Below are positions 1 through 64,000 of a stretch of 64,000 nucleotides of DNA, piece after piece (position 1 is the stretch's first letter; the number at the start of each line of letters is the position of its first letter). The notes under the pieces were generated by a model. It searched no databases, was not told where the DNA came from, and was given only the letters and a program-made list of their open reading frames with translations. The stretch spans positions 84,073 to 148,072 of IMG/VR virus record IMGVR_UViG_3300028914_000061, one strand, 5' to 3'. A program made the translations under genes and the position numbers. Source of the stretch: a virus. Its lineage: Duplodnaviria > Caudoviricetes.

Positions 1-118
1 GTTTTTTAGTTGGATTTATGGCAATGTTCTTGATTGCTTGCAAGATGGATGAACCTACAAAATAGTTTTGGCACGATTATTGTAAGTAATATAGTGTAAC
101 CAATTAAAATTAAATACC

Positions 119-295
119 ATGAGTAAAGTTTATATGAAGGTCACGCTCAACTTGATTGTTGATACTGACATTCCCGAAACGGCAGACATTATGGAAGGTC
201 TTGATTTTGAAGTCACTCCTAATGGTGAGGCTGACGATGACATTGAAGTTTACGATGTGGAAGTGGAAGATTACGAAGTAACCGATTCAAAATAA
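119..295 (+). CDS. Small acidic hypothetical protein
   Basis: ATG after promoter 69; 58 aa. Confidence 0.7.
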   Translation: MSKVYMKVTLNLIVDTDIPETADIMEGLDFEVTPNGEADDDIEVYDVEVEDYEVTDSK

Positions 296-301
296 AAAGC
301 C

Positions 302-496
302 ATGAGACTTAAAATAATAGAATTGATTTGGTCAGCCATTTTGGTAATTGCTTGCATTTCAATTTTGATTTGGCAGATTATCATTAAGTCACCGATTTTC
401 GTAATTGGAATGTTCGCTTTCATGGCAATTATGGCCTTGATTATTCTTGTCCATATCATCAAAGAAATAAAGGAGGAAAAACATGGGAAACAATAG
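302..496 (+). CDS. Small 2-TM membrane protein
   Basis: Two hydrophobic helices. Confidence 0.7.
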   Translation: MRLKIIELIWSAILVIACISILIWQIIIKSPIFVIGMFAFMAIMALIILVHIIKEIKEEKHGKQ

Positions 497-755
497 CCTT
501 TGGATTGTGAAGTTTGCAAGTGAGAAACGGGAGCAGCCGAATTTCCCCAATTTTACGAATCTCAATGCAGCCAAAACGTACTGCAATTCAGTCCTTTCCG
601 ATTACGGCAAGAAAAAGCATTTGGACGGAGGCGAAATTCTCCACGTTGTAAATGGCGAAATCATTTCAAAGGTTGCTGTGGACTACGTTGGATTTGATGA
701 ATTGTATTACAGCGATGTTCACATTCTCCATAAAAAAATCCCATACAAAGGATAA
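483..755 (+). CDS. Hypothetical protein
   Basis: ORF overlapping the upstream stop. Confidence 0.7.
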   Translation: MGNNSLWIVKFASEKREQPNFPNFTNLNAAKTYCNSVLSDYGKKKHLDGGEILHVVNGEIISKVAVDYVGFDELYYSDVHILHKKIPYKG

Positions 756-759
756 TATA

Positions 760-773
760 TACGCAATTGCGTA
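760..773. promoter_or_regulatory. Palindrome TACGCAATTGCGTA, putative protein-binding site
   Basis: 1 of 7 copies; 6 nt before the promoter at 780. Confidence 0.7.
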
Positions 774-830
774 CTACTTTGGCACGATATTTGATTATAA
801 TTAAAGTGAAATCATTAAATAATTAGAATT

Positions 831-1031
831 ATGACTTTTGTAGCAGCCATTCAATTAATTTTATTGTGCATCCAACTAACGTTCTTGGCAGGAACGATTT
901 ACTCAACCACTAAAAAGGGCGAGGAACAAATCAAGAAAGAATTTAAAATGGAAACCCAAAAGTTCAGAAACATTTGCCTATACGGAAACTTGGGTTGCAT
1001 GGCAATCATTTTGTTGCTGAATCTTTTCTAA
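831..1031 (+). CDS. Small 2-TM membrane protein, resembles 44252-44446
   Basis: Own promoter; hydrophobic. Confidence 0.7.
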   Translation: MTFVAAIQLILLCIQLTFLAGTIYSTTKKGEEQIKKEFKMETQKFRNICLYGNLGCMAIILLLNLF

Positions 1032-1061
1032 AAGTTTGGCACGATATTTGATAAAGAAACA

Positions 1062-1203
1062 ATGACGATGTTATCGGGAATGGTAAGTTCGCCCTATGCG
1101 AAGGGAGGTCTTTGGTGAGATTCCAAAGGGTAGCGCTAATCGTCATGCTTGCGCAAGCCCCCCATGTGTCCCTTGGTCGCAATACAAGGGACACCCTTGG
1201 GGA
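1062..1203 (+). ncRNA. Structured RNA or leader with a tRNA-like domain
   Basis: Starts at the predicted +1 of promoter 1037; ATGACGAT/ATCGTCAT closing stem; several perfect hairpins. Confidence 0.55.
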
Positions 1204-1232
1204 ATAGAAAACAACAACAAAAACATAAAACT

Positions 1233-1556
1233 ATGAGAATCAATTTCAACATCAAGCCATACTCCGATTTTACGGGAATTGGCACTAAAAAAGAAGCACT
1301 TGCACGTCTTGAAAGCCGATGGGGACTTCGTGCGGTTCCTAATTGCTTTTCGACTTATGGAGATTTCCAACATCGTGGACTTGACAATGATACCGCTTGG
1401 CTCTACACCATTCAAGTGTATAAGCACGGCAAGCATCGCAAATGCAAGAATTATCATGTTTGGGTCTATCGTGTTCCGATTAAGACTTTGGAAGTTCTTG
1501 GAATCAAGATGAGCCAAATGCGCAACGGAATCAAGATTGAAAAACTCAATAAGTAA
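1233..1556 (+). CDS. Hypothetical basic protein
   Basis: Start moved to the ATG after the A-rich leader. Confidence 0.7.
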   Translation: MRINFNIKPYSDFTGIGTKKEALARLESRWGLRAVPNCFSTYGDFQHRGLDNDTAWLYTIQVYKHGKHRKCKNYHVWVYRVPIKTLEVLGIKMSQMRNGIKIEKLNK

Positions 1557-1655
1557 ACCATGTTGTTTGCAGGGGAGGGACAAAAAAGTTTCTCCCCTTG
1601 CCCATTTTGGCACGATTCTTGTGTATTATTGTAGTGACAATTAAAATTAAAAGCC

Positions 1656-1799
1656 ATGACAAAAGCAGAATGTATTTCAAGAGGTTGCCCGATGCTCATC
1701 AAAAAGAGAGACAAGGTTACGATGTTGCCTTATTGGGTCTGCGGTGTAACCAACCAAGACGTTAAGAAAGTCCATAACTGCGTAAACAAGCCACATTAA
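1656..1799 (+). CDS. Small Cys-containing protein
   Basis: ATG after promoter 1608. Confidence 0.6.
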   Translation: MTKAECISRGCPMLIKKRDKVTMLPYWVCGVTNQDVKKVHNCVNKPH

Positions 1800-1802
1800 A
1801 CC

Positions 1803-1943
1803 ATGAACAAAGAAAGATTTATTGAAATTCTATCCAAGCCGATGAGCGAGGTAATGAATGACCCAACTATCTCCGATGAAGAGTTTTCATTTTGCATGGA
1901 AAACTGCGAAAAAAATATTGACGAAATCGAATTTGACGAATAG
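1803..1943 (+). CDS. Small acidic protein
   Basis: Short ORF filling the unit. Confidence 0.6.
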   Translation: MNKERFIEILSKPMSEVMNDPTISDEEFSFCMENCEKNIDEIEFDE

Positions 1944-1993
1944 TTTGGCATAGATTTTGATTATTATTTTAGTGAACATTAAAACAAAACAAC

Positions 1994-2158
1994 ATGGGAA
2001 CAAAGACTTACAAAGTAAACCGAAAAAAGGCAATCGAACTTGCCATGAATCATAACAATGTGACAAGGGAGGTTGCTGAACGTTACACCGATAGCGAACT
2101 GAAGGAAGTGCTTGCTCATCTTTCGGGCAGATTCTTTAAGATGGAAGCCGATTTCTAA
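1994..2158 (+). CDS. Hypothetical protein
   Basis: ATG after promoter 1946. Confidence 0.6.
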   Translation: MGTKTYKVNRKKAIELAMNHNNVTREVAERYTDSELKEVLAHLSGRFFKMEADF

Positions 2159-2176
2159 CCATTAAAACAATTAGCC

Positions 2177-2482
2177 ATGCAATTCAGCGAATTAAGAGAA
2201 AACATCATCACCAATCTTTGCACCGACATCATCAATAAGCAATTAGCGGCAATGTTAGCCATGAATATTGACATGGAAACTTCGTTTGAAGAAAGCAAGG
2301 AGGAAATTGTAATCTTTACCAATTCCCATGTTGGATTTATCGGTGTTTCTTTCATTGAAGGAAATCTGCGCTTCATCAAAGGCGATGGTACAACCGTGTT
2401 GGCAAAAGATTATATTTCAAACGAATATTATTACGAAACCGTACTTCAAATTTGGTATGCTTTTCGGCACGATAGCAAATAG
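2177..2482 (+). CDS. Hypothetical protein
   Basis: ORF on coding strand. Confidence 0.7.
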   Translation: MQFSELRENIITNLCTDIINKQLAAMLAMNIDMETSFEESKEEIVIFTNSHVGFIGVSFIEGNLRFIKGDGTTVLAKDYISNEYYYETVLQIWYAFRHDSK

Positions 2483-2532
2483 TTTGGCATGATTATTGCT
2501 ATAATTGAAGTGTAACAATTAAAATTATAATT

Positions 2533-2754
2533 ATGGCTACACAATCCGACATTGCGCTGATTAGTTCTAATCCATTTGTCATTAAAAAGGAGCATGGAAC
2601 GAGACCTTCATATTTGAAGTCATTGCCGAATCATTTTACCGATGACATTTCGGAAGCGAGAAAGTTTGCGACTGAAACGGCAGCAAAGAACAATATGCTC
2701 AAAATCACAACCTATTCACTGAATCCAAACCATTATTCAATCATTAGGCTATGA
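2533..2754 (+). CDS. Hypothetical protein
   Basis: Own promoter. Confidence 0.7.
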   Translation: MATQSDIALISSNPFVIKKEHGTRPSYLKSLPNHFTDDISEARKFATETAAKNNMLKITTYSLNPNHYSIIRL

Positions 2755-2945
2755 GCAAAGAAAGAGACTTTAAGGGTGAACTGAAAGCCCTTCTTGAAGA
2801 TGTTGCAAAAAGCGGATGGGAGGCAGCAATCCCCTCATTGATTGCAGAGTGCTTGAAAGACGGAAAGTTTGAAAATATCTCAAATTGGGATTTGTTGGAC
2901 TGCACGGCTTATCAATGCCATAAGTATAAAAAGCAAATAAAATAA
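2751..2945 (+). CDS. Hypothetical protein
   Basis: ATGA overlap. Confidence 0.65.
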   Translation: MSKERDFKGELKALLEDVAKSGWEAAIPSLIAECLKDGKFENISNWDLLDCTAYQCHKYKKQIK

Positions 2946-3059
2946 GTGTTCATATCTTTTGTGTTTTTGGCCGGAAATTTCTTGTAAGTTTCCGACTTTT
3001 TTTTATTACTTTGGCATGGTTTTTGTGTATTATTGTAGTGTATATTAAAACGAATCACC

Positions 3060-3215
3060 ATGAACGACACACAAAAGATTGAAGCAATCAAAAAAGAGAT
3101 TGAAAGCACTCACTTGAATACATTGGAGGATATGGGCGAAATGCTTGATAGCATCATCCGTATTGTCTATGGAGTTGAAAAGACAAAACCATTATTTGAA
3201 AAGAAAGGGATTTGA
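3060..3215 (+). CDS. Hypothetical protein
   Basis: ATG after promoter 3012. Confidence 0.6.
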   Translation: MNDTQKIEAIKKEIESTHLNTLEDMGEMLDSIIRIVYGVEKTKPLFEKKGI

Positions 3216-3356
3216 TTATGGAAATTTTATGTGCTTTTTTGCTTTTGTGTGTTATTGCAATGACAATTACCTGCATTTATGTATCAAACAAAAGTCAAAA
3301 GGAAAATGATGAATTGAGGAAAGAACTCAATGAATTAAAATCTCAAATAGATAGTT

Positions 3357-3635
3357 ATGGTAACGATAGATAGTTTGTTTCACTTGGTAAAGCATTATCA
3401 TTTGGACGATGATGAAAATTGCTTTGACAAGGCGATAGAAATGGCAAGCAACCAACTTTCCGATGTGTTGGAAAAGGAAAGGGAATATCCACCATTTATT
3501 TACTATTTGTGCTTGGAGCAAATGGAGAAGAATCCAAAGTACAAGTTTGGCAAAACATTTCATTCAATGAATGATGAAGAAAAAACTTGTGTATTCAATG
3601 AAACAATTTCAGCATTGAAAGCACTTTTGGCATAG
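3357..3635 (+). CDS. Hypothetical protein
   Basis: Stop lies inside the next promoter. Confidence 0.7.
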   Translation: MVTIDSLFHLVKHYHLDDDENCFDKAIEMASNQLSDVLEKEREYPPFIYYLCLEQMEKNPKYKFGKTFHSMNDEEKTCVFNETISALKALLA

Positions 3636-3692
3636 TTTTTGATTATAATTTGAGTACAAACAAACACATTATTAACTTAAATCTAAATTACA

Positions 3693-4202
3693 ATGAAGAA
3701 AATCTTTTTTGCTATCGCCATTATTTTTGCCACTACACTTGTTGGCTTCGCACAATCAACGGCTATCCATTTTGATAATGGAAAATATGACATGATGCTT
3801 CACCCGAAAAACCCAACGGGTCAAAACATCGAAGTTGTCACTTTCATTGGCTATGATGCAATTTCGCAAACTCGTTCAACGAAGAAAATCGAAGTTGATT
3901 ACGAAGTTATTGATGGCGTTCAATATGCTTTGGAGAACTCAAAAAGAATGAAAAAGTTTGCTACTACTGAACTAATAGGTCTTGGCGTTTGCCTTGCAGG
4001 TGGAGAACTAATGCACTATTCATACAAACAATTTGGCAAGCACCCGAATGACCATTATAAAAATTTAGCCTATGTTGGAGGTGCGGTTGCTATGGCAGGT
4101 GCTTTGACTTGTATTTTAGGCTATATTCCGCTATTGAATGACCATGTTTATGTTACAAACAATGGGATTGGAATACGATACAAGATTAAAAGTTTGAATT
4201 GA
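3693..4202 (+). CDS. Exported/membrane protein
   Basis: Signal peptide ending FAQ; two further hydrophobic segments. Confidence 0.7.
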   Translation: MKKIFFAIAIIFATTLVGFAQSTAIHFDNGKYDMMLHPKNPTGQNIEVVTFIGYDAISQTRSTKKIEVDYEVIDGVQYALENSKRMKKFATTELIGLGVCLAGGELMHYSYKQFGKHPNDHYKNLAYVGGAVAMAGALTCILGYIPLLNDHVYVTNNGIGIRYKIKSLN

Positions 4203-4230
4203 CCCCATGCGAGAATGTAAATATTTGTAA

Positions 4231-4259
4231 AAAAGTCACTTTTCGGAGTGGCTTTTTTC
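4231..4259 (+). terminator. Intrinsic terminator
   Basis: AGTCACTT-TTCG-GAGTGGCT followed by a T run. Confidence 0.75.
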
Positions 4260-4313
4260 ATTTTTGGCATGGTATTTGTATTATATTGAAGTGAACACTA
4301 AACACAAAAGACT

Positions 4314-4619
4314 ATGGCTAATAACATTGAAAATTACCAAAAGTGCCAATGCGGTGCAATAACTTTCTACTTTGAAGATGGAAGTTCAAGCAGTATGCGC
4401 CAACGCACTGCAAAGAAGATGGGAATTGATTTGAGGCACTATAAGAGCCTTAGACCAACTTGGAATTGCAATCATTGTGTTAATCATTGGGGAACTGACA
4501 TCTGCGAATGTGGCAGTGGTGAAAAGGTTGGAAAATGTTCTTGCGGCTCCAATAGACCAATGCAAGAGTTTGGCATAAATTTTGATTCATTTAGCCGTAT
4601 AATTCAAAACTTTTGCTAA
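4314..4619 (+). CDS. Cys-rich, probable Zn-binding protein
   Basis: CQC, CNHC, CEC, CSC. Confidence 0.7.
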   Translation: MANNIENYQKCQCGAITFYFEDGSSSSMRQRTAKKMGIDLRHYKSLRPTWNCNHCVNHWGTDICECGSGEKVGKCSCGSNRPMQEFGINFDSFSRIIQNFC

Positions 4620-4620
4620 C

Positions 4621-5031
4621 ATGGAATTGAACGAGATAAGGAATAAAATGGCTCAACTTTTGGAAGAGCATAAAGCCCTTGAAGAAGAGTTGAAGAACGC
4701 TATGGTGGCTATCATCAATGAGACAGCAGAAGAAAGCCCGAATAAGAAAAAGAGAATAGCCAAGCATATTTTTATTCTTAATGCTTCTGACATCATGGGT
4801 AATCCGTGGAATGTAGAGTTTTACGATTGGGAGGCTTCTGCAAAGGTTGTCTTGGATTATCTTGAATTGAAACCTATCTACGATTGGAAAGCATTGTTGG
4901 AAAAGAAGTTAGAAGAAGCCAAACGTAATGTGGTAGAGTTTAAGAAAATATCATCTTGCATGGGTTACAAAACTACCTATGTAATTCCAATTAGCAAAGA
5001 ATTTGTTGAAAAAATTGTAGCCAAAATGTAA
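4621..5031 (+). CDS. Hypothetical protein
   Basis: ORF on coding strand. Confidence 0.72.
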   Translation: MELNEIRNKMAQLLEEHKALEEELKNAMVAIINETAEESPNKKKRIAKHIFILNASDIMGNPWNVEFYDWEASAKVVLDYLELKPIYDWKALLEKKLEEAKRNVVEFKKISSCMGYKTTYVIPISKEFVEKIVAKM

Positions 5032-5085
5032 TGTTTTGGCACGATTATTGTTTATTATTATAGTGTAATCTAAAAACGCAAAAAA

Positions 5086-5421
5086 ATGATACACGCAACT
5101 TTTAAAACGATTGATGATATAATCAATAATTTTAATTTGGTTGGTGGAATGAGTTTGTCGTTTGGTGATAACAGCAAATTTTCCACTTCCCATTTTGACA
5201 TCAATGCAAATAATGATTCAATTCCATTTAAGGAGGGTTGGATTAAAAACATTAGTCTTTACTATGCGGAGAACGAGGAAACGGGTAAAACTGAACTGCG
5301 AACTGACATCAAAATTGAACTTAAACTATATTGTTCTTGTGCTGAAAGACCTACAATGATAGTCAATAAATCTTGGTTTGATAAAAATGTATCAAACATT
5401 AGTGTTTGGGGCATCAAATGA
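5086..5421 (+). CDS. Hypothetical protein
   Basis: Own promoter. Confidence 0.72.
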   Translation: MIHATFKTIDDIINNFNLVGGMSLSFGDNSKFSTSHFDINANNDSIPFKEGWIKNISLYYAENEETGKTELRTDIKIELKLYCSCAERPTMIVNKSWFDKNVSNISVWGIK

Positions 5422-5478
5422 TTTATTTTGGCATGATTTTTGTGTATTATTTTCAACGTAAATTAAAACCAAAATACA

Positions 5479-5790
5479 ATGAGCAAAGTAAGAGAATTAG
5501 AAGATAATGTTTCGCAAGACAATTTGTTTACCATTGGTAAGCAACTTATTCAGTGTATTGGGTTTATGGATTGGTGCTATTGTCAATACAACACCGATAA
5601 AAGAACAACCGAGGATTTAGTCCTGCACAATGAAAATGCAAGGTACGATAGTCCCGATAGATGGTGGAGGTATCGCTTTTTCCGCCTTTGCCGACTGCCT
5701 TTCAAGGTCAAATACAAGTGGGTTGGCTATGACCACGTTTTCAAAGTAAGACCCGAAATTTGGATTAGGCTTTATCACATCAAAGACTGA
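5479..5790 (+). CDS. Hypothetical protein
   Basis: Own promoter. Confidence 0.72.
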   Translation: MSKVRELEDNVSQDNLFTIGKQLIQCIGFMDWCYCQYNTDKRTTEDLVLHNENARYDSPDRWWRYRFFRLCRLPFKVKYKWVGYDHVFKVRPEIWIRLYHIKD

Positions 5791-5841
5791 TTTGGCACGA
5801 TTCTTGTAGTATATTGTAGTGACAATTAAAATTAAAATACC

Positions 5842-6048
5842 ATGAAAGGAATAGACATTATTAATTATATCAAAGAGAACAACCTTGAAGATGCAGAGGT
5901 AAGTGTGACCGCTACAATCTACCGACAAGGCGACCACGATTGCAGAACAACAACAAATGTTTCCGTTATGGAATCGTCAGTCTATGACGATGAACAAAGG
6001 AAATATGTTCCTGCCATTGATTTCTATGTGGATGATGAATTGTATTGA
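5842..6048 (+). CDS. Hypothetical acidic protein
   Basis: Own promoter. Confidence 0.72.
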   Translation: MKGIDIINYIKENNLEDAEVSVTATIYRQGDHDCRTTTNVSVMESSVYDDEQRKYVPAIDFYVDDELY

Positions 6049-6100
6049 GTTTGGCACAAAATTTGTAGTAATTGAAGTGTAACCTTAAAAACATCGAACT

Positions 6101-6373
6101 ATGAAAAAGACAGCAAGGATTTCAAGAATCAACGCAATGTTGGATAGTCATTTCAAGTCCAATCATGGCGCATGGTGGGTTTCCAACAGCAACGGCTATA
6201 AGGAAATGATTGAATTGCACCGAGGTCAAGGTGGCGACAAAATCAATCCCGTTTGGATAGCCAAATACATTTTCCGCCACGAAGCAAGTGTAAACATCAT
6301 TCACTTTGCAGGTTGTTGCATGGTCTATACGAGAGAGAGCGTAAAACTTTACGATAGAGCCGTGAAAAAGTAA
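6101..6373 (+). CDS. Hypothetical protein
   Basis: Own promoter. Confidence 0.72.
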   Translation: MKKTARISRINAMLDSHFKSNHGAWWVSNSNGYKEMIELHRGQGGDKINPVWIAKYIFRHEASVNIIHFAGCCMVYTRESVKLYDRAVKK

Positions 6374-6426
6374 AAATTGGCACGATTTTTGATTATAATT
6401 GTAGTGTAACCTAAAAACATCGAACT

Positions 6427-6852
6427 ATGAGAAACGAAGTCGTAACCATCCAAGTCCCTAATGTTGGAACTATCAACGTTTCCTCCACAATGAGAGGCGA
6501 ATGTAAGGGAACTAAAATGTTTGACCTGCGCCACTACGTTTATAGGCTGCGCATTTGGAGCGAACACGATAAAATGACCTGCAATTTCCATGACTGCGCC
6601 TTCAATTATCCGAGAGTTAAGAAACTCAATAGGGAGGCTTTGCTCAACGCTTTAGATTGTGTTTTGTCCGATATTTCCATGTATCTTAACGATGAAATCA
6701 AATGGAATTATGACGATGAGGATGCAGCCCTTATGAGAATTGCCGAAAAGGGATGCAAGCGTGAATCCGAGGCATTTTCAAAAGTCGTTGGCGGTGACGA
6801 TAATCTTTGGACTGCCATAGAATTTTTGACAGATTACATCAACAACCATTGA
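6427..6852 (+). CDS. Hypothetical protein
   Basis: Own promoter. Confidence 0.75.
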   Translation: MRNEVVTIQVPNVGTINVSSTMRGECKGTKMFDLRHYVYRLRIWSEHDKMTCNFHDCAFNYPRVKKLNREALLNALDCVLSDISMYLNDEIKWNYDDEDAALMRIAEKGCKRESEAFSKVVGGDDNLWTAIEFLTDYINNH

Positions 6853-6902
6853 TTTTGGCATAGTTTTTGTTTATATTTGTAGTGTAAATAAAACTCAAAA
6901 TT

Positions 6903-7073
6903 ATAGATGAAAAAGAAAAATTAAACGCAATTAGAACTGAAATAGACAAGTGGTTTTCCGATGAAGAAAAGTCAGCAGTTGACACCTTGAAAAGAATCTC
7001 CAACATTCTCAAAAGGAATGATTTCGATATGGATGAATACTGCGAACAACTTCACGATTCAGTAAATGTGTAA
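6903..7073 (+). CDS. Hypothetical protein with ATA at the start position (possible pseudogene)
   Basis: 56 open codons after promoter 6856; leader reads AAAATT-ATA instead of AAAATT-ATG. Confidence 0.45.
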   Translation: MDEKEKLNAIRTEIDKWFSDEEKSAVDTLKRISNILKRNDFDMDEYCEQLHDSVNV

Positions 7074-7075
7074 CA

Positions 7076-7255
7076 ATGAAAAAAGAAGAAATCATCAAAA
7101 TGGCTAAAAGCCTTGCGGAGCGTCATTTGATTGACCCCTATATCCCCGATGTGCTAACTGATGGCTCAACGTATGCGGAGGAATTTCTTGCAAAGTTGTC
7201 AGTAGCCGAAACCGAAGATGGATTGCTGAAAAGAATCCAAGAGGTAATGAGTTAG
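7076..7255 (+). CDS. Hypothetical protein
   Basis: 59-aa ORF. Confidence 0.6.
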   Translation: MKKEEIIKMAKSLAERHLIDPYIPDVLTDGSTYAEEFLAKLSVAETEDGLLKRIQEVMS

Positions 7256-7385
7256 AGAATTATCATAGTCGAGTTTTTAATATGCGGTTGGGTGTGGAAA
7301 CTTTCTCCTTTCAATTCCACACCCACGCTGTAAGGTTTGGCACGATTATTGCTTATATTGTAGTGAACAATTAAAATTAAATACT

Positions 7386-7625
7386 ATGGGTTGGGTAAAA
7401 AAAGAAACCATTAAAGATGAAAAACTTTTGAAAGAATTAAAAGAAGTTTTTCCCGACAAATTTTCCATTTTAAGAGGTGTTACAAGAAGTTGCAGCAGTT
7501 CAGTCTATGAGTATCTTACGGACTATATTCGTGACTATTACGATGTAACGTTGGCTCAATGTGACCGAGTTTCCAAGCGGATTGCTCAACATTACGAAAT
7601 CAAGCAGTTTTACCATAAACACTAA
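7386..7625 (+). CDS. Hypothetical protein
   Basis: Own promoter. Confidence 0.72.
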   Translation: MGWVKKETIKDEKLLKELKEVFPDKFSILRGVTRSCSSSVYEYLTDYIRDYYDVTLAQCDRVSKRIAQHYEIKQFYHKH

Positions 7626-7659
7626 AAAAACGGCTGTAAGTATTCCTATCAAATAAATG

Positions 7660-7691
7660 AAAAAGCGGTGCAACAATGTACCGCTTTTTTT
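7660..7691. terminator. Intrinsic terminator, possibly bidirectional
   Basis: A5-GCGGTGCA-ACAA-TGTACCGC-T7. Confidence 0.75.
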
Positions 7692-7717
7692 GTGCATAAG
7701 ATTCACAACAATACACC

Positions 7718-7732
7718 ACAATATCCGTGCCA
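7718..7732 (-). promoter_or_regulatory. Antisense-oriented copy of the sigma54-like element
   Basis: Minus strand reads TGGCACGGATATTGT-GGTGTATTGTTGTGAA, back-to-back with the + copy at 7759. Confidence 0.7.
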
Positions 7733-7810
7733 AAGTGGTGAAAATCTTGAAAAAAGTTTGGCATGGTTTTTGATGTATATTGTAATGCAAACCAATTAAA
7801 ATTATAATCC

Positions 7811-8074
7811 ATGAGCAAAACCACCGATGAACTTATCCAAGATAGGATAGACAGCGCAAATAAAGATTTTAGAGAAAACGAAACAAGCATGATTGCCGAA
7901 ATCTACGACCTTCAAACAATGGTAGTTTGTATTGTAATTGAATGGGGAGATTGGAAGCATGAGCATGGCTATGCTGATTATATCATGGAACAGCATGGAT
8001 TCAAGAAATTAAAGGAAGATGTGACGGAGGAAGATGGAAGCGATTGTTATTCCTCAATTCATTATTATAAATGA
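7811..8074 (+). CDS. Hypothetical acidic protein
   Basis: Own promoter. Confidence 0.72.
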   Translation: MSKTTDELIQDRIDSANKDFRENETSMIAEIYDLQTMVVCIVIEWGDWKHEHGYADYIMEQHGFKKLKEDVTEEDGSDCYSSIHYYK

Positions 8075-8129
8075 AAAGTTTGGCATAATTTTTGATATAA
8101 TAATAGAGTAATCAATTAAAATTAAAGAT

Positions 8130-8489
8130 ATGAAAAACTTTATTCAAAATGAACTTGTTTGCCTTCGTGCGTTAGAGCCGATTGGCTGCGATAGATACGA
8201 GGAACTTTCAAAGGCTATTCAATGGCTTGACGAAAACACCTTGAAAGAGGGAGAGAAAAAAGAAGAGGTTAATAAGCCCCAATACGCCCATACTACAATC
8301 CGTTGGAAAGATGACAATAGCGAAGAGGAAACCATCATTGCCATTGGTTGCCCTTACATTGAAAAGTACGATGAGCAAATTCTTTTCTACTGCGAAAACC
8401 AAGAAGATTTTGAAAACTTGAAGCACTACGAAAACGGACAAGATTTCTACATTGATGGCTGCACCATGTTCACTGAAACATTGGATTAG
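8130..8489 (+). CDS. Hypothetical acidic protein
   Basis: Own promoter. Confidence 0.75.
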   Translation: MKNFIQNELVCLRALEPIGCDRYEELSKAIQWLDENTLKEGEKKEEVNKPQYAHTTIRWKDDNSEEETIIAIGCPYIEKYDEQILFYCENQEDFENLKHYENGQDFYIDGCTMFTETLD

Positions 8490-8541
8490 TTTGGCACGAA
8501 ATTTGATGTAGTAAGAGAGTAACCAATTAAAATTAAAAACT

Positions 8542-8991
8542 ATGACTATTGAACTTCAAAATCAATTAAAGCCTTTTGAGATTTTCATGGAAAAAATGGA
8601 AGTCATTGTTGAGGCTATTAAGAATAATGAAGAGAATATCAAGAATGGTTGGGGAGTTGAAAGATTTGATTTGAGAGACGATGCAATCGGCATGGTTGGT
8701 AGTATTCCAACAACGATTAAAGAATATGCTGAACTTTGGGATTATGTTCAAGAAAGATACAAAGAATATCTTGCAGGTTGCGAAAATCCGCTTATGCCAA
8801 ATGAAATGTTCTTTGATGTCTATTGGAATGACCCCGAAGCAAATAGGGCAGAATACGATGATTTGACCCTTTGGGTTTTCTTTGACTACGAATATGGCAT
8901 CTACTATTTGGAAGATGATGAAATCTTGGAAAAGATTAAAAAGAGAGACGAAGAATTAGCAAAGGCTGAAAATGCCACAAGAGGCTACTAA
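8542..8991 (+). CDS. Hypothetical acidic protein
   Basis: Own promoter. Confidence 0.75.
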   Translation: MTIELQNQLKPFEIFMEKMEVIVEAIKNNEENIKNGWGVERFDLRDDAIGMVGSIPTTIKEYAELWDYVQERYKEYLAGCENPLMPNEMFFDVYWNDPEANRAEYDDLTLWVFFDYEYGIYYLEDDEILEKIKKRDEELAKAENATRGY

Positions 8992-8995
8992 TATA

Positions 8996-9009
8996 TACGC
9001 AAATGCGTA
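8996..9009. promoter_or_regulatory. Palindrome TACGCAAATGCGTA
   Basis: 6 nt before the promoter at 9016. Confidence 0.7.
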
Positions 9010-9065
9010 CTGATTTGGCACGATATTTGTAAGATAGTAAGCATAACAAATTAAAATTAAAATCC

Positions 9066-9494
9066 ATGAATCAATCCGAGTACAATAGAATTAACGAAGG
9101 CAACGTTCTCATTAGTGGTATTATGAGAGATATTCACAGCATGGAGGGCAAGTTGCGCAATAAGATGGAAACATCTATTTTCGACATGGTTACTGCTATG
9201 GGCGGTAGGCTTGAAGTTGATGTTGACAATGACGATATTCCTATCGTAACTTACGATGGCGGCAGACACCCCGAATATAACGCCACGCCTTGCGCCCAAG
9301 TCCAAGTTATTGAGCCATTGGAAAAGAACGGCTTCAAACGTTTTCGTGTGGACATGGACGTTTGCGAAGAGTACGAATCGGATAGATTTGACATTGAATC
9401 AGTCGAAGTCATTTTTGACTATGTTTATTGGAAGTTTGACGATTACTGCGAACAATTAGGTCTTGCTGTGGAAGTTATCAAAGAGTTTACCTAA
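9066..9494 (+). CDS. Hypothetical acidic protein
   Basis: Own promoter. Confidence 0.75.
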   Translation: MNQSEYNRINEGNVLISGIMRDIHSMEGKLRNKMETSIFDMVTAMGGRLEVDVDNDDIPIVTYDGGRHPEYNATPCAQVQVIEPLEKNGFKRFRVDMDVCEEYESDRFDIESVEVIFDYVYWKFDDYCEQLGLAVEVIKEFT

Positions 9495-9558
9495 TAGACC
9501 AACTTTGGCACGATTTTTGTTAGTATTATAGTTGTCTAACCAATTAAAAACACGCACT

Positions 9559-9912
9559 ATGAATTACATTACCAATTCAAAAGAAGTCCCCTTCACGCTC
9601 AATGACTTTTACAATCACACGCATTTTTCCCTTCGTTCAAGCGGAAACGGCTATAAGATTTGCCATGTATTGCTCAACGACTACAATACAGACCAACAAG
9701 GTATTACTACAATGTCAGTAACGATTTGGGAAAGCCTACGCCAACGTGGAAGGCATACTTTAACCATCGAAGAGATTTCAAGCAAAATCAACATGAGGGA
9801 TTTGCTTATGGAAATTTCGGCAAAGTTAGCCCACAATGAATTTGAAGATGGGGATTGCTACATTGAAGTAGATATGCCCACATCAAGCGGAAAAAGAAGT
9901 TTCACATTCTAA
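9559..9912 (+). CDS. Hypothetical protein
   Basis: ATG after promoter 9506. Confidence 0.72.
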   Translation: MNYITNSKEVPFTLNDFYNHTHFSLRSSGNGYKICHVLLNDYNTDQQGITTMSVTIWESLRQRGRHTLTIEEISSKINMRDLLMEISAKLAHNEFEDGDCYIEVDMPTSSGKRSFTF

Positions 9913-9964
9913 CATTTTGGCACGATTCTTGTACTAATAGACATAACCATTAAAAATTAAAATT

Positions 9965-10273
9965 ATGGAAAAAGCAAAAATCCAAGAAATCAAAGACAAG
10001 TTAGGTAAGTTTATCAAAGTTGAGCCTATCCTTTCACCCCGAAGTGGTGAAGCAGTCCGTAATCAGTACGAAGTTCGTTTTGAAAACGGCAACCTTTTTC
10101 AGTCATTCGATACCTTGATTGGTATTCGGACAGGCGGCAAACTCTATCTTACGAGAAGCCATGAATACTCAACCACCACATCAAAGTATTGCCGTGAATG
10201 GTGCGGTTATAGTGGGGAAGAGCGTAGAAAAGGGCTTGAAAGCGGAAAATTCGTTTACCTCGTAGAAGATTAG
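9965..10273 (+). CDS. Hypothetical phage protein
   Basis: Own promoter. Confidence 0.75.
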   Translation: MEKAKIQEIKDKLGKFIKVEPILSPRSGEAVRNQYEVRFENGNLFQSFDTLIGIRTGGKLYLTRSHEYSTTTSKYCREWCGYSGEERRKGLESGKFVYLVED

Positions 10274-10306
10274 CCCACTTTGGCACGATATTTGTAAGTA
10301 ATAAAT

Positions 10307-10710
10307 CGAAGTCTAACATCTAAATCGCTAAATAGTATGAGACCGAGAGACAAGCCCAAAGCAAACTAAAACCAAGTAATAATCCGGAATTTGTAATTAT
10401 ATAAGAGCATCTTTGAATATGAAAAGCATTAGAGGTCAGCCGTAAATCGGTAATATATATTTGATATTTTTGATAATTTAATAGTGATAGAAACCCCAAT
10501 AAAAGAGAGCGGTTTATAGGGTAAAGTTCGGGATACGTTACAAAGCCGCAATAGAAACAAAAAGTCCATGACCTTGGCAAGAGCATCGCCCAAATAGAAA
10601 TTATAATATATCTAATAGGAAAGACCCTTCGCAGTGGCAAGGCAAAATCCCTTCGCAGTCGCACGGCAAAATTACTATTAGATGGCAATCGGACATAAGA
10701 CCGATATATT
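10307..10710 (+). ncRNA. Candidate ~400-nt ncRNA upstream of tRNA-Lys
   Basis: Own promoter (10281); no + strand ORF of 60 aa or more; stem ATCTAATAG/CTATTAGAT encloses a 24-nt tandem repeat. Confidence 0.5.
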
Positions 10711-10712
10711 TT

Positions 10713-10785
10713 GCGTCCGTAACTCAGTCGGTAGAGTACCACACTTTTAATGTGGGAGTCGTGGGTTCGAGTCCCACCGAGCGCA
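10713..10785 (+). tRNA. tRNA-Lys(UUU)
   Basis: Cloverleaf; anticodon arm CCACA-CTTTTAA-TGTGG; T arm GTGGG-TTCGAGT-CCCAC. Confidence 0.93.
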
Positions 10786-10805
10786 CACACTTAAAAACTC
10801 AAACT

Positions 10806-11072
10806 ATGGAAAAGAAATACGTCATTATCAAAAATTGCAATTATGATTTCAACATCGAAATCAAAACTATTGCAGTAACTGACAGCATGGACAAGGCAAA
10901 GGAAGTCCTGCAAGAAGAAATCGTAAAAGAAAAAGAAGAACAAAAGGTAGGTAGCCTCAACTACGACACCGAGGAAGTCACGGAAACGAGTTATGCCGCC
11001 TACAATGAAGGCTACGAAGCAACCGATGGGGTACGAATCTTCATCAGCGAAGCCGAATACAAAAATTCATAG
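10806..11072 (+). CDS. Hypothetical protein
   Basis: ATG after tRNA-Lys. Confidence 0.7.
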   Translation: MEKKYVIIKNCNYDFNIEIKTIAVTDSMDKAKEVLQEEIVKEKEEQKVGSLNYDTEEVTETSYAAYNEGYEATDGVRIFISEAEYKNS

Positions 11073-11095
11073 ATGTTTAATTTTTAATTGGTGCG

Positions 11096-11131
11096 AAAGT
11101 GTGTCTTACTGAAAAGTTTGGCACACTTTTT
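11096..11131 (+). terminator. Terminator-like hairpin whose 3' arm is the promoter element
   Basis: AAAGTGTGTC...GGCACACTTTTT. Confidence 0.55.
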
Positions 11132-11167
11132 GTTATATATTGTAGTGAACATTAAATTAAAATTGAA

Positions 11168-11698
11168 ATGATTGTTATTCACATTGATTCGATGGAAGAT
11201 ACAGCAAGACTGAAGGCTGTTTATGAAGGGATTGATTGTACTTTATTGTATAATCCTACAAGGGATGATGTTGTGCATGAATTAGCCAAAAATGACGATG
11301 ATACAATTCTTTTGTTGGGTCATGGTAGCCGTAGCGGATTGTTCAGTAAGGATTGGCGAGGTTATGTATTTGATTGGAGAATTGCAAAGGAATACTGCAA
11401 AGATAGAAAGATAATTGGAATTTGGTGTTATGCCTCCGAGTTTGGCGACAGCATGGGCTTACATGGATTCTTTACCTCAATGTTCATTTCCAATCTTGGG
11501 GAAGCATTGAGTTTAGGTTTTCCTAAAAACACTAATGAGGATATTTTGGATGAAGTTACGTTTTTCTGCAATATGATTAACAAGTTCATCAAAGAAAATA
11601 CTCCTATGGAAAATTGGGTTTCCATCTTGCAGGAAGTCTGCCATAAAGAAAAAGATTTTGTTAGATTTAATTACGAAGCCTTGTCATACTTTGAATAG
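11168..11698 (+). CDS. Putative caspase/gingipain-fold (clan CD) peptidase-like protein
   Basis: Hydrophobic strand + GHG, then IGIWC: His-Gly...Cys dyad pattern (inference). Confidence 0.5.
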   Translation: MIVIHIDSMEDTARLKAVYEGIDCTLLYNPTRDDVVHELAKNDDDTILLLGHGSRSGLFSKDWRGYVFDWRIAKEYCKDRKIIGIWCYASEFGDSMGLHGFFTSMFISNLGEALSLGFPKNTNEDILDEVTFFCNMINKFIKENTPMENWVSILQEVCHKEKDFVRFNYEALSYFE

Positions 11699-11752
11699 TT
11701 TGGCATGGTTTTTGTGTATATTGTAGTCGCTAACCAATTAAAATTATAATCC

Positions 11753-12010
11753 ATGAAAACAAAAGAAGAAATCATTGCCATTATCAAGGCTGAAGGTGAA
11801 GCAGGTGTTGAAGCCGATGAAAAGTATGTTGATATTTACGATGAAGTAATTGATGATGGGCTTGAACTTGCTCAACTCGTTTACTTTGAGGAATCCAACG
11901 AATTGCTTGCCTATTTGCTTGACGAAGAAAACAATGGGTATTGGAAAGAGTTTGACAACCTCACAAAAGAAAATCAAGAAAAGATTAAAAACCTTTCCAT
12001 TTGGGAATAA
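11753..12010 (+). CDS. Very acidic small protein
   Basis: Own promoter. Confidence 0.72.
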   Translation: MKTKEEIIAIIKAEGEAGVEADEKYVDIYDEVIDDGLELAQLVYFEESNELLAYLLDEENNGYWKEFDNLTKENQEKIKNLSIWE

Positions 12011-12062
12011 TTTGGCACACTTTTTGCTATAATAATAGTATAACCAATTAAAATTAAATACT

Positions 12063-12395
12063 ATGGCAAAAGTCAATATGGGTTGGTGTAAAACCGAAAT
12101 CAAAGGTGTAAAATGCACTGAAATTGATTGGTGCGTTGAAATCGAAGATGTCTATGACACTGACGATATGACGGGTGAAGAAATTGATGCAGCAATCGAA
12201 GAGATTGAAGCAAACCTCCCGACTGAAAAATACTATCCATTACCCCAAGCAACAAATGATTTGGAAGTTGTCAAAGAGTTTGTCAATGGACTTGCTGACA
12301 AATTGTCCGATGATTATGGTTGGCTTATCAATGCTTTCAATTACAAGTTAATTGGCGTTGATGACAAAGAATATGAATTTTGGCATAGAAATTGA
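12063..12395 (+). CDS. Acidic hypothetical protein
   Basis: Own promoter. Confidence 0.75.
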   Translation: MAKVNMGWCKTEIKGVKCTEIDWCVEIEDVYDTDDMTGEEIDAAIEEIEANLPTEKYYPLPQATNDLEVVKEFVNGLADKLSDDYGWLINAFNYKLIGVDDKEYEFWHRN

Positions 12396-12403
12396 TTAAA
12401 ATT

Positions 12404-12571
12404 ATGGAAACTATTATCTATAAAGGGAATCAAATCCGCAAATGGTCTGACGGAACTTTCAGTGCTTACATTGCCTTTAACAATTATGAAGATATTGAAG
12501 AGGTAAATTGCCCAACTTTGGAAAAAGCACAAGAAGTAATTGATAAGCACATGGAAGGGCAGGGAGAATGA
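12404..12571 (+). CDS. Hypothetical protein
   Basis: 55-aa ORF. Confidence 0.6.
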   Translation: METIIYKGNQIRKWSDGTFSAYIAFNNYEDIEEVNCPTLEKAQEVIDKHMEGQGE

Positions 12572-12750
12572 GACAATATTCAATAGAATGGCTTAACGAT
12601 TTATCAGTCGTTGATAGAGAAATAAGAGAATTTGAGTGTTTGGCTCTTTGCATGGACTACGCAAGATTGCAATGCTCATCCAAGAAAGCCGAAAAAGCAT
12701 ACATCTACCAAAGCGATGACCCGCAAGATAAAATTTTAGTTGAGCAGTGA
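12568..12750 (+). CDS. Hypothetical protein
   Basis: ATGA overlap. Confidence 0.6.
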   Translation: MRQYSIEWLNDLSVVDREIREFECLALCMDYARLQCSSKKAEKAYIYQSDDPQDKILVEQ

Positions 12751-12919
12751 AAAAGAAAAAGAAATACGATAGTGTAAAGGTTGCTTGCCAACTTGACCGA
12801 GAAAGAGAAATCAAGGCTCATGGGAAAATTATAAGCCTCCGACCTTCAAGAGTACATAAGTCAAAAAAACTCTACAATCGTAAAAGAAACAAAATTTCAA
12901 TTAAAAATTACGAATAATA

Positions 12920-12933
12920 TACGCAAATGCGTA
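12920..12933. promoter_or_regulatory. Palindrome TACGCAAATGCGTA
   Basis: 4 nt before the promoter at 12938. Confidence 0.7.
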
Positions 12934-12992
12934 CCTTTGGCACGATTATTGCTGTAAATAGAAACGTCTAACCAATTAAAAAAACACACATT

Positions 12993-14066
12993 ATGATTAT
13001 CTACACATTAACCGAGACCTTGACCCAAGAATCATTTTCACCAAAGCAGGTGTTTACCTTTGTGTCCCACGAACAAGCGCACAAACAAATGATTCAACAA
13101 ATATACGATTATTTGAAGAAGTGTGGCGATGAGATTCCAATGGAAGAATTGGATGCACCCAACGGCTACGAAGATGGAAGCCTTTGCATCGGCTACGACT
13201 ACGCAAGGGATGATGCAGGTGTGTCTCTTTGGGAAATCTTCAAAACCGAAGTTTCCATGCGTGAAGTCATTATTGGTAACATCATGGGCTATATCCGTGA
13301 AACCTACAAGACCCCCGAAAGGTTTAACGATGTTCTTTATAATCTTATCAATGAATATAAGGATAGCGACCTTAACGCCATTGCAAGCGAAGGCGACTTT
13401 GTTCAAGAACACGTCATTGGCGAGGCTTTGTATCAAAACGCCCTTGCTCAACTTGGCGGCAAAACTGACGAAGTTTCCTATGGCAAAATCTTGGAATATC
13501 TCAATGAAAGTGAACAATTCATTGATGTTCGCTGCACCTTGTTCAACTATTGGGATTTGCCCGTTGAAGAGGAAAAGTTGGAGAAGTGGCAAAGATGGTT
13601 TATCGGTATGCTGACTATCTGCGATGGCAATTCTACCATGATTAACCTTGTTAGGGAGGATATTGACGATAGACAGCCCGAAGGCGAAAAAATCTTTGTT
13701 ATCGAAAGAAAGCACTCTATTGTTGCTGAACACAAAAACGAACTGCCACAAAATCATCGTGACCTTTGTTCCAAGTTGAGCGATGACCAATACTTTGAAA
13801 TCATGGCCAACATTCTCACCTACAAATTCAAGTTTGGAAGTGCCGCAACGTTCCATGACCAAATGGTACACATTTACGATGAAATGAAGTACGTTGTCTT
13901 TAAGGTTATCAAAAACTATGGCGTTGATGCTATCTACCAAAACTATGGAAACATTGACATTGAGGATGACAAAGAAAATGGTTGGAACATCGTCTTTGTA
14001 GGTGAACCTTGCGACATTGCCCACATGATTGATGAACTTAAAAATCAATACGACAATCTTTTCTAA
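12993..14066 (+). CDS. Hypothetical multidomain acidic protein
   Basis: 357 aa; own promoter and palindrome. Confidence 0.82.
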   Translation: MIIYTLTETLTQESFSPKQVFTFVSHEQAHKQMIQQIYDYLKKCGDEIPMEELDAPNGYEDGSLCIGYDYARDDAGVSLWEIFKTEVSMREVIIGNIMGYIRETYKTPERFNDVLYNLINEYKDSDLNAIASEGDFVQEHVIGEALYQNALAQLGGKTDEVSYGKILEYLNESEQFIDVRCTLFNYWDLPVEEEKLEKWQRWFIGMLTICDGNSTMINLVREDIDDRQPEGEKIFVIERKHSIVAEHKNELPQNHRDLCSKLSDDQYFEIMANILTYKFKFGSAATFHDQMVHIYDEMKYVVFKVIKNYGVDAIYQNYGNIDIEDDKENGWNIVFVGEPCDIAHMIDELKNQYDNLF

Positions 14067-14086
14067 TCTTTCATATTGTGTGTAAA

Positions 14087-14122
14087 AAAATCCGTGCCTT
14101 TGGCAACTTTGGCACGGATTTT
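14087..14122 (+). terminator. Terminator-like hairpin whose 3' arm is the promoter element
   Basis: AAAATCCGTGCC...GGCACGGATTTT. Confidence 0.55.
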
Positions 14123-14162
14123 GTACTATTATTAAGCAAATAACCAATTAAAATTATAAACC

Positions 14163-14657
14163 ATGAGTAAGTTTTCAAGCGAAAAAGAAATTGATTTTCT
14201 CTCTCTCATTATTGATGTTGCCAACTATGCAACGCCCATTTTCAATGATTTGCAAGACAAAATCATCACCAAGAATGAAGTCACTGAAAAGTATGCCTTT
14301 GAATGGGCTAAAATCTTCAAAGAGAAGTTTGAACATGAGACAGCCGTGCAGTTTTCGGCTCGTTACCATGAACATCTTAAAACCTTTGTAGAAGCAAGGG
14401 TTAAAGAGGTTATCAAAGAAGAGACAAAGCAAACCGAAAAGGTTGCCAAACTTGTCACCTTTGAACTGACTACAAGGGTCGTAATCAACAAAAACGCCAT
14501 GCCCGAATGTGAAGAAGAGGATGCCATTAATGCAGCCCTCAACAAATTTAGGGCTAACAACAACGTGGATATGTGGCTGTGCTTCGATAATTGCACCGAA
14601 GTAGTCAATGACAAAGAATGTCCATTTGGAACTTTTGCCGATGATAGTTTGGCATGA
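14163..14657 (+). CDS. Hypothetical protein
   Basis: Own promoter; stop inside the next promoter. Confidence 0.78.
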   Translation: MSKFSSEKEIDFLSLIIDVANYATPIFNDLQDKIITKNEVTEKYAFEWAKIFKEKFEHETAVQFSARYHEHLKTFVEARVKEVIKEETKQTEKVAKLVTFELTTRVVINKNAMPECEEEDAINAALNKFRANNNVDMWLCFDNCTEVVNDKECPFGTFADDSLA

Positions 14658-14702
14658 TATTTGTAAGTAATAATAACGTATAACCAATAAAAAACACACA
14701 TT

Positions 14703-15572
14703 ATGATTTTAGTTACTTATCCTATCAGCACACAAGAAAATCAAATTATCGAACACCCCGACAAGTCGTTTAGAATGTTCGACACTACCGAAAAAGAAGA
14801 TTCAAAGAAAGTATTTATGATGCTTCTTGCTCAATTCGGCAACGATTTAAGCATCTACAATATGTCAAGCCGTTCACAATCAACGTTCTTTGAAAACGTT
14901 GGAAATCTCTTTGACTATATCAACAACGAAGATGTTTCGTTTGAAAACTCATGGTGCGTTTTGCTCAACCTTGAAGAAGATGAAACTCGTGCCATGATGA
15001 ACAAGTACAAGCGAGACTTTATCATTGTTGAAGATGGTAAGCCTATTTGCTTCGATGACAAAGAGATTGTTGTCTATGGCGATATTGAGTGCGCCTATGC
15101 AGAAAAACATGGCGGAAGTATCTATTGCTTGCTGAGCATTGAAGACCCCGACAACAAAGAATTATACGATGTTCATGTTCTTTCTTTCGACAACAGCATT
15201 GTAGAAGTCCACGATTACAAAGCCCCAAAAATTGACAAGGATTGGTTTAGTGTCTCTTTCAATGACCTTTCACAATTCTTTGCAGAGGCTGAAAAAAGCG
15301 GCTATGACCAAGTTGTCTATGTGACAAATTGTCAGTATGTGAACTGCAAGTACGTTGACCATGATTCCGCTCCTGCCATTGCAGCCTTCGACAGCAAGGA
15401 AAAAGCAAAGCAAGACCTCAAAGACACACTTGAATATGTCAAAGAAGAGTTTTTGCAATACTACGAAGAGAAAGAACTTGTCATTGTCGAAAAAGACAAT
15501 TACGTTGAAATCCATGATATTGACCACATGGATTGGTGGTGGGGTAAACTCTACGAAACGGAACTGAAATAA
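14703..15572 (+). CDS. Hypothetical multidomain acidic protein
   Basis: 289 aa; own promoter. Confidence 0.82.
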   Translation: MILVTYPISTQENQIIEHPDKSFRMFDTTEKEDSKKVFMMLLAQFGNDLSIYNMSSRSQSTFFENVGNLFDYINNEDVSFENSWCVLLNLEEDETRAMMNKYKRDFIIVEDGKPICFDDKEIVVYGDIECAYAEKHGGSIYCLLSIEDPDNKELYDVHVLSFDNSIVEVHDYKAPKIDKDWFSVSFNDLSQFFAEAEKSGYDQVVYVTNCQYVNCKYVDHDSAPAIAAFDSKEKAKQDLKDTLEYVKEEFLQYYEEKELVIVEKDNYVEIHDIDHMDWWWGKLYETELK

Positions 15573-15599
15573 CCTCCTTTCTTAATACACATTTTTTTG

Positions 15600-15637
15600 A
15601 AAAGCAGTGCATTTTTTTGTACTGCTTTTCTCTTTTT
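15600..15637 (+). terminator. Intrinsic terminator
   Basis: AAAAGCAGTGCA...TGTACTGCTTTT. Confidence 0.7.
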
Positions 15638-15686
15638 GGCACGGTTTTTGTGGTATATTGCAGTGAACATTAAACAAACACACACT

Positions 15687-16136
15687 ATGGAAAATTACAT
15701 TTCAAGAGACAAATTCAAAGAATTGATTGGTTGGAATTGTGCCAATGAGCCTTATGGTTGGCAAGCCCTTAAACTTGCAAATGGTTTGAATGGCGCAAGG
15801 TTAAGTGGAGCAAAGATTTTCGACAATCACTATTCAGTATATTATAAGTACGATGTTAGAAGTGGCAAATACTATTTTCCTATTGTTTTCAAAATGGGTG
15901 TTCGTGGATTTGTGGCACACAATATTGAAGAACTTGAACATTTCCTTAACGAGATTAAACAATGCCATTTCAGCGTAATGGATAGAATTGTTGAGGAAAG
16001 GATTGAAAAAATGGTAGGTTGTGATATAGTAGAAATAAGAAAGCACGAAATTTCCCATGAAGATAGAATCCCTTACGATGAATCTTACGATTGGTACAAA
16101 GAACAATTTAACGGATATTGGTATGTAGAGTGCTAA
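15687..16136 (+). CDS. Hypothetical protein
   Basis: ATG after promoter 15637. Confidence 0.75.
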   Translation: MENYISRDKFKELIGWNCANEPYGWQALKLANGLNGARLSGAKIFDNHYSVYYKYDVRSGKYYFPIVFKMGVRGFVAHNIEELEHFLNEIKQCHFSVMDRIVEERIEKMVGCDIVEIRKHEISHEDRIPYDESYDWYKEQFNGYWYVEC

Positions 16137-16191
16137 TTTTGGCATGATATTTGTAAGGAAATAAGTATAACCAATTAAAATTATAAGAACT

Positions 16192-16521
16192 ATGATTAAA
16201 GAAGTTGGAAACATCGAACTTGAAAACGGATTTCTCTTCAAGTTTTGGAGTGACAAATTAGGCAAGTCCTTTTATGTAGTCCAATTCAATGATTGGGGCT
16301 ATATCAATATCTTTGACGAATCAAAAGAAAAGGTTGCAGTCAATAGCCTTCTTGACCGAGATATTTCTTGCCAAGATAGGGATGATACCCTTCCCATGAA
16401 TCTTTTGTCCGAAGATGAGGAATTTTATTTCAAAGAGTATTGCAATGTATTGGAAGAACAAAATTTCCAATATGAATATGCAGCAAAATTATTTTTCATG
16501 GAATTTCCTATTCCGTGGTAA
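16192..16521 (+). CDS. Hypothetical protein
   Basis: Own promoter. Confidence 0.75.
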   Translation: MIKEVGNIELENGFLFKFWSDKLGKSFYVVQFNDWGYINIFDESKEKVAVNSLLDRDISCQDRDDTLPMNLLSEDEEFYFKEYCNVLEEQNFQYEYAAKLFFMEFPIPW

Positions 16522-16576
16522 TTTGGCATAGTTTTTGATTATAATTAAAGTGTCTAACCAATTAAAATTAAATAAT

Positions 16577-17098
16577 ATGTATTACAAGAGAATTAACAAG
16601 TCCGAAAACGAAGGTATTGCTCAACTTGAAAAATCCTATGAGGGATTGAAAACGAGAGTTGGCGTTATCGTCAGCAATGATGAAGAAGGCGAATTTCTTC
16701 TTGTGCCTACTGAAATGTTAGGCGACTACGTTGTTACCTGTGTTTCAAAGACCGATGTACGTTCAAAGGGCTTTGATACTGCCAAAGTAACCGATGAGCA
16801 AATGAGAGAACTTGCCGAACAAATTGAATCCGATTTGGTGGAATACGGCAACTATTGGGACACCATCTGCGACACTGCCGAAGATTGGGGACTGCCGAGA
16901 ATCCATATTGTTGTCGAATCCGACTATGGCGAGGCTTGCATTGAGCCTTCAAGCGATGGCGATGGCTATTACGATGTATTCATTGGCGATGATTTTGATG
17001 ATTATGTTGGCACACTGATTTTGGATGATGCTGACCTCCAAGACATGGACAAACTCGTTGAGGAAGTAAATTCACTTTTCAAAGACGAAGCAGAATAA
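16577..17098 (+). CDS. Very acidic hypothetical protein
   Basis: ATG after promoter 16524. Confidence 0.78.
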   Translation: MYYKRINKSENEGIAQLEKSYEGLKTRVGVIVSNDEEGEFLLVPTEMLGDYVVTCVSKTDVRSKGFDTAKVTDEQMRELAEQIESDLVEYGNYWDTICDTAEDWGLPRIHIVVESDYGEACIEPSSDGDGYYDVFIGDDFDDYVGTLILDDADLQDMDKLVEEVNSLFKDEAE

Positions 17099-17126
17099 GG
17101 CTGAAAGCGTTCACTAAATATTTTGG

Positions 17127-17159
17127 AAGCGGTGCTTGAAAAAGTGCCGCTTTTTTTTT
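17127..17159 (+). terminator. Intrinsic terminator
   Basis: AGCGGTGCTT-GAAA-AAGTGCCGCT followed by a T run. Confidence 0.7.
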
Positions 17160-17297
17160 ATAGTTTGGCATGATTTTTGTGCTATATTGTAGTGAACATT
17201 ATGCCCGAAAAAAAATAAAAATTTTAATCCATGAAGTTGAAAAATGGCATGGTTTTTGATATAATAAAGTAAGTCTAACCAATAAAAACATAACACT

Positions 17298-17477
17298 ATG
17301 GAAGAGAAAATGTATTGTCCCGAATGTGGCCATGAGTTTGTTCAAGGCGAATCCAATTACAATTATGAAACCGCAAATACGGACTATGTTTGCCCCGAAT
17401 GTGGTTGGGAAGGAACCCACAATGAAGTCATTGATGGTGATGAAATGGAAGTTGACGAAATCGGAGAACTTGACTAA
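17298..17477 (+). CDS. Zinc-ribbon protein
   Basis: CPECG twice; ATG after promoter 17245. Confidence 0.7.
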   Translation: MEEKMYCPECGHEFVQGESNYNYETANTDYVCPECGWEGTHNEVIDGDEMEVDEIGELD

Positions 17478-17488
17478 AAATTAAAATC

Positions 17489-18037
17489 ATGGCAAAACAA
17501 GAATTTAATAAAAAGGACTTCACTTTAATTCAAAGTGGTGGAAGAGGATATGATGAAGATTATTCCTATGAAAACTACCTTGAATGGTGCAAGGAAAACG
17601 AAATGGAGCCTTCAGAAGAGGATTCAGAAGATTATTGGAGTTGGGTTTACGAAGAGGCTGAACTTGATTACGATAACTTCTTTGATAATCTCCACTATTC
17701 AAAGGCTGAGCATGGATTTTACATGATTACCTTTGACCTTGGCCTTTGGAATGGCCATAGAAAAGGCTACATTGAGCAAGTTTTCACCTCATTGACCGAG
17801 GCTATCAAATTTGCCTTGCGGTCTTCCAATGACTATTTGGATTATAAGATTCAGTTTAAGGATGGCGAAGTCATTGTCTATGGCTATCACCATGACGGAA
17901 CTAACATTATGACCATTAGCCAACTCTCCAAACATGGACAGCGAAACCTTTTGGACAAGGATGAGCCTAACTATGAAAAGTACGTTCAAATGAAGGATAC
18001 CTTCAAAAAGTTAGATTGGCAATTTGCATGGACTTAA
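17489..18037 (+). CDS. Hypothetical protein
   Basis: 182-aa ORF. Confidence 0.78.
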   Translation: MAKQEFNKKDFTLIQSGGRGYDEDYSYENYLEWCKENEMEPSEEDSEDYWSWVYEEAELDYDNFFDNLHYSKAEHGFYMITFDLGLWNGHRKGYIEQVFTSLTEAIKFALRSSNDYLDYKIQFKDGEVIVYGYHHDGTNIMTISQLSKHGQRNLLDKDEPNYEKYVQMKDTFKKLDWQFAWT

Positions 18038-18050
18038 AATTAAAATTACA

Positions 18051-18269
18051 ATGAAAGTACAAGTAACTCTTTGCACCTATAAGACAAACGACAAAGGCGG
18101 GAAAATCTTGGAAACAAGATACAGCCAATGGGACACCATCGAAGTCAATAACATGGCAGAAGCAATGGCCTTTGGTAGAGGCGTTGTTTGTGGCCTACGT
18201 TACAAATGGAAGTCAGCGGCTTGCGCTTTGCGCTTCGAGGATGGCCATGAAGAATATTTTACCGATTAA
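18051..18269 (+). CDS. Hypothetical protein
   Basis: ATG after TTAAAATT leader. Confidence 0.68.
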   Translation: MKVQVTLCTYKTNDKGGKILETRYSQWDTIEVNNMAEAMAFGRGVVCGLRYKWKSAACALRFEDGHEEYFTD

Positions 18270-18271
18270 TA

Positions 18272-18285
18272 TACGCAAATGCGTA
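18272..18285. promoter_or_regulatory. Palindrome TACGCAAATGCGTA
   Basis: 3 nt before the promoter at 18289. Confidence 0.7.
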
Positions 18286-18346
18286 CTTTGGTACGGTTTT
18301 TGATTACTAATTAAATTGAACATTAACAAACACACAAATTAAAATT

Positions 18347-19078
18347 ATGAAGTATAACGTTGGCGGAACTATGCTGTCCTGCATTTTTAGAGATGGCATT
18401 GAAGCATCTTCAAAAGAAGAGGCTGTCGAAAAATTTAAAAAGATTGTTCAAAAAAGCATCAGTGGCGTTGATTGGCTTGAATGGCGTGAAGTTGAGGCTG
18501 AGGAAGTCAAAGACTACACTACCAAAATCAACAAGGTTCTCGCTGATTGTGGCTACGGCTCATCATACATGGTTGATAAAACACCAAAACTTGTTTGCAG
18601 TGGCGCACCTACCACTCCCAAGTGTTTCAATAACGTTGATGTCTATAAGGCAGAAGTTAGATGCGGTGGCGTTCTGTATTTCATTGTCATTGGAACAGAC
18701 ATTTACCTGCCGGTGACCCAAGACCATTTCTGTATGCCCACAAGTGACTTTTGGGAGAAAGATTTGGGCTTGAATAACGTCCTCAAAATGTTTTGGATGG
18801 CAAGAAACAACATCTATGCGTTCAACAATAGTGGCGACTTGATTGCTCTCTATCTTTCGTCAAGAAACTATGGAATGTCCACGCTTGGCGCACGAATCAT
18901 GAACATCATTACCAAGTTGCCCGATTATTTGAAGATTGGATACTTCCTTATGAGGTCGGAATCAAGATACCTTGAAATGAAGTCTTGTGACGGAAAACAC
19001 ACGTTGAAGGCAACATTCTCATCTTGCGAAGACGAATATCCTGATACGTTCATGCAAATTTCAAAGATTATTCCGTAA
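18347..19078 (+). CDS. Hypothetical protein
   Basis: 243 aa; own promoter. Confidence 0.8.
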   Translation: MKYNVGGTMLSCIFRDGIEASSKEEAVEKFKKIVQKSISGVDWLEWREVEAEEVKDYTTKINKVLADCGYGSSYMVDKTPKLVCSGAPTTPKCFNNVDVYKAEVRCGGVLYFIVIGTDIYLPVTQDHFCMPTSDFWEKDLGLNNVLKMFWMARNNIYAFNNSGDLIALYLSSRNYGMSTLGARIMNIITKLPDYLKIGYFLMRSESRYLEMKSCDGKHTLKATFSSCEDEYPDTFMQISKIIP

Positions 19079-19143
19079 AATTATAATTGTCATACTATTT
19101 ATTTTTTAGGAGTTTAATAATAACTTTTAATAAATAAATTAGT

Positions 19144-19506
19144 ATGGCGATTACAATAGCAGCTTTACTGCAACAACTTTTAATCTTTATCCCTACCATT
19201 ATTGCAAGTACAACAGTTATCACTGGTGCTATTAACGGTGCTTTCGATATTGAAAATGCAAATGCAAAGCATATCATATCATGGGTCGTAGCAATATTAT
19301 GCGGAGTATTGACAGTCTTAACAGGCGGGTTGACATTCGGATTAGGCTGGGTTGATTACTTAATTGGTGCAGGTTTCGGTCTCGTAGCAGGAGGCGCAGC
19401 AAATGGATTGTACGATTGGCCAGCAATATCAAATATCATTGACAAATTCTATGACTTGTTCGGTCACGGAGAAACAATAAAGGCCAAACGTGCAGTGAAA
19501 AAGTAA
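19144..19506 (+). CDS. Membrane protein, holin-like
   Basis: 3-4 hydrophobic segments, basic C-terminus. Confidence 0.55.
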   Translation: MAITIAALLQQLLIFIPTIIASTTVITGAINGAFDIENANAKHIISWVVAILCGVLTVLTGGLTFGLGWVDYLIGAGFGLVAGGAANGLYDWPAISNIIDKFYDLFGHGETIKAKRAVKK

Positions 19507-19510
19507 AATA

Positions 19511-19524
19511 TACGCAATTGCGTA
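19511..19524. promoter_or_regulatory. Palindrome TACGCAATTGCGTA
   Basis: Just upstream of the class-2 promoter of the tRNA cluster. Confidence 0.7.
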
Positions 19525-19543
19525 TCGTTTAACTAAAAAAATA

Positions 19544-19575
19544 TTTGATATTAAGAAATTAAAATTGTATATTTA
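19544..19575 (+). promoter_or_regulatory. Class-2 promoter TTTG-N20-TATATTTA (Bacteroidota -33/-7-like)
   Basis: Resembles the Bacteroidota TTTG / TAnnTTTG consensus; lies upstream of tRNA-Gly. Confidence 0.55.
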
Positions 19576-19619
19576 ATAAGTGCTTATGAAGCATAGTAGT
19601 AAGCACTTTTCTATCGAAT

Positions 19620-19692
19620 GCGGCATTCGTATAACGGTTTAGTATACCAGCCTTCCAAGCTGGGGGTGAGGGTTCGATTCCCTTATGCCGCT
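19620..19692 (+). tRNA. tRNA-Gly(UCC)
   Basis: Acceptor GCGGCAT/ATGCCGC; CCAGC-CTTCCAA-GCTGG. Confidence 0.93.
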
Positions 19693-19887
19693 CAAGCAAC
19701 GTTGGCTCGTTTCAAGTACTTTGGCGTTAAACAGTACTCGCTTGGCGGCTATGTTTGTTACTAACCGCATTGCTGCCCACAATGCAAGGAGATGTGGGGG
19801 GCTCAGCGTAGCCTGAATACGTTAGTGGGTGATACCACGAAGTAGTGTTCTTGGGTTTACTACTATCAACAACAAATCCATGCATTT

Positions 19888-19961
19888 GGTCCCTTAGCGC
19901 AGTTGGTTAGAGCAACTGACTCATAATCAGTAGGTCCCAGGTTCAAACCCTGGAGGGACCA
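19888..19961 (+). tRNA. tRNA with CAU anticodon, probably Ile2 (lysidine type) rather than elongator Met
   Basis: Acceptor GGTCCCT/AGGGACC; ACTGA-CTCATAA-TCAGT. Ile2 identity is inferred from resemblance. Confidence 0.88.
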
Positions 19962-20157
19962 CAAACAGAGAGGATGTTTCTAATTAAAATTAGAGACCCC
20001 GACTTGGCAAGGCATCCTCTTCTGTTATGTTACGTACCGGGGCTACTCAAGCCAATGGGTAGTCAACGAGGGTGACACCGAGTGAATGGAGGCCGGCTTT
20101 CCATTTGCGCCTATGGTGTTATAAAAGAGATGGACCGTACATCAACGTAACAAACTT

Positions 20158-20232
20158 GGGAGATTGGCGCAGTCGGTACAGCGCAACTGGCTTACATCCA
20201 GCAGGTCGGGGGTTCGAATCCCTCATCTCCCA
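20158..20232 (+). tRNA. tRNA-Val(UAC)
   Basis: Acceptor GGGAGAT/ATCTCCC; CTGG-CTTACAT-CCAG; GTTCGAATC. Confidence 0.9.
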
Positions 20233-20243
20233 CAGTAATAATA

Positions 20244-20257
20244 TACGCAATTGCGTA
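20244..20257. promoter_or_regulatory. Palindrome TACGCAATTGCGTA
   Basis: Between tRNA-Val and tRNA-Leu. Confidence 0.7.
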
Positions 20258-20266
20258 TGCATTTAT

Positions 20267-20351
20267 GGCGGGGTGGTGGAATTGGTAGACACGGCAGACT
20301 TAAAATCTTCTGGACTAACCGTCCGTGCGGGTTCGAGTCCCGCTCCCGCTA
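20267..20351 (+). tRNA. tRNA-Leu(UAA)
   Basis: Type II with long variable arm GGAC-TAACC-GTCC; anticodon loop CTTAAAA. Confidence 0.9.
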
Positions 20352-20381
20352 CAATTAAAACTTTAATCTAAAACTTTAACC

Positions 20382-20780
20382 ATGGAAAACGAAAGTAAAC
20401 TCTCAAAAATTTTAGTGATTATTATGATTCTTGGAATCGCTGCTCTTGGTGCTGTATTGTATTTTGCAATTCAGGATTCAAGAGAACGACAGGAACTTGC
20501 TGAGCAAGCAAAGATTGATGCTCAGGTTGATGTCAATAGAATTGATGATTCAACTTATCATTTCAACCTGGGGGATGGCGGTTCCTGTTTTACACTTGGA
20601 CTTGCTAACGATACCCTGACGGTAGATATGGTCAACGTAATGCTCTGCCACATTGATAACGATACCATCACAGTAATTACAATGAGAAATAAGGCCAAGC
20701 ATGGGTATCAATTCAACTATTCTCATTATTTCAAGGGAAGCGTACCGGAGAAGTCCAAGGTTAAGTTTATCCATAACTGA
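20382..20780 (+). CDS. Membrane-anchored hypothetical protein within the tRNA cluster
   Basis: N-terminal TM helix. Confidence 0.75.
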   Translation: MENESKLSKILVIIMILGIAALGAVLYFAIQDSRERQELAEQAKIDAQVDVNRIDDSTYHFNLGDGGSCFTLGLANDTLTVDMVNVMLCHIDNDTITVITMRNKAKHGYQFNYSHYFKGSVPEKSKVKFIHN

Positions 20781-20857
20781 CGGGGCGTATCCGCTCAAGC
20801 TTATACCTTGTTGAAACGGTAATTGGTTACATGTAGGTTCGATTCCTACCGTCCCGA
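20781..20857 (+). tRNA. Non-canonical tRNA-like RNA, UAU (Ile) anticodon, no normal D arm
   Basis: Acceptor CGGGGCG/CGTCCCG; CAAG-CTTATAC-CTTG; T arm GTAGG-TTCGATT-CCTAC; extra GTAA-TTGG-TTAC hairpin 3' of the anticodon arm. Confidence 0.65.
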
Positions 20858-20887
20858 CAAGAAAAAAATAAAAAAAATACGAAAAAA

Positions 20888-20919
20888 TTTGTTTTTTTTC
20901 AAATTTAATTGTATATTTA
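20888..20919 (+). promoter_or_regulatory. Class-2 promoter TTTG-N20-TATATTTA
   Basis: Same boxes and spacing as 19544; lies upstream of the structured RNA/tRNA-fMet block. Confidence 0.55.
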
Positions 20920-20929
20920 TAACGTTAGA

Positions 20930-20994
20930 AGAAAACATACAGCAACTATTCAATACACAAAGAGAGGGTTTTTGTTTGTCATACTGTTTTCTGA
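20930..20994 (+). ncRNA. Stem-TACAGCAA RNA motif, copy A
   Basis: AGAAAACA-TACAGCAA...TGTTTTCT-GA. Confidence 0.55.
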
Positions 20995-21108
20995 TAACAT
21001 GAAAATAATCAAATTTATACATAGACTGCTGAGAAGCAAGCCAATTTAATTTAAAGTTAAGTTCAAAACAGTTAGGTAGGTCTGTTTGAAGTAAAACAAA
21101 ACCTCCGG

Positions 21109-21188
21109 CTCAATTCAGGTTAGAGTGTAACGCCCGTGCCTTGGATAGCGTAAGTACGGAACACAGTGGTCCGAGTCCACAATTGAGA
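21109..21188 (+). ncRNA. Degenerate or atypical tRNA-like RNA
   Basis: Stem CTCAATT/AATTGAG; T-like arm GTGG-TCCGAGT-CCAC; CCGTGC/GTACGG stem with enlarged loop. Confidence 0.5.
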
Positions 21189-21211
21189 CAAGATTAGTTC
21201 TTTGATATTGA

Positions 21212-21283
21212 TGCGGGGTGGAGCAGAGGCAGCTCGCAAGGCTCATAACCTTGAGGTCGGAGGTTCGAATCCTTCTCCCGCTA
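21212..21283 (+). tRNA. Initiator tRNA-fMet(CAU)
   Basis: TGCGGGG/TCCCGCT with unpaired 1:72; CAAGG-CTCATAA-CCTTG. Confidence 0.9.
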
Positions 21284-21288
21284 CTTGA

Positions 21289-21476
21289 AGAAAGCGTACA
21301 GCAAAGCTCAAAATCAAATTAATGTAATTAGTTAATTCAAAGATGATGAGATGCGCACTCTCTCCAAGTCTAGGCGCACAGCCCTTAGATACGGCTGCTA
21401 AGACCAGAGACTTGGGCGTGAAAACCTTGGAAAGTACACAGCGCTAAATGATACATCGGTTTTTCTCGCTTTCTGA
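21289..21476 (+). ncRNA. Stem-TACAGCAA RNA motif, copy B with long structured insert
   Basis: AGAAAGCG-TACAGCAA...CGCTTTCT-GA; two compensatory changes relative to copy A. Confidence 0.55.
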
Positions 21477-21615
21477 AACTTATGGAGTTTTATTAGTTTC
21501 GCTTCTGTTTGAAAAACTAATTGGTGGAGTATAGGACAACCGTACACCCAGGCTTCCATGAGCCTCTTGCTTGGCAAGTTTCGATTTTAAATCATGGAAC
21601 AATGTGTGTTTGTTT

Positions 21616-21648
21616 GCACGGAATTCTCGAATTTCGTGCTTTTTTTTT
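21616..21648 (+). terminator. Terminator ending the tRNA cluster
   Basis: GCACGGAATT-CTCG-AATTTCGTGC followed by a T run. Confidence 0.75.
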
Positions 21649-21787
21649 ATCTAATTGAAATTTCTGGCACGGTTTTTGTTGAATATTGTGGTGTTCATTC
21701 TATATTAAATTATGAACAAATTAAAATTTTAATGCCAAATCGAATAGTCTGGCACGATATTTGATAGGGTAAGAAAAAAGTAAAATT

Positions 21788-21961
21788 ATGACACCTGAAG
21801 AAAATTTAGTTAAAGAACTCAAGGAATGGAGAGATGCTTGTAAGGAAGCACATGAAGAAGGTCTGAAGAAGAATGTCTATGAATTAGGCTTCCATCTTAC
21901 GTACTTACAATTGGATAAGTTAATTAAGAATTACGAAGAAGAAACCATTCCTGAAGCTTAA
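21788..21961 (+). CDS. Small protein upstream of the sigma gene
   Basis: ATG after promoter 21750. Confidence 0.6.
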   Translation: MTPEENLVKELKEWRDACKEAHEEGLKKNVYELGFHLTYLQLDKLIKNYEEETIPEA

Positions 21962-21979
21962 AAATAAAATTTTAATAAT

Positions 21980-22876
21980 ATGATTAATGTGAAGAGTTAC
22001 AATAAAATCAGAAAAAAGGATGACCTCGTTGTTGCCTACTTGACTGACATCAAGGGCTCCAAGAGCAAACCTATCTCTCCTGAGGAAGAGAGAGACCTGC
22101 TTGTGAAGTACTACGCCGATGGTACGTCTGAAGCAGAGAAGACTGAAATCAAGAAGAAGATTGTGATGTCACATCAAAGATTCCTCTATGACATAGCCAA
22201 CTGTTATTCCAATGGCGACAATGGAATGCTGCTTGAACTCATCAATGTCGGAACCATCGGTATGTACGAGACGTTTGACAACTTCGACATCACCAAGGAT
22301 AATAAGTTCATGACGTATGCACAGTACTACGTCCGTAGAGCAATCAAGCACTTCCTGGATGATGAGAACCTTGTGGTGCGTCCTGCAAACAATGCAAAGA
22401 TTACTCCTAAGGTAAAGAAGATTGAAGAGGAATTCTACAGAACTCAGGGCCGTAAGCCTACTATCTTCGAAGTGGAAGACATCCTGTTCGAGAAATATGG
22501 CATCGAACTCGCTGACAGAAATGACATTTATGGAGCCACAATTGAAAGAATTGAAGACACCACTGATGGTTCTGAAGACGATAACTACACATTCGAGATG
22601 TCCAAGGATTTCACAGACTATGCGTCTACTGAGAATGACTACGAAGTCGAAACCAGGAAGAGTGACACCGCTTACGAAGTAGCCAAGGCAATTTCAAGGC
22701 TCCCTGAGCGTGAGGCACAAATCATTAAGATGGCTTATGGCATGGGCGACTACAATAAGCCTTGCAATAACATCGAAATCGGTGAGGCGCTTAACTTAAC
22801 ATCTGAGAGAGTCAGACAACTCAGGAAAGGTGCTGAAGCCAGGTTGAAATCTTTACTTGAAAAAATTGAAGTTTAA
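21980..22876 (+). CDS. Phage-encoded RNA polymerase sigma factor, sigma70/RpoD family
   Basis: Region 1.2 (AYLTDI), region 2 (ELINVGTIGM..FD....KFMTYAQYYVRRAI), region 4.2 HTH (EIGEALNLTSERVRQL); no region 1.1, like Bacteroidota primary sigmas. Confidence 0.92.
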   Translation: MINVKSYNKIRKKDDLVVAYLTDIKGSKSKPISPEEERDLLVKYYADGTSEAEKTEIKKKIVMSHQRFLYDIANCYSNGDNGMLLELINVGTIGMYETFDNFDITKDNKFMTYAQYYVRRAIKHFLDDENLVVRPANNAKITPKVKKIEEEFYRTQGRKPTIFEVEDILFEKYGIELADRNDIYGATIERIEDTTDGSEDDNYTFEMSKDFTDYASTENDYEVETRKSDTAYEVAKAISRLPEREAQIIKMAYGMGDYNKPCNNIEIGEALNLTSERVRQLRKGAEARLKSLLEKIEV

Positions 22877-22901
22877 TTAAAATTTTTGTATATTATAAAC
22901 T

Positions 22902-23213
22902 ATGAAAAAACTTGTATTTGTATTAATATTAGCATTCACCATGGTCCTTACAGGATGTGAATGTGGATGCGGGGTCGAAGGTTCTGTAGTCGAAGTCGAA
23001 CCAAGCGATGTGATGACCATCAAAGTTAACACTGAATTCGGTTGGCGTAAGATTCACAGATATACCTGTGACATCAATGGAGAACTGTGGTACGTATATT
23101 ATGTACAGGACCATGGCATTACCCAACTCGAAAGAGTTAACAGTGTTCCCGGTAATCAGGATAAGCCTGATGACAGCGCTATCCTACAGGAAGAACATTA
23201 TTTCGATTTTTAA
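22902..23213 (+). CDS. Putative lipoprotein
   Basis: MKK + hydrophobic stretch + LTGC lipobox. Confidence 0.7.
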   Translation: MKKLVFVLILAFTMVLTGCECGCGVEGSVVEVEPSDVMTIKVNTEFGWRKIHRYTCDINGELWYVYYVQDHGITQLERVNSVPGNQDKPDDSAILQEEHYFDF

Positions 23214-23238
23214 ATAACAATTAAAATTATACATAGCT

Positions 23239-23679
23239 ATGAATGATAAAGAAGCAGAATTAATCGGAAGATTACAAACAAGTATCAAGTATGGTCCTAA
23301 TTCATGTATCCACCGTCCAAGACCAGAATCAAAACCATCTGAAAAGGTTGACAGAGTTGAACAACTCGTTCAGTCAGTAAGAAGAGCAAAGGACATGACT
23401 AAGAAAGATGACAATGGCGAATATGAAATGGTCAACCATCCTAAGCATTACAACAACTACGATGTAGAAGTTGTTGATATGATGGAAAAGATTTGGGGTA
23501 CGAAAGCAACCATGGAGTGGTGCAAAATGACCGCCTATAAGTATCGCATGCGCATGGGCACAAAACCTGCCGAAGATGATACTAAGGAAGCCATGCAAAA
23601 GAAACTCATGGAAGACTTCAACAAAGAGCAATGGTATCTTGCAAAAGCCAAAGAACTTTCATCAAAATTGTCGCACTAA
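23239..23679 (+). CDS. DUF3310-family protein (T7 gp1.7-like nucleotide kinase family)
   Basis: VNHPKHYN...AYKYRMRMGTK...EDFNKEQWYL. Confidence 0.8.
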   Translation: MNDKEAELIGRLQTSIKYGPNSCIHRPRPESKPSEKVDRVEQLVQSVRRAKDMTKKDDNGEYEMVNHPKHYNNYDVEVVDMMEKIWGTKATMEWCKMTAYKYRMRMGTKPAEDDTKEAMQKKLMEDFNKEQWYLAKAKELSSKLSH

Positions 23680-23697
23680 AGAATAATTAAAATTAAA

Positions 23698-23928
23698 ATG
23701 GTCACAAGAGAACAAGCCAAAGAAAGAGCCCTCGAAATGATTAACCAAATCATTCGTACTGAAGGTGGACAATCCATCGGGCTCACTAAAAAACAAAAAG
23801 GAAAAAATTCATGGACAAATATTGAAATTAAAAATGCAATTATCCATGATTGTAATTTACCTAATGGGCCAAATCCCGTAGATGAGATTTATGATTCCCT
23901 TGTGTATATGGAAAACCATGGTATGTAA
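23698..23928 (+). CDS. Hypothetical protein
   Basis: ORF on coding strand. Confidence 0.68.
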   Translation: MVTREQAKERALEMINQIIRTEGGQSIGLTKKQKGKNSWTNIEIKNAIIHDCNLPNGPNPVDEIYDSLVYMENHGM

Positions 23929-23966
23929 CGCATAGCATACGTAATGAGTTTTTTTTATTATTTTTG

Positions 23967-24000
23967 TGGGCCTTTCGCAAGAAGGGCCCAATTTTTTTTT
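23967..24000 (+). terminator. Intrinsic terminator
   Basis: TGGGCCTTTC-GCAA-GAAGGGCCCA followed by a T run. Confidence 0.75.
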
Positions 24001-24006
24001 ATAATA

Positions 24007-24020
24007 TACGCAATTGCGTA
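24007..24020. promoter_or_regulatory. Palindrome TACGCAATTGCGTA
   Basis: 16 nt before the promoter at 24037. Confidence 0.7.
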
Positions 24021-24062
24021 CTGGTCCTGCATAGTTTGGCACGGTTTTTGATATACATTGCA

Positions 24063-24215
24063 GTGTTATGAATAAGTCACCGCCGTAATATCGGAAACAT
24101 ATTAAACAATTGGATGGCCAAATGCCACACAGGGGCTGAACGCAAAACTGTGAGTAGGAGAGTAGACTCCAACACGTAAAAAGCGAATAGTAGAGTAGAC
24201 TCCAGCATACCCTTT
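24063..24215 (+). ncRNA. Candidate small RNA or long leader
   Basis: Follows promoter 24037; no ORF; AGAGTAGACTCCA twice (24159, 24192). Confidence 0.4.
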
Positions 24216-24288
24216 ATTTTTTTTAATTAAAATTATAATTTTTTAATATATCTACCGACTATTTATTATTATCTAATTTTAATTTTAT

Positions 24289-24543
24289 ATGAACAAATTT
24301 TTAAATGATTTACTCACATTCGTACTTTTTGTGGCAAGTATTGCTTGCTTCTACTTCGCAGTGACAGCCGCTTTCGCTTCTGCATTGCTCAACTTCATTC
24401 TCTTATTCGCAGCAATATTCTTCCTCATCCAAGCGGCAGGTCTTATAGACAAGGCCAAGGGATTCGGAAAGTATTCTAACGATAATTCTCCTACCGTGCC
24501 AAATAAAGTCGAAGAATCCCCTGATAAAACAGAGGATAATTAA
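24289..24543 (+). CDS. 2-TM membrane protein
   Basis: Hydrophobic N-terminal half. Confidence 0.7.
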   Translation: MNKFLNDLLTFVLFVASIACFYFAVTAAFASALLNFILLFAAIFFLIQAAGLIDKAKGFGKYSNDNSPTVPNKVEESPDKTEDN

Positions 24544-24557
24544 AATTAAAATTAAGC

Positions 24558-24582
24558 AAGGGTCTCACAAGGGCCCTTTTTT
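24558..24582 (+). terminator. Terminator ending the left arm
   Basis: AAGGGTCTC-ACAA-GGGCCCTT followed by a T run. Confidence 0.65.
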
Positions 24583-24588
24583 ATTTAC

Positions 24589-24852
24589 AATTAAAATTAT
24601 AATCCACCCATGCCCTGCTCAGCATTAATAATTAAAATTATAATTACAATCCTAATCCCATAATTAAAATTATAATTAACAATTTAAATTTCTAATTAAA
24701 ATTATAATCCATCGTGTCTGACGATTTTGTCTAAATATTTTTTGTGCAAAATAGATTTCCACACTAATGCCATGAGCCACAGTTATTTAGAACCATTCTA
24801 AATTTTAATTGTAATTGTAATTTAGTTTGTTTCTAAATTAAAAATTTTAATT
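24589..24852. repeat. Phased AATTAAAATTATAAT repeats plus inverted cores at the strand-convergence point
   Basis: Direct copies at 24589, 24630, 24662, 24694; inverted cores AATTTTAATT at 24801 and 24843. Confidence 0.75.
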
Positions 24853-25207
24853 GAAATTCCCACAAGCCACAAATGGATTGGCACTTTTCCCACAGGGCCC
24901 AAGCAAAAAAATTCCAATAAAAATCATCCATATTTTTCAGGCAGAAAATATTCGAAAGTTATATTTTGATTCATGCCCGATTTTGTACAAAAAAAAAGAG
25001 GGAGAAATGTGCTAAAAACTCCACATTTTCCCACTTTATACCACTCGGATTATCAGTGTTTTACGAATGTTCTGATTATCAGGCACTTATAACTTTCTCA
25101 TTTTTAATCTCTTAAAATAAAATTGCAATTTAAATTAAACAACCCATCTGAAAATATAAATTACAATTTGTGTATAAGAATGCTATCAAAATGATATTAC
25201 TTTTATA

Positions 25208-25522
25208 CTATTTTACAATACCCTCTTTTTCAAGTTTTAGCATAACGGGGTCAGTGATTTCCAGAATGAAATAGTTATGGTGGTTGTGGTTATAGGCTGA
25301 CTGTGCTGTTGGGTATTTTTTATACCACATTCCATCTTCGATGATGGTTGCATCGGCATACCATCTTTTGCACCACTCAAGAAATTTTTCAATTTCCTTC
25401 AGGAAGCCTTTTTCTCCACCGACCTTATTATTGGAGAATACTTTTATCCTATATGGTTCATCAAGTAAGATAGAACCTTGCAGGAGTCTTTTAACGTATT
25501 TTGGTATTGTAAAGTTATTCAT
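25208..25522 (-). CDS. Hypothetical protein
   Basis: Last gene of the right arm. Confidence 0.7.
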   Translation of the reverse strand: MNNFTIPKYVKRLLQGSILLDEPYRIKVFSNNKVGGEKGFLKEIEKFLEWCKRWYADATIIEDGMWYKKYPTAQSAYNHNHHNYFILEITDPVMLKLEKEGIVK

Positions 25523-25929
25523 TCGTATTTTAATTTAAGGTCAATACTTTGTATATTTTCCCATAGGGTTCCGTATTTGTAATCCAAATAAGTCAAATAT
25601 TTTTCACGGTCAAATAAACTATATAGGAAACGGTAATATTCTTCTTGTTTCTTTTTATTCAGGATTGGTTTTTCGAGGCATATTGTACAAATCCACAAGT
25701 CAACGAATTTATTGTATGTGTCTGAGTATTTCTTTCCTGTTGCAACGTAATAGAAGAATCGTACAGTGACAAGTTCTAAAAGATGTAGTATTAGAACGAT
25801 TGGTGTAGTTGAGATGGCCAAGACAATGTGTATGGCAACGAGTAATACATATCCTAACATTGCAAGTAATTTACCGAAGAATTTTAGGATAATGGAAATG
25901 ATGTTGAGGAATCGTTTAATGTACTTCAT
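25519..25929 (-). CDS. Membrane protein, YYVxTG family
   Basis: Paralog of 39664, 40001, 42351. Confidence 0.72.
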   Translation of the reverse strand: MKYIKRFLNIISIILKFFGKLLAMLGYVLLVAIHIVLAISTTPIVLILHLLELVTVRFFYYVATGKKYSDTYNKFVDLWICTICLEKPILNKKKQEEYYRFLYSLFDREKYLTYLDYKYGTLWENIQSIDLKLKYE

Positions 25930-26230
25930 GGGATTTTCTTTCGTTACGTTCTTTTTCGTTTTGTTCTATATCGGCCAGGGTTTGGTTATACATCCTGAGG
26001 GCTTTCCATAGGGCCCAACCGCAAAAGATATACAATGGCAATTCAAAGCACAGGAACCACACAAGGTTAAATCCAAGTAGGTAATAGTGCGATACAACGG
26101 CCATTGCGATTGCTACCAATGCGATGACAAATAGTGTATAGCCACCGCCTGTTTTGAGAAAGTCATTAAAATTTAAATAAAACTTATCTCCGAGTTTCTT
26201 TAAAGCATTAATTATTTTCATGGGTTCCAA
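25916..26230 (-). CDS. 2-TM membrane protein
   Basis: Hydrophobic segments. Confidence 0.7.
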   Translation of the reverse strand: MEPMKIINALKKLGDKFYLNFNDFLKTGGGYTLFVIALVAIAMAVVSHYYLLGFNLVWFLCFELPLYIFCGWALWKALRMYNQTLADIEQNEKERNERKSHEVH

Positions 26231-26238
26231 AAATTTTG

Positions 26239-26574
26239 TTATTCAATATACCATTTATCGAAAGAAACGACAATAGGTAGATAATCATTTTCATTATAGC
26301 CTACAGCTTCGAATTGGATTCTACCAAAATCAACGTTCAGTTCATGGATTGTGTAGTCATAGATATGATTGACTTTACAACAGCCATCGTATTCGTAATC
26401 TTCAATTACGTCTTTAATTAGTTCTTTCCATTCCATGTATTCGTCAGTTTCGCTTCTACTAACAAACATTCCACCAATACCATAATGATGTGGTGGCATT
26501 TCATCTGCAAGGATGATGCAGATAAACCTTGAATCATAGAAACTACTTCCTTCGACTTTATATAATCTTTTCAT
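26239..26574 (-). CDS. Hypothetical protein
   Basis: Tiled ORF. Confidence 0.7.
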   Translation of the reverse strand: MKRLYKVEGSSFYDSRFICIILADEMPPHHYGIGGMFVSRSETDEYMEWKELIKDVIEDYEYDGCCKVNHIYDYTIHELNVDFGRIQFEAVGYNENDYLPIVVSFDKWYIE

Positions 26575-26578
26575 GGGT

Positions 26579-26758
26579 TTATAGCATTGTGAAACAAATA
26601 GTCATTGAAATTACAAACAAAATTAGTCCAATGCTAAAACTGATAATAGCAATTGTGTTTTTTGTTTTTGTGTAATTTTTCATATTGGAAAGGTTAAGTC
26701 CCCAACCAATAAAGGTGAGTATCCAACCAATAATGCTTAATGTAAATACGGTTTCCAT
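26579..26758 (-). CDS. Small 2-TM protein
   Basis: Start moved to METVF. Confidence 0.62.
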   Translation of the reverse strand: METVFTLSIIGWILTFIGWGLNLSNMKNYTKTKNTIAIISFSIGLILFVISMTICFTML

Positions 26759-26762
26759 GGTT

Positions 26763-27098
26763 TTACTTTTTTTCGATATGGATAAAAATTTGGTCTTCTT
26801 CAGTTCTTTCGTCTTTTCTCCATCTGTAGTCATGGATGGTCCAACCAGCGTTTTCAATTTCGTTCTTCAACTTATTGAATGTTTCTGTGGTAACAAGGTT
26901 TTTTGGAATAGTAAGCCAAAGTCTAAAGATTGCGTTTGGCATATAGTTGCCAGTGTTTCTTTGTTTCTTATTGAATGGGTCTTTGAAGAATCTTTCTTTT
27001 TCTTCTTTCCATTCTTTGATTTCGATTTCAAGGGCCTCATTGAAAAGGCTTTCAAGTTCATCGTATGATACGAACAGGTGATTAGAATTTGTAATCAT
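26763..27098 (-). CDS. Hypothetical protein
   Basis: Tiled ORF. Confidence 0.7.
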   Translation of the reverse strand: MITNSNHLFVSYDELESLFNEALEIEIKEWKEEKERFFKDPFNKKQRNTGNYMPNAIFRLWLTIPKNLVTTETFNKLKNEIENAGWTIHDYRWRKDERTEEDQIFIHIEKK

Positions 27099-27101
27099 GG
27101 A

Positions 27102-27536
27102 TTATTTGTTTTTGTAGATTTCGTTTCCAAAGAACCACTTCATGGTTTTATAGATGAGTTTTTCATCACTACCAATTTTTTCGCTGACATATTCCCACAT
27201 TTTAGGTAAATTAAGATGGTCAATATGTTGATATGTTAAATCGGTCCAATTTGAACGTTTCAATAGTTGAGCCATTTCATTGGTCAATTTTTCTCGCTCA
27301 TCATCAGGTACAAGAATCATCCATGGGCTTTTAATGTCAAAAATTGACATCTTGGTCGCTTTGTCCATGGAATTATTTGCATCACAATTGAATGGAGTGA
27401 TAAATCGGCCATTTTCGCTTTTGATAGCATAGATACCTTCTTTTCCCTTGTAGGTTTGGGTTTCAAGAGCGTTAAGGGCATCAACAACATTAATGCCGCT
27501 TTCCAATAATTTCCAATTTTTAATAGGCTTTTCCAT
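27102..27536 (-). CDS. Hypothetical protein
   Basis: Tiled ORF. Confidence 0.72.
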   Translation of the reverse strand: MEKPIKNWKLLESGINVVDALNALETQTYKGKEGIYAIKSENGRFITPFNCDANNSMDKATKMSIFDIKSPWMILVPDDEREKLTNEMAQLLKRSNWTDLTYQHIDHLNLPKMWEYVSEKIGSDEKLIYKTMKWFFGNEIYKNK

Positions 27537-27547
27537 ATAATTAAAAT

Positions 27548-27910
27548 TTAAATTTCGTCAAAGTTAAAGAATCTGCTATACGTAGAATCATCATAATAGT
27601 AAAATCCTGTAAGCTCATACATTTTGTCTATTTGAGCCTTTGTTGGTCTTGGATAATCATCCTCATATCCGATAATATGCTCACAACTCCATCTGTCAAT
27701 TGTGGTGGAGAATCTTATCCAACCTCTCTTCTCAAGAGTTTCTTGGAAGCACTCACTAAATCCACGCTCCTCCCAATCATCAAAATCAATTGGTCTGTTT
27801 CCATCCATGGGAAACTCATCTTTCAGAATCTCTTGTGCAACTTTTTCGTGCTTGAACTCTTCAACATATGTTATGTTCCCATAAGGGTCCATCCAACAAT
27901 CTCTTTTCAT
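27548..27910 (-). CDS. Hypothetical protein
   Basis: Own promoter. Confidence 0.72.
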   Translation of the reverse strand: MKRDCWMDPYGNITYVEEFKHEKVAQEILKDEFPMDGNRPIDFDDWEERGFSECFQETLEKRGWIRFSTTIDRWSCEHIIGYEDDYPRPTKAQIDKMYELTGFYYYDDSTYSRFFNFDEI

Positions 27911-27966
27911 TTTATTTTTAGAATTTTAATTACATTGAACTATTATACAAAAATCATGCCAGACTT

Positions 27967-28398
27967 TTAATCCCTTTCATAAAAATATTCAGTCTTTCCA
28001 CATTTTGTACAAGTGCATTTATAGTAACAAGAGTCAACCCATTCTTTATAGCCCCAATGATGGTCACAATAATTTTGTACTCGTTCATTTGCTTTCTCTT
28101 GTTCTTCACATCTGATTTCTTCTCGCAACAATTCGGTATCTTTTTCGCACTTTGCTTCAATAAGAATTTCATTGTATTTGTTATATACAAGCATTCTTTT
28201 CATAATTTCATTTGTGAAATCCAAATAATTGTTTGTTTTTGCACAAATGTTTTCAATAAGCATATTTCTATCAAGCCTATGGTTATAAAACGTTGGAAGC
28301 ATTCCAAGTAAAACTTCTGCTTGTGTGAAGTAAGTTTCGTCTTCTTCGTTTTCAAACAATTTTTCTGGATGTGCGAGATAGTATGTGTTTTTATCCAT
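27967..28398 (-). CDS. Hypothetical protein, C-terminal Zn-finger-like
   Basis: CDHHW...CTKC; own promoter. Confidence 0.72.
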   Translation of the reverse strand: MDKNTYYLAHPEKLFENEEDETYFTQAEVLLGMLPTFYNHRLDRNMLIENICAKTNNYLDFTNEIMKRMLVYNKYNEILIEAKCEKDTELLREEIRCEEQEKANERVQNYCDHHWGYKEWVDSCYYKCTCTKCGKTEYFYERD

Positions 28399-28448
28399 AA
28401 TTATGATTTTAATGTTGTTTACTGATTATATACAAAAATCATGCCAAA

Positions 28449-28946
28449 CTAACTAAGTGGCCATCTTTCATTGTCATTTTCTTTGTTTCCGTCAAAAACA
28501 GTTGTTAGATTATTAAAATGTGGTAGTTCTCTAATGTTCTTAATATGGGTTTCTTTTTCAAGTTCCTCAAAGAATTTTTCTTCGCTTACTTCTTCCATGG
28601 ATTTATATATGTCATAAAGGTTTGATGTCTTCATGAATCTATAGTTATTTATGGAATATATTATTTTTTCCCAGTATGAGCAATGTTCGGTTAATTCATG
28701 CTCAACATCGTAGAGTTTATATCCATGTTCAAATTCAAAGTCTTGGATATATTTAGGTCGGCCACAATCAGTAAGAACGTGCTTTACCTTGTACATGAAT
28801 ATTCTATAATCAAAGCCTTTAATGATAAAGCATTTGTCAATAAACAATACCTTTAAGTCTTCAGGATGCTCTTCAAAATAAGTTTCAACATCCTCTTTTG
28901 TTTTCAATAGAGTTTCGTACTCTTCTATAACGCTTAAAATATCCAT
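28449..28946 (-). CDS. Hypothetical protein
   Basis: Tiled ORF. Confidence 0.72.
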   Translation of the reverse strand: MDILSVIEEYETLLKTKEDVETYFEEHPEDLKVLFIDKCFIIKGFDYRIFMYKVKHVLTDCGRPKYIQDFEFEHGYKLYDVEHELTEHCSYWEKIIYSINNYRFMKTSNLYDIYKSMEEVSEEKFFEELEKETHIKNIRELPHFNNLTTVFDGNKENDNERWPLS

Positions 28947-28949
28947 ATA

Positions 28950-29315
28950 TTATAATTTATACATATCTTTTGGTGCTTCAAGGGCAATTCTTTTTCTAAT
29001 AAGTCCACGGTAATCAAGATGATGTTCATTGTAGAAATCAATTCTTTCCACATCGGTTCCATTACCCATCAATTGGAATAGTTCTTCTTTTTCTGCTTTA
29101 GTCATTTTTGACAATGAACGAAGATACGGTTTTGCTTCCTTCCAAAAATAATGATGCCGACTGCCGCCACCAGTCATAATTACAATTCCTGATGTAAAAA
29201 CACCTGTAAGTCTTCCTTCATTAATTGCATAGCCTTCTTTACCCTTAATAAATGGATGGTATTTTAATCTTGCACAAAGGTCTTTGGATAATAAATCTTC
29301 TTCTTCTTTCGTCAT
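28950..29315 (-). CDS. Hypothetical phage protein
   Basis: KDLCARL...KPYLRSLS...LDYRGLI. Confidence 0.75.
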   Translation of the reverse strand: MTKEEEDLLSKDLCARLKYHPFIKGKEGYAINEGRLTGVFTSGIVIMTGGGSRHHYFWKEAKPYLRSLSKMTKAEKEELFQLMGNGTDVERIDFYNEHHLDYRGLIRKRIALEAPKDMYKL

Positions 29316-29463
29316 ATTTTGACATTCATTAAATACTCACAGTCAATATCAATTGAATAAGTGGATATGAAGTCTTCAACAATATCTTTTGTGGGCTTAT
29401 TAATTTTGTTTCTTTTACAATAAAGTATGAACCAGTTTGCTATACCTTTTTTTTCTTCATTGG

Positions 29464-30315
29464 TCATAGTTCATCTGTATGTTGATAAGTTCTATACATT
29501 ACGGCATAGTCTTCAGGTCTTATTGAGATACCTGTTTTCCATGGGCAAATACTATGGATTTTTCTTTCAGGGATTCCTGCATTTTCGAGGATTAGGTAAA
29601 TGGCCCAACTTGGGTCATAATCACAATACATGTCAATATTGAATCCGTATTTCCAATCGTATTCATTGTTTTTGCTCTTCAATGTTGTTTTGAGCCATTC
29701 AATGTCATCCATGTCATATGTTTCTCCAAAATGGATAAGCCTCTTGTAGTATTCTTGGAATAATTCATGGGCTTTTTGTTTCATTTCATCAGTAATGTCG
29801 GCTTTTGCATCATTAGCAAGGATTGTAGCTAGGGCACAAGCAGGAAATCCACAACCATGGCTTTCATTCAGTGCGCCATTGTCTTGTAAATGCCAACCAA
29901 ATATAAGTTCACACCATTTGTCAGCTGCAATTTTAGCAGCCTCTTCAGCAGTATGCGCCCTACCATTTACTTCTACCCAATTTTTGGATAAATTGCAGTC
30001 GTAACGGCATTTATACCAAACTCCTGAAACATCGCTGTGCCTTCTCCATGCCTTATATTCATCTGTTTCTTTAATAGCATCCCTATCAAGGCTCCAATTA
30101 ATCTTTTCGTATGTATCTTCTACATACTCATCAAGAACATCAGACAAATATCTTTCGGCTGCTGTAAGGTTTTCTTTTTTGAAAAATTCATTGATAACCT
30201 TTTCAATATCATCATCTGTGATTTCAGGCACTTCTAGTTTTTCTTCTTCGAGTTTGTTATGAAATTCTTCTGTAAAATCTTCAATAACTTCTTTGATTAA
30301 TTCTTTTTTATCCAT
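29464..30315 (-). CDS. Hypothetical protein
   Basis: 283-aa ORF. Confidence 0.8.
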   Translation of the reverse strand: MDKKELIKEVIEDFTEEFHNKLEEEKLEVPEITDDDIEKVINEFFKKENLTAAERYLSDVLDEYVEDTYEKINWSLDRDAIKETDEYKAWRRHSDVSGVWYKCRYDCNLSKNWVEVNGRAHTAEEAAKIAADKWCELIFGWHLQDNGALNESHGCGFPACALATILANDAKADITDEMKQKAHELFQEYYKRLIHFGETYDMDDIEWLKTTLKSKNNEYDWKYGFNIDMYCDYDPSWAIYLILENAGIPERKIHSICPWKTGISIRPEDYAVMYRTYQHTDEL

Positions 30316-30332
30316 TGTGTTTAAAATTTAAA

Positions 30333-30605
30333 TTAATACATTTGATTCAATGTGCATACAATAGACTCATAAATTATTTCCATTGTTTCAAGTGAATATG
30401 GAGTGTGCAATCCAACATTTTCTGCTGATGTTTTTACATCATCCAAAATGTCTTTCATTTTTTCTTCGGGCCATTTAGCAAGTTCATCCTTGATTTCTTG
30501 AGAAAATGTTACGTGTACTGTATAATTACAATCACAATACACATCAATATTATCCTTGTTAATCAAGTGTTTAGGTAACATATAATACTTTTCCATATTT
30601 GTCAT
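30333..30605 (-). CDS. Hypothetical protein
   Basis: Tiled ORF. Confidence 0.68.
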   Translation of the reverse strand: MTNMEKYYMLPKHLINKDNIDVYCDCNYTVHVTFSQEIKDELAKWPEEKMKDILDDVKTSAENVGLHTPYSLETMEIIYESIVCTLNQMY

Positions 30606-30609
30606 GTCA

Positions 30610-31422
30610 TTAATCTTTAAGTAATTGTTTTTTCAATTCCTCTTTTTGTTCTTTAGACAAAGACTTTAACAGTTTCTTTATGTCAGCCTTTAATGGGTCT
30701 GCCGGTTTTCTCTTTCTTGGATAATATTTTTTCTTTCCGCCATCCCTATATTTACTCCAATTGTTGTACATGTTAATAACTGTACCCCAAAGATGTATTC
30801 CTTGTAGTAAAACTATATGGTTTGCACCATATTTTCTTTCTGCTTCTTTTATTGGATTGAATCTTTCTTTTTTACAGAACTTTACGTATTCAAATGCAAA
30901 TTTTTCATCCATATTTTTCACAAGATATGGAGTAAATTCAAAATGGTTAGTTCCGTCACCCCTTTCGACTAAGGCAGTTCTTATAATCTTTTTTGCTTCA
31001 TTTATTTCATACTCAAATCCAACAATTGTACCAACATACGTGAAAGTAAGACTTGGTGATAAATGTGAATCTTCATAATCACCCCAAAAGGCATCTGCTA
31101 TTACGGTATCACCAATTGACAACAGTTCTTTATCGTGGGAAATGAATTCAATAGTTTCTTCATGCTCATTAGGCGTTCCTTCCAAATCTTCTTCAGGTAT
31201 CCAATTATGAAATTGAATGTACTCATCACAATAGGCGTATAAATTGTAAACCACATTTACAATATTGTTTGCTTTAATTGTACATTTACATCTTGAAATT
31301 TTATATTCTTTTGGCGTAAATTCACTTTCAAGTACATACTTACCGTATTGCATGTTTTGATACGATGGTAACTTTTTCAGTAATACCGTATCACCAACAT
31401 TATATTTAAAATTAACTTTCAT
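30610..31422 (-). CDS. Hypothetical protein
   Basis: 270-aa ORF. Confidence 0.8.
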   Translation of the reverse strand: MKVNFKYNVGDTVLLKKLPSYQNMQYGKYVLESEFTPKEYKISRCKCTIKANNIVNVVYNLYAYCDEYIQFHNWIPEEDLEGTPNEHEETIEFISHDKELLSIGDTVIADAFWGDYEDSHLSPSLTFTYVGTIVGFEYEINEAKKIIRTALVERGDGTNHFEFTPYLVKNMDEKFAFEYVKFCKKERFNPIKEAERKYGANHIVLLQGIHLWGTVINMYNNWSKYRDGGKKKYYPRKRKPADPLKADIKKLLKSLSKEQKEELKKQLLKD

Positions 31423-31424
31423 AT

Positions 31425-31676
31425 TTATTCCTCCGCTATATATAACATTTTACAGGAAACCAACGAATCATCCTCAATAAATGAGAATGCAAGTTTTTCT
31501 TTTCCGTCATTTCCTGTAATAACACCAACGTCTTTAATGGTATTTTCCCATAGTTGGCTTTTGAATGGTTTTCCAGAAAGTTTCTTACACTTCTTTCCAA
31601 TATACTGAACCGCATCTTCATGTGATTCAATATTGAGTTTCAAGCGTAGTTTTTCTGATTTAGTCAGTTTACTCAT
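31425..31676 (-). CDS. Hypothetical protein
   Basis: Tiled ORF. Confidence 0.68.
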   Translation of the reverse strand: MSKLTKSEKLRLKLNIESHEDAVQYIGKKCKKLSGKPFKSQLWENTIKDVGVITGNDGKEKLAFSFIEDDSLVSCKMLYIAEE

Positions 31677-31841
31677 GGATTCTAATGGTTTTCTTTGTGT
31701 AGTCTAACAATATTAGTTGCAAAGATAAAAAATGCCACAAAAAAAATAATAGCAGCGACCAATGGGGCTGCTTTTATTACGCACCATCCAACAATCAAAA
31801 GAATCCATCCAATGATGGTTAAAATTGTGGTTTTACTCATA

Positions 31842-32249
31842 TTAAATTAGTTTTTCGAGACAATATTTAATTGAAGTTTCCATTGCTTCTTCGTAAGTTT
31901 CGCAAATTGGTATGTCGTAATTATCAATTCGGCTTTCACAATCAATGAATAACTTTCCGTCATCAATTTTTGCTCCGCCTATATAAGAAAACCATCCTCT
32001 ATCAAGGTGTATTGTTGAAATGAACAAATTGTGTTTTTCAATAAGCCATGTCATAACTTGATAGAAAGTTGGCACAGAACAAATAAATTTATATTGTGGC
32101 TCAAAACGGTTTCTATCATCAAATTGTATAACTTCGTATTTTTCACCACCATACATGGAAGTATATTCTGCATACCATGCTTTACATGGGGCATGAAAGC
32201 CCTTTTCCTTCAATAATTTTGAAGTTTCAAAAGAAACAAGGTCACTCAT
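31842..32249 (-). CDS. ETAKLLKEKGF-family protein
   Basis: Paralog of 53776, 54685, 55137, 60846. Confidence 0.78.
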   Translation of the reverse strand: MSDLVSFETSKLLKEKGFHAPCKAWYAEYTSMYGGEKYEVIQFDDRNRFEPQYKFICSVPTFYQVMTWLIEKHNLFISTIHLDRGWFSYIGGAKIDDGKLFIDCESRIDNYDIPICETYEEAMETSIKYCLEKLI

Positions 32250-32254
32250 GTAAG

Positions 32255-32641
32255 TTAATCTTTAAAATATTTCATGTGTTCTTCAAGTTCTTGCATATAG
32301 GCATCCATTTCATTATAGATTGCTCTATATTTTTCATGGCTTTCTGTTTCAGGAAGTTCCAAAAGGCGATAGCCAAATTCCTCAAGTTTTCTACCTGTTT
32401 TGGGGAACAATAAGCCTTTTTTGACGAACTTTGTAAAGTAGTCATCAATGCCTTCAGCAATGACTTTTGTGTGCAATGTTAATGGATATGCTTCTGTGCC
32501 TCCATTATAAGAGCATTCAACATAACCATTTGAAAATTTCACATTGCCGTATTCGTTTTTTTCCTCAAGTATTTGAGCAATTTTTCCATCGGTAGTGACA
32601 ATCCACTCACCTTTTTTAAAAGAATCAAGTCTTCTGCTCAT
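32255..32641 (-). CDS. Hypothetical protein
   Basis: Tiled ORF. Confidence 0.72.
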   Translation of the reverse strand: MSRRLDSFKKGEWIVTTDGKIAQILEEKNEYGNVKFSNGYVECSYNGGTEAYPLTLHTKVIAEGIDDYFTKFVKKGLLFPKTGRKLEEFGYRLLELPETESHEKYRAIYNEMDAYMQELEEHMKYFKD

Positions 32642-32847
32642 TGTTCAATCGGGATTTTAGTTAATGATTCACGGCTTAAAATATAGCCATCTTCCTTAGC
32701 ATGGCAACCTTTGCCATAGAGCATATTTGAATAACGGCCTTTTTCAACAAGGTCTTCGTGAGTTGCGAAGAACACATCTTCGGTGAATTCATCACCCTTT
32801 TTCACTTTTACCCAAGTGGGCATCTTTACTTCTTTGTTGGTTTCCAT
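32638..32847 (-). CDS. Hypothetical protein
   Basis: Tiled ORF. Confidence 0.62.
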   Translation of the reverse strand: METNKEVKMPTWVKVKKGDEFTEDVFFATHEDLVEKGRYSNMLYGKGCHAKEDGYILSRESLTKIPIEQ

Positions 32848-32858
32848 AATTATAATTT

Positions 32859-33149
32859 TTAAATCCAAAGTTTACCAAATTCGTTTTCCCATCCACCGCT
32901 ATAGATAGATACAGTTTTACCATTTAATCCGTATTCTTGGAAAACTATTGTTCCTGTACCTTTAGGGCAGAACCAATCACTGCTTTCCATCAGTGCATCA
33001 ACAGCTTCTTTGAGTGTTTTGTGGTATGAAGTTGCACGTGAATGATATTCATCAATAGAATTTTCGATATAAAAGAATCCGTTTTTTGTTTCAAGTTCAG
33101 CAATCACATCAATTTTGTGAAGTGCATTGTAGATTTCTTCTTTTGTCAT
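32859..33149 (-). CDS. Hypothetical protein
   Basis: Own promoter. Confidence 0.7.
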   Translation of the reverse strand: MTKEEIYNALHKIDVIAELETKNGFFYIENSIDEYHSRATSYHKTLKEAVDALMESSDWFCPKGTGTIVFQEYGLNGKTVSIYSGGWENEFGKLWI

Positions 33150-33204
33150 AATTCAAATTTTTGAGGTTTACTATGAATATACAAAAATCATGCCAAAAAT
33201 CCAA

Positions 33205-33549
33205 TTACCAACAAATACTTGTTTGAAAAGGATGAGGATAAACCTTTGAAATGTTGTTGTCAATCGGGTAATAGTCGCCACAGGCGTATCTTCCGCCCTT
33301 GTTGTCCTTGTAGTTGATGATGTAGATGACCATCAGATACAGTGGCCAGTTGTTGTCATCAACATACAGTTTGACGTGATGCGGGGCCAATGAATCTTTC
33401 TCGTACAGTTCTTCAATGGCCTCTTTATGGGATTCCTCGGCCTCTGCCATAATAAGTTTCTTGTCACGTTCAACAACAGGCTCACAATCGTACTTTTTTC
33501 CGTTGAACTCAAAAGAGTTTGAGTTGATGTTAATTTCTTCAGTTCTCAT
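33205..33549 (-). CDS. Hypothetical protein
   Basis: Own promoter. Confidence 0.72.
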   Translation of the reverse strand: MRTEEININSNSFEFNGKKYDCEPVVERDKKLIMAEAEESHKEAIEELYEKDSLAPHHVKLYVDDNNWPLYLMVIYIINYKDNKGGRYACGDYYPIDNNISKVYPHPFQTSICW

Positions 33550-33608
33550 TTAGATTAATTTTAAAGTTACACCGTAATATTATCAAAAACTATGCCAAAC
33601 TTATTTGG

Positions 33609-33881
33609 TCAGTCAACAATTTCAGGAATTTTGTTCAAACTTGAAATATCAACAGAGAAAATGTTTCCGTTGTTTCCAACTTCGACACAATGAAGAACGA
33701 CATATCTGTCTTTCTCCGTCATTTCGGGCCTATACTTAACGACCAAAATACCGCCGTTTTCCTCCCAATCATCATAAAAATGTTCAGGCTGTTTGATATA
33801 TGTAAGGATATTATCCTTTGAATGGGAATATTCGTAAACCCCAAAATAATTGAACTTTAGTTTCTTTGCGATATTATCCAT
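33609..33881 (-). CDS. Hypothetical protein
   Basis: Tiled ORF. Confidence 0.68.
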   Translation of the reverse strand: MDNIAKKLKFNYFGVYEYSHSKDNILTYIKQPEHFYDDWEENGGILVVKYRPEMTEKDRYVVLHCVEVGNNGNIFSVDISSLNKIPEIVD

Positions 33882-33893
33882 ATAATTCAAATT

Positions 33894-34364
33894 TTAGTCC
33901 TGATGCTTTCCTACAAAATATATTTGTGAAGAGGCATATGTTTTTTGCTTTATAACATTGGCATTGCCCCCAAGAACAACGCATTCACCCTCCACATATT
34001 CAGCGCCAGCTGGGATGATACAATCAAAAATCTCAAATCCCCTGTTTTTAAGGACTTTCAAATTTTTGTCTGAAGGGAATGTATGGATAAAACCATTGTC
34101 ATAGATATACAATTTGTCCGCATCTTTATCAACACAATCATACATAAGGCTATCCCAAAATGATTTCCTGCCCAAAAGATTCCCTTTAAAATGGAATCCA
34201 TCGCAAGAAGCAACAAGTGGCATTTCGCCACTCATTATGTTCTTTTTAAGGTAATGGTGCGTAAAGGGTGTACGATAGCCCTTTGCTTTCTTTTGCATGA
34301 TTTTAAGAACGTGAATATCGGTCTCAGCGGTTTTTGTCTTTTTTTCTTTTGAAATGCAACACAT
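33894..34364 (-). CDS. Hypothetical protein, paralog of 45664-46095
   Basis: MC..A..DI...K; IHTF; CIIPAGA. Confidence 0.75.
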   Translation of the reverse strand: MCCISKEKKTKTAETDIHVLKIMQKKAKGYRTPFTHHYLKKNIMSGEMPLVASCDGFHFKGNLLGRKSFWDSLMYDCVDKDADKLYIYDNGFIHTFPSDKNLKVLKNRGFEIFDCIIPAGAEYVEGECVVLGGNANVIKQKTYASSQIYFVGKHQD

Positions 34365-34417
34365 AATTTTAATTTTTAAAGTTATGCCTTACACTTATCA
34401 AAAACCGTGCCAAACTT

Positions 34418-34603
34418 TTAGATGCGGGTATCAAAAGTCCAACATTCACATTTTTCTTTCAAATTGTTGAAGTCTTCATCGTCATCTTCCCAAGTATGTC
34501 TGTCAATGAAGCATACGTTTGGCATTGGTTTTGGGTACTTCGTGGAGAAATACCAATGTCTGCAAGTTTTGCAGTATATACAGGTTTTCGGCTTATTTTC
34601 CAT
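34418..34603 (-). CDS. Small Cys-rich protein
   Basis: CIYCKTC. Confidence 0.6.
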   Translation of the reverse strand: MENKPKTCIYCKTCRHWYFSTKYPKPMPNVCFIDRHTWEDDDEDFNNLKEKCECWTFDTRI

Positions 34604-34604
34604 A

Positions 34605-34988
34605 TTAATCAAGTTCAGGACTATACATTAGTCCATCTTTTTCAGGACCATTATTTTCTTTTACAAACTCTTCAAGTTTAGCATAATACTCTCTACCTTT
34701 TTCATCTGATTCTTCAAAGGCATCGAAGCAATCCATTATTTGTCTCATGGAAAAATTGGGTTCAACTCTTCCCCCTGAGTTTATTTTTGATATTTCAAAA
34801 CAAATGTTTGCAACTTTGTAGATGAAATCTTTCATCTGTTCGCTTGGGTTGTCTTTATTCATAAGTTTTTTAAGCATTTTTTCAAATTCGTCATAAACTT
34901 CCCATGCACGTTCAAGGTGTCCGCTTCTTATTTCCTCGAATACTGAATTAAGGATAAGTTGAATTTCTTTTTTTTCTTCTTTATTCAT
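34605..34988 (-). CDS. Hypothetical protein
   Basis: Tiled ORF. Confidence 0.7.
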   Translation of the reverse strand: MNKEEKKEIQLILNSVFEEIRSGHLERAWEVYDEFEKMLKKLMNKDNPSEQMKDFIYKVANICFEISKINSGGRVEPNFSMRQIMDCFDAFEESDEKGREYYAKLEEFVKENNGPEKDGLMYSPELD

Positions 34989-35158
34989 ATATCTAAATTT
35001 TAAAACCAATCACAACTAAAATGCCAATCAAGCAATTTTTTTTCTTCTTGAGATAATTTGTCATAGCATTCTTTGCAGTAAGATTCTGAATCACGGCACA
35101 TGTTTCCATATACATGGCCAGCTATTTCTTTACCGCATTTTATACACTTTGCCATTTA

Positions 35159-35809
35159 TCAATCCTCATAAATTATTGGAAGTGAGTCTAATACATTTTG
35201 TAATTGGTATTCGTAAATACCTCTTCTTATTGTTTCTCCTGTTTTTGGATTCTTGATTAGATACCGTACATAATTGTCAGAATCGCCATCACGGTCATCT
35301 TCTACTATGTATTCCAATTTCTTTTTCTTGGCATCGTCAAGTGTATATCCCTTATTGAGACGTTCTTTAAGTCGTGCAAGTTTGCGTTCTTTTTCATTTT
35401 GGAATCTATCCCATCCAAAGAACACTGCCATTTGTTCCATTAAAATCCACACATCAGCAAGTTCTGTAATGACTTCATCCTCATTTACACGTCCACGGTC
35501 ATATTTACCAATAGCGTTAAGCATCTCTCCTGTCTCTTCCATTACCATCATTATTTGTGGTCCAATCCCCCAATCGTGTAGAGCCTTTTTATATAACTCT
35601 ATTCTTTTTTTTGCCGCCATTCCGCATAAATCGTGTTCACGGATTGCTTCTTCGTGGTCATCAATGGCATCCATATAGCCATTTTTATAGCCTTCCCTTT
35701 TGTCATTGTTTTGGTCAATGTAATCACATCCAAAGTAATACAAATCTTCAGGAAAAGCCTTTAATGCCTTTTCTTCCAAATAATCTTTACTTATTCCTAT
35801 TAATCCCAT
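35159..35809 (-). CDS. MazG-like NTP pyrophosphohydrolase domain protein
   Basis: MEETGEMLNAI...EVITELADV (EExxE..ELAD). Confidence 0.8.
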   Translation of the reverse strand: MGLIGISKDYLEEKALKAFPEDLYYFGCDYIDQNNDKREGYKNGYMDAIDDHEEAIREHDLCGMAAKKRIELYKKALHDWGIGPQIMMVMEETGEMLNAIGKYDRGRVNEDEVITELADVWILMEQMAVFFGWDRFQNEKERKLARLKERLNKGYTLDDAKKKKLEYIVEDDRDGDSDNYVRYLIKNPKTGETIRRGIYEYQLQNVLDSLPIIYED

Positions 35810-35820
35810 GGTAAATCAGA

Positions 35821-36072
35821 TTATTCTTCATTATCTTTTTCAAACTTTTTCGGTACAATATCACCCTCAATTACACCTGCAACAATAGCAATTATAAGAA
35901 TCAATGTTCCAAGCATTCCAAGGCCTGGCACTGCGCAAATTGCCATTGCAAGAATAGCATAAGGAATCGGAATCTTTTCCTCATATTCCAACTCAAACAA
36001 GCCTAATGTAAGCAATACAAAAAAGAATGCTATACCAAGGCAAATAAAATAAATTAACCAAAATGTACTCAT
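35821..36072 (-). CDS. Membrane protein
   Basis: Hydrophobic. Confidence 0.7.
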   Translation of the reverse strand: MSTFWLIYFICLGIAFFFVLLTLGLFELEYEEKIPIPYAILAMAICAVPGLGMLGTLILIIAIVAGVIEGDIVPKKFEKDNEE

Positions 36073-36220
36073 AATATTTAAAAATTTTAATTGTTATAAT
36101 CTGTTTTCTTTTTCTTTCCAATGTTCACAATCTTCATCTCCCCATTGTTCTTCTTTATCCAAAATTCTTCCATGATAAAAACAATGTGATGGAAGCCATG
36201 GATTTTGCCATGCACAAAAA

Positions 36221-36475
36221 CTACATTTGTATTTCATTTTCTCGCTCTTTTATTGCGTTGCGAATCTTACGCTTATTGATTTTAATTTCAATTACTTGAC
36301 CTCCTGGCCTAAGCCATTTTCTTGTCACATAACTAATTCCGTTATATATACGATTCCCATAACGGTCTTCATCATAATAACTTGAGAAATGTGTCTTCTT
36401 GGCAATGGCCTTATAGAAAGCCTTCAGGCGTTCAAGCGTAAATGTTGCGAAATATTCTCTTTCTAACTGTGTCAT
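36221..36475 (-). CDS. Hypothetical basic protein
   Basis: Tiled ORF. Confidence 0.65.
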   Translation of the reverse strand: MTQLEREYFATFTLERLKAFYKAIAKKTHFSSYYDEDRYGNRIYNGISYVTRKWLRPGGQVIEIKINKRKIRNAIKERENEIQM

Positions 36476-36791
36476 TTTATTCTCCTATTGTAAACAGTGT
36501 TATCCACTTAAAAAATCCCAATTTTTGTCCAACAGCCTTTGTTACATTTGGGCTGAATTGTAGGAATACGGACTGATATTCCATATCGTCATAGTCATCG
36601 TAATAATGCTTTCTGACAAGTCCGCCATTTGATGTAGTAACTAATCTATACATGATATTAATAAATTAATGATGCAAAAATCAAATAAAAGGCATATGCT
36701 ATATCATCATATGGGTTATTATTACAATAATCACCAAGACGTGAGCATAAGCGACAAAGTTTGAATTTTATTTTCAATTTCAAAGGCATAA

Positions 36792-36983
36792 TTAACTCCT
36801 TTCATAAAGTTTACCTTCATCATCATATGTAAAAGCATGGGAATAGCTAAATCCATAATCAGTTTTTGTTCTACCCCAAATGAACTTTTTCCCATTTTCC
36901 TCAAAAATCCCAATTACTTCATAGATTTTCTTACTTCTACCGACATTGAAGGTATCTCCTATTTTTAATTCTTGTTTATCCAT
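36792..36983 (-). CDS. Hypothetical protein
   Basis: Tiled ORF. Confidence 0.62.
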   Translation of the reverse strand: MDKQELKIGDTFNVGRSKKIYEVIGIFEENGKKFIWGRTKTDYGFSYSHAFTYDDEGKLYERS

Positions 36984-37268
36984 ATCAATTAATCTAAAAT
37001 TATATCCATATAATTACAAAAGTCTTCAACCCACCAATGTTTGTCAGCCTCAGGCATATCCAAGTTCATGTAAAGCCATTCAGCCGCTTTTTTGATTACG
37101 TTATTTTTTTCTTCTTGTGTCATAGCATTTTATTCTACTATCCAATGAGGGTCTTCGATATTTCCAAGGTCATTGTCATCAATGTATCCTGAATAATCGG
37201 AAAGATGCTTACTTATCTCAGCAAGCAAATCTCTCATGGGTTTGTTAAAATCTTTTTCTTCATCCATG

Positions 37269-37607
37269 TTATTCCTCTTTGATTAGGTTATAAATCTCTT
37301 TTACAACTTTGGGGTCAGGTTCACCCCATTCAAGATGGCGTACAATCTTATTAATCAACCCCTTTGCCTCATTTCTTTCTTTTATATATTCTTCACACTC
37401 GGCCTTTGTTCCCTTGTAAAGCAAATAGCCAAGATATTCAGAACGATGGGTTTCTGAACCAAATTTGTTTGAGTTTCCTGAATGTTTAGTTACAATAAAC
37501 TTTGAACCAGCGCTTGTTACTTCTGTTTCTGTAACAAATTCATAATCATTTTTCGCTGTGTTAATGATACAAACTGTATCGCCTTTTTTAATATCTTGTC
37601 TTTTCAT
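37269..37607 (-). CDS. Hypothetical protein
   Basis: Tiled ORF. Confidence 0.7.
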   Translation of the reverse strand: MKRQDIKKGDTVCIINTAKNDYEFVTETEVTSAGSKFIVTKHSGNSNKFGSETHRSEYLGYLLYKGTKAECEEYIKERNEAKGLINKIVRHLEWGEPDPKVVKEIYNLIKEE

Positions 37608-37619
37608 TTTAATTGAATT

Positions 37620-37922
37620 TTAATCAAATTTTTTACCACAGAATGGACAGAATTGAATGTCTTCCACTGCTCCACCTTCGCCAAAAGCGCCAATCCATCC
37701 ATATCCCATATCAAGGCTGGTGTAACAATCGTATGTTAATTCCATCTTGGCTTCTTTGTGCTCTCGTAAGATTTCACAAACGCATTTACCTTCAGTATCA
37801 AGAATTTCAATTTCGTTTTCTCTGAAATAGCATTTTCTATTAGGTGTCATCCACTTGTAGCCTTGTTCGTTATAGTTTGCTTCAACAACGTCAATAATGT
37901 AGTTTGAATATAAAGCTTTCAT
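37620..37922 (-). CDS. Hypothetical protein, C-terminal CPFCG
   Basis: Zn-ribbon-like motif. Confidence 0.7.
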   Translation of the reverse strand: MKALYSNYIIDVVEANYNEQGYKWMTPNRKCYFRENEIEILDTEGKCVCEILREHKEAKMELTYDCYTSLDMGYGWIGAFGEGGAVEDIQFCPFCGKKFD

Positions 37923-37926
37923 AATT

Positions 37927-38214
37927 TTAATCGTAATAATGGGTTAATGCTTCTTCTATGAATTTTTCAATAACGGCAGACATTGCTCCTGTGCTGTTTT
38001 CTGAATTTTTAGCGTCTTTATGCTTACACTTAACAAATGAATCCCAATTTATAGTACTCATATCTGAATAAGAGCCGCCATAAAATGGGCAACGATGACA
38101 CTCTTGGTTTCCTGCTTTACCTTTTAGGCCACGCAACGTACATATTTCGTTGTATGCCACAAGATGGAAATCAAGTGTCACTTTTCCTGTTTCGTATTCG
38201 TAAGTGCAAGCCAT
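37927..38214 (-). CDS. Hypothetical Cys-containing protein
   Basis: Tiled ORF. Confidence 0.68.
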   Translation of the reverse strand: MACTYEYETGKVTLDFHLVAYNEICTLRGLKGKAGNQECHRCPFYGGSYSDMSTINWDSFVKCKHKDAKNSENSTGAMSAVIEKFIEEALTHYYD

Positions 38215-38216
38215 AG

Positions 38217-38453
38217 TTATCTGTTGTATTCGATTTCATCAGCAACTTGGCCCATAGCCATCATTGCAAGGCCCAATTGTAATTCCTTTGCATCATCGCC
38301 CAAACTGTCAGTACGTAGGACAATTGTATCTTCCATACATTTTTGCTTTGCTTGCTCAGCAATCATTTCTTCATATTTTGAGTCTGCATCCAATATCATT
38401 TGTGCAGCAATAGCGTTCAAATATTTGTCTTCGATTTCAATTTCAATTTTCAT
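38217..38453 (-). CDS. Hypothetical protein
   Basis: Tiled ORF. Confidence 0.68.
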   Translation of the reverse strand: MKIEIEIEDKYLNAIAAQMILDADSKYEEMIAEQAKQKCMEDTIVLRTDSLGDDAKELQLGLAMMAMGQVADEIEYNR

Positions 38454-38457
38454 GGTT

Positions 38458-39066
38458 TCAATTTTCGTTTTTTAATAATGATTGTAATTTGTTTTTATGC
38501 TCTTCGGTTTGTGGCGTACCTGAGAAATTGTAGAAATTAAACAGATAAATCTTCATATCATCAGTAACAGGAACGTCAGGATATGAATAATAAACCAATG
38601 CGGTCATACTATTTGCCCTTGATTCAAAGAACCATTGAAGTTTATCATCAAAATCCTTGAAATAACAGTCTTGTCCATTGATATTGATTGAAAATTCATT
38701 TCTAAGGAATTTCTGAATAGTCATAAGACGTTGTTTACCATCAATCACATAGTTGATGCTTTCGCTTCTGACATCGTAGTTAAACGTGTGTTGAACGATT
38801 ACGACAGGCTCAAGTGGCTTCTCGAACAGAATAGAGAAAATAAACTCACTCTGTTGGTAATGTTCCCATACATAAGGGCGCTGTAGGTTAATTCCGTACT
38901 TTGGCAGAAAAACGTCAAAGTCATATTTACGGTTTCTTGGATTTTCCTCTGTTGCTTTAAGAGCATCAGTTAATCTATAATCCAACAGAACATTCTTATT
39001 GACATGAATGTCTTTTGGTAGATTGTGCAAATCGTTAAGTTCTCTTACGTTTTCAAGTGTGACCAT
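38458..39066 (-). CDS. DUF262 / ParB-Srx-like domain protein
   Basis: LQRPYVW...VIDGKQRL motifs. Confidence 0.85.
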   Translation of the reverse strand: MVTLENVRELNDLHNLPKDIHVNKNVLLDYRLTDALKATEENPRNRKYDFDVFLPKYGINLQRPYVWEHYQQSEFIFSILFEKPLEPVVIVQHTFNYDVRSESINYVIDGKQRLMTIQKFLRNEFSININGQDCYFKDFDDKLQWFFESRANSMTALVYYSYPDVPVTDDMKIYLFNFYNFSGTPQTEEHKNKLQSLLKNEN

Positions 39067-39182
39067 AATTATAATTTTAATGTTTACTTATCCATATACA
39101 AAAACCGTGCCAAAGTTTAAAATTTATCCTCCCAATAGTACACCATTGTAATGGCAGAAAGGTTCGCCTTCAATAAATTCAA

Positions 39183-39422
39183 TCATAATTCTTCAAGCTT
39201 TTTCTGTTGGTCTTTTTTAAATTCTGAAATAAGGTCCATAATCTTTCCATACAATTCTGATGGGATTAAGATTTCCTTTGTTCTTCCATTGAAAGAACGT
39301 TGTTTAAAATAGAAATTGCTTTGATATTCATCATCAGGTCTTGTTAACTCAAATTCAATATCTTCACAATTCTCAATATTGAAATAAAGTTTTAATGCTT
39401 GTTCTACTTTATCAGGGCTCAT
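39183..39422 (-). CDS. Hypothetical protein
   Basis: Tandem with the similar 39419-39652. Confidence 0.68.
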   Translation of the reverse strand: MSPDKVEQALKLYFNIENCEDIEFELTRPDDEYQSNFYFKQRSFNGRTKEILIPSELYGKIMDLISEFKKDQQKKLEEL

Positions 39423-39652
39423 AGACTTGCAAATCTTTCTTTAAGTTTTGAAACATGGTTTACTATTAGTTCTACAATGTCATCCTCAATTTCTTTTGGT
39501 AGTGCAGTTCCAGAACTTGGGTTATTATCTTTCACCATAACAAAATGAGCATCAGGAAATGCTTTTTCATTTGTTATAGTTTTTACTATTTGCTCGTATG
39601 TATTAATTTGAAAATCGAGCTTCATAGCTTCGTTAAGTTGCTCTTTATTCAT
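39419..39652 (-). CDS. Hypothetical protein
   Basis: ATGA overlap. Confidence 0.68.
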   Translation of the reverse strand: MNKEQLNEAMKLDFQINTYEQIVKTITNEKAFPDAHFVMVKDNNPSSGTALPKEIEDDIVELIVNHVSKLKERFASL

Positions 39653-39663
39653 AATCTAATATT

Positions 39664-40008
39664 TTAGTTAAATAATTCTCCATATATACAGAACGGGGAT
39701 TTATCAGCCCAGTTTCCAAATTTGTCAACCAAATCACTAAAAATTTGAAGTGGCCTCTTATATGCACTATTCCATGAATATTCATGCGCCTTTTCGCCAG
39801 TAATGACATAGTAAGCAGGGGCAATAAGTATTCTATCCAATCCATCTGCTATGCTAAACATAATGAACGTAGCAATGAATAAAACCCCAAATACTGGGAA
39901 TAAAACAGCTTGAAGTATGGCAAATATAACAAATAAAGCACCGAGTAAAAATGACATAATCGGTACTACAAATGCTTCCTTGAATCGTTTCCAATATTCG
40001 TTACTCAT
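39664..40008 (-). CDS. Membrane protein, YYVxTG family
   Basis: TM helices + YYVITG. Confidence 0.72.
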   Translation of the reverse strand: MSNEYWKRFKEAFVVPIMSFLLGALFVIFAILQAVLFPVFGVLFIATFIMFSIADGLDRILIAPAYYVITGEKAHEYSWNSAYKRPLQIFSDLVDKFGNWADKSPFCIYGELFN

Positions 40009-40399
40009 CTTCTATTTTAATTTTAATGCTACAAATTTTATTCCATATGTTGCCATAAAAATCAACATCATTGTGTGCGCTTCTCCATCTTTCATGGTCG
40101 TAATTGGATTCCCCCTCAAGTCTTCTGAATGTAAGAACACCTGTCTCAATAATGTCCTCAAACATTATAAGTACGCCATAATAGACATTCAAGAACTTGC
40201 TGCCAGTCAAGATGAAGTATATCGGCCTTACAACTAAAAATTCAATTGGCACAAGTACACACATTGTTATAATAAATGTGAAAAAAATGCAAATCATCTG
40301 TATTAGCATCATAAGGCCAAGACCTATTGTTGATAATATTATACCAAAAAGTTTTAATACAGACAAAATTATTTTCAAAAATCTTTCAAAGTATTCCAT
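40001..40399 (-). CDS. Membrane protein, YYVxTG family
   Basis: TM helices + YFILTG. Confidence 0.72.
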   Translation of the reverse strand: MEYFERFLKIILSVLKLFGIILSTIGLGLMMLIQMICIFFTFIITMCVLVPIEFLVVRPIYFILTGSKFLNVYYGVLIMFEDIIETGVLTFRRLEGESNYDHERWRSAHNDVDFYGNIWNKICSIKIKIEDE

Positions 40400-40553
40400 T
40401 ATGATTTAATTTTTGGGTGTTTAATAATTTTAAACTTATAAGCAAATCCCTTTTTAATGGCTTCTTCGCCACTTTTCTTTGCCTTTCTAATTGATGGGTA
40501 TTCGATTCCATATGATTCACTACCCTCTTTGTTAATCCAAATCAGTTCACACT

Positions 40554-40850
40554 TCATGATTCTTCTTGTTGTTCGTATAATTCTTCTAATTCACTTGCGC
40601 TGTGTATTCCTAAATCTCCATAATCATCGGGGTCCCCTCCATCTGAAACGATATATGTTGAGTCGTAAACGCTGTAGTCAGCTCCATCTACATGTTTTAA
40701 TACATGGATAGTATCAGGAGTAGCAAATAATCCACAAATTGAAAGATTTCCTTTTTTGAACAAATTATCAATTGCATTTAAGTGCTTGATAACTTTAAGG
40801 TCATCTTCTGTCAAATGTTCTTTTGTTAGTTCGTAAATCAAATTACTCAT
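40554..40850 (-). CDS. Hypothetical protein
   Basis: Tiled ORF. Confidence 0.68.
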   Translation of the reverse strand: MSNLIYELTKEHLTEDDLKVIKHLNAIDNLFKKGNLSICGLFATPDTIHVLKHVDGADYSVYDSTYIVSDGGDPDDYGDLGIHSASELEELYEQQEES

Positions 40851-41040
40851 TTTCTTCTATTAGTCCTATTAAATTTTCAATTAGGTTTTGTTTACCAATT
40901 GACTTATTAAAGTCATTATACATTTGAGAATTACCTTGCCTTATTGCCTTTTCATAGTAATGTACTCTCAAGCGTTCCAATTCTGACTTTGGAATCCATA
41001 TACCACCATTCTCTACTTTATATTCTTCAAACATATTCAT
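40843..41040 (-). CDS. Hypothetical protein
   Basis: Tiled ORF. Confidence 0.62.
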   Translation of the reverse strand: MNMFEEYKVENGGIWIPKSELERLRVHYYEKAIRQGNSQMYNDFNKSIGKQNLIENLIGLIEENE

Positions 41041-41043
41041 GGC

Positions 41044-41280
41044 TTAAAACTTTCCTCTATGATAACTTCTTTTCTTATGGTGGTTTCGTTTAATGTAGTT
41101 TTTAGGCTTTGTTTCGCTTTCACCCATTACAACATTGTCATATATGACTTCACGTGTAAAATGTGGACACTTACCAAAGCTTGATACACTCATTGTGCAG
41201 TTTCGTCTTCCACAATATGCACATGGATAATCAGGCATCGAATTGGTAATTGTATTACTATCTTCAGTCTTCGCTATCAT
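41044..41280 (-). CDS. Hypothetical Cys-containing protein
   Basis: CAYC..C..C. Confidence 0.62.
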   Translation of the reverse strand: MIAKTEDSNTITNSMPDYPCAYCGRRNCTMSVSSFGKCPHFTREVIYDNVVMGESETKPKNYIKRNHHKKRSYHRGKF

Positions 41281-41392
41281 CTTTTTCTTTCTTTATTCCT
41301 GCATCGCATCCATCACATTCGCATGGTGCTGAGCGTAAATCTTGCCTTACTCCGCAGCAATTACATTTCGGGCCTCTGTATGGTACTGACAT
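41264..41392 (-). CDS. 42-aa Cys-rich microprotein
   Basis: First ATG after promoter 41438; CNCC...CECDGC. Confidence 0.55.
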   Translation of the reverse strand: MSVPYRGPKCNCCGVRQDLRSAPCECDGCDAGIKKEKDDSED

Positions 41393-41489
41393 ATTTTAAA
41401 AAATTTATTCACTGCAATATACATCAAAAACTGTGCCAAACTTTCAAATTTTGTCGGAAACTATATAAAAAAAGTGACTTTCCGACAAA

Positions 41490-41789
41490 TTATACCACAT
41501 CAAAGTTTTCTTGGAAATCATCTATATTAGTGATATAGCCACCAACTATAAAATGTTTCTCTGTCCATACATAGGCTTTCACAACATCACCCTTTTTGAA
41601 CTTATATGTATCTTTTATACATCTTACATCAAATTCTTCGACTTCAGTTTCAAGTTGCCCTCTTGCACTGCATGAACTACAGCAGTCTTCAAGTTCATCC
41701 CAATCATCACTATTGATTTTAGGGCAAACACGGTTAGCTAATTCACCGTATCTTGTACAAAAGAAAACATTATACTTGTGTTCTGACAT
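41490..41789 (-). CDS. Hypothetical protein
   Basis: Tiled ORF. Confidence 0.68.
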   Translation of the reverse strand: MSEHKYNVFFCTRYGELANRVCPKINSDDWDELEDCCSSCSARGQLETEVEEFDVRCIKDTYKFKKGDVVKAYVWTEKHFIVGGYITNIDDFQENFDVV

Positions 41790-41890
41790 TTCTTACAATT
41801 TTAATTTTATTTTGTTTACTATAAACCTTATCAACAGATAAGATTAAAGAAGCCTCCATGCACTTTTGGAAGCTTCTTTGAACATCTTTT

Positions 41891-42328
41891 TTACTTATCT
41901 TCTGTTTCATTATCTGAATGATTTTCAAGTTTTTCATCATACCTTTCGACTGAATCATCGTACTTGATATTCTGAAGCCACTTGTAGTACTCCTTGATGA
42001 TTTCAATATCAGATTCATTTGATTCTCCATTGGCAACCTTTCTGATTGATTCCTTTTGAATTGCATTAGGTAGGAAAGCCACAAGTTGATTGAATTTCTT
42101 TGTCAAATCATTGTAATTTTTACTCCACTGTGCAATTGAATCATCACGGCCTTGAAGTTGCTTTTGAAGGCTGATTATGTTAGAAGAATACTGTTTCAAT
42201 GCAGTATCCATCATACTAAGTGCAGCATCATTTTCCTTATTGGCATGAATATCAAAAAAGTGCCCGTAAATGTACATACCGCTTTGTAGTATAAGAACTA
42301 CAATCAAAATAATAATTAAAATTTCCAT
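41891..42328 (-). CDS. Membrane-anchored coiled-coil protein
   Basis: N-terminal TM helix. Confidence 0.72.
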   Translation of the reverse strand: MEILIIILIVVLILQSGMYIYGHFFDIHANKENDAALSMMDTALKQYSSNIISLQKQLQGRDDSIAQWSKNYNDLTKKFNQLVAFLPNAIQKESIRKVANGESNESDIEIIKEYYKWLQNIKYDDSVERYDEKLENHSDNETEDK

Positions 42329-42350
42329 AAGTTATTGTTTATTAAATTAT

Positions 42351-42617
42351 TTACCACGTTCTATCTTTGTCGTAATATTTCTTTCTCCATTCAAATTCTT
42401 CGCAATTGATTATCCATTCCATAACAGCTTCAACAATCGGGTAATGGAAGTCCCAATAGTTGTTTCCTGTAACTACATAATAAACTGCTGCTACAATAAG
42501 TTCAACGCTTATTTGAAGAACAAAAGCAATAGGAATCAGTGTAAACATTCCTACTATTCGTGTAATCAAAAGGAAAATCCACTTAATTAAGTTCCAAATT
42601 CTTTCTAAGTAAATCAT
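42351..42617 (-). CDS. Membrane protein, YYVxTG family
   Basis: TM + YYVVTG. Confidence 0.7.
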   Translation of the reverse strand: MIYLERIWNLIKWIFLLITRIVGMFTLIPIAFVLQISVELIVAAVYYVVTGNNYWDFHYPIVEAVMEWIINCEEFEWRKKYYDKDRTW

Positions 42618-43057
42618 AATATTTTGACTTTTAATGTTACCATATAGTTTTTTCTATCTCCCTTTTTATGTTTTAATTCGTGTGTCCAAACGTCTTTTAC
42701 ATCGTGATTCCAAAGTCTTTCGGCATCACATCCGTATGGGAAACACATAAAGAATACTTTAATGTTTGGTTCAACGATTCCAACATCAAGCGTACCATCA
42801 TCTTCAACACTGACACATGCAAAATAATCTTGTTTGTTGCAGTCATAGTTCTTGTCTCTCATTAATTGGTCCACAAGAACATCGTTTTCGATTATCTCAC
42901 ATTCAACATCAACAATGTCTTCAGGCTTGCAGCCCCATACATAGCAATGGTCTCTTGATGCACCAAAATGTTTCAAAAATTCACGTTTGTCATCTTTGTG
43001 CATAATTGCCGTTGTTACGAACTTCGTGCCAGGTTCTACCGAATCAATTGTAATCAT
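42614..43057 (-). CDS. Hypothetical protein
   Basis: Tiled ORF. Confidence 0.72.
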   Translation of the reverse strand: MITIDSVEPGTKFVTTAIMHKDDKREFLKHFGASRDHCYVWGCKPEDIVDVECEIIENDVLVDQLMRDKNYDCNKQDYFACVSVEDDGTLDVGIVEPNIKVFFMCFPYGCDAERLWNHDVKDVWTHELKHKKGDRKNYMVTLKVKIL

Positions 43058-43225
43058 AGTTTATCTGCGTTAATGGTTACTGCAATTCTTGCCCATTCGT
43101 CTTTAATTTCTTGTGTCAATAGTGAGTTAGTTTCTGTGTTCATAATTGGGACAATACAATCTTTGAAGAATCCATCCCAATCCATTTCAAACTCTCCGAA
43201 AGTGTTATGAATGTTAGCCATAATA

Positions 43226-44203
43226 TTACTGTTTAATTACGTAAATAAAATCATTGAACGTATGCCAATATTCTTCACCATTTAGGCAATACCTCTTATT
43301 GTAGTCAAGGTAAATTTTACCATCATCATCAACAACCATTTCTACACCGATAACATAATCAACAAGGTCTTTAACCCCCTTGTAAATCCTAATTTCAAAT
43401 CCATGTCTGTTGAGAATCTTTGTAGCAAGGCCAGCCTGTTCTTGGACAATCTCTTCGTCAAATTTATATTCGTTGAAAATCTTGTTCATTTCTCCTGTCT
43501 CATCACAGAAGTCAAGCCTGATTCTTGTATTGTCGAATCCACAATCCTTTGAGAAGTCAACAAATTTCAGGACAAACAAAACATAGTCCAAATAATCCTC
43601 AAAAGGTTCATAAATAACTGCAATTGAAGTAGTTGCAATACCTCTTTCATGTAACTCTTCATTCAACTTTTTAAGGTCTTCATTTGAAGGAATATATTTG
43701 GTCCTGAATATTTCCGATGTTCTTTTCAGATACTCATAATGGTGGACTGAGATATTGACAATATCCACAATATCCTTCATGTAAATCATGCACTCATTAA
43801 GATGATAGCCGTTGGTAGTAAGAACAATCTTGTCAACTTTCTCTTTGTATCGTTCTTTGAAGTATGCCAACATATTCATAAGTTCAACGAACTCTTTTAC
43901 ATTGAAAGTTGGCTCATTTCCCGTAATGTCAAGGGAAATACGTCTGTCATGGATATTTGCAAACAGTTCCTCAAGAGAATCTTTCATATTCTTGAAAAAA
44001 GCTCTTGTGTCATGGACTTGTGTCTCACTTGTTTGCTTATTGAAGCAGAAAGGACAATTGGCCTGACAATAGCAAGGCATTACAATTTTCACAGACAAAG
44101 TATGCCCATGACCAACTTTGAAATCATTGTCAATTTGAACAGGGAAAAATTCCTTGTTAAGTACGTTTGCGATAAAATCACCAGCGGTTTTAATATTTTC
44201 CAT
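43226..44203 (-). CDS. Radical SAM protein
   Basis: CQANCPFC (CxxxCxxC), ITGNEPT, TTNG. Confidence 0.9.
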   Translation of the reverse strand: MENIKTAGDFIANVLNKEFFPVQIDNDFKVGHGHTLSVKIVMPCYCQANCPFCFNKQTSETQVHDTRAFFKNMKDSLEELFANIHDRRISLDITGNEPTFNVKEFVELMNMLAYFKERYKEKVDKIVLTTNGYHLNECMIYMKDIVDIVNISVHHYEYLKRTSEIFRTKYIPSNEDLKKLNEELHERGIATTSIAVIYEPFEDYLDYVLFVLKFVDFSKDCGFDNTRIRLDFCDETGEMNKIFNEYKFDEEIVQEQAGLATKILNRHGFEIRIYKGVKDLVDYVIGVEMVVDDDGKIYLDYNKRYCLNGEEYWHTFNDFIYVIKQ

Positions 44204-44251
44204 GATATGTGAATTTTGATTTACCTTACTATATCAAAAATCGTGCCAAAG

Positions 44252-44446
44252 TTACATGAATAGGATAATAAAGAAGATAATCCAAACTAAAATACAAGGT
44301 CCAAAATTCAAAATTCTAAATGCACGAGTTTGGTCTTCAGTAAGTTTTTCGCCATTTCTAAGTTTTCTCATGTGAATAATGCCAGAAATAACTTGCACTA
44401 TAATCAAAAGAAATTGAATGGATACTAAAATTGCTTGTGTAGTCAT
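44252..44446 (-). CDS. Small 2-TM protein, resembles 831-1031
   Basis: IQ..L..Q / T..FR pattern. Confidence 0.68.
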   Translation of the reverse strand: MTTQAILVSIQFLLIIVQVISGIIHMRKLRNGEKLTEDQTRAFRILNFGPCILVWIIFFIILFM

Positions 44447-44448
44447 GT

Positions 44449-45093
44449 TTATTCAGTTTTGTTATTATTTTCAAATTCTACATATTTGTCAATATCATAG
44501 CCCAAGTCTCTCAATTTCCTGAGCCTACCGATACAATCATCCCACTTTTCATTAAACAATGGAAACTCATGTTCAGTGTCATCATCAGCATAAGAAGCTT
44601 GGTCACTAATTGAGCAAACGCTTGTTCCTAAAACGAACACACCAATAATGTCATCCTTTGTGTATTTCTCATGGATTTCATCAAATAAATCGGCCTGTGT
44701 TTTCATATTGTCAGTTGCATATTCAACACTTCTAAGTGCATCTGCAAGCTCTACCATGTCATCATATGCAATGTACACATTGTCCATTGTTGATTCCATC
44801 ACAAGACGGTCTTTCCAATCAACATCTATATCTTTTGTAATACCAAGATTCCACACTTCTTGTATATAATCTTGCCCACCTGAGAAGAAACTAACCATGC
44901 TTTGTGTAACTCTGCTCTTATATTCTTCTTCTCTTGGTTCACCAATTTCCCAAGAATATCTTTTAAGAGAAGGTAAATACTTCTTTTCAAGAGTATTCCA
45001 AATATGTAGTGAACCCATCATTGCAGCCTTTGCTGCTCCGTAATACTCAATGTGTTTGTCTTGTTTAATAATGTAAAATTCTGTGCTTGCCAT
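44449..45093 (-). CDS. Hypothetical protein
   Basis: 214-aa ORF. Confidence 0.78.
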   Translation of the reverse strand: MASTEFYIIKQDKHIEYYGAAKAAMMGSLHIWNTLEKKYLPSLKRYSWEIGEPREEEYKSRVTQSMVSFFSGGQDYIQEVWNLGITKDIDVDWKDRLVMESTMDNVYIAYDDMVELADALRSVEYATDNMKTQADLFDEIHEKYTKDDIIGVFVLGTSVCSISDQASYADDDTEHEFPLFNEKWDDCIGRLRKLRDLGYDIDKYVEFENNNKTE

Positions 45094-45217
45094 AATTAAT
45101 CATCCATCCAATAGTAATCGTCATCATATGAATCATAATCGCTATCATCTGTTATCGTAGCAATTACTCCAACGATTCCCATAATCAAAATAAAACTAAG
45201 TATAAAAATCAATACTT

Positions 45218-45667
45218 TCATTTTTCGTTTAATTTGTCAATCAATTCAAATTTGTCTTGAAGAACATGGTAGAAATACTTACTACGTTCTCCTTTTGAAA
45301 TAATCCTATATCCATCCATTTCAGGAACTGTTTTACCATGCTTATCCTCAAAGTATGTGGTACAATTCAATTTGCTAAGGTCAAACAAATTCATAAAAGA
45401 CTTAACTCTATAAATGAATATATGAATGTTTTTCTTGGCGTTATGCTTATGTACACCCGCATCAATAACATTTTCTTTATCAAGAAGAATAATTCCTGTT
45501 TCTTCCTGTAACTCTCTTATTGCCGTAGCTAAATCATCTTTATCGGCATCATCACGGCAACCCTTTGGCAAATCATATCCGTTTTCGATTGGCTTTTCAG
45601 TTCCATGGCAACCTAAAATGTCGCCATCTTTATTGATTAAAACCATTGCACATGTTACTGTCTTCAT
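45218..45667 (-). CDS. Nudix hydrolase
   Basis: LPKG......DLATAIRELQEETGI Nudix box. Confidence 0.88.
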   Translation of the reverse strand: MKTVTCAMVLINKDGDILGCHGTEKPIENGYDLPKGCRDDADKDDLATAIRELQEETGIILLDKENVIDAGVHKHNAKKNIHIFIYRVKSFMNLFDLSKLNCTTYFEDKHGKTVPEMDGYRIISKGERSKYFYHVLQDKFELIDKLNEK

Positions 45668-46095
45668 TGTATCTTTTCTTTAAAAATTATTTCACTTGAA
45701 CAAAAAGCATCAAGGCTATTTTCCCTTATTGGAAACGTTCCCATAAAAAACTTGGCTCCCTTTGGTATAACACATTTAAAAACATTGAAATTCTTAAATC
45801 CAAGTGTTTCAAAATCTTCCAAGTTTGCAAATGTATGAATATAGTTGTCCCTTATTTTGTATTTGTAATCACGAATACTTGGTAGTGTGTCAAAATTTTC
45901 TGAAATCTGTCCATCAACAAATATCTTTTTGCCAACAAATGGTGTTTCTCCACTTAGCACTTCAGGCTCAATTTTTGAACACATAAAATAAGTTGCATAC
46001 TCATCATTCCTATCATAATAAGGTCTAACGAGTTTGTAGCATTCAATGTCTTTTTCTGCAACCATGGCAACTCTACTGTCAGAATATAAGCACAT
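45664..46095 (-). CDS. Hypothetical protein, paralog of 33894-34364
   Basis: AEKDIECYK; IHTF; CVIPKGA. Confidence 0.75.
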   Translation of the reverse strand: MCLYSDSRVAMVAEKDIECYKLVRPYYDRNDEYATYFMCSKIEPEVLSGETPFVGKKIFVDGQISENFDTLPSIRDYKYKIRDNYIHTFANLEDFETLGFKNFNVFKCVIPKGAKFFMGTFPIRENSLDAFCSSEIIFKEKIQ

Positions 46096-46367
46096 TAGAT
46101 TTCTTCGTTTTTAAGTTTATTATTACAATCTGAGCATAATATACAATCAACCCCAATAACATAATCAGCCTCTCCATTTTTGTTTGGAAGTATTAGTTTA
46201 TGGCAATGGTCACAAATACCATACGCATTATCTACTTTCTTTGCAAACCTCATAGCGGCTCCCCATCCACGTTTCCATGACCATATATCAAGAACAAAAT
46301 GGTCGTTCTTTAGGGCCTTATCACGTTCATTTTCAATATATCCTTTATCAATATTGTTTATTTCCAT
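46095..46367 (-). CDS. Hypothetical Zn-binding-like protein
   Basis: CDHC...CSDC. Confidence 0.65.
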   Translation of the reverse strand: MEINNIDKGYIENERDKALKNDHFVLDIWSWKRGWGAAMRFAKKVDNAYGICDHCHKLILPNKNGEADYVIGVDCILCSDCNNKLKNEEI

Positions 46368-46402
46368 ATTAAGAATATACAATTAAAATTTATTATTACA
46401 AA

Positions 46403-46762
46403 TTAATATTCTAAATACTTTTTAGAACTAACGCTTTCTATAAATGTGCCATCACTTTCATAGAAGTCAACTCTATCACTAAGCATGAAAAATCCGCCAA
46501 TAGAAAATTCGTTTTCAAATCCTTTTTCATCTTTAACTAAGACATAGTAATCTTTTCTTTCTATAACAGTGTAAACACTCCTTATATGTTCAATTGGCTT
46601 TACATGGCCACTTATTTCTATTTCCTTTACAACCCTTCCCGGCTGAAATAAGGAAATAACATGCTTTCCAAACTTTTTCGTTTTATAATCCTCAACAGCA
46701 ATTGACCCTAAATATAGGAACGAAACGAGCATAATTAATAAGCCAAATACCAAAGCACTCAT
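46403..46762 (-). CDS. Membrane-anchored protein
   Basis: N-terminal TM. Confidence 0.7.
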   Translation of the reverse strand: MSALVFGLLIMLVSFLYLGSIAVEDYKTKKFGKHVISLFQPGRVVKEIEISGHVKPIEHIRSVYTVIERKDYYVLVKDEKGFENEFSIGGFFMLSDRVDFYESDGTFIESVSSKKYLEY

Positions 46763-47136
46763 TTATTGGTTCCTTCCAATTTTTCAAAAGATTCTTTTAC
46801 CTTTTCAAACAGTTTCTCAATGCGTTCAATGCTTTGATTCATATCAAATGCAGTATCATACAAATCAACAACTTCTGACCTGATGTTATTAATTGAATCG
46901 TCAAGGTCATCAATGTCAGCATATCTCTTGTATTTTTTTTCACCTAAGAGATAAAGAATGGCTTCCCCAAGTTTCTCATCTTCAATATCAAAGATGACAT
47001 AAGCCTCTCTTTTCAATTTCTCATTGTATTCTTTTGCCTTGTCATAGTAATCTTGGATTGTATGACCCTTTTCGGGCTCTAACAAACGTACATATCCAAC
47101 ACGCCCATCTTCTTCATAGTAAACGTAAATTTTCAT
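46759..47136 (-). CDS. Hypothetical protein
   Basis: Tiled ORF. Confidence 0.72.
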   Translation of the reverse strand: MKIYVYYEEDGRVGYVRLLEPEKGHTIQDYYDKAKEYNEKLKREAYVIFDIEDEKLGEAILYLLGEKKYKRYADIDDLDDSINNIRSEVVDLYDTAFDMNQSIERIEKLFEKVKESFEKLEGTNK

Positions 47137-47154
47137 ATTATAAAATTTTATTAA

Positions 47155-47643
47155 TTATTCGCTTAAAAACTTTTCAATAGGATAAGCCCATTTCTTAATT
47201 TTAACTAACTTTCCGTCAGAATCGAATTCAAATATTCTTGCTCCATATATGCAATTGTATTCAAGGCCAGAAATATTAAGGCTTGTATCATAAACACCTC
47301 CGCAATAAGAACACTTACCATTGTGCGTGTGTGCTCCGCATGATGGGCAAATATTATTTGGCTCTAATGTTTTTTCATCATATATACGTGTTACTACATA
47401 CTTTGAATTTTTCCTCATCACTTCTTGCATATCCATCCCTATTGAGAAGTCAGACATGTCAATAAATTCACTGTAATCTTTAATTGTTCTTTCGTCTCTT
47501 TGTTTCCAATAACCAAAAAAAGGCAGAATAACAGTAGGCCAAAACAAAAAAGCACATAAAAGATAGAACTCGAAGAAAAATGCCAAAATCATAAGAATCC
47601 CACAAATTAATGTGGCAATGTAGTATTTACGTGATTTGTTCAT
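47155..47643 (-). CDS. Membrane protein with zinc ribbon
   Basis: 2 TM + CPSCG..CSYCG. Confidence 0.72.
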   Translation of the reverse strand: MNKSRKYYIATLICGILMILAFFFEFYLLCAFLFWPTVILPFFGYWKQRDERTIKDYSEFIDMSDFSIGMDMQEVMRKNSKYVVTRIYDEKTLEPNNICPSCGAHTHNGKCSYCGGVYDTSLNISGLEYNCIYGARIFEFDSDGKLVKIKKWAYPIEKFLSE

Positions 47644-47648
47644 TTTAG

Positions 47649-47918
47649 TTAAAGTTTAATTATGAAATAAGGATAAAACAGCCAAATATATTTTTCTTTT
47701 TCTAAAAGTTCTTTCCATTCATCAGTATCCATAAAGTATCCTGATTTTATTGGAAGATATTCCATTCCCTTTTCATCAACTTTTGTATAGCAGTCATGCC
47801 ATCTTAACATCCACCACTTCTTACCTTGAAGAATCTTTTCCACCTTTACAGAACGATGGTTTCCTTCTATAACTTCAGTACCCTCAATGGGCCTAAACCA
47901 AACTCTTGTTTTACTCAT
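47649..47918 (-). CDS. Hypothetical protein
   Basis: Own promoter. Confidence 0.68.
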   Translation of the reverse strand: MSKTRVWFRPIEGTEVIEGNHRSVKVEKILQGKKWWMLRWHDCYTKVDEKGMEYLPIKSGYFMDTDEWKELLEKEKYIWLFYPYFIIKL

Positions 47919-48111
47919 AACAGTTAATTTTTATTTGTTACATCAAAAATCGTGCCAATTAAGCAAACATTTTGACAAACATTTTTACTTCACCCAATGC
48001 ACATGTTGCCCAAGTTCTTTCCCCCGATGTTAAATCATGGTCATTCTTATAATCGGCAATAGTTGAATCAATCTTATCTAAGATTTGTTGTATAATTTCT
48101 TTATCCATAAT

Positions 48112-48309
48112 TTAAAATATTAATTCCCAATGGTCAGCAATTTCATCTTTTGAAATAAACCAATTACCAATATAGCCATAGTCATTTATTTCGTCATTCT
48201 CAACATAGGCTTTATCATTCTCAATTCTCTCAATAACAACAATATCCTTTGTTGCTGTGTTTTTGAGCATGGAGCCTTTTGTTATTGTATTTCCTTTGCG
48301 GTCTTTCAT
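48112..48309 (-). CDS. Hypothetical protein
   Basis: Tiled ORF. Confidence 0.62.
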   Translation of the reverse strand: MKDRKGNTITKGSMLKNTATKDIVVIERIENDKAYVENDEINDYGYIGNWFISKDEIADHWELIF

Positions 48310-48614
48310 TCTTCTGTTGGTTCAATGTACTCTATATTATATTCTTCACAAGTCTCTTCAAATGTTTTTTTCTCTCTGTCCATGCTTGGCCAGTAGTCAC
48401 AATATTCAATACCTCTTGCTCCGAAAGAATAGTGCTTGTACTCAGGACTTCCTTCATTAAGAACCTTACCAAAGCATATATCAGTGGTAATAATTGGTTC
48501 TTCATCATGATGGAACTTGTTGAAATTATATGTAACAAAGCATACAACACGTATTCCTTTGTCTAATAATTCTCTTAAATGTGTAAAATCTTTACTTGTT
48601 TTGTATCCTTTCAT
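48306..48614 (-). CDS. Hypothetical protein
   Basis: Tiled ORF. Confidence 0.7.
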   Translation of the reverse strand: MKGYKTSKDFTHLRELLDKGIRVVCFVTYNFNKFHHDEEPIITTDICFGKVLNEGSPEYKHYSFGARGIEYCDYWPSMDREKKTFEETCEEYNIEYIEPTEE

Positions 48615-48621
48615 GATATAT

Positions 48622-49749
48622 TTAATTTTTATTATTATTTGAGCACATCCAAGTCACATTTCTTGCTTCAAATGCCAATGGTAGAACTAATTTACCAATC
48701 ATTTTATCAATAACTTCTTGAGGTACAACATCTTCTCTGTCTTTATTCTGCTTTGATAATTTGTCATAAGCGCTTTCAACATACATTATGTGTACATTGG
48801 CATTATAACTTTCAAACAAACTAATAAGTTGTTCTCTCATTTGTGGAGTTAAGTTTGTCGCATTCCATACAAATGATTGGTGCTTACGAAGATATTCTTT
48901 TGCCATTTCACGACCAGCATTGGCAACAGCGCCTTGATTGTCAGTAGGTGAAATCTTTTTCTCTTTACGAATTTCATCAAGAGAAATCATTGGTATATCG
49001 CAAAGTTCTTTCTTAATTGTATAATCTTTCCCAACGCCAGGCAAGCCACTCATCATATAAACAGTTCCCCAAGTGTCATCATACAATTCTGAATCTTTCC
49101 AAACATTATTCTTTGAAAGAAACACTCTTCTTGTCTTGTCTGAAGGAAATGGATAGCATGATTCATAGCAACCCTCTTCTTTTGCTAATTCCTCACATAA
49201 AGAAACTTCATATAAAGATTGTGCTTGGTCTTCGCATATTCTTCCAAGAATGTCAGATTTTGAAAGAATACAAAGCATTTTAATTGAAAATTCAGGCATT
49301 AAAAGACTATTAGATGCTATTTCGTGCATCTTCAAAACACCAACTTTTTCATTAAATGCATGTGTTGGAAATGAATGGTATCTTATTAACGTGCATATTG
49401 TTTCCCTCATTTCCATAAGTTCTTTAGTACCACCAATATTCAAATCCTTGAATAACAGTTCACGGGCAATTCTACTACCTTTTAATGCATGGTATGGAGA
49501 ATGCCAGTCACCATCCTCGAATACAGTTGTACTTATCTTACCAATATCATGAAGAAGTGCAGCAGCATATAATATATCCTGCTGTTTTTCAGTGAGTTTC
49601 GCATACTCAGGTAATTGCTTTAAGGCATCGCATACCATCATAGTATGGGCATAGACATCACCTTCGCCATGGAATTTTGGCGACTGTGGTGTTTGCTTCA
49701 TTTGCTCACCGAACTTTTCAGTCATTATATTGTATAAGTCTTGTATCAT
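48622..49749 (-). CDS. HD-domain phosphohydrolase fused to a P-loop (AAA_33/PNK-like) kinase
   Basis: HGEGDVYAHT...AALLHDIGK; GLPGVGKD; WNATN. Confidence 0.88.
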   Translation of the reverse strand: MIQDLYNIMTEKFGEQMKQTPQSPKFHGEGDVYAHTMMVCDALKQLPEYAKLTEKQQDILYAAALLHDIGKISTTVFEDGDWHSPYHALKGSRIARELLFKDLNIGGTKELMEMRETICTLIRYHSFPTHAFNEKVGVLKMHEIASNSLLMPEFSIKMLCILSKSDILGRICEDQAQSLYEVSLCEELAKEEGCYESCYPFPSDKTRRVFLSKNNVWKDSELYDDTWGTVYMMSGLPGVGKDYTIKKELCDIPMISLDEIRKEKKISPTDNQGAVANAGREMAKEYLRKHQSFVWNATNLTPQMREQLISLFESYNANVHIMYVESAYDKLSKQNKDREDVVPQEVIDKMIGKLVLPLAFEARNVTWMCSNNNKN

Positions 49750-49876
49750 AATATTCTTTACAAGGTCTTTTTCTTGCTGTTATTCGTCTTTTTAGAAACG
49801 TGCAATACATGAATCCATTACTTGTTTCATAATTTATGCAAAAGCTACAATGTTTATCGTCTTCAATATCTTCCAT
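49718..49876 (-). CDS. Small Cys-rich protein, predicted leaderless
   Basis: ATG falls at the predicted +1 of promoter 49902. Confidence 0.6.
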   Translation of the reverse strand: MEDIEDDKHCSFCINYETSNGFMYCTFLKRRITARKRPCKEYYDTRLIQYND

Positions 49877-49944
49877 GGTGAAAATATACAAAAATCGTGC
49901 CAATAAAACAAAAAAATCAGCCTTTATCAGACTGATTTTCTTTT

Positions 49945-50283
49945 TTATATCAATTCTCCCGAAACATTTATTTCGTCATTTAATAGGAAATCAACATATT
50001 CTTCATATGTCATAACTTCGTTAAACGCTTCTGGCATCTCTATATCTTCTTTCTTTATGCCCATATACTCCATACATTGTCTTGGAGTTATCTTTCCAGT
50101 CTCAGCATCTAAATGATGTTCTGCGCAAAGAGCAGCACCATTTGACATTCTGTAACCGTAATCTTTCCAAAGGTGACGGTCTAATATATGGTGAGCATCT
50201 ACTGCGTCACAGTTGCATCCAGGAACGCAACACTTTCCTTTAGTAACAGCAAAAACAGCAGATTTGAATTCTTGACGTGTCAT
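49945..50283 (-). CDS. HNH endonuclease-like protein
   Basis: CCVPGC...DAHHI...NGAALCAEHH. Confidence 0.75.
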   Translation of the reverse strand: MTRQEFKSAVFAVTKGKCCVPGCNCDAVDAHHILDRHLWKDYGYRMSNGAALCAEHHLDAETGKITPRQCMEYMGIKKEDIEMPEAFNEVMTYEEYVDFLLNDEINVSGELI

Positions 50284-50801
50284 AATCTTATTCTAAACTT
50301 GTTAATAATAAAAATTGCTTCATCATAATAATCACTGTTCTCGAACCCTTCAATACATTCCAAATCATGCATAACATCAATCATAAACCCACGAGGTCCC
50401 CATGTAGTAAAATCAAGCCAAGCACGTTCTCTTTCACAAAAATCATTTTCTATTTCTTGAAAGTTTTTAAGTTCTTTTTTAGCCTGTTCAGAGACTTCAA
50501 GTAAACTTGAATATGCTGAGGTTAATGGTTTTATTGAGTTTGGCAATAAAGAACTCTCAGCCAATTCTTTAAATTTAATATATTCTTCTTTTTTTTGAGG
50601 TATAATTGTTTCTAAAATGAATTTTAATTGGTATATTGCTTCTTCCGTATTAGCAACATTTGTTGAGTGTTTGTTGTAGCCACGTATTCTATTATATTTG
50701 CTACATATTACATCAGTGTCTTTCTGCTTTGTTGTCCAAACTATGTCATATTTCCAAGGTTCATCTGTTTTTAATTCCTCTAAACTAAAACTACTATACA
50801 T
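50280..50801 (-). CDS. Hypothetical protein
   Basis: Tiled ORF. Confidence 0.72.
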   Translation of the reverse strand: MYSSFSLEELKTDEPWKYDIVWTTKQKDTDVICSKYNRIRGYNKHSTNVANTEEAIYQLKFILETIIPQKKEEYIKFKELAESSLLPNSIKPLTSAYSSLLEVSEQAKKELKNFQEIENDFCERERAWLDFTTWGPRGFMIDVMHDLECIEGFENSDYYDEAIFIINKFRIRL

Positions 50802-50811
50802 TTACATATTA

Positions 50812-51108
50812 TTAAATCTTATTATCTCGGTTTTTACCAACATGGTATCCATTGCAGAACAAACACTTGTAATAACTGAAATGAGTGCCATATTTCTCAC
50901 TCATTGCCTCAGCAGACTTTTTTGCTGTTTTTTCTGTATTATACATTACTTTTGGCTTGCCTGTATGTTGGTTTACATGGGAATTAATACTAAATGCTGC
51001 CCATGCATTACCTGTAATGAAAAAGTTCCTGAACCAAGTCTTTCTCTTGAATTGGTCCCGAAACCATAAAATCAAATTTTCAATTGTTATTTCTGGTTGT
51101 TTTTCCAT
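50812..51108 (-). CDS. Hypothetical protein, CxxC..H motif
   Basis: YKCLFCNGYHVG. Confidence 0.7.
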   Translation of the reverse strand: MEKQPEITIENLILWFRDQFKRKTWFRNFFITGNAWAAFSINSHVNQHTGKPKVMYNTEKTAKKSAEAMSEKYGTHFSYYKCLFCNGYHVGKNRDNKI

Positions 51109-51109
51109 A

Positions 51110-51508
51110 CTATTCTCCTTTGTAATATTTCAATGATTCTAATTCAATAGTCTCTCTTGAGAAAGCAATAGTTGTGCTTCCATCAAGAACTCCACACATC
51201 CACCTACCATTTTTCCATTCATTAAGCATTTGGTAAATACCACTTAGGCCACAACGAATTGTAACATAAAAACCATCTTTATCAGGTTTCACATTACCAT
51301 TATTTGTAGGCTTGAAGTCATGTTCAAATTGGAAAATCTTCTTATTGTAAGAATCCATTTCCTTACGTACTTCCTCTAAATGTTTATCCTTTGATAATTT
51401 AGGACCTTGATTATCAGGATTATATGGACAAGTATCAGGGTTATAATTATAGCCTTCCTGTGGCATAGGACAATGATATTCGTGGAAACAATCTCTACAT
51501 TCTTTCAT
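51110..51508 (-). CDS. Hypothetical protein
   Basis: Tiled ORF. Confidence 0.7.
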   Translation of the reverse strand: MKECRDCFHEYHCPMPQEGYNYNPDTCPYNPDNQGPKLSKDKHLEEVRKEMDSYNKKIFQFEHDFKPTNNGNVKPDKDGFYVTIRCGLSGIYQMLNEWKNGRWMCGVLDGSTTIAFSRETIELESLKYYKGE

Positions 51509-51519
51509 AATTATTCTTT

Positions 51520-51765
51520 TTAAATTAATTTCAATATTTGGTCTTCACTCAGTAATACATTGCTAATAACAACAGCCTGAGTCTCAACTGTTGAGTTTTC
51601 TTCAACCCAGTTAGGATGCATTTGTCCCAATGGAGTTTTTCTTAGATAATCCTTATAGATTTCCAAGGCTCTTTCTGGTGTCGGGAAGTGTTCTTCTGTT
51701 TGGATGAGCATAGGGCCCCATTCGGGGTTATTGCATCTGTAAAGTATTAAAGTAGTATTAATCAT
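51520..51765 (-). CDS. Hypothetical protein
   Basis: Tiled ORF. Confidence 0.65.
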   Translation of the reverse strand: MINTTLILYRCNNPEWGPMLIQTEEHFPTPERALEIYKDYLRKTPLGQMHPNWVEENSTVETQAVVISNVLLSEDQILKLI

Positions 51766-51767
51766 AA

Positions 51768-52316
51768 TTAGTATTCTTTGATTTCAAAATTCCAACCAGG
51801 GAAACGTGCCGAAACAACTTTCTTAGCAATTTCAATCACTTCTTTAGGTGTATAGAAAGCATTAACCATATCGCCAGGGCGATAAAACTCCCATCTATGT
51901 GGGTCGCTGTCAATATCTTCCTGTGTCAATTCACGAAGAATCTCAAAATCATATCTTGAATTATAAAAAGCATTGTTTTCCATGTTCTTATATTCCTCGC
52001 AAATATATCCACCGTGAATAGTTGTCCGTGGCTTACCTGTTCTTTCGTCAATGGTATCTTCAGCAATGTCAATACCATCTGCTTTGAGTTTTCCATACCA
52101 ATGGATTGCGCCCGCACAATATCCCGCATAGGAATCAACTTCAAGCGTCACTGTTCGTTTTCCACTCTCATGATACGTTGAAATTTTAGGGTAATACTCA
52201 GGTTTTGTTTCGAGTTTTAAATCCATTCCGAAATCCAAAGGGATTACATCCGGAAATTTACCTCTTCCATATCCATCGTACCTTGAGTGCTTTACTGCAT
52301 ATTCTAAGTCTGTCAT
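51768..52316 (-). CDS. Hypothetical protein
   Basis: Own promoter. Confidence 0.75.
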   Translation of the reverse strand: MTDLEYAVKHSRYDGYGRGKFPDVIPLDFGMDLKLETKPEYYPKISTYHESGKRTVTLEVDSYAGYCAGAIHWYGKLKADGIDIAEDTIDERTGKPRTTIHGGYICEEYKNMENNAFYNSRYDFEILRELTQEDIDSDPHRWEFYRPGDMVNAFYTPKEVIEIAKKVVSARFPGWNFEIKEY

Positions 52317-52366
52317 AATATAAAGTTTTAAAATTTACAATTCATAAATCAAAAATCGTGCCAAAC

Positions 52367-52711
52367 TTATTGTTCACCAAATCTTTTTTTGAAATCTATT
52401 TGATTTTCAAGTATGTCTTTTTCTTCGACAAGATAGCCACCGTCCCAATCAACACAACATATGTTAAAAGGATTTTCACAGGCCATAATCTTTTCGCAAA
52501 GTTCCTTCTTCAATTGTTCTATTTTTTCCTTATTGAATACAATGTCTTTAATATCATCTTCAACCCTTAAATGACTTTCAAACTGGCTCATACCAACATC
52601 TTCGTATTTCTTTGTGAAATCAAAATTGGTATATACAGGCAACCTCAAATAATCCAAATCTGAATTTAATGACACTGCGTATTGAAATACATGTTCAACT
52701 TCTACTTTCAT
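52367..52711 (-). CDS. Hypothetical protein
   Basis: ATGA overlap. Confidence 0.7.
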   Translation of the reverse strand: MKVEVEHVFQYAVSLNSDLDYLRLPVYTNFDFTKKYEDVGMSQFESHLRVEDDIKDIVFNKEKIEQLKKELCEKIMACENPFNICCVDWDGGYLVEEKDILENQIDFKKRFGEQ

Positions 52712-53211
52712 AGTTCTCCAATTAAATTTATAGTATCAAGAATTATTTCTGTTATTTTATCAACATCATCAACATAATACAACGGTATTTCATAAGCCTG
52801 TGCAATATACTTTACATTTGTAAGCCTATAAAATTCTTCAGCGCAACATAAAATTATTTTGTTATCATCACAAAATTGGCCTAATTCCAAAAGACTAATT
52901 GGAGATTTTGAGCCTTTTTTAAGTACCATCAATATAATGTCACATTCATTCAAGTACTTTTGTTCCCATTTGATTTGTTCAAACATCTGTTCTTCATCAG
53001 CATCAGGGTCCCATTTATCACGTCTCGGATTATATATGGTTAAATTTGGTAGATTGCAATTTGATAAATTATCAATCACCCCTTGTTGCCAATTATATGA
53101 TTCCCCATTATCAATAGTACCTGCCAAGAATATTGAAAGGTCATTTTTGTTTGATATGTCATACTTTTTAGGTTCTACTTGTATTTCCTTATCAGGAGTT
53201 AATATTCTCAT
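52708..53211 (-). CDS. Nucleoside 2-deoxyribosyltransferase-like protein
   Basis: IFLAGTI..WQ..YNPRR..QIKWE..SPISLLELG. Confidence 0.82.
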   Translation of the reverse strand: MRILTPDKEIQVEPKKYDISNKNDLSIFLAGTIDNGESYNWQQGVIDNLSNCNLPNLTIYNPRRDKWDPDADEEQMFEQIKWEQKYLNECDIILMVLKKGSKSPISLLELGQFCDDNKIILCCAEEFYRLTNVKYIAQAYEIPLYYVDDVDKITEIILDTINLIGEL

Positions 53212-53213
53212 GG

Positions 53214-53603
53214 TTAAATGTTTTTATAAATGAAAAACACACGATATTGGCCAGGCTGGTCAATATGCCTTTTCTCATATGTTATTTTCATGTCAACAAC
53301 TTCAATATCTTCTCTGTTATATGTTTCTTCGATATATCTTGTTAGCCTATCTGAAAAATAGCTTCCACTATCATCTTCGCCAAAAAAGCATGTATCGCAA
53401 TGGTAATGATTTTTATTTTTCTCTATAACTTTTTTCTTATACCATTCAGCACCAAATTGTGCCATTGTTTTTGGCATGGCCATACCCGTTGAATCAATAG
53501 CCCATCTTCCAAAACCACCATATTCTGTCTGTGCATTCAAAAAGAACTCAGCAGCATCTTTGTCTAATTCTCTACATTCTTCAGTTGTCAATTCAGTGTT
53601 CAT
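53214..53603 (-). CDS. Hypothetical protein
   Basis: Tiled ORF. Confidence 0.7.
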   Translation of the reverse strand: MNTELTTEECRELDKDAAEFFLNAQTEYGGFGRWAIDSTGMAMPKTMAQFGAEWYKKKVIEKNKNHYHCDTCFFGEDDSGSYFSDRLTRYIEETYNREDIEVVDMKITYEKRHIDQPGQYRVFFIYKNI

Positions 53604-53779
53604 AATTCCAAATCAATTAATGGCATATTCATACTTTCCCTTGCAATATTAGCGGCCTCCACATAAGTACTGATACACTCACGTAAATACTCATTATCTC
53701 TTTTTGCCCTTTCATAATCCATAAGGCCATATGCAAGCAACGTACTAATTATGTCTTTTATTTTTTCTTCCCTTGTCAT
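53600..53779 (-). CDS. Hypothetical protein
   Basis: ATGA overlaps. Confidence 0.6.
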   Translation of the reverse strand: MTREEKIKDIISTLLAYGLMDYERAKRDNEYLRECISTYVEAANIARESMNMPLIDLEL

Positions 53780-54171
53780 ATCAAATTCAATAAGCAATAT
53801 TTTATTCCTGTTTCACACGCATCTTCATAGGATAATCCTGGGTAATCAAAGCCCAACGCCTTTTGTTCCAACTCTTCATCAGGGTTTGAATCAATTGGAA
53901 CAACACGGCCCCACCATACACCTTTGTCTGAGAACCAAACAGACTCAACAGATAGCTTATGGGTCTCTCTGAGCCATCGCATAGCCATCTGTTGTGTCGG
54001 GGCAGCATATTCACTATTATCCAAGTCTATGTTGCCTAAAGGAAAGTTGTAACTGCGCAAGTCCAAATATCCGTCATCGAATATATGGTATGCCCAATAT
54101 GTTGGCTCTGTAAAGCCTTTTTTTCTTAATAGTTTAGCAGTTTCAAACGAAACATATGCTTCTTCAGTCAT
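53776..54171 (-). CDS. ETAKLLKEKGF-family protein
   Basis: YVSFETAKLL..KGF; PTQQMAMRWLRE; IKYCL. Confidence 0.78.
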   Translation of the reverse strand: MTEEAYVSFETAKLLRKKGFTEPTYWAYHIFDDGYLDLRSYNFPLGNIDLDNSEYAAPTQQMAMRWLRETHKLSVESVWFSDKGVWWGRVVPIDSNPDEELEQKALGFDYPGLSYEDACETGIKYCLLNLI

Positions 54172-54178
54172 TTAATTT

Positions 54179-54631
54179 TTATTCAATTCTCTTATTTTTC
54201 ACTCGCATATGCAAAGTACTGAAATCACCATCCATGATAAGTGAACCGTACTTGAATGAATCAGTAATATCCTGTCCAACAGACAATCTATTATAAAAGT
54301 CTTTGTTCACAGGAATCTCAACCTCAATGGCATTCATGGAATTCTTGATATGCTCAAATGGGTCAAGCGTAAATGTACCTTGTTTGATTTCAAACTTAAC
54401 AATGTAAACAGGCTCCCTTCCATTCCTTAAAGCGGTTTTCTCACGCTCAAGTTGTGCAACGTCAGTGGAAAGTGTGCTTTTACGGCTTTGAAGTCTTGAA
54501 ATTTCAGAAGTAAGAGAACTCTTTTGGGCCTCAAGGCTTCTGCATTCGTCACGTAATTGTTTTTGGTCTTCGCTTGTGTAACATCCAGTCATCACGATAG
54601 CGGTAATAAGAATAAGGAAAAGTTTTTTCAT
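54179..54631 (-). CDS. Putative lipoprotein with coiled coil
   Basis: MKK..MTGC lipobox; heptad stretch; own promoter. Confidence 0.75.
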   Translation of the reverse strand: MKKLFLILITAIVMTGCYTSEDQKQLRDECRSLEAQKSSLTSEISRLQSRKSTLSTDVAQLEREKTALRNGREPVYIVKFEIKQGTFTLDPFEHIKNSMNAIEVEIPVNKDFYNRLSVGQDITDSFKYGSLIMDGDFSTLHMRVKNKRIE

Positions 54632-54684
54632 TGTATTAAAATTTTAAGTTCTATCAAACTATAACAAATATCGTGCCAAACTTT

Positions 54685-55140
54685 TTATTTAAACAAATTT
54701 TCTAAACAATATTTTATGCCTTCATCTGTGGCTTCTTCATAAGTATTATAATTAACAGTCAATGGGGTATCGCCCGTCCAAACCAAACTTGTGTCTTCAT
54801 CACCGGATAAATGCCACTCACCATCAGTCTTTTTGAATATTTCAATATAAAACTTATCATCGTAATCAAGTGGCTTTGCCAGAACAACTATATTGTGCCG
54901 TTCTCTTAGCCATTTCAGGGCCAAATCATGTGTTGGAGCTGAATAGCATTCAGAAAGTAATTCACTATTTGAAACATAACTTTCAATTAAATTAGGCTTT
55001 CCTTCTTCGTATAAAAATTCAGTTTTTACATTAAATCCTTTTTCTTTTAACAATTTTGCTGTTTCTACTGTAACATAAGATTCTTGTAATGAATCAGATG
55101 TATCTTCATAACATTGTGATTGCAAGTTTTCTACATTCAT
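54685..55140 (-). CDS. ETAKLLKEKGF-family protein
   Basis: Same motifs. Confidence 0.78.
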   Translation of the reverse strand: MNVENLQSQCYEDTSDSLQESYVTVETAKLLKEKGFNVKTEFLYEEGKPNLIESYVSNSELLSECYSAPTHDLALKWLRERHNIVVLAKPLDYDDKFYIEIFKKTDGEWHLSGDEDTSLVWTGDTPLTVNYNTYEEATDEGIKYCLENLFK

Positions 55141-55847
55141 GGTATTAATTCTTCAAGGCAATAATTGATTGCATTCGAACAAGCAATTTCGTATGAATCA
55201 TTATTCATAATTGTTTTTACAAGTTCAGTATTATACTTTCCAATTTTTAAAATTTTGCAAAGCCATCTTTGCCCGTCTTCACAGTAATAAATCTCAGGCT
55301 GTAAATTTATTTTGTATGCTTCTCTAATCCACTTCATCGCCATTTGTTGAGTCGGGCAAGTACAAGACATATCGCTTCTAAGACGTGAGTTATGCCATTC
55401 TCTGCATTTTTCATTACTCATATAGCCTTCGCTCGGTTTGCAAAAAAACATTTCGCATGGTCCATCAAACCCTTTTTCTTTTAAAAGGTTTGCTGTGTAA
55501 TATGTTACATATTCATCATTTATGTAAATGCGTTTACGTTCTTCCAAACGTTGAAGCCTTTCAATTTCAGCAACAATCAAAGCACCTGCTTTAACAAGTT
55601 CTCTAATCCTATTGTCTTTACTTGGCTTCCAAAATTTATCATCAAATGGCCATGTTGGTGGTACTGGCAATAATGGCTCAGGACACATTTCAGTAAGTGC
55701 TTCTCTACAATTATTATCCATGGCATATGTTGCGGCAGCATTAGCCAACTCATTATCTATATGTTGGTCATCATGTTCTTCACTCCAACCTTCAACTTTT
55801 TTTTGCCTTTCTCTTTCATCGGCAATCATTTCAATAGCTTTCTTCAT
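55137..55847 (-). CDS. Fusion: N-terminal ERERQ..EGW..EHDD helical domain + ETAKLL-family domain
   Basis: IADERERQ..HDD..ELVKAGALIVAEIER; TANLLKEKGF..PTQQMAMKW. Confidence 0.78.
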   Translation of the reverse strand: MKKAIEMIADERERQKKVEGWSEEHDDQHIDNELANAAATYAMDNNCREALTEMCPEPLLPVPPTWPFDDKFWKPSKDNRIRELVKAGALIVAEIERLQRLEERKRIYINDEYVTYYTANLLKEKGFDGPCEMFFCKPSEGYMSNEKCREWHNSRLRSDMSCTCPTQQMAMKWIREAYKINLQPEIYYCEDGQRWLCKILKIGKYNTELVKTIMNNDSYEIACSNAINYCLEELIP

Positions 55848-55908
55848 ATTAGTGTACAATTTTATAGATTATACAAAATATTCTAATTAAAAACAAAAAA
55901 AGCACTGA

Positions 55909-56439
55909 TTAATCAGTGCCTTTCTTTATCATTCTTTCATATTTTCGGCCTTCATCGAAGCACATTCGCCCAGTTTTTTCTTCAGGTGCTGTATATGCAT
56001 ACCAATAATCATAGTATTCATCAGCGTCCGGAAAATCCTCAATGTCTTCACATATCTTCTTCATGGCTAAATTTGTGAGCCTTTCTGTATATGTATCTAT
56101 AAAAAGTTCTTTTCTTATAGATGACATTTGTCCGTTTTCATTAATTGCTGAAATCATTTCTTCAATTAAAGCACGGATTTCTCCTGGTGCTTCATGCTCA
56201 TCAGTTACAATAATCAAATCATTGGCATCAAATCCACATGCATGGCAGTGTCCATCGTTATCGTACCAAACAGGCTCTTCACCTCGGCCTTCCCTCATTT
56301 CCACAAGTGCCACTATTGGCGCAAGGCCATTACTGTCCCATTTAACAATTTCAACAGGTTTTCCGTCTTTTGTTTCTAAGTGATATTGTTTATCTTCAAT
56401 CTCACTTCTGTATTTTAAATCAAATGGTATCCTCTTCAT
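55909..56439 (-). CDS. Hypothetical phage protein
   Basis: 176-aa ORF. Confidence 0.75.
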   Translation of the reverse strand: MKRIPFDLKYRSEIEDKQYHLETKDGKPVEIVKWDSNGLAPIVALVEMREGRGEEPVWYDNDGHCHACGFDANDLIIVTDEHEAPGEIRALIEEMISAINENGQMSSIRKELFIDTYTERLTNLAMKKICEDIEDFPDADEYYDYWYAYTAPEEKTGRMCFDEGRKYERMIKKGTD

Positions 56440-57058
56440 ATTTATTTATAATTTCTTTAAGGGTTTTTGAAAAATGTTGTACTTTTTCATATGGATTGTA
56501 TGTTGATTCCTCAAGATACTTGCCATACTCTTCAATTTCTTTTTGCAATGCTTTTAATTCATCCAATTTCGTCATAGTAGGTAATTTTTCTAAAGTTCGG
56601 CTGTCTTCATTCCAAACGAACCCATTACTTTTAATTTCTTCAATTAGTTTCTCACTCTCTTCCTTTGTGGCAAATCTTGCATCATGGTAATCGAATTTAT
56701 GGTATCGTATCACAGAAAACAATTCATTTGGGTTTTTAGGATACCACTCATATCCGCCAAATAAAAATGAATCTCCATATGAATCAACGATTACCGTACC
56801 AGGGACTTGTGGCATTAATATTTCTTGCCAATTATCCCAATCCTTTGTTTCGGATGGAAAAAGAAGACATTCACCTTCAGGAGTTAATCTTCCGTCAGGC
56901 ATAAACTCAAGTTTTTGACCACGTACAGTAAACACTCTAATATAATCACGTTTACCAACGTCATCAAATACACGATAAAACGTGCAATATCCATGGCCCA
57001 TAGACCACAATTTTAAGCCCGCTGGGGCGTTTTTTAAAATTTCTGATATGTTATTCAT
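56420..57058 (-). CDS. Hypothetical protein sharing its N-terminal domain with 60846-62048
   Basis: P.G.KL.S...G.C...(F/Y)P....W..WQ. Confidence 0.75.
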   Translation of the reverse strand: MNNISEILKNAPAGLKLWSMGHGYCTFYRVFDDVGKRDYIRVFTVRGQKLEFMPDGRLTPEGECLLFPSETKDWDNWQEILMPQVPGTVIVDSYGDSFLFGGYEWYPKNPNELFSVIRYHKFDYHDARFATKEESEKLIEEIKSNGFVWNEDSRTLEKLPTMTKLDELKALQKEIEEYGKYLEESTYNPYEKVQHFSKTLKEIINKYEEDTI

Positions 57059-57224
57059 CTTTTTTATTAAATAAAGTGTGTGCTTAATTGTGAGGTTGTA
57101 ATCGTGGTAAATCCCCAAACCGTATAAATGTATAGGTTCTTGTCAATTGGATTGAACTCAACTTTGTACTCCATACCAGGAATAAATTCAAGTCCATCTT
57201 TTACAAACCACTTAACACAGGTTT

Positions 57225-58055
57225 TCATTCTTCAGTTCCTTCCCATCCAACGATTTTCTTAACGATTTCCCAAAGTTCATCTGTCATCCTGTAGGAATAT
57301 TCGTCATCATCTTCGTGATAATTGAATTCCTTAGGCAGATGCTCTATACGATATGAAGATTCTGTCATGCCGTTAAACAAAGCATATTCAAGCATATATC
57401 TTGGGACCTTTTTGTATTTTACCAAATTCCAATTCTTTGATGCATCCTCAAAGAATTTTTCTCTCTTTTCTTCAAGAGAATTACATGGCTCTTTCTCATC
57501 GTATGGGTCATACTCTAATTTAAAATATTCCTCAATTCTATAATACAAGCAACTTGGGGCAAACTCTTTCCATGTATCGAAAATGTTTTCGCTATCAGGA
57601 TATTTTACCTCCTCAATGTTCCATTCATTCCCACATTTCTTGCACTTATTCACAGGTAACGTGTCAAACTCGCCATCAATCTTTCCGTGGCCTGAGCCAT
57701 AGCCATATGATGAGCCACCAAACAAAAAACTACTGCTTGAAGACGTATATGAAGAATGACTCTCTCCATGAATTTCTCCCTTACCACGTACAATATTATG
57801 AATAACATCCTTAGAGCCACATTTTGGACACGTGTTATTGGTTCTATTTGCACGTTCACTTCTTTCTCTGTATTTTTCAGAGCGTCTTTCATCGTCTTGC
57901 TTCTTGTACTCAGCCAAATACGCATCAATTTTCTCTTTGCGTTCTCTGTACTGTCTCTTTTTTTCTTGAGCAATTGCAAGTTTTTCGGCTTCTTTAGCCT
58001 TTCTTTTTTCTTCTCTTGCTTGTTTTCTTGCTTTAAATCCAAAAATGTCGAACAT
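57225..58055 (-). CDS. Coiled-coil + zinc-ribbon protein
   Basis: CPKCG...CKKCG; own promoter. Confidence 0.8.
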   Translation of the reverse strand: MFDIFGFKARKQAREEKRKAKEAEKLAIAQEKKRQYRERKEKIDAYLAEYKKQDDERRSEKYRERSERANRTNNTCPKCGSKDVIHNIVRGKGEIHGESHSSYTSSSSSFLFGGSSYGYGSGHGKIDGEFDTLPVNKCKKCGNEWNIEEVKYPDSENIFDTWKEFAPSCLYYRIEEYFKLEYDPYDEKEPCNSLEEKREKFFEDASKNWNLVKYKKVPRYMLEYALFNGMTESSYRIEHLPKEFNYHEDDDEYSYRMTDELWEIVKKIVGWEGTEE

Positions 58056-58110
58056 AGTAATTTTTTTTTAAGTTGTTACCGTTTTCCTATCAAAAACCGT
58101 GCCAAACTTT

Positions 58111-58824
58111 TTAGCCCTTACTGTAATTTGGATTATAAGTACTTCCATTCATGTTCCAAATTTCAACTTCAGAAAATGGTGGGTCTATTATTTTTTCCTC
58201 AGAAGCTCCAAGACCTCCATTACGCACATAAACCCCATCACGTGCAATCAAATTTTTTATATATTCTATTGCATTATCATACTCTTCGGCATATGTAAAC
58301 CCATGGGTCTTACGATACAAATTGTATATATTTTTCATTTCACCCGCAATGGCCTCCATGGTCCATTTTTCAGAATCAAACAAAAGAATATATTCAATTG
58401 AACACCACTCTTTTCTGTTGCTGAATCTCCACCCTGCATCACCTCCAATGGTAATCATGTATGATATGTACTTTGGGTGCTTTGACATTTCTATTTTTTC
58501 CAATGGTTCCCATACCTCACCAACTTCACCTACTTTGCATCCAAGTCCGATGTAATCCAATGAGCCTGAAAGAATTTGTAATTCCCTCAATAGTTTTTCC
58601 AAGTCATATGTTGCAAACGGGATTTCAAAGTCTTTTCCTTGATAAAGCATTAAAACCCTATCTTTTAGATACCCTCTAACACAATATTTTTCAACAGCAT
58701 CATATTTCCAAAAAGGAATGGCATCCTTATGAGATAGCCCAGCTGGTAATATTTTTACATCATGTTCATAATTTTGCTCAATATAGAATGGTATTCTACT
58801 GTCGTGAAATTCTTGTTCTGTCAT
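58111..58824 (-). CDS. Hypothetical protein
   Basis: 237-aa ORF. Confidence 0.78.
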   Translation of the reverse strand: MTEQEFHDSRIPFYIEQNYEHDVKILPAGLSHKDAIPFWKYDAVEKYCVRGYLKDRVLMLYQGKDFEIPFATYDLEKLLRELQILSGSLDYIGLGCKVGEVGEVWEPLEKIEMSKHPKYISYMITIGGDAGWRFSNRKEWCSIEYILLFDSEKWTMEAIAGEMKNIYNLYRKTHGFTYAEEYDNAIEYIKNLIARDGVYVRNGGLGASEEKIIDPPFSEVEIWNMNGSTYNPNYSKG

Positions 58825-58837
58825 AGTTATAATTTTT

Positions 58838-59059
58838 TTAGTTTATAAAATCAATATCTACATTATTTACAGGTTCATCGTTATCTTCCGCTTCTTCAAT
58901 TCCGCCATCATCAACTTCCCAAGATGGACACATGTCATATACATATCTCTCTGCAAGCTTAATTGCTTCTTCCTCAGAGTATTCAGTATCAGGTACTTCA
59001 ACAACAACTGATTGGTGCGCTGAAAAATCTACTCTATATTTAATTGTATTCTTTTTCAT
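58838..59059 (-). CDS. Small acidic protein
   Basis: Tiled ORF. Confidence 0.65.
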   Translation of the reverse strand: MKKNTIKYRVDFSAHQSVVVEVPDTEYSEEEAIKLAERYVYDMCPSWEVDDGGIEEAEDNDEPVNNVDIDFIN

Positions 59060-59436
59060 TATTTTTCTTTTTTATATTCTTCTACAACTGTTTTTAAAAC
59101 AAGGATTTTGCAAGAGAAATCCCCAACTTTTTCAACGTGCTTAATTGTATTTTCAGTTTCGCCAAGACGTTTAAAAATCTTAGCATTATTCATTTTTGGA
59201 GTAACAGGAGCACAATAATCCCAATAGTTATCTGAATATGGGTTGCAATTTCCTGGCTCATCAATAACAAGATTACAAGTACCAACGTCATAATGCCATT
59301 CTTTTTTACTCCATTTTTTAGTTAAGTACCTGTATGATTGTGCTTTTTTGTTGTAGTAAAACACATCGCCGACATTCATTCCAAAGTCGTTATCTTTGTT
59401 TATACAAGTACATTCGATAATATATCTATCTTCCAT
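59059..59436 (-). CDS. Hypothetical protein
   Basis: Tiled ORF. Confidence 0.7.
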   Translation of the reverse strand: MEDRYIIECTCINKDNDFGMNVGDVFYYNKKAQSYRYLTKKWSKKEWHYDVGTCNLVIDEPGNCNPYSDNYWDYCAPVTPKMNNAKIFKRLGETENTIKHVEKVGDFSCKILVLKTVVEEYKKEK

Positions 59437-59447
59437 ATCTTACAGCA

Positions 59448-59828
59448 TTATAATAGGCATAATACAATTTGAATTGCATGCAATGTTTGGTCAATGTAAA
59501 GAGAACCAAAGTCTGAAATAACAGGTTCTTTTTTGTAGCCATCGCCAAATGGTAGCGATACCTTCTTCATTGGCCATAATTTATAGTGGCCAAGGCATTT
59601 CCACCTGTCAATAATAAAGTGTCCACCAACAAGCATTGCAAGTTTCCACCATGCAAACAAGCCAAATGGCATAAGTGCAAACCATATACCAAGGCCCCAA
59701 ATTGCACAATGAACGAAAAGAACATAATCGCTCTTTGATTTGTATTCTGACATAAATGGTGTTTGGAATGAAAAATCCAATACCAAATTAATGAAATATA
59801 AGAACAAAAATATTACAACCATCACCAA
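59448..59828 (-). CDS. DUF3307-like membrane protein
   Basis: DFSFQT..M...K...LFVH...HFIID..K...DQTLH. Confidence 0.7.
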   Translation of the reverse strand: MVMVVIFLFLYFINLVLDFSFQTPFMSEYKSKSDYVLFVHCAIWGLGIWFALMPFGLFAWWKLAMLVGGHFIIDRWKCLGHYKLWPMKKVSLPFGDGYKKEPVISDFGSLYIDQTLHAIQIVLCLL

Positions 59829-60115
59829 CTAACTATTAGATATTCGTTATTAAGTCCCTTGATTTCCTCTATAACAGCAGTAAATCCAAGGTTGTAGAAG
59901 TAATTCTGTATGTTTTCATACATGTCTCTTTCATTGTTTTTAACGCAATAGATTACTGCATGTTCATCAGAACAGTTATTTACGACATAATCAATTCTTG
60001 CTCGAATGTCTTCGATTTTCTTTTCATATCTGTCGTTTACCATTTTGTTTTGCTTTCTTCTACAGTTTTCAGCATTGAAAGCGTTATGCTCTTTCCATTT
60101 TTTGTAAAGTCCCAT
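59822..60115 (-). CDS. Hypothetical protein
   Basis: Tiled ORF. Confidence 0.68.
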   Translation of the reverse strand: MGLYKKWKEHNAFNAENCRRKQNKMVNDRYEKKIEDIRARIDYVVNNCSDEHAVIYCVKNNERDMYENIQNYFYNLGFTAVIEEIKGLNNEYLIVSW

Positions 60116-60119
60116 TTTA

Positions 60120-60434
60120 TTATTCTTTTAAAAGTTCTTCAAGTTCTTTAATACGTTCTTCGCTAAGACCTTCTTCATCACCCATTTCATGAAGCATTTC
60201 GTTAAATTCTTCAATTGTGTTATTTCCTGGGTGAAATGAATTTTTCACTTCTTCAAAAGGATGAATCCAATGTTTAAGTACATCTTTTGCCTCTCTAACT
60301 GCTTCTTCTTTAGCACGTTCAACGCAATAATTAATGTAGTCTTCTTCAGTCATATTCATGTTGGTAATTGTATCAACAACAGTTGAGAATCTACAATACA
60401 ATCCGTTTGGTTGTTTAGCAATAAATCCGCCCAT
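60120..60434 (-). CDS. Hypothetical phage protein
   Basis: FIAKQPNGLYCRFS N-terminus. Confidence 0.75.
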   Translation of the reverse strand: MGGFIAKQPNGLYCRFSTVVDTITNMNMTEEDYINYCVERAKEEAVREAKDVLKHWIHPFEEVKNSFHPGNNTIEEFNEMLHEMGDEEGLSEERIKELEELLKE

Positions 60435-60435
60435 A

Positions 60436-60849
60436 TTATCCTAAAATTACTGGTTGTTTGGCATATCCATCAAGAGGTCCGCCGAATACTTTCATAATCG
60501 TGGACCATTGGTATTGATTTCTATGCAATATTATATATGATATTTGTTCTGCAATTCGTTTGTCAGTGATTGCAAAACATTCGCCGTTATGGTACATTGA
60601 TATAAAGGTGTTTCCATCATACACAGTAAATCCGTATGAACAAACACCAAGTTTATCAACCACCAATTTAACTTCTTTACGATTAACGTCAAAATAGCTT
60701 GAAGCATCTTCTTTTTCTATTTTAGACACTTTACAATCGTAGACTTCGTTCTCTTCTATGTCGTACATAAAGATTTTATCTCCCTCAGACAAATCATTAA
60801 AGGTTTTGTATGGCTTAGAAAAGTCTCTTTCTTGTTGGTCGTATCTCAT
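60436..60849 (-). CDS. Hypothetical protein
   Basis: ATGA overlap start. Confidence 0.7.
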   Translation of the reverse strand: MRYDQQERDFSKPYKTFNDLSEGDKIFMYDIEENEVYDCKVSKIEKEDASSYFDVNRKEVKLVVDKLGVCSYGFTVYDGNTFISMYHNGECFAITDKRIAEQISYIILHRNQYQWSTIMKVFGGPLDGYAKQPVILG

Positions 60850-62048
60850 TTGTATAGTTTTGTTAAAACAAATCTTATTGCGCAATCAATAGCACCACTT
60901 GGGCTTTCAACTTCTTTAACCTCTTGGTATCCCATTCTGTTTACAAATGTCAAACCATCATTATCACGTGTTCTTGCATACGGAATATAAACAGTCTTAT
61001 TTGTTTCAGAGTCAACCATAGGAGTTGTACCGATTTCAACTCCGTATATGTCACGAATCCATTTAATTGCTGAATCTTGAGGTATTCTAAGAACATCTTT
61101 TTCATCAACAACATAATCATCAAACACTACTTGATGGCTATCACCTGAGTAGAATCCATATATATCATACAAGTCACAAGCAGCAAATGGAGGTCCAAAT
61201 TCAAATCCATTTTCATACAATAACTTACAATTGCCATATGAACAATAATCAGGATGCTCAGCAAGAACTACTTCCCATTCGTTTTGAAAGTCAAGAAGAA
61301 GATTTTGTCTTTTTAATCCTTTAAGGACATAGTAGCGTTCAGTAACATCATCAACTACAAAATGTTCTTTATTTGTCTTATGCCTGATAAGTTGTCCTTT
61401 CTTAAAAATTGGTGCATATCCTACATGTACATATTCACCTTGTTTGACTATTGGCATTGTTGTTCCGTCTTCAAAAACATACTTTGTTTTCTTAATGTCA
61501 ACAATTTTAATAGGATTTCCAGAATTAAAATAACCAGTATTCTTAACTTTGATTATCTCGCCAATCTTAAAATTAGGTGTATCAACAATAACGGCCATAT
61601 TATTGCCATCCCAAACAAATCCTTCTTCTCTCAAAGAATTATCAAGCAATTCCCTTTCCTTTTTATCGGCATAGTGAAAAGTTGTTAGGTCAAAAAAAGC
61701 CTTTTTTTCACCTTTGAATGAATAACATTCGGTTTTGTTTATGAAAATAGCAATAAAACCCTTTGAATTTGAAACATAATCGCCTTTCTTGAACAACTTT
61801 GTTTGCCAATAATCCCATCTCATTTCGTCATCAGGATAAATCATAACCTTTCCATGGTTACAATCTTTTACAAGTCCAAAATTACCGTTGAAAGTCATGT
61901 GTCTTTTCTCACCTTTTTCATCGGTAAAACTTGTGATAACATCACCTTCAGTATTTATGCGCTCAAGAATACATTCTCCACATATTGGGCTATATAACTT
62001 AGTCCCAATGGGCATATTTGTAAAAATACGTTTGAAATCAATATTCAT
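60846..62048 (-). CDS. Multidomain hypothetical protein
   Basis: 400 aa; internal FK.G repeats; diverged ETAKLL-like C-terminal domain. Confidence 0.82.
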   Translation of the reverse strand: MNIDFKRIFTNMPIGTKLYSPICGECILERINTEGDVITSFTDEKGEKRHMTFNGNFGLVKDCNHGKVMIYPDDEMRWDYWQTKLFKKGDYVSNSKGFIAIFINKTECYSFKGEKKAFFDLTTFHYADKKERELLDNSLREEGFVWDGNNMAVIVDTPNFKIGEIIKVKNTGYFNSGNPIKIVDIKKTKYVFEDGTTMPIVKQGEYVHVGYAPIFKKGQLIRHKTNKEHFVVDDVTERYYVLKGLKRQNLLLDFQNEWEVVLAEHPDYCSYGNCKLLYENGFEFGPPFAACDLYDIYGFYSGDSHQVVFDDYVVDEKDVLRIPQDSAIKWIRDIYGVEIGTTPMVDSETNKTVYIPYARTRDNDGLTFVNRMGYQEVKEVESPSGAIDCAIRFVLTKLYK

Positions 62049-62238
62049 CTTCTTTTCTCTCTATTATTGCGCCATCTTGAATACATGAGTAATCACCAAA
62101 AACGGTTTCAACATGTTTAATGGTGATATATTCATCATCCATATAGGCTTTATATAATTTGATTGCCTTTTCTATAGAGTCGGCAACCACAAGGTGTTCA
62201 TCAATTCTAAACACCTTTGTCAATCTCCACTTTTTCAT
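62038..62238 (-). CDS. Hypothetical protein
   Basis: Tiled ORF. Confidence 0.65.
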   Translation of the reverse strand: MKKWRLTKVFRIDEHLVVADSIEKAIKLYKAYMDDEYITIKHVETVFGDYSCIQDGAIIERKEDEY

Positions 62239-62243
62239 GTCTA

Positions 62244-62582
62244 TTATTCTTTTTTGAACTTATTGTCCATAAGCATTGATGTTAAGTGATTGGCATAATG
62301 AATAGACAAACTCATTGAATCAATGATGTCTTCATCATTATAGCAACTACTTAATCTCTTACAAAATATCTTCAGGGCTGCTTTATTTCTAAAGTCTTCC
62401 CAATAAGATACTTTGCCATCATCAACGTCAGCCAAATCCCAAAAGTAATTGAGTTTTGCAGACCTTTCTTCTCCACGCTCATTGATATAACTTACATAGT
62501 CATTTTCTGTTCTTTGAGTGCTACCCCCACTGTAAGTGATGACTTCAATGATTTCGCCTGTTTTTCTAATCTGTTTCTTCAT
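62244..62582 (-). CDS. Hypothetical protein
   Basis: Start moved to MKKQIR. Confidence 0.68.
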   Translation of the reverse strand: MKKQIRKTGEIIEVITYSGGSTQRTENDYVSYINERGEERSAKLNYFWDLADVDDGKVSYWEDFRNKAALKIFCKRLSSCYNDEDIIDSMSLSIHYANHLTSMLMDNKFKKE

Positions 62583-62910
62583 TTTTCGTAAACACAAAAT
62601 AACTATCTTTCTTTGTTTCGAAATAAGGCTTCTTGAAGTACTTAACGTCCCATCCATAAGCCCTGTATGTGTCTTCCACATCAAGCCAGTGGTTCTTGAA
62701 GATTTCGTTTCTTTCGATAACTTCTGCGTTGTTCTTGTCGCTAACTGATTTTTCCAAAATTCTGATAACGATTTCTTCTTGCTTTACAACAGCAGATTTC
62801 TTGGCTTCATTCCATTTTTCTTGAATAAGTTCATTGAAGGCTTCAATGACAAAATCAGGGAATTCAACCTTTTGCACTTTAATTTCTTCAGGTCTAATCG
62901 GTTCTACCAT
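62566..62910 (-). CDS. Hypothetical phage protein
   Basis: PDFVIEAFNELI...WLDVE..YR..GW.V.Y. Confidence 0.75.
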   Translation of the reverse strand: MVEPIRPEEIKVQKVEFPDFVIEAFNELIQEKWNEAKKSAVVKQEEIVIRILEKSVSDKNNAEVIERNEIFKNHWLDVEDTYRAYGWDVKYFKKPYFETKKDSYFVFTKNEETD

Positions 62911-62921
62911 AATAATATTAT

Positions 62922-63323
62922 TTATTTTTTACTTATAATTTCTTTCATTTCGTCAGTAATTGGCATCCACCATTTTACATGGGTCCTGTTGTATATTACC
63001 CAACGCCCATCATGAAATATGTTATGCCATACAGCGTGTTCATCGCAATCAAGCATTACAATGTATTCGCCGGCTTCTGTAGGATATTCACCTTCTTTTG
63101 GATTACGTGGGTTTTCCACCACATTCCAAGGAAGTGATTCAAGTATTTTCTTTCTTGAAGGATAATGAACATTTTCATACCAAGATTGGGTCATTCCGCC
63201 ACCAACCTTACAGCATTCAAAACGGTTTATAGCGCCATAGCCATCCAATCGGCCATCTTCATCATACTTCAATTCAAAGTTAGCACCCTCTTTGAGTTTT
63301 TCTAAAATCTCTTTTGCTTCCAT
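62922..63323 (-). CDS. Hypothetical protein
   Basis: Tiled ORF. Confidence 0.72.
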   Translation of the reverse strand: MEAKEILEKLKEGANFELKYDEDGRLDGYGAINRFECCKVGGGMTQSWYENVHYPSRKKILESLPWNVVENPRNPKEGEYPTEAGEYIVMLDCDEHAVWHNIFHDGRWVIYNRTHVKWWMPITDEMKEIISKK

Positions 63324-63425
63324 TATAGCATCGCAATAATAGGGTTAATGTACTCAGTAATCAGTTCAGCGTTAGCAACGGCCCACTTGCAAATAGGGTC
63401 GAAGAAGAAACACATCTTGAAAAAA

Positions 63426-63716
63426 TTAATCCAATTCATTTTCTTTTTCTTTTTTAGTTAAACGTTCTTTTTCAGTATCTTTTTTCCATAATATGATACA
63501 AATTCCAATTATAATAAAAAATGCAGTAGCACCAATTCCCCAAGCAACACTTTGAAGTACATATCCAAAGACAACACCACACAGCATAAGTACAAACCAA
63601 ATAAAGTAGGCAAATAGTTTATCTACTTTTTTGTCATCAAGTTCACCGTGACTGCATACAACAGGAATTATGTGAATTAAACCCATAGCTTGTTGAATTA
63701 AGTTTAAATTACTCAT
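63426..63716 (-). CDS. 2-TM membrane protein
   Basis: Own promoter. Confidence 0.7.
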   Translation of the reverse strand: MSNLNLIQQAMGLIHIIPVVCSHGELDDKKVDKLFAYFIWFVLMLCGVVFGYVLQSVAWGIGATAFFIIIGICIILWKKDTEKERLTKKEKENELD

Positions 63717-63768
63717 TTAATTTTATTTTTGCTCATTTGTATCACTAACAAAAACCGTGCCAAACTAA

Positions 63769-64000
63769 TTAAATGTATTCATTTCTTTTTTCGTTTATTT
63801 TTTTATTGGCCTTTTCCATCATATCCCAAGTAAGCCATCTTGCCTTGTCTTTGTCACAATTACTAAGGTTTAATCTTCGTAAAACCTCGTTAGTTTCAAA
63901 TTCAATTGTGCGAAAATATATATCTATTTCCTTTTTTTCCTCTTCGCTGACACGCTTATTATATTCTGCATCAGTTTCTTCTCTTGTTTTATAAATCCTT
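63769..64000 (-). CDS. 3' part of a hypothetical protein truncated by the window edge
   Basis: Open frame ...KTREETDAEYNKRV...NEYI*. Confidence 0.6.
   Translation of the reverse strand, partial: RIYKTREETDAEYNKRVSEEEKKEIDIYFRTIEFETNEVLRRLNLSNCDKDKARWLTWDMMEKANKKINEKRNEYI

Follow-up and report, generated by a model that had tools for sequence, protein, structure and literature searches.

The window analyzed here is a 64-kb stretch of a 148-kb contig, itself a fragment (~41% complete) of a T4-like jumbo phage with a genome of about 350 kb. The phage is uncultured and comes from rumen or gut samples; parts of the stretch are also present in RNA libraries from the gut of cattle and sheep, as assembled contigs in which DNA carry-over is possible and 5' ends are invisible. 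Most phage genes have no family match, and they do without Shine-Dalgarno sequences. Almost all small non-structural genes of the phage are preceded by a copy of one bipartite motif, TGGCAY-N5-TTGH (Table 1).

Table 1. Motif sites and the sigma factor gene in the window. "Core promoter" stands for a probable sigma-54-type core promoter; G003 is a relative of the phage.
Position	Strand	Feature	-12 base	Remark
69..83	+	core promoter	T	ATG 50 nt from motif start
780..794	+	core promoter	A	14-bp palindrome directly upstream
1037..1051	+	core promoter	A	only short ORF next; within RNA-library contig 981-1807
1608..1622	+	core promoter	T	
1946..1960	+	core promoter	A	
2485..2499	+	core promoter	C	canonical
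3012..3026	+	core promoter	T	C in G003 orthologue
3628..3642	+	core promoter	A	
4265..4279	+	core promoter	T	C in G003 orthologue
4571..4585	+	core promoter	A	
5037..5051	+	core promoter	T	
5429..5443	+	core promoter	T	15-mer equals Salmonella pspG promoter
5793..5807	+	core promoter	T	
6052..6066	+	core promoter	T	
6378..6392	+	core promoter	A	
6856..6870	+	core promoter	T	no ORF of at least 30 aa within 110 nt
7338..7352	+	core promoter	C	canonical
7718..7732	-	core promoter		against neighbors' direction; back to back with 7759; runs into terminator-like hairpin
7759..7773	+	core promoter	A	back to back with 7718
8081..8095	+	core promoter	A	
8492..8506	+	core promoter	A	
9016..9030	+	core promoter	T	palindrome directly upstream
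9506..9520	+	core promoter	T	
9918..9932	+	core promoter	T	C in G003 orthologue
10281..10295	+	core promoter	T	no ORF next; tRNA-Lys 430 nt downstream
11119..11133	+	core promoter	T	
11701..11715	+	core promoter	T	
12013..12027	+	core promoter	C	canonical
12381..12395	+	motif match	A	ATG only 8 nt past motif; promoter role doubtful
12938..12952	+	core promoter	C	canonical; palindrome upstream
14110..14124	+	core promoter	T	
14650..14664	+	core promoter	T	
15637..15651	+	core promoter	T	
16140..16154	+	core promoter	T	
16524..16538	+	core promoter	A	
17166..17180	+	tandem promoter pair	T	upstream member
17245..17259	+	tandem promoter pair	A	downstream member, with 17166
21665..21679	+	tandem promoter pair	T	upstream member; before phage sigma-factor operon
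21750..21764	+	tandem promoter pair	A	downstream member, with 21665; 57-aa ORF, then phage sigma gene
21980..22876	+	phage sigma-70-family factor		regions 2 and 4, RpoD/SigB-like; Pfam, PHROG 351 and PDB matches
24037..24051	+	core promoter	A	end of + block; no ORF next
27947..27961	-	core promoter	T	heads minus-strand operon
28432..28446	-	core promoter	T	
33181..33195	-	core promoter	T	
33583..33597	-	core promoter	A	
34398..34412	-	core promoter	A	identical in G003
35012..35026	-	weak match		no flanking consensus; may be chance
39098..39112	-	core promoter	T	identical in G003
41424..41438	-	core promoter	A	
44234..44248	-	core promoter	A	radical-SAM gene next
47943..47957	-	core promoter	A	
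49888..49902	-	motif match	T	ATG only 11 nt past motif; promoter role doubtful
52349..52363	-	core promoter	A	
54664..54678	-	core promoter	T	
58090..58104	-	core promoter	A	
63748..63762	-	core promoter	T	

An exact recount agreed with the original prediction: the window has 55 copies (39 on the + strand and 16 on the - strand) with invariant spacing between the two boxes, whereas shuffled sequence has 1.41 on average and never more than 5. It also bore out that TTGC endings occur only at 2485, 7338, 12013, and 12938, and that the copies are co-oriented with genes with one exception, which is 7718-7732(-). The whole contig holds 65 sites, all within 81-148 kb barring three that stand before tRNA genes at 56-58 kb. 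Fifty-six of the 65 sites are followed within 110 nt by a co-directional, ATG-initiated ORF of at least 30 aa, and at 43 the ATG lies 45-54 nt from the motif start; the rest stand before tRNAs, before a second promoter in tandem (17166/17245 and 21665/21750), or before ORF-less stretches (6856, 10281, and 24037). At about half of the sites, the previous stop codon is no more than 11 nt away. The features past the motif are looser than described previously, with an RGTG box 13-14 nt past the motif at 26/65 sites, AATTAAAA at 23/65, and the full A[AC]CAATTAAAA at 13/65; the first 12 nt past the motif are 78% A+T, compared to 65% for the genome.

The position weight matrix of the sites reads aGTTTGGCAYGRTTTTTGW. 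Its invariant positions, TGGCA-N6-TTG, are those conserved best in the sigma-54 consensus, and the TGGCA and TTG boxes are separated by one helical turn, a spacing that -35/-10 elements do not have. Relatives with an 85-90% identical capsid protein carry 20-72 copies of the motif each, and between orthologous promoters the -12 base swaps among C, T, and A while both boxes are unchanged. We therefore consider it likely that these repeats serve as core promoters of the sigma-54 (-24/-12) type and that their reader is the RpoN holoenzyme of a host from the Bacteroidales, the probable host order. Among cellular ClpB proteins, the closest homologues belong to Bacteroidota, and an 83% identical copy is present in a Bacteroidales MAG bin.

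In F. psychrophilum, where the TSSs were mapped (PMC9723704), and in B. thetaiotaomicron (PMC12316311), sigma-54 drives chaperone genes. We searched the groES, clpB, and dnaK loci (n=89) of 41 Bacteroidales genomes, each of which has a single copy of rpoN (41/41), and predicted coding-strand TGGYA-N6-nTG sites at 64 of the 89 loci: 17/29 for groES, 19/30 for clpB, and 28/30 for dnaK, with 0, 2, and 2 on the respective opposite strands. Their -12 base is A in 46 (72%), T in 9 (14%), C in 7 (11%), and G in 2, and the finding of such sites with a non-C -12 base in Bacteroidales is new here. Across the contig, the phage has T at 33 sites (51%), A at 25, and C at 7. Since -12 C is equally rare (11%) in phage and predicted host chaperone promoters, its absence appears to be a trait of the host lineage.

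The original prediction had assigned the repeats to the sigma-54-type -24/-12 class, which stands, but had also taken the missing C as a phage peculiarity hinting at activator independence, which is not supported. If a non-C -12 base and an A+T-rich -11 to +1 region let host Eσ54 open spontaneously, the promoters would be constitutive, an explanation that we regard as unlikely. The -12 C is kept in 96% of bacterial promoters, where it helps to restrain basal transcription, and low-level in vivo bypass sites of Region I-deleted sigma-54 lack a strictly conserved C; however, bypass in E. coli required that deletion and remained low-level (PMC4551910), while the MAG RpoN retains Region I along with STISRV (E. 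coli R383) and the RpoN box. Although the A+T-rich stretch and a phage without a detectable enhancer or bEBP would fit spontaneous opening, the predicted host chaperone promoters have C in only 7/64 and yet carry enhancer-like repeats, with bEBP genes nearby. Likewise, the Salmonella pspA and pspG promoters, which are catalogued as known sigma-54 promoters and are strictly PspF-dependent, also end in TTGT. On its own, then, the missing -12 C is no sign of activator independence.

A reader encoded by the phage, whether a sigma-54-like protein that has diverged very far or a different DNA-binding specificity factor, could lie in the unsequenced part or be unrecognizable to current profiles, and Pfam often fails on phage sigma factors because of their divergence; with a contig only ~41% complete and most genes lacking a family match, we still give this just a small chance. 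The previous claim that no rpoN or bEBP gene lies in the window extends in profile searches to the whole contig and to a 93%-complete relative, and neither Sigma54_DBD nor Sigma54_CBD was found in that relative and four others. The best Sigma54-profile match among the relatives scored 10 bits and was rejected, as the protein belongs to unrelated PHROGs. No RpoN-box motif was found in a six-frame search. A factor reading the exact bacterial consensus should have retained the conserved DNA-binding domain, and the motif follows the -12 preference of the host lineage. Nothing supports a phage RpoN-like factor.

It is very unlikely that the sigma-54 likeness is coincidental and that a sigma-70-family holoenzyme reads the motif, either host sigma-A, for which TTTTTG would serve as a -7-like box, or the RpoD-like sigma factor that the phage itself encodes. 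RRTTTTTG is a partial match to TAnnTTTG, the -7 box of Bacteroidota, but the first T of that box is almost never there and its A is present in just 60% of sites. The -33 TTTG is absent 19-21 nt upstream, and the stretch from -25 to -5 ahead of the motif shows no conservation. One relative (G002) has canonical TTGC in 45/72 copies and keeps TTGC alone, and since its T-run is not kept, this argues against a TTTG -7 box. The spacing of one helical turn also speaks against sigma-70, as do the position of the phage sigma gene itself behind the motif and a distinct TTTGTATAAT-type motif carried by other genes. Finally, that the sites are not promoters but trap or park host Eσ54, as a heat-shock sink or as roadblocks between genes, is hardly credible: Eσ54 closed complexes are stable and can repress (PMC4551910), and the contig has about 60 sites compared to 3-23 per whole host-like genome (controls, 1-17), but the strict alignment of the sites with gene direction and their fixed distance of 45-54 nt to the ATG are needs of a promoter rather than a sink, and no other promoter type is enriched within the 64-kb window.

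Under the preferred reading, Eσ54 of the Bacteroidales host would read promoters that drive many small non-structural genes and the phage sigma-70-family factor. These promoters would copy the core of the host groES, clpB, and dnaK sigma-54 heat-shock promoters, including their A/T habit at -12, while leaving out the TGTCA/TGACA enhancer repeats. The genes behind the motif may be early, and transcription would start about 12 nt past it. Since the phage has no RpoN or enhancer-binding protein, opening must rely on a host activator that works without an enhancer. A candidate is a REC-AAA+ bEBP of 382-388 aa that lacks an HTH and thus a DNA-binding domain, with an orthologue in 33/41 Bacteroidales genomes; a PspF-like protein encoded near groES and working from solution is a second candidate. 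Several points count against the preferred reading: the host promoters, themselves predictions, have enhancers while the phage promoters have none, with the activation step supplied by candidates that we infer; the phage prefers T at -12 while the host promoters prefer A; and a divergent phage factor may hide, given the ~41% contig and a best relative that is 93% complete. In addition, Eσ54 is usually in short supply and would thus be an unusual basis for an early program in bulk.

A literature search found no published phage regulon of sigma-54-type promoter arrays, in keeping with the original prediction. Compared to the predicted chaperone promoters of Bacteroidales, the phage promoters differ in their favored -12 base (T in 51%, compared to A in 72%) and lack the TGTCA/TGACA repeats; an enhancer was looked for at the phage promoters and none was present. 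Non-C endings are shared with Salmonella, where sigma-54 binds the pspA, pspG, and STM0649.S promoters, which have TTGT or TTGA ends, and the pspG 15-mer matches five phage copies letter for letter. Salmonella also offers the case of a truncated bEBP that acts from solution and activates sigma-54 promoters across the genome (PMC3844500).

A pattern count of TGGCAY-N5-TTGH returned exactly 55 copies in the window, 39 on the plus strand and 16 on the minus strand, as in the original prediction of about 55 sigma-54-type promoters, compared to a mean of 1.41 expected from dinucleotide-preserving shuffles. TTGC ends are limited to the four window copies named earlier. The window forms the final 64 kb of a 148-kb IMG/VR contig, which as a whole carries 65 copies, all at 81-148 kb bar three directly before tRNA genes at 56-58 kb; in the non-structural arms this comes to about one for each gene or operon. 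TGGCAY-N5-TTG is invariant by construction of the search, and the position matrix of the contig sites (aGTTTGGCAYGRTTTTTGW) revealed that the flanking T(-1), G(+6) and the T-run are likewise conserved, with no conserved upstream element at -25 to -5 relative to the motif. The two boxes lie one helical turn apart at fixed spacing, unlike -35/-10 promoters. An ATG-started ORF on the same strand follows within 110 nt at 56/65 sites, the ATG being 45-54 nt from the motif start in 43 of the 65, and about half of the sites start no more than 11 nt from the preceding stop codon. The downstream features described previously are real, namely an RGTG box (26/65) and a AATTAAAA leader (23/65), but looser than that description.

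The constant letters TGGCA-N6-TTG are the core of the sigma-54 consensus. The phage sites combine a TGGCA(C) box with a (T)TG box at fixed spacing and lie upstream of transcription units on the same strand. C occupies the -12 position in 96% of bacterial sigma-54 promoters (PMC4551910) and in 7 of the 65 contig sites. Sigma-54 promoters of Salmonella that do without it include pspA (TTGT), pspG (TTGT) and STM0649.S (TTGA) (PMC3844500), and the 15-mer of the pspG promoter from that study is identical to five phage copies. Related phage genomes carry 19-72 copies of the motif, and in one of them, G002, 45/72 sites end in canonical TTGC, with the consensus TTGGCACG-N4-TTGCA. Between orthologous promoters of our phage and its 303-kb relative G003, the -12 base changes from T to C three times and from A to T once, while both boxes were found unchanged, and the -12 position in this phage lineage therefore reads as "not G". 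We also considered the Bacteroidota sigma-A promoter (-33 TTTG / -7 TAnnTTTG), but the motif lacks its T, often lacks its A and has no -33 box. The strict form of that pattern (TAnnTTTG with TTTG 19-21 nt upstream) gave 2 window matches versus 2.8 expected, with no enrichment, and reading TTTTTG as a -7 box fails because G002 does not keep the T-run.

To find the reader of these sites, Sigma54_DBD and Sigma54_CBD profiles were run against the contig and five relatives and found nothing, which extends the earlier claim that the window lacks rpoN to all of these sequences. A six-frame search for the RpoN-box peptide found none, and a 10-bit Sigma54_DBD match in the 345-kb, 93% complete relative G001 belongs to a protein of unrelated PHROGs. 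We then turned to the host. A Shine-Dalgarno sequence lies upstream of 16/222 phage genes, compared to 26 in the coding control, and the leaders are A-rich. Leaders of this SD-less, A-rich kind are typical of Bacteroidota, and the absence of SD is noted in PMC9723704. The closest cellular homologues of the phage ClpB are from Bacteroidota, with an 83% identical copy in a Bacteroidales MAG bin. Parts of the window also occur in three runs (bovine and sheep gut RNA libraries and one unlabelled run) as assembled contigs, from which neither 5' ends nor the strand can be read and which do not prove transcription. From the lack of SD use, the ClpB homologues and the bovine and sheep gut libraries, we infer that the host is a rumen or gut member of Bacteroidales. 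The same MAG bin (G006; contigs C165 and C29; record CALAVA010000010.1, stored as L143) holds several contigs of a close phage relative that share this promoter and its downstream box; they either point to the host or were binned there in error. We sampled 41 genomes across the order to which the MAG belongs, and rpoN was single copy in 41/41; RpoN would be available to the phage through this copy of its presumed host. The RpoN of the MAG retains Region I, the HTH, the STISRV helix and the RpoN box; a substitution at R383 (E. coli numbering) was rejected as the cause of the -12 preference, since the residue is conserved.

We searched the 220 nt before groES, clpB and dnaK of Bacteroidales for TGGYA-N6-nTG with the -12 base left free, a pattern expected by chance at about 0.03 sites per locus. 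Coding-strand sites were present at 17/29 groES loci (72-92 nt to the gene; none on the opposite strand), 19/30 clpB loci (mostly 41-125 nt; two opposite) and 28/30 dnaK loci (61-116 nt; two opposite). Before groES, a strict TTG search had given 1 site in 29 loci, which rose to 17/29 once the -14 base was relaxed. The -12 base of the 64 host sites is A in 46, T in 9, C in 7 and G in 2, compared to A in 25, T in 33, C in 7 and G in 1 of the 66 sites of the phage contig with any -12 base counted, such that the phage favours T and the host A. Since C occurs in just 7/64 predicted Bacteroidales chaperone promoters, the scarcity of -12 C appears to be a trait of the probable host lineage. Mapped transcription starts place sigma-54 promoters before groES-groEL, dnaK, grpE-dnaJ, htpG, lon and clpB in F. 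psychrophilum (PMC9723704), and groES and grpE are given as sigma-54 dependent in B. thetaiotaomicron in a work cited in PMC12316311. A strict search for TTGGCAY-N5-TTGCW in five Bacteroidales genomes returned few matches, those in the MAG being mostly on the related-phage contigs. With the leading T, the contig has about 60 sites versus 3-23 in each of five Bacteroidales genomes of 2.1-2.6 Mb (reversed-pattern controls, 1-17), numbers at which a replicating phage would vastly outnumber the sigma-54 promoters of its host.

The host and phage promoters differ in what lies upstream. Within 145 nt of the host promoters, TGTCA/TGACA repeats reach 13.8 per kb at groES (background 2.9), 10.0 per kb at clpB (background 2.0) and 13.5 per kb at dnaK. 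Phage promoters showed no enrichment (2.9 per kb versus 2.8 genome-wide), and no shared k-mer was found upstream of them. Host-type enhancer clusters in phage genomes were discarded, as they number 5-6 versus 1.6-2.4 in shuffles (maximum 5-7) and none lies at the arrays. We found no enhancer (UAS) at the phage promoters and, consistent with the original prediction, no enhancer-binding protein (bEBP) in the phage, whose only PF00158 matches are to ClpB-like proteins and to an AAA protein of the classic clade. The latter, of 371 aa, was dismissed as a hidden activator because it is Rpt/BCS1-like and has no GAFTGA, and a GAFTGA-like match in G003 sits by chance at the C-terminal end of a 600-aa protein.

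Two conserved bEBPs emerged from the Bacteroidales genomes (L219, L220, L222, L253-L257), and the TGTCA/TGACA repeats upstream of groES, clpB and dnaK have the look of an enhancer common to both. The first is PspF-like (AAA+ plus HTH_8, without a sensor domain) and lies 2.5-3 kb upstream of groES in many sampled genomes, in the cluster bEBP-LptE-unknown-SecG-groES. The second, of 382-388 aa, is made up of REC, a sigma-54 AAA+ domain with the loop GSFTSA, and the lid, after which no HTH follows. Its orthologues occur in 33/41 genomes (64-77% identity, frames of 385-428 aa), and in one genome the gene and clpB point away from each other, on either side of a sigma-54-type site. Since truncated DctD250, which has no DNA-binding domain, activates sigma-54 promoters from solution genome-wide in Salmonella (PMC3844500), we hypothesized that, of the possible activators, the REC-AAA+ protein is the most probable one for phage promoters that have no enhancer. 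A host activator of this kind would fire the phage core promoters on the host holoenzyme, E-sigma54, without a DNA-binding domain. Alternatively, the phage may need no activator, with bypass transcription arising from a non-consensus -12 base and an easily melted -11 to +1 stretch. A non-C -12 base has been linked to basal transcription (PMC4551910) and the phage -11 to +1 stretch is 78% A+T, but the host promoters pair the same -12 base with enhancers, which weakens the argument from this base; taken alone, the base does not suggest activator independence. We favour the REC-AAA+ protein as the candidate activator, with bypass as a possible alternative.

The sigma-54-type sites are one of three promoter classes in a phage that encodes a T4-type portal (gp20), a gp23-type capsid protein and terminase, together with a ClpB-like chaperone, a helicase and an amidase; six tRNAs lie in the window, and the contig is 41% complete (CheckV). 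Its large relatives were found by a motif scan of IMG/VR, and the capsid proteins of G001, G003 and a further relative, G004, are 85-90% identical to that of the contig. Comparison of a 7-kb piece of the window with cultured phages by blastn yielded no match. CTATTTAT lies before large genes, among them those for portal, capsid and terminase, and would be a separate, T4-late-like motif before the structural genes, while a TTTGTATAAT-type box precedes replication-type genes (helicase, AAA, ClpB-type). The three classes suggest a cascade, probably with the sigma-54 type first or early.

Several further features accompany the sites (see table). At five promoters, the -24 box is preceded at a distance of about 4 nt by a 14-bp palindrome (TACGCAAATGCGTA or TACGCAATTGCGTA), which may be an operator for a dimeric regulator. 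Sites 17-28 nt before tRNA genes imply that these tRNAs would be transcribed from sigma-54 promoters, with a possible start distance of 17 nt or less at one site. From the sole reverse-facing site, a short transcript would end at a bidirectional terminator-like hairpin and may be a small antisense RNA. Rfam found only tRNAs in the window, and a structured RNA after the promoter at 1037 was rejected, since shuffled sequences fold at least as well (z = +0.76). In contigs from three public runs, different promoter cassettes are joined to one another, reflecting either gene cassettes shuffled at repeated promoters in related strains or assembly collapse there. In addition, IMGVR_UViG_3300045988_000945 is a linear contig that, like about 15 others of its kind (all of about 11.5 kb), has perfect 308-nt inverted terminal repeats, each holding two tandem, inward-facing TTTGGCACGGTTTTTGT sites. 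These contigs look like a small ITR-bearing element using the same promoter type.

Coordinates of promoter-associated features (window positions unless prefixed; G000, whole contig; L, stored loci)
Feature	Location	Context
Sites ending in TTGC	2485, 7338, 12013, 12938	
RpoD/SigB-like sigma factor	21980-22876	behind tandem sites 21665 and 21750
14-bp palindromes	~760-779, 8996-9015, 12918-12937, 24017-24036; G000:82166	
Sites before tRNA genes	G000:56091, 57269, 58208	outside the window
Site upstream of tRNA-Lys	10281	tRNA-Lys at 10713
Sole reverse-facing site	7718-7732 (minus)	region 7640-7732
Cassette joins	1053 to 7313, 1636 to 7366, 89 to 14686	within 1-20000
CTATTTAT and TTTGTATAAT-type boxes	G000:1-81000	L003-L006
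ITR-bearing contig	L019:1-11774	

Textbook phages start on the host housekeeping sigma factor or bring their own polymerase, and sigma-54 is the one bacterial factor unable to open DNA without an ATPase activator. Tentatively, and with less than even confidence, we propose that this jumbo phage runs at least 65 transcription units (probably more than 100 in the full genome) on host E-sigma54 from enhancer-less core promoters, via an activator without a DNA-binding domain or none, with its non-structural programme plugged into the Bacteroidales heat-shock circuit and outnumbering, possibly titrating, the host sigma-54 promoters. If true, a sigma-54-based programme activated from solution, or bypassing the activator, would amount to a takeover strategy of a new kind and link infection with the stress response of gut and rumen Bacteroidales; mechanistic studies and synthetic biology would also gain dozens of natural sigma-54 promoters that lack enhancers. 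The predicted Bacteroidales promoters with A, not C, at -12 also bear on the -12 fork-junction lock outside Proteobacteria.

Among known systems, the phage sites share their -24/-12 core with the chaperone and protein-quality-control regulon of Bacteroidota (motif SM4 of F. psychrophilum, PMC9723704). The sampled Bacteroidales chaperone promoters additionally share the TTGGCA box and the scarce -12 C, with the single-copy host RpoN as probable reader. On the other hand, host chaperone promoters are 60-115 nt away from the gene, with 10-14 upstream repeats per kb over a background of 2-3, whereas in the phage the distance to the ATG is 45-54 nt and the promoter adjoins the preceding gene, without these repeats. 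The enterobacterial pspA and pspG promoters end in TTGT like phage sites, and the PspF layout, AAA+ plus HTH with the sensor domain absent, is that of the Bacteroidales bEBP near groES. However, psp promoters use upstream PspF-binding enhancers, and none was found at the phage promoters.

Our literature search turned up no phage regulon based on sigma-54 promoters; new here are the explanation of the -12 base, the lack of an enhancer and the candidate activator that has no DNA-binding domain. What comes closest is a lone promoter in Pseudomonas phage YuA, along with a 2026 preprint proposing that a phage AAA+ protein may act on E-sigma54. The YuA promoter is sigma-54-like and host-factor dependent (Ceyssens 2008, cited in bioRxiv 10.1101/2023.10.13.562163) and stands alone among sigma-70-type and phage-specific promoters, compared to 65 sites in 148 kb here. 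T4-like early-promoter arrays share with our phage a T4-like backbone and many small genes, each with its own strong promoter read by the host, as is probably the case here. T4 early promoters are of the sigma-70 type and activator-free, whereas the phage sites are of the sigma-54 type. Finally, H. pylori FlgR and Chlamydia CtcC are enhancer-independent bEBPs, and the Bacteroidales REC-AAA+ protein, which like these and DctD250 stops after the AAA+ lid without an HTH, may act on the phage promoters in the same manner.
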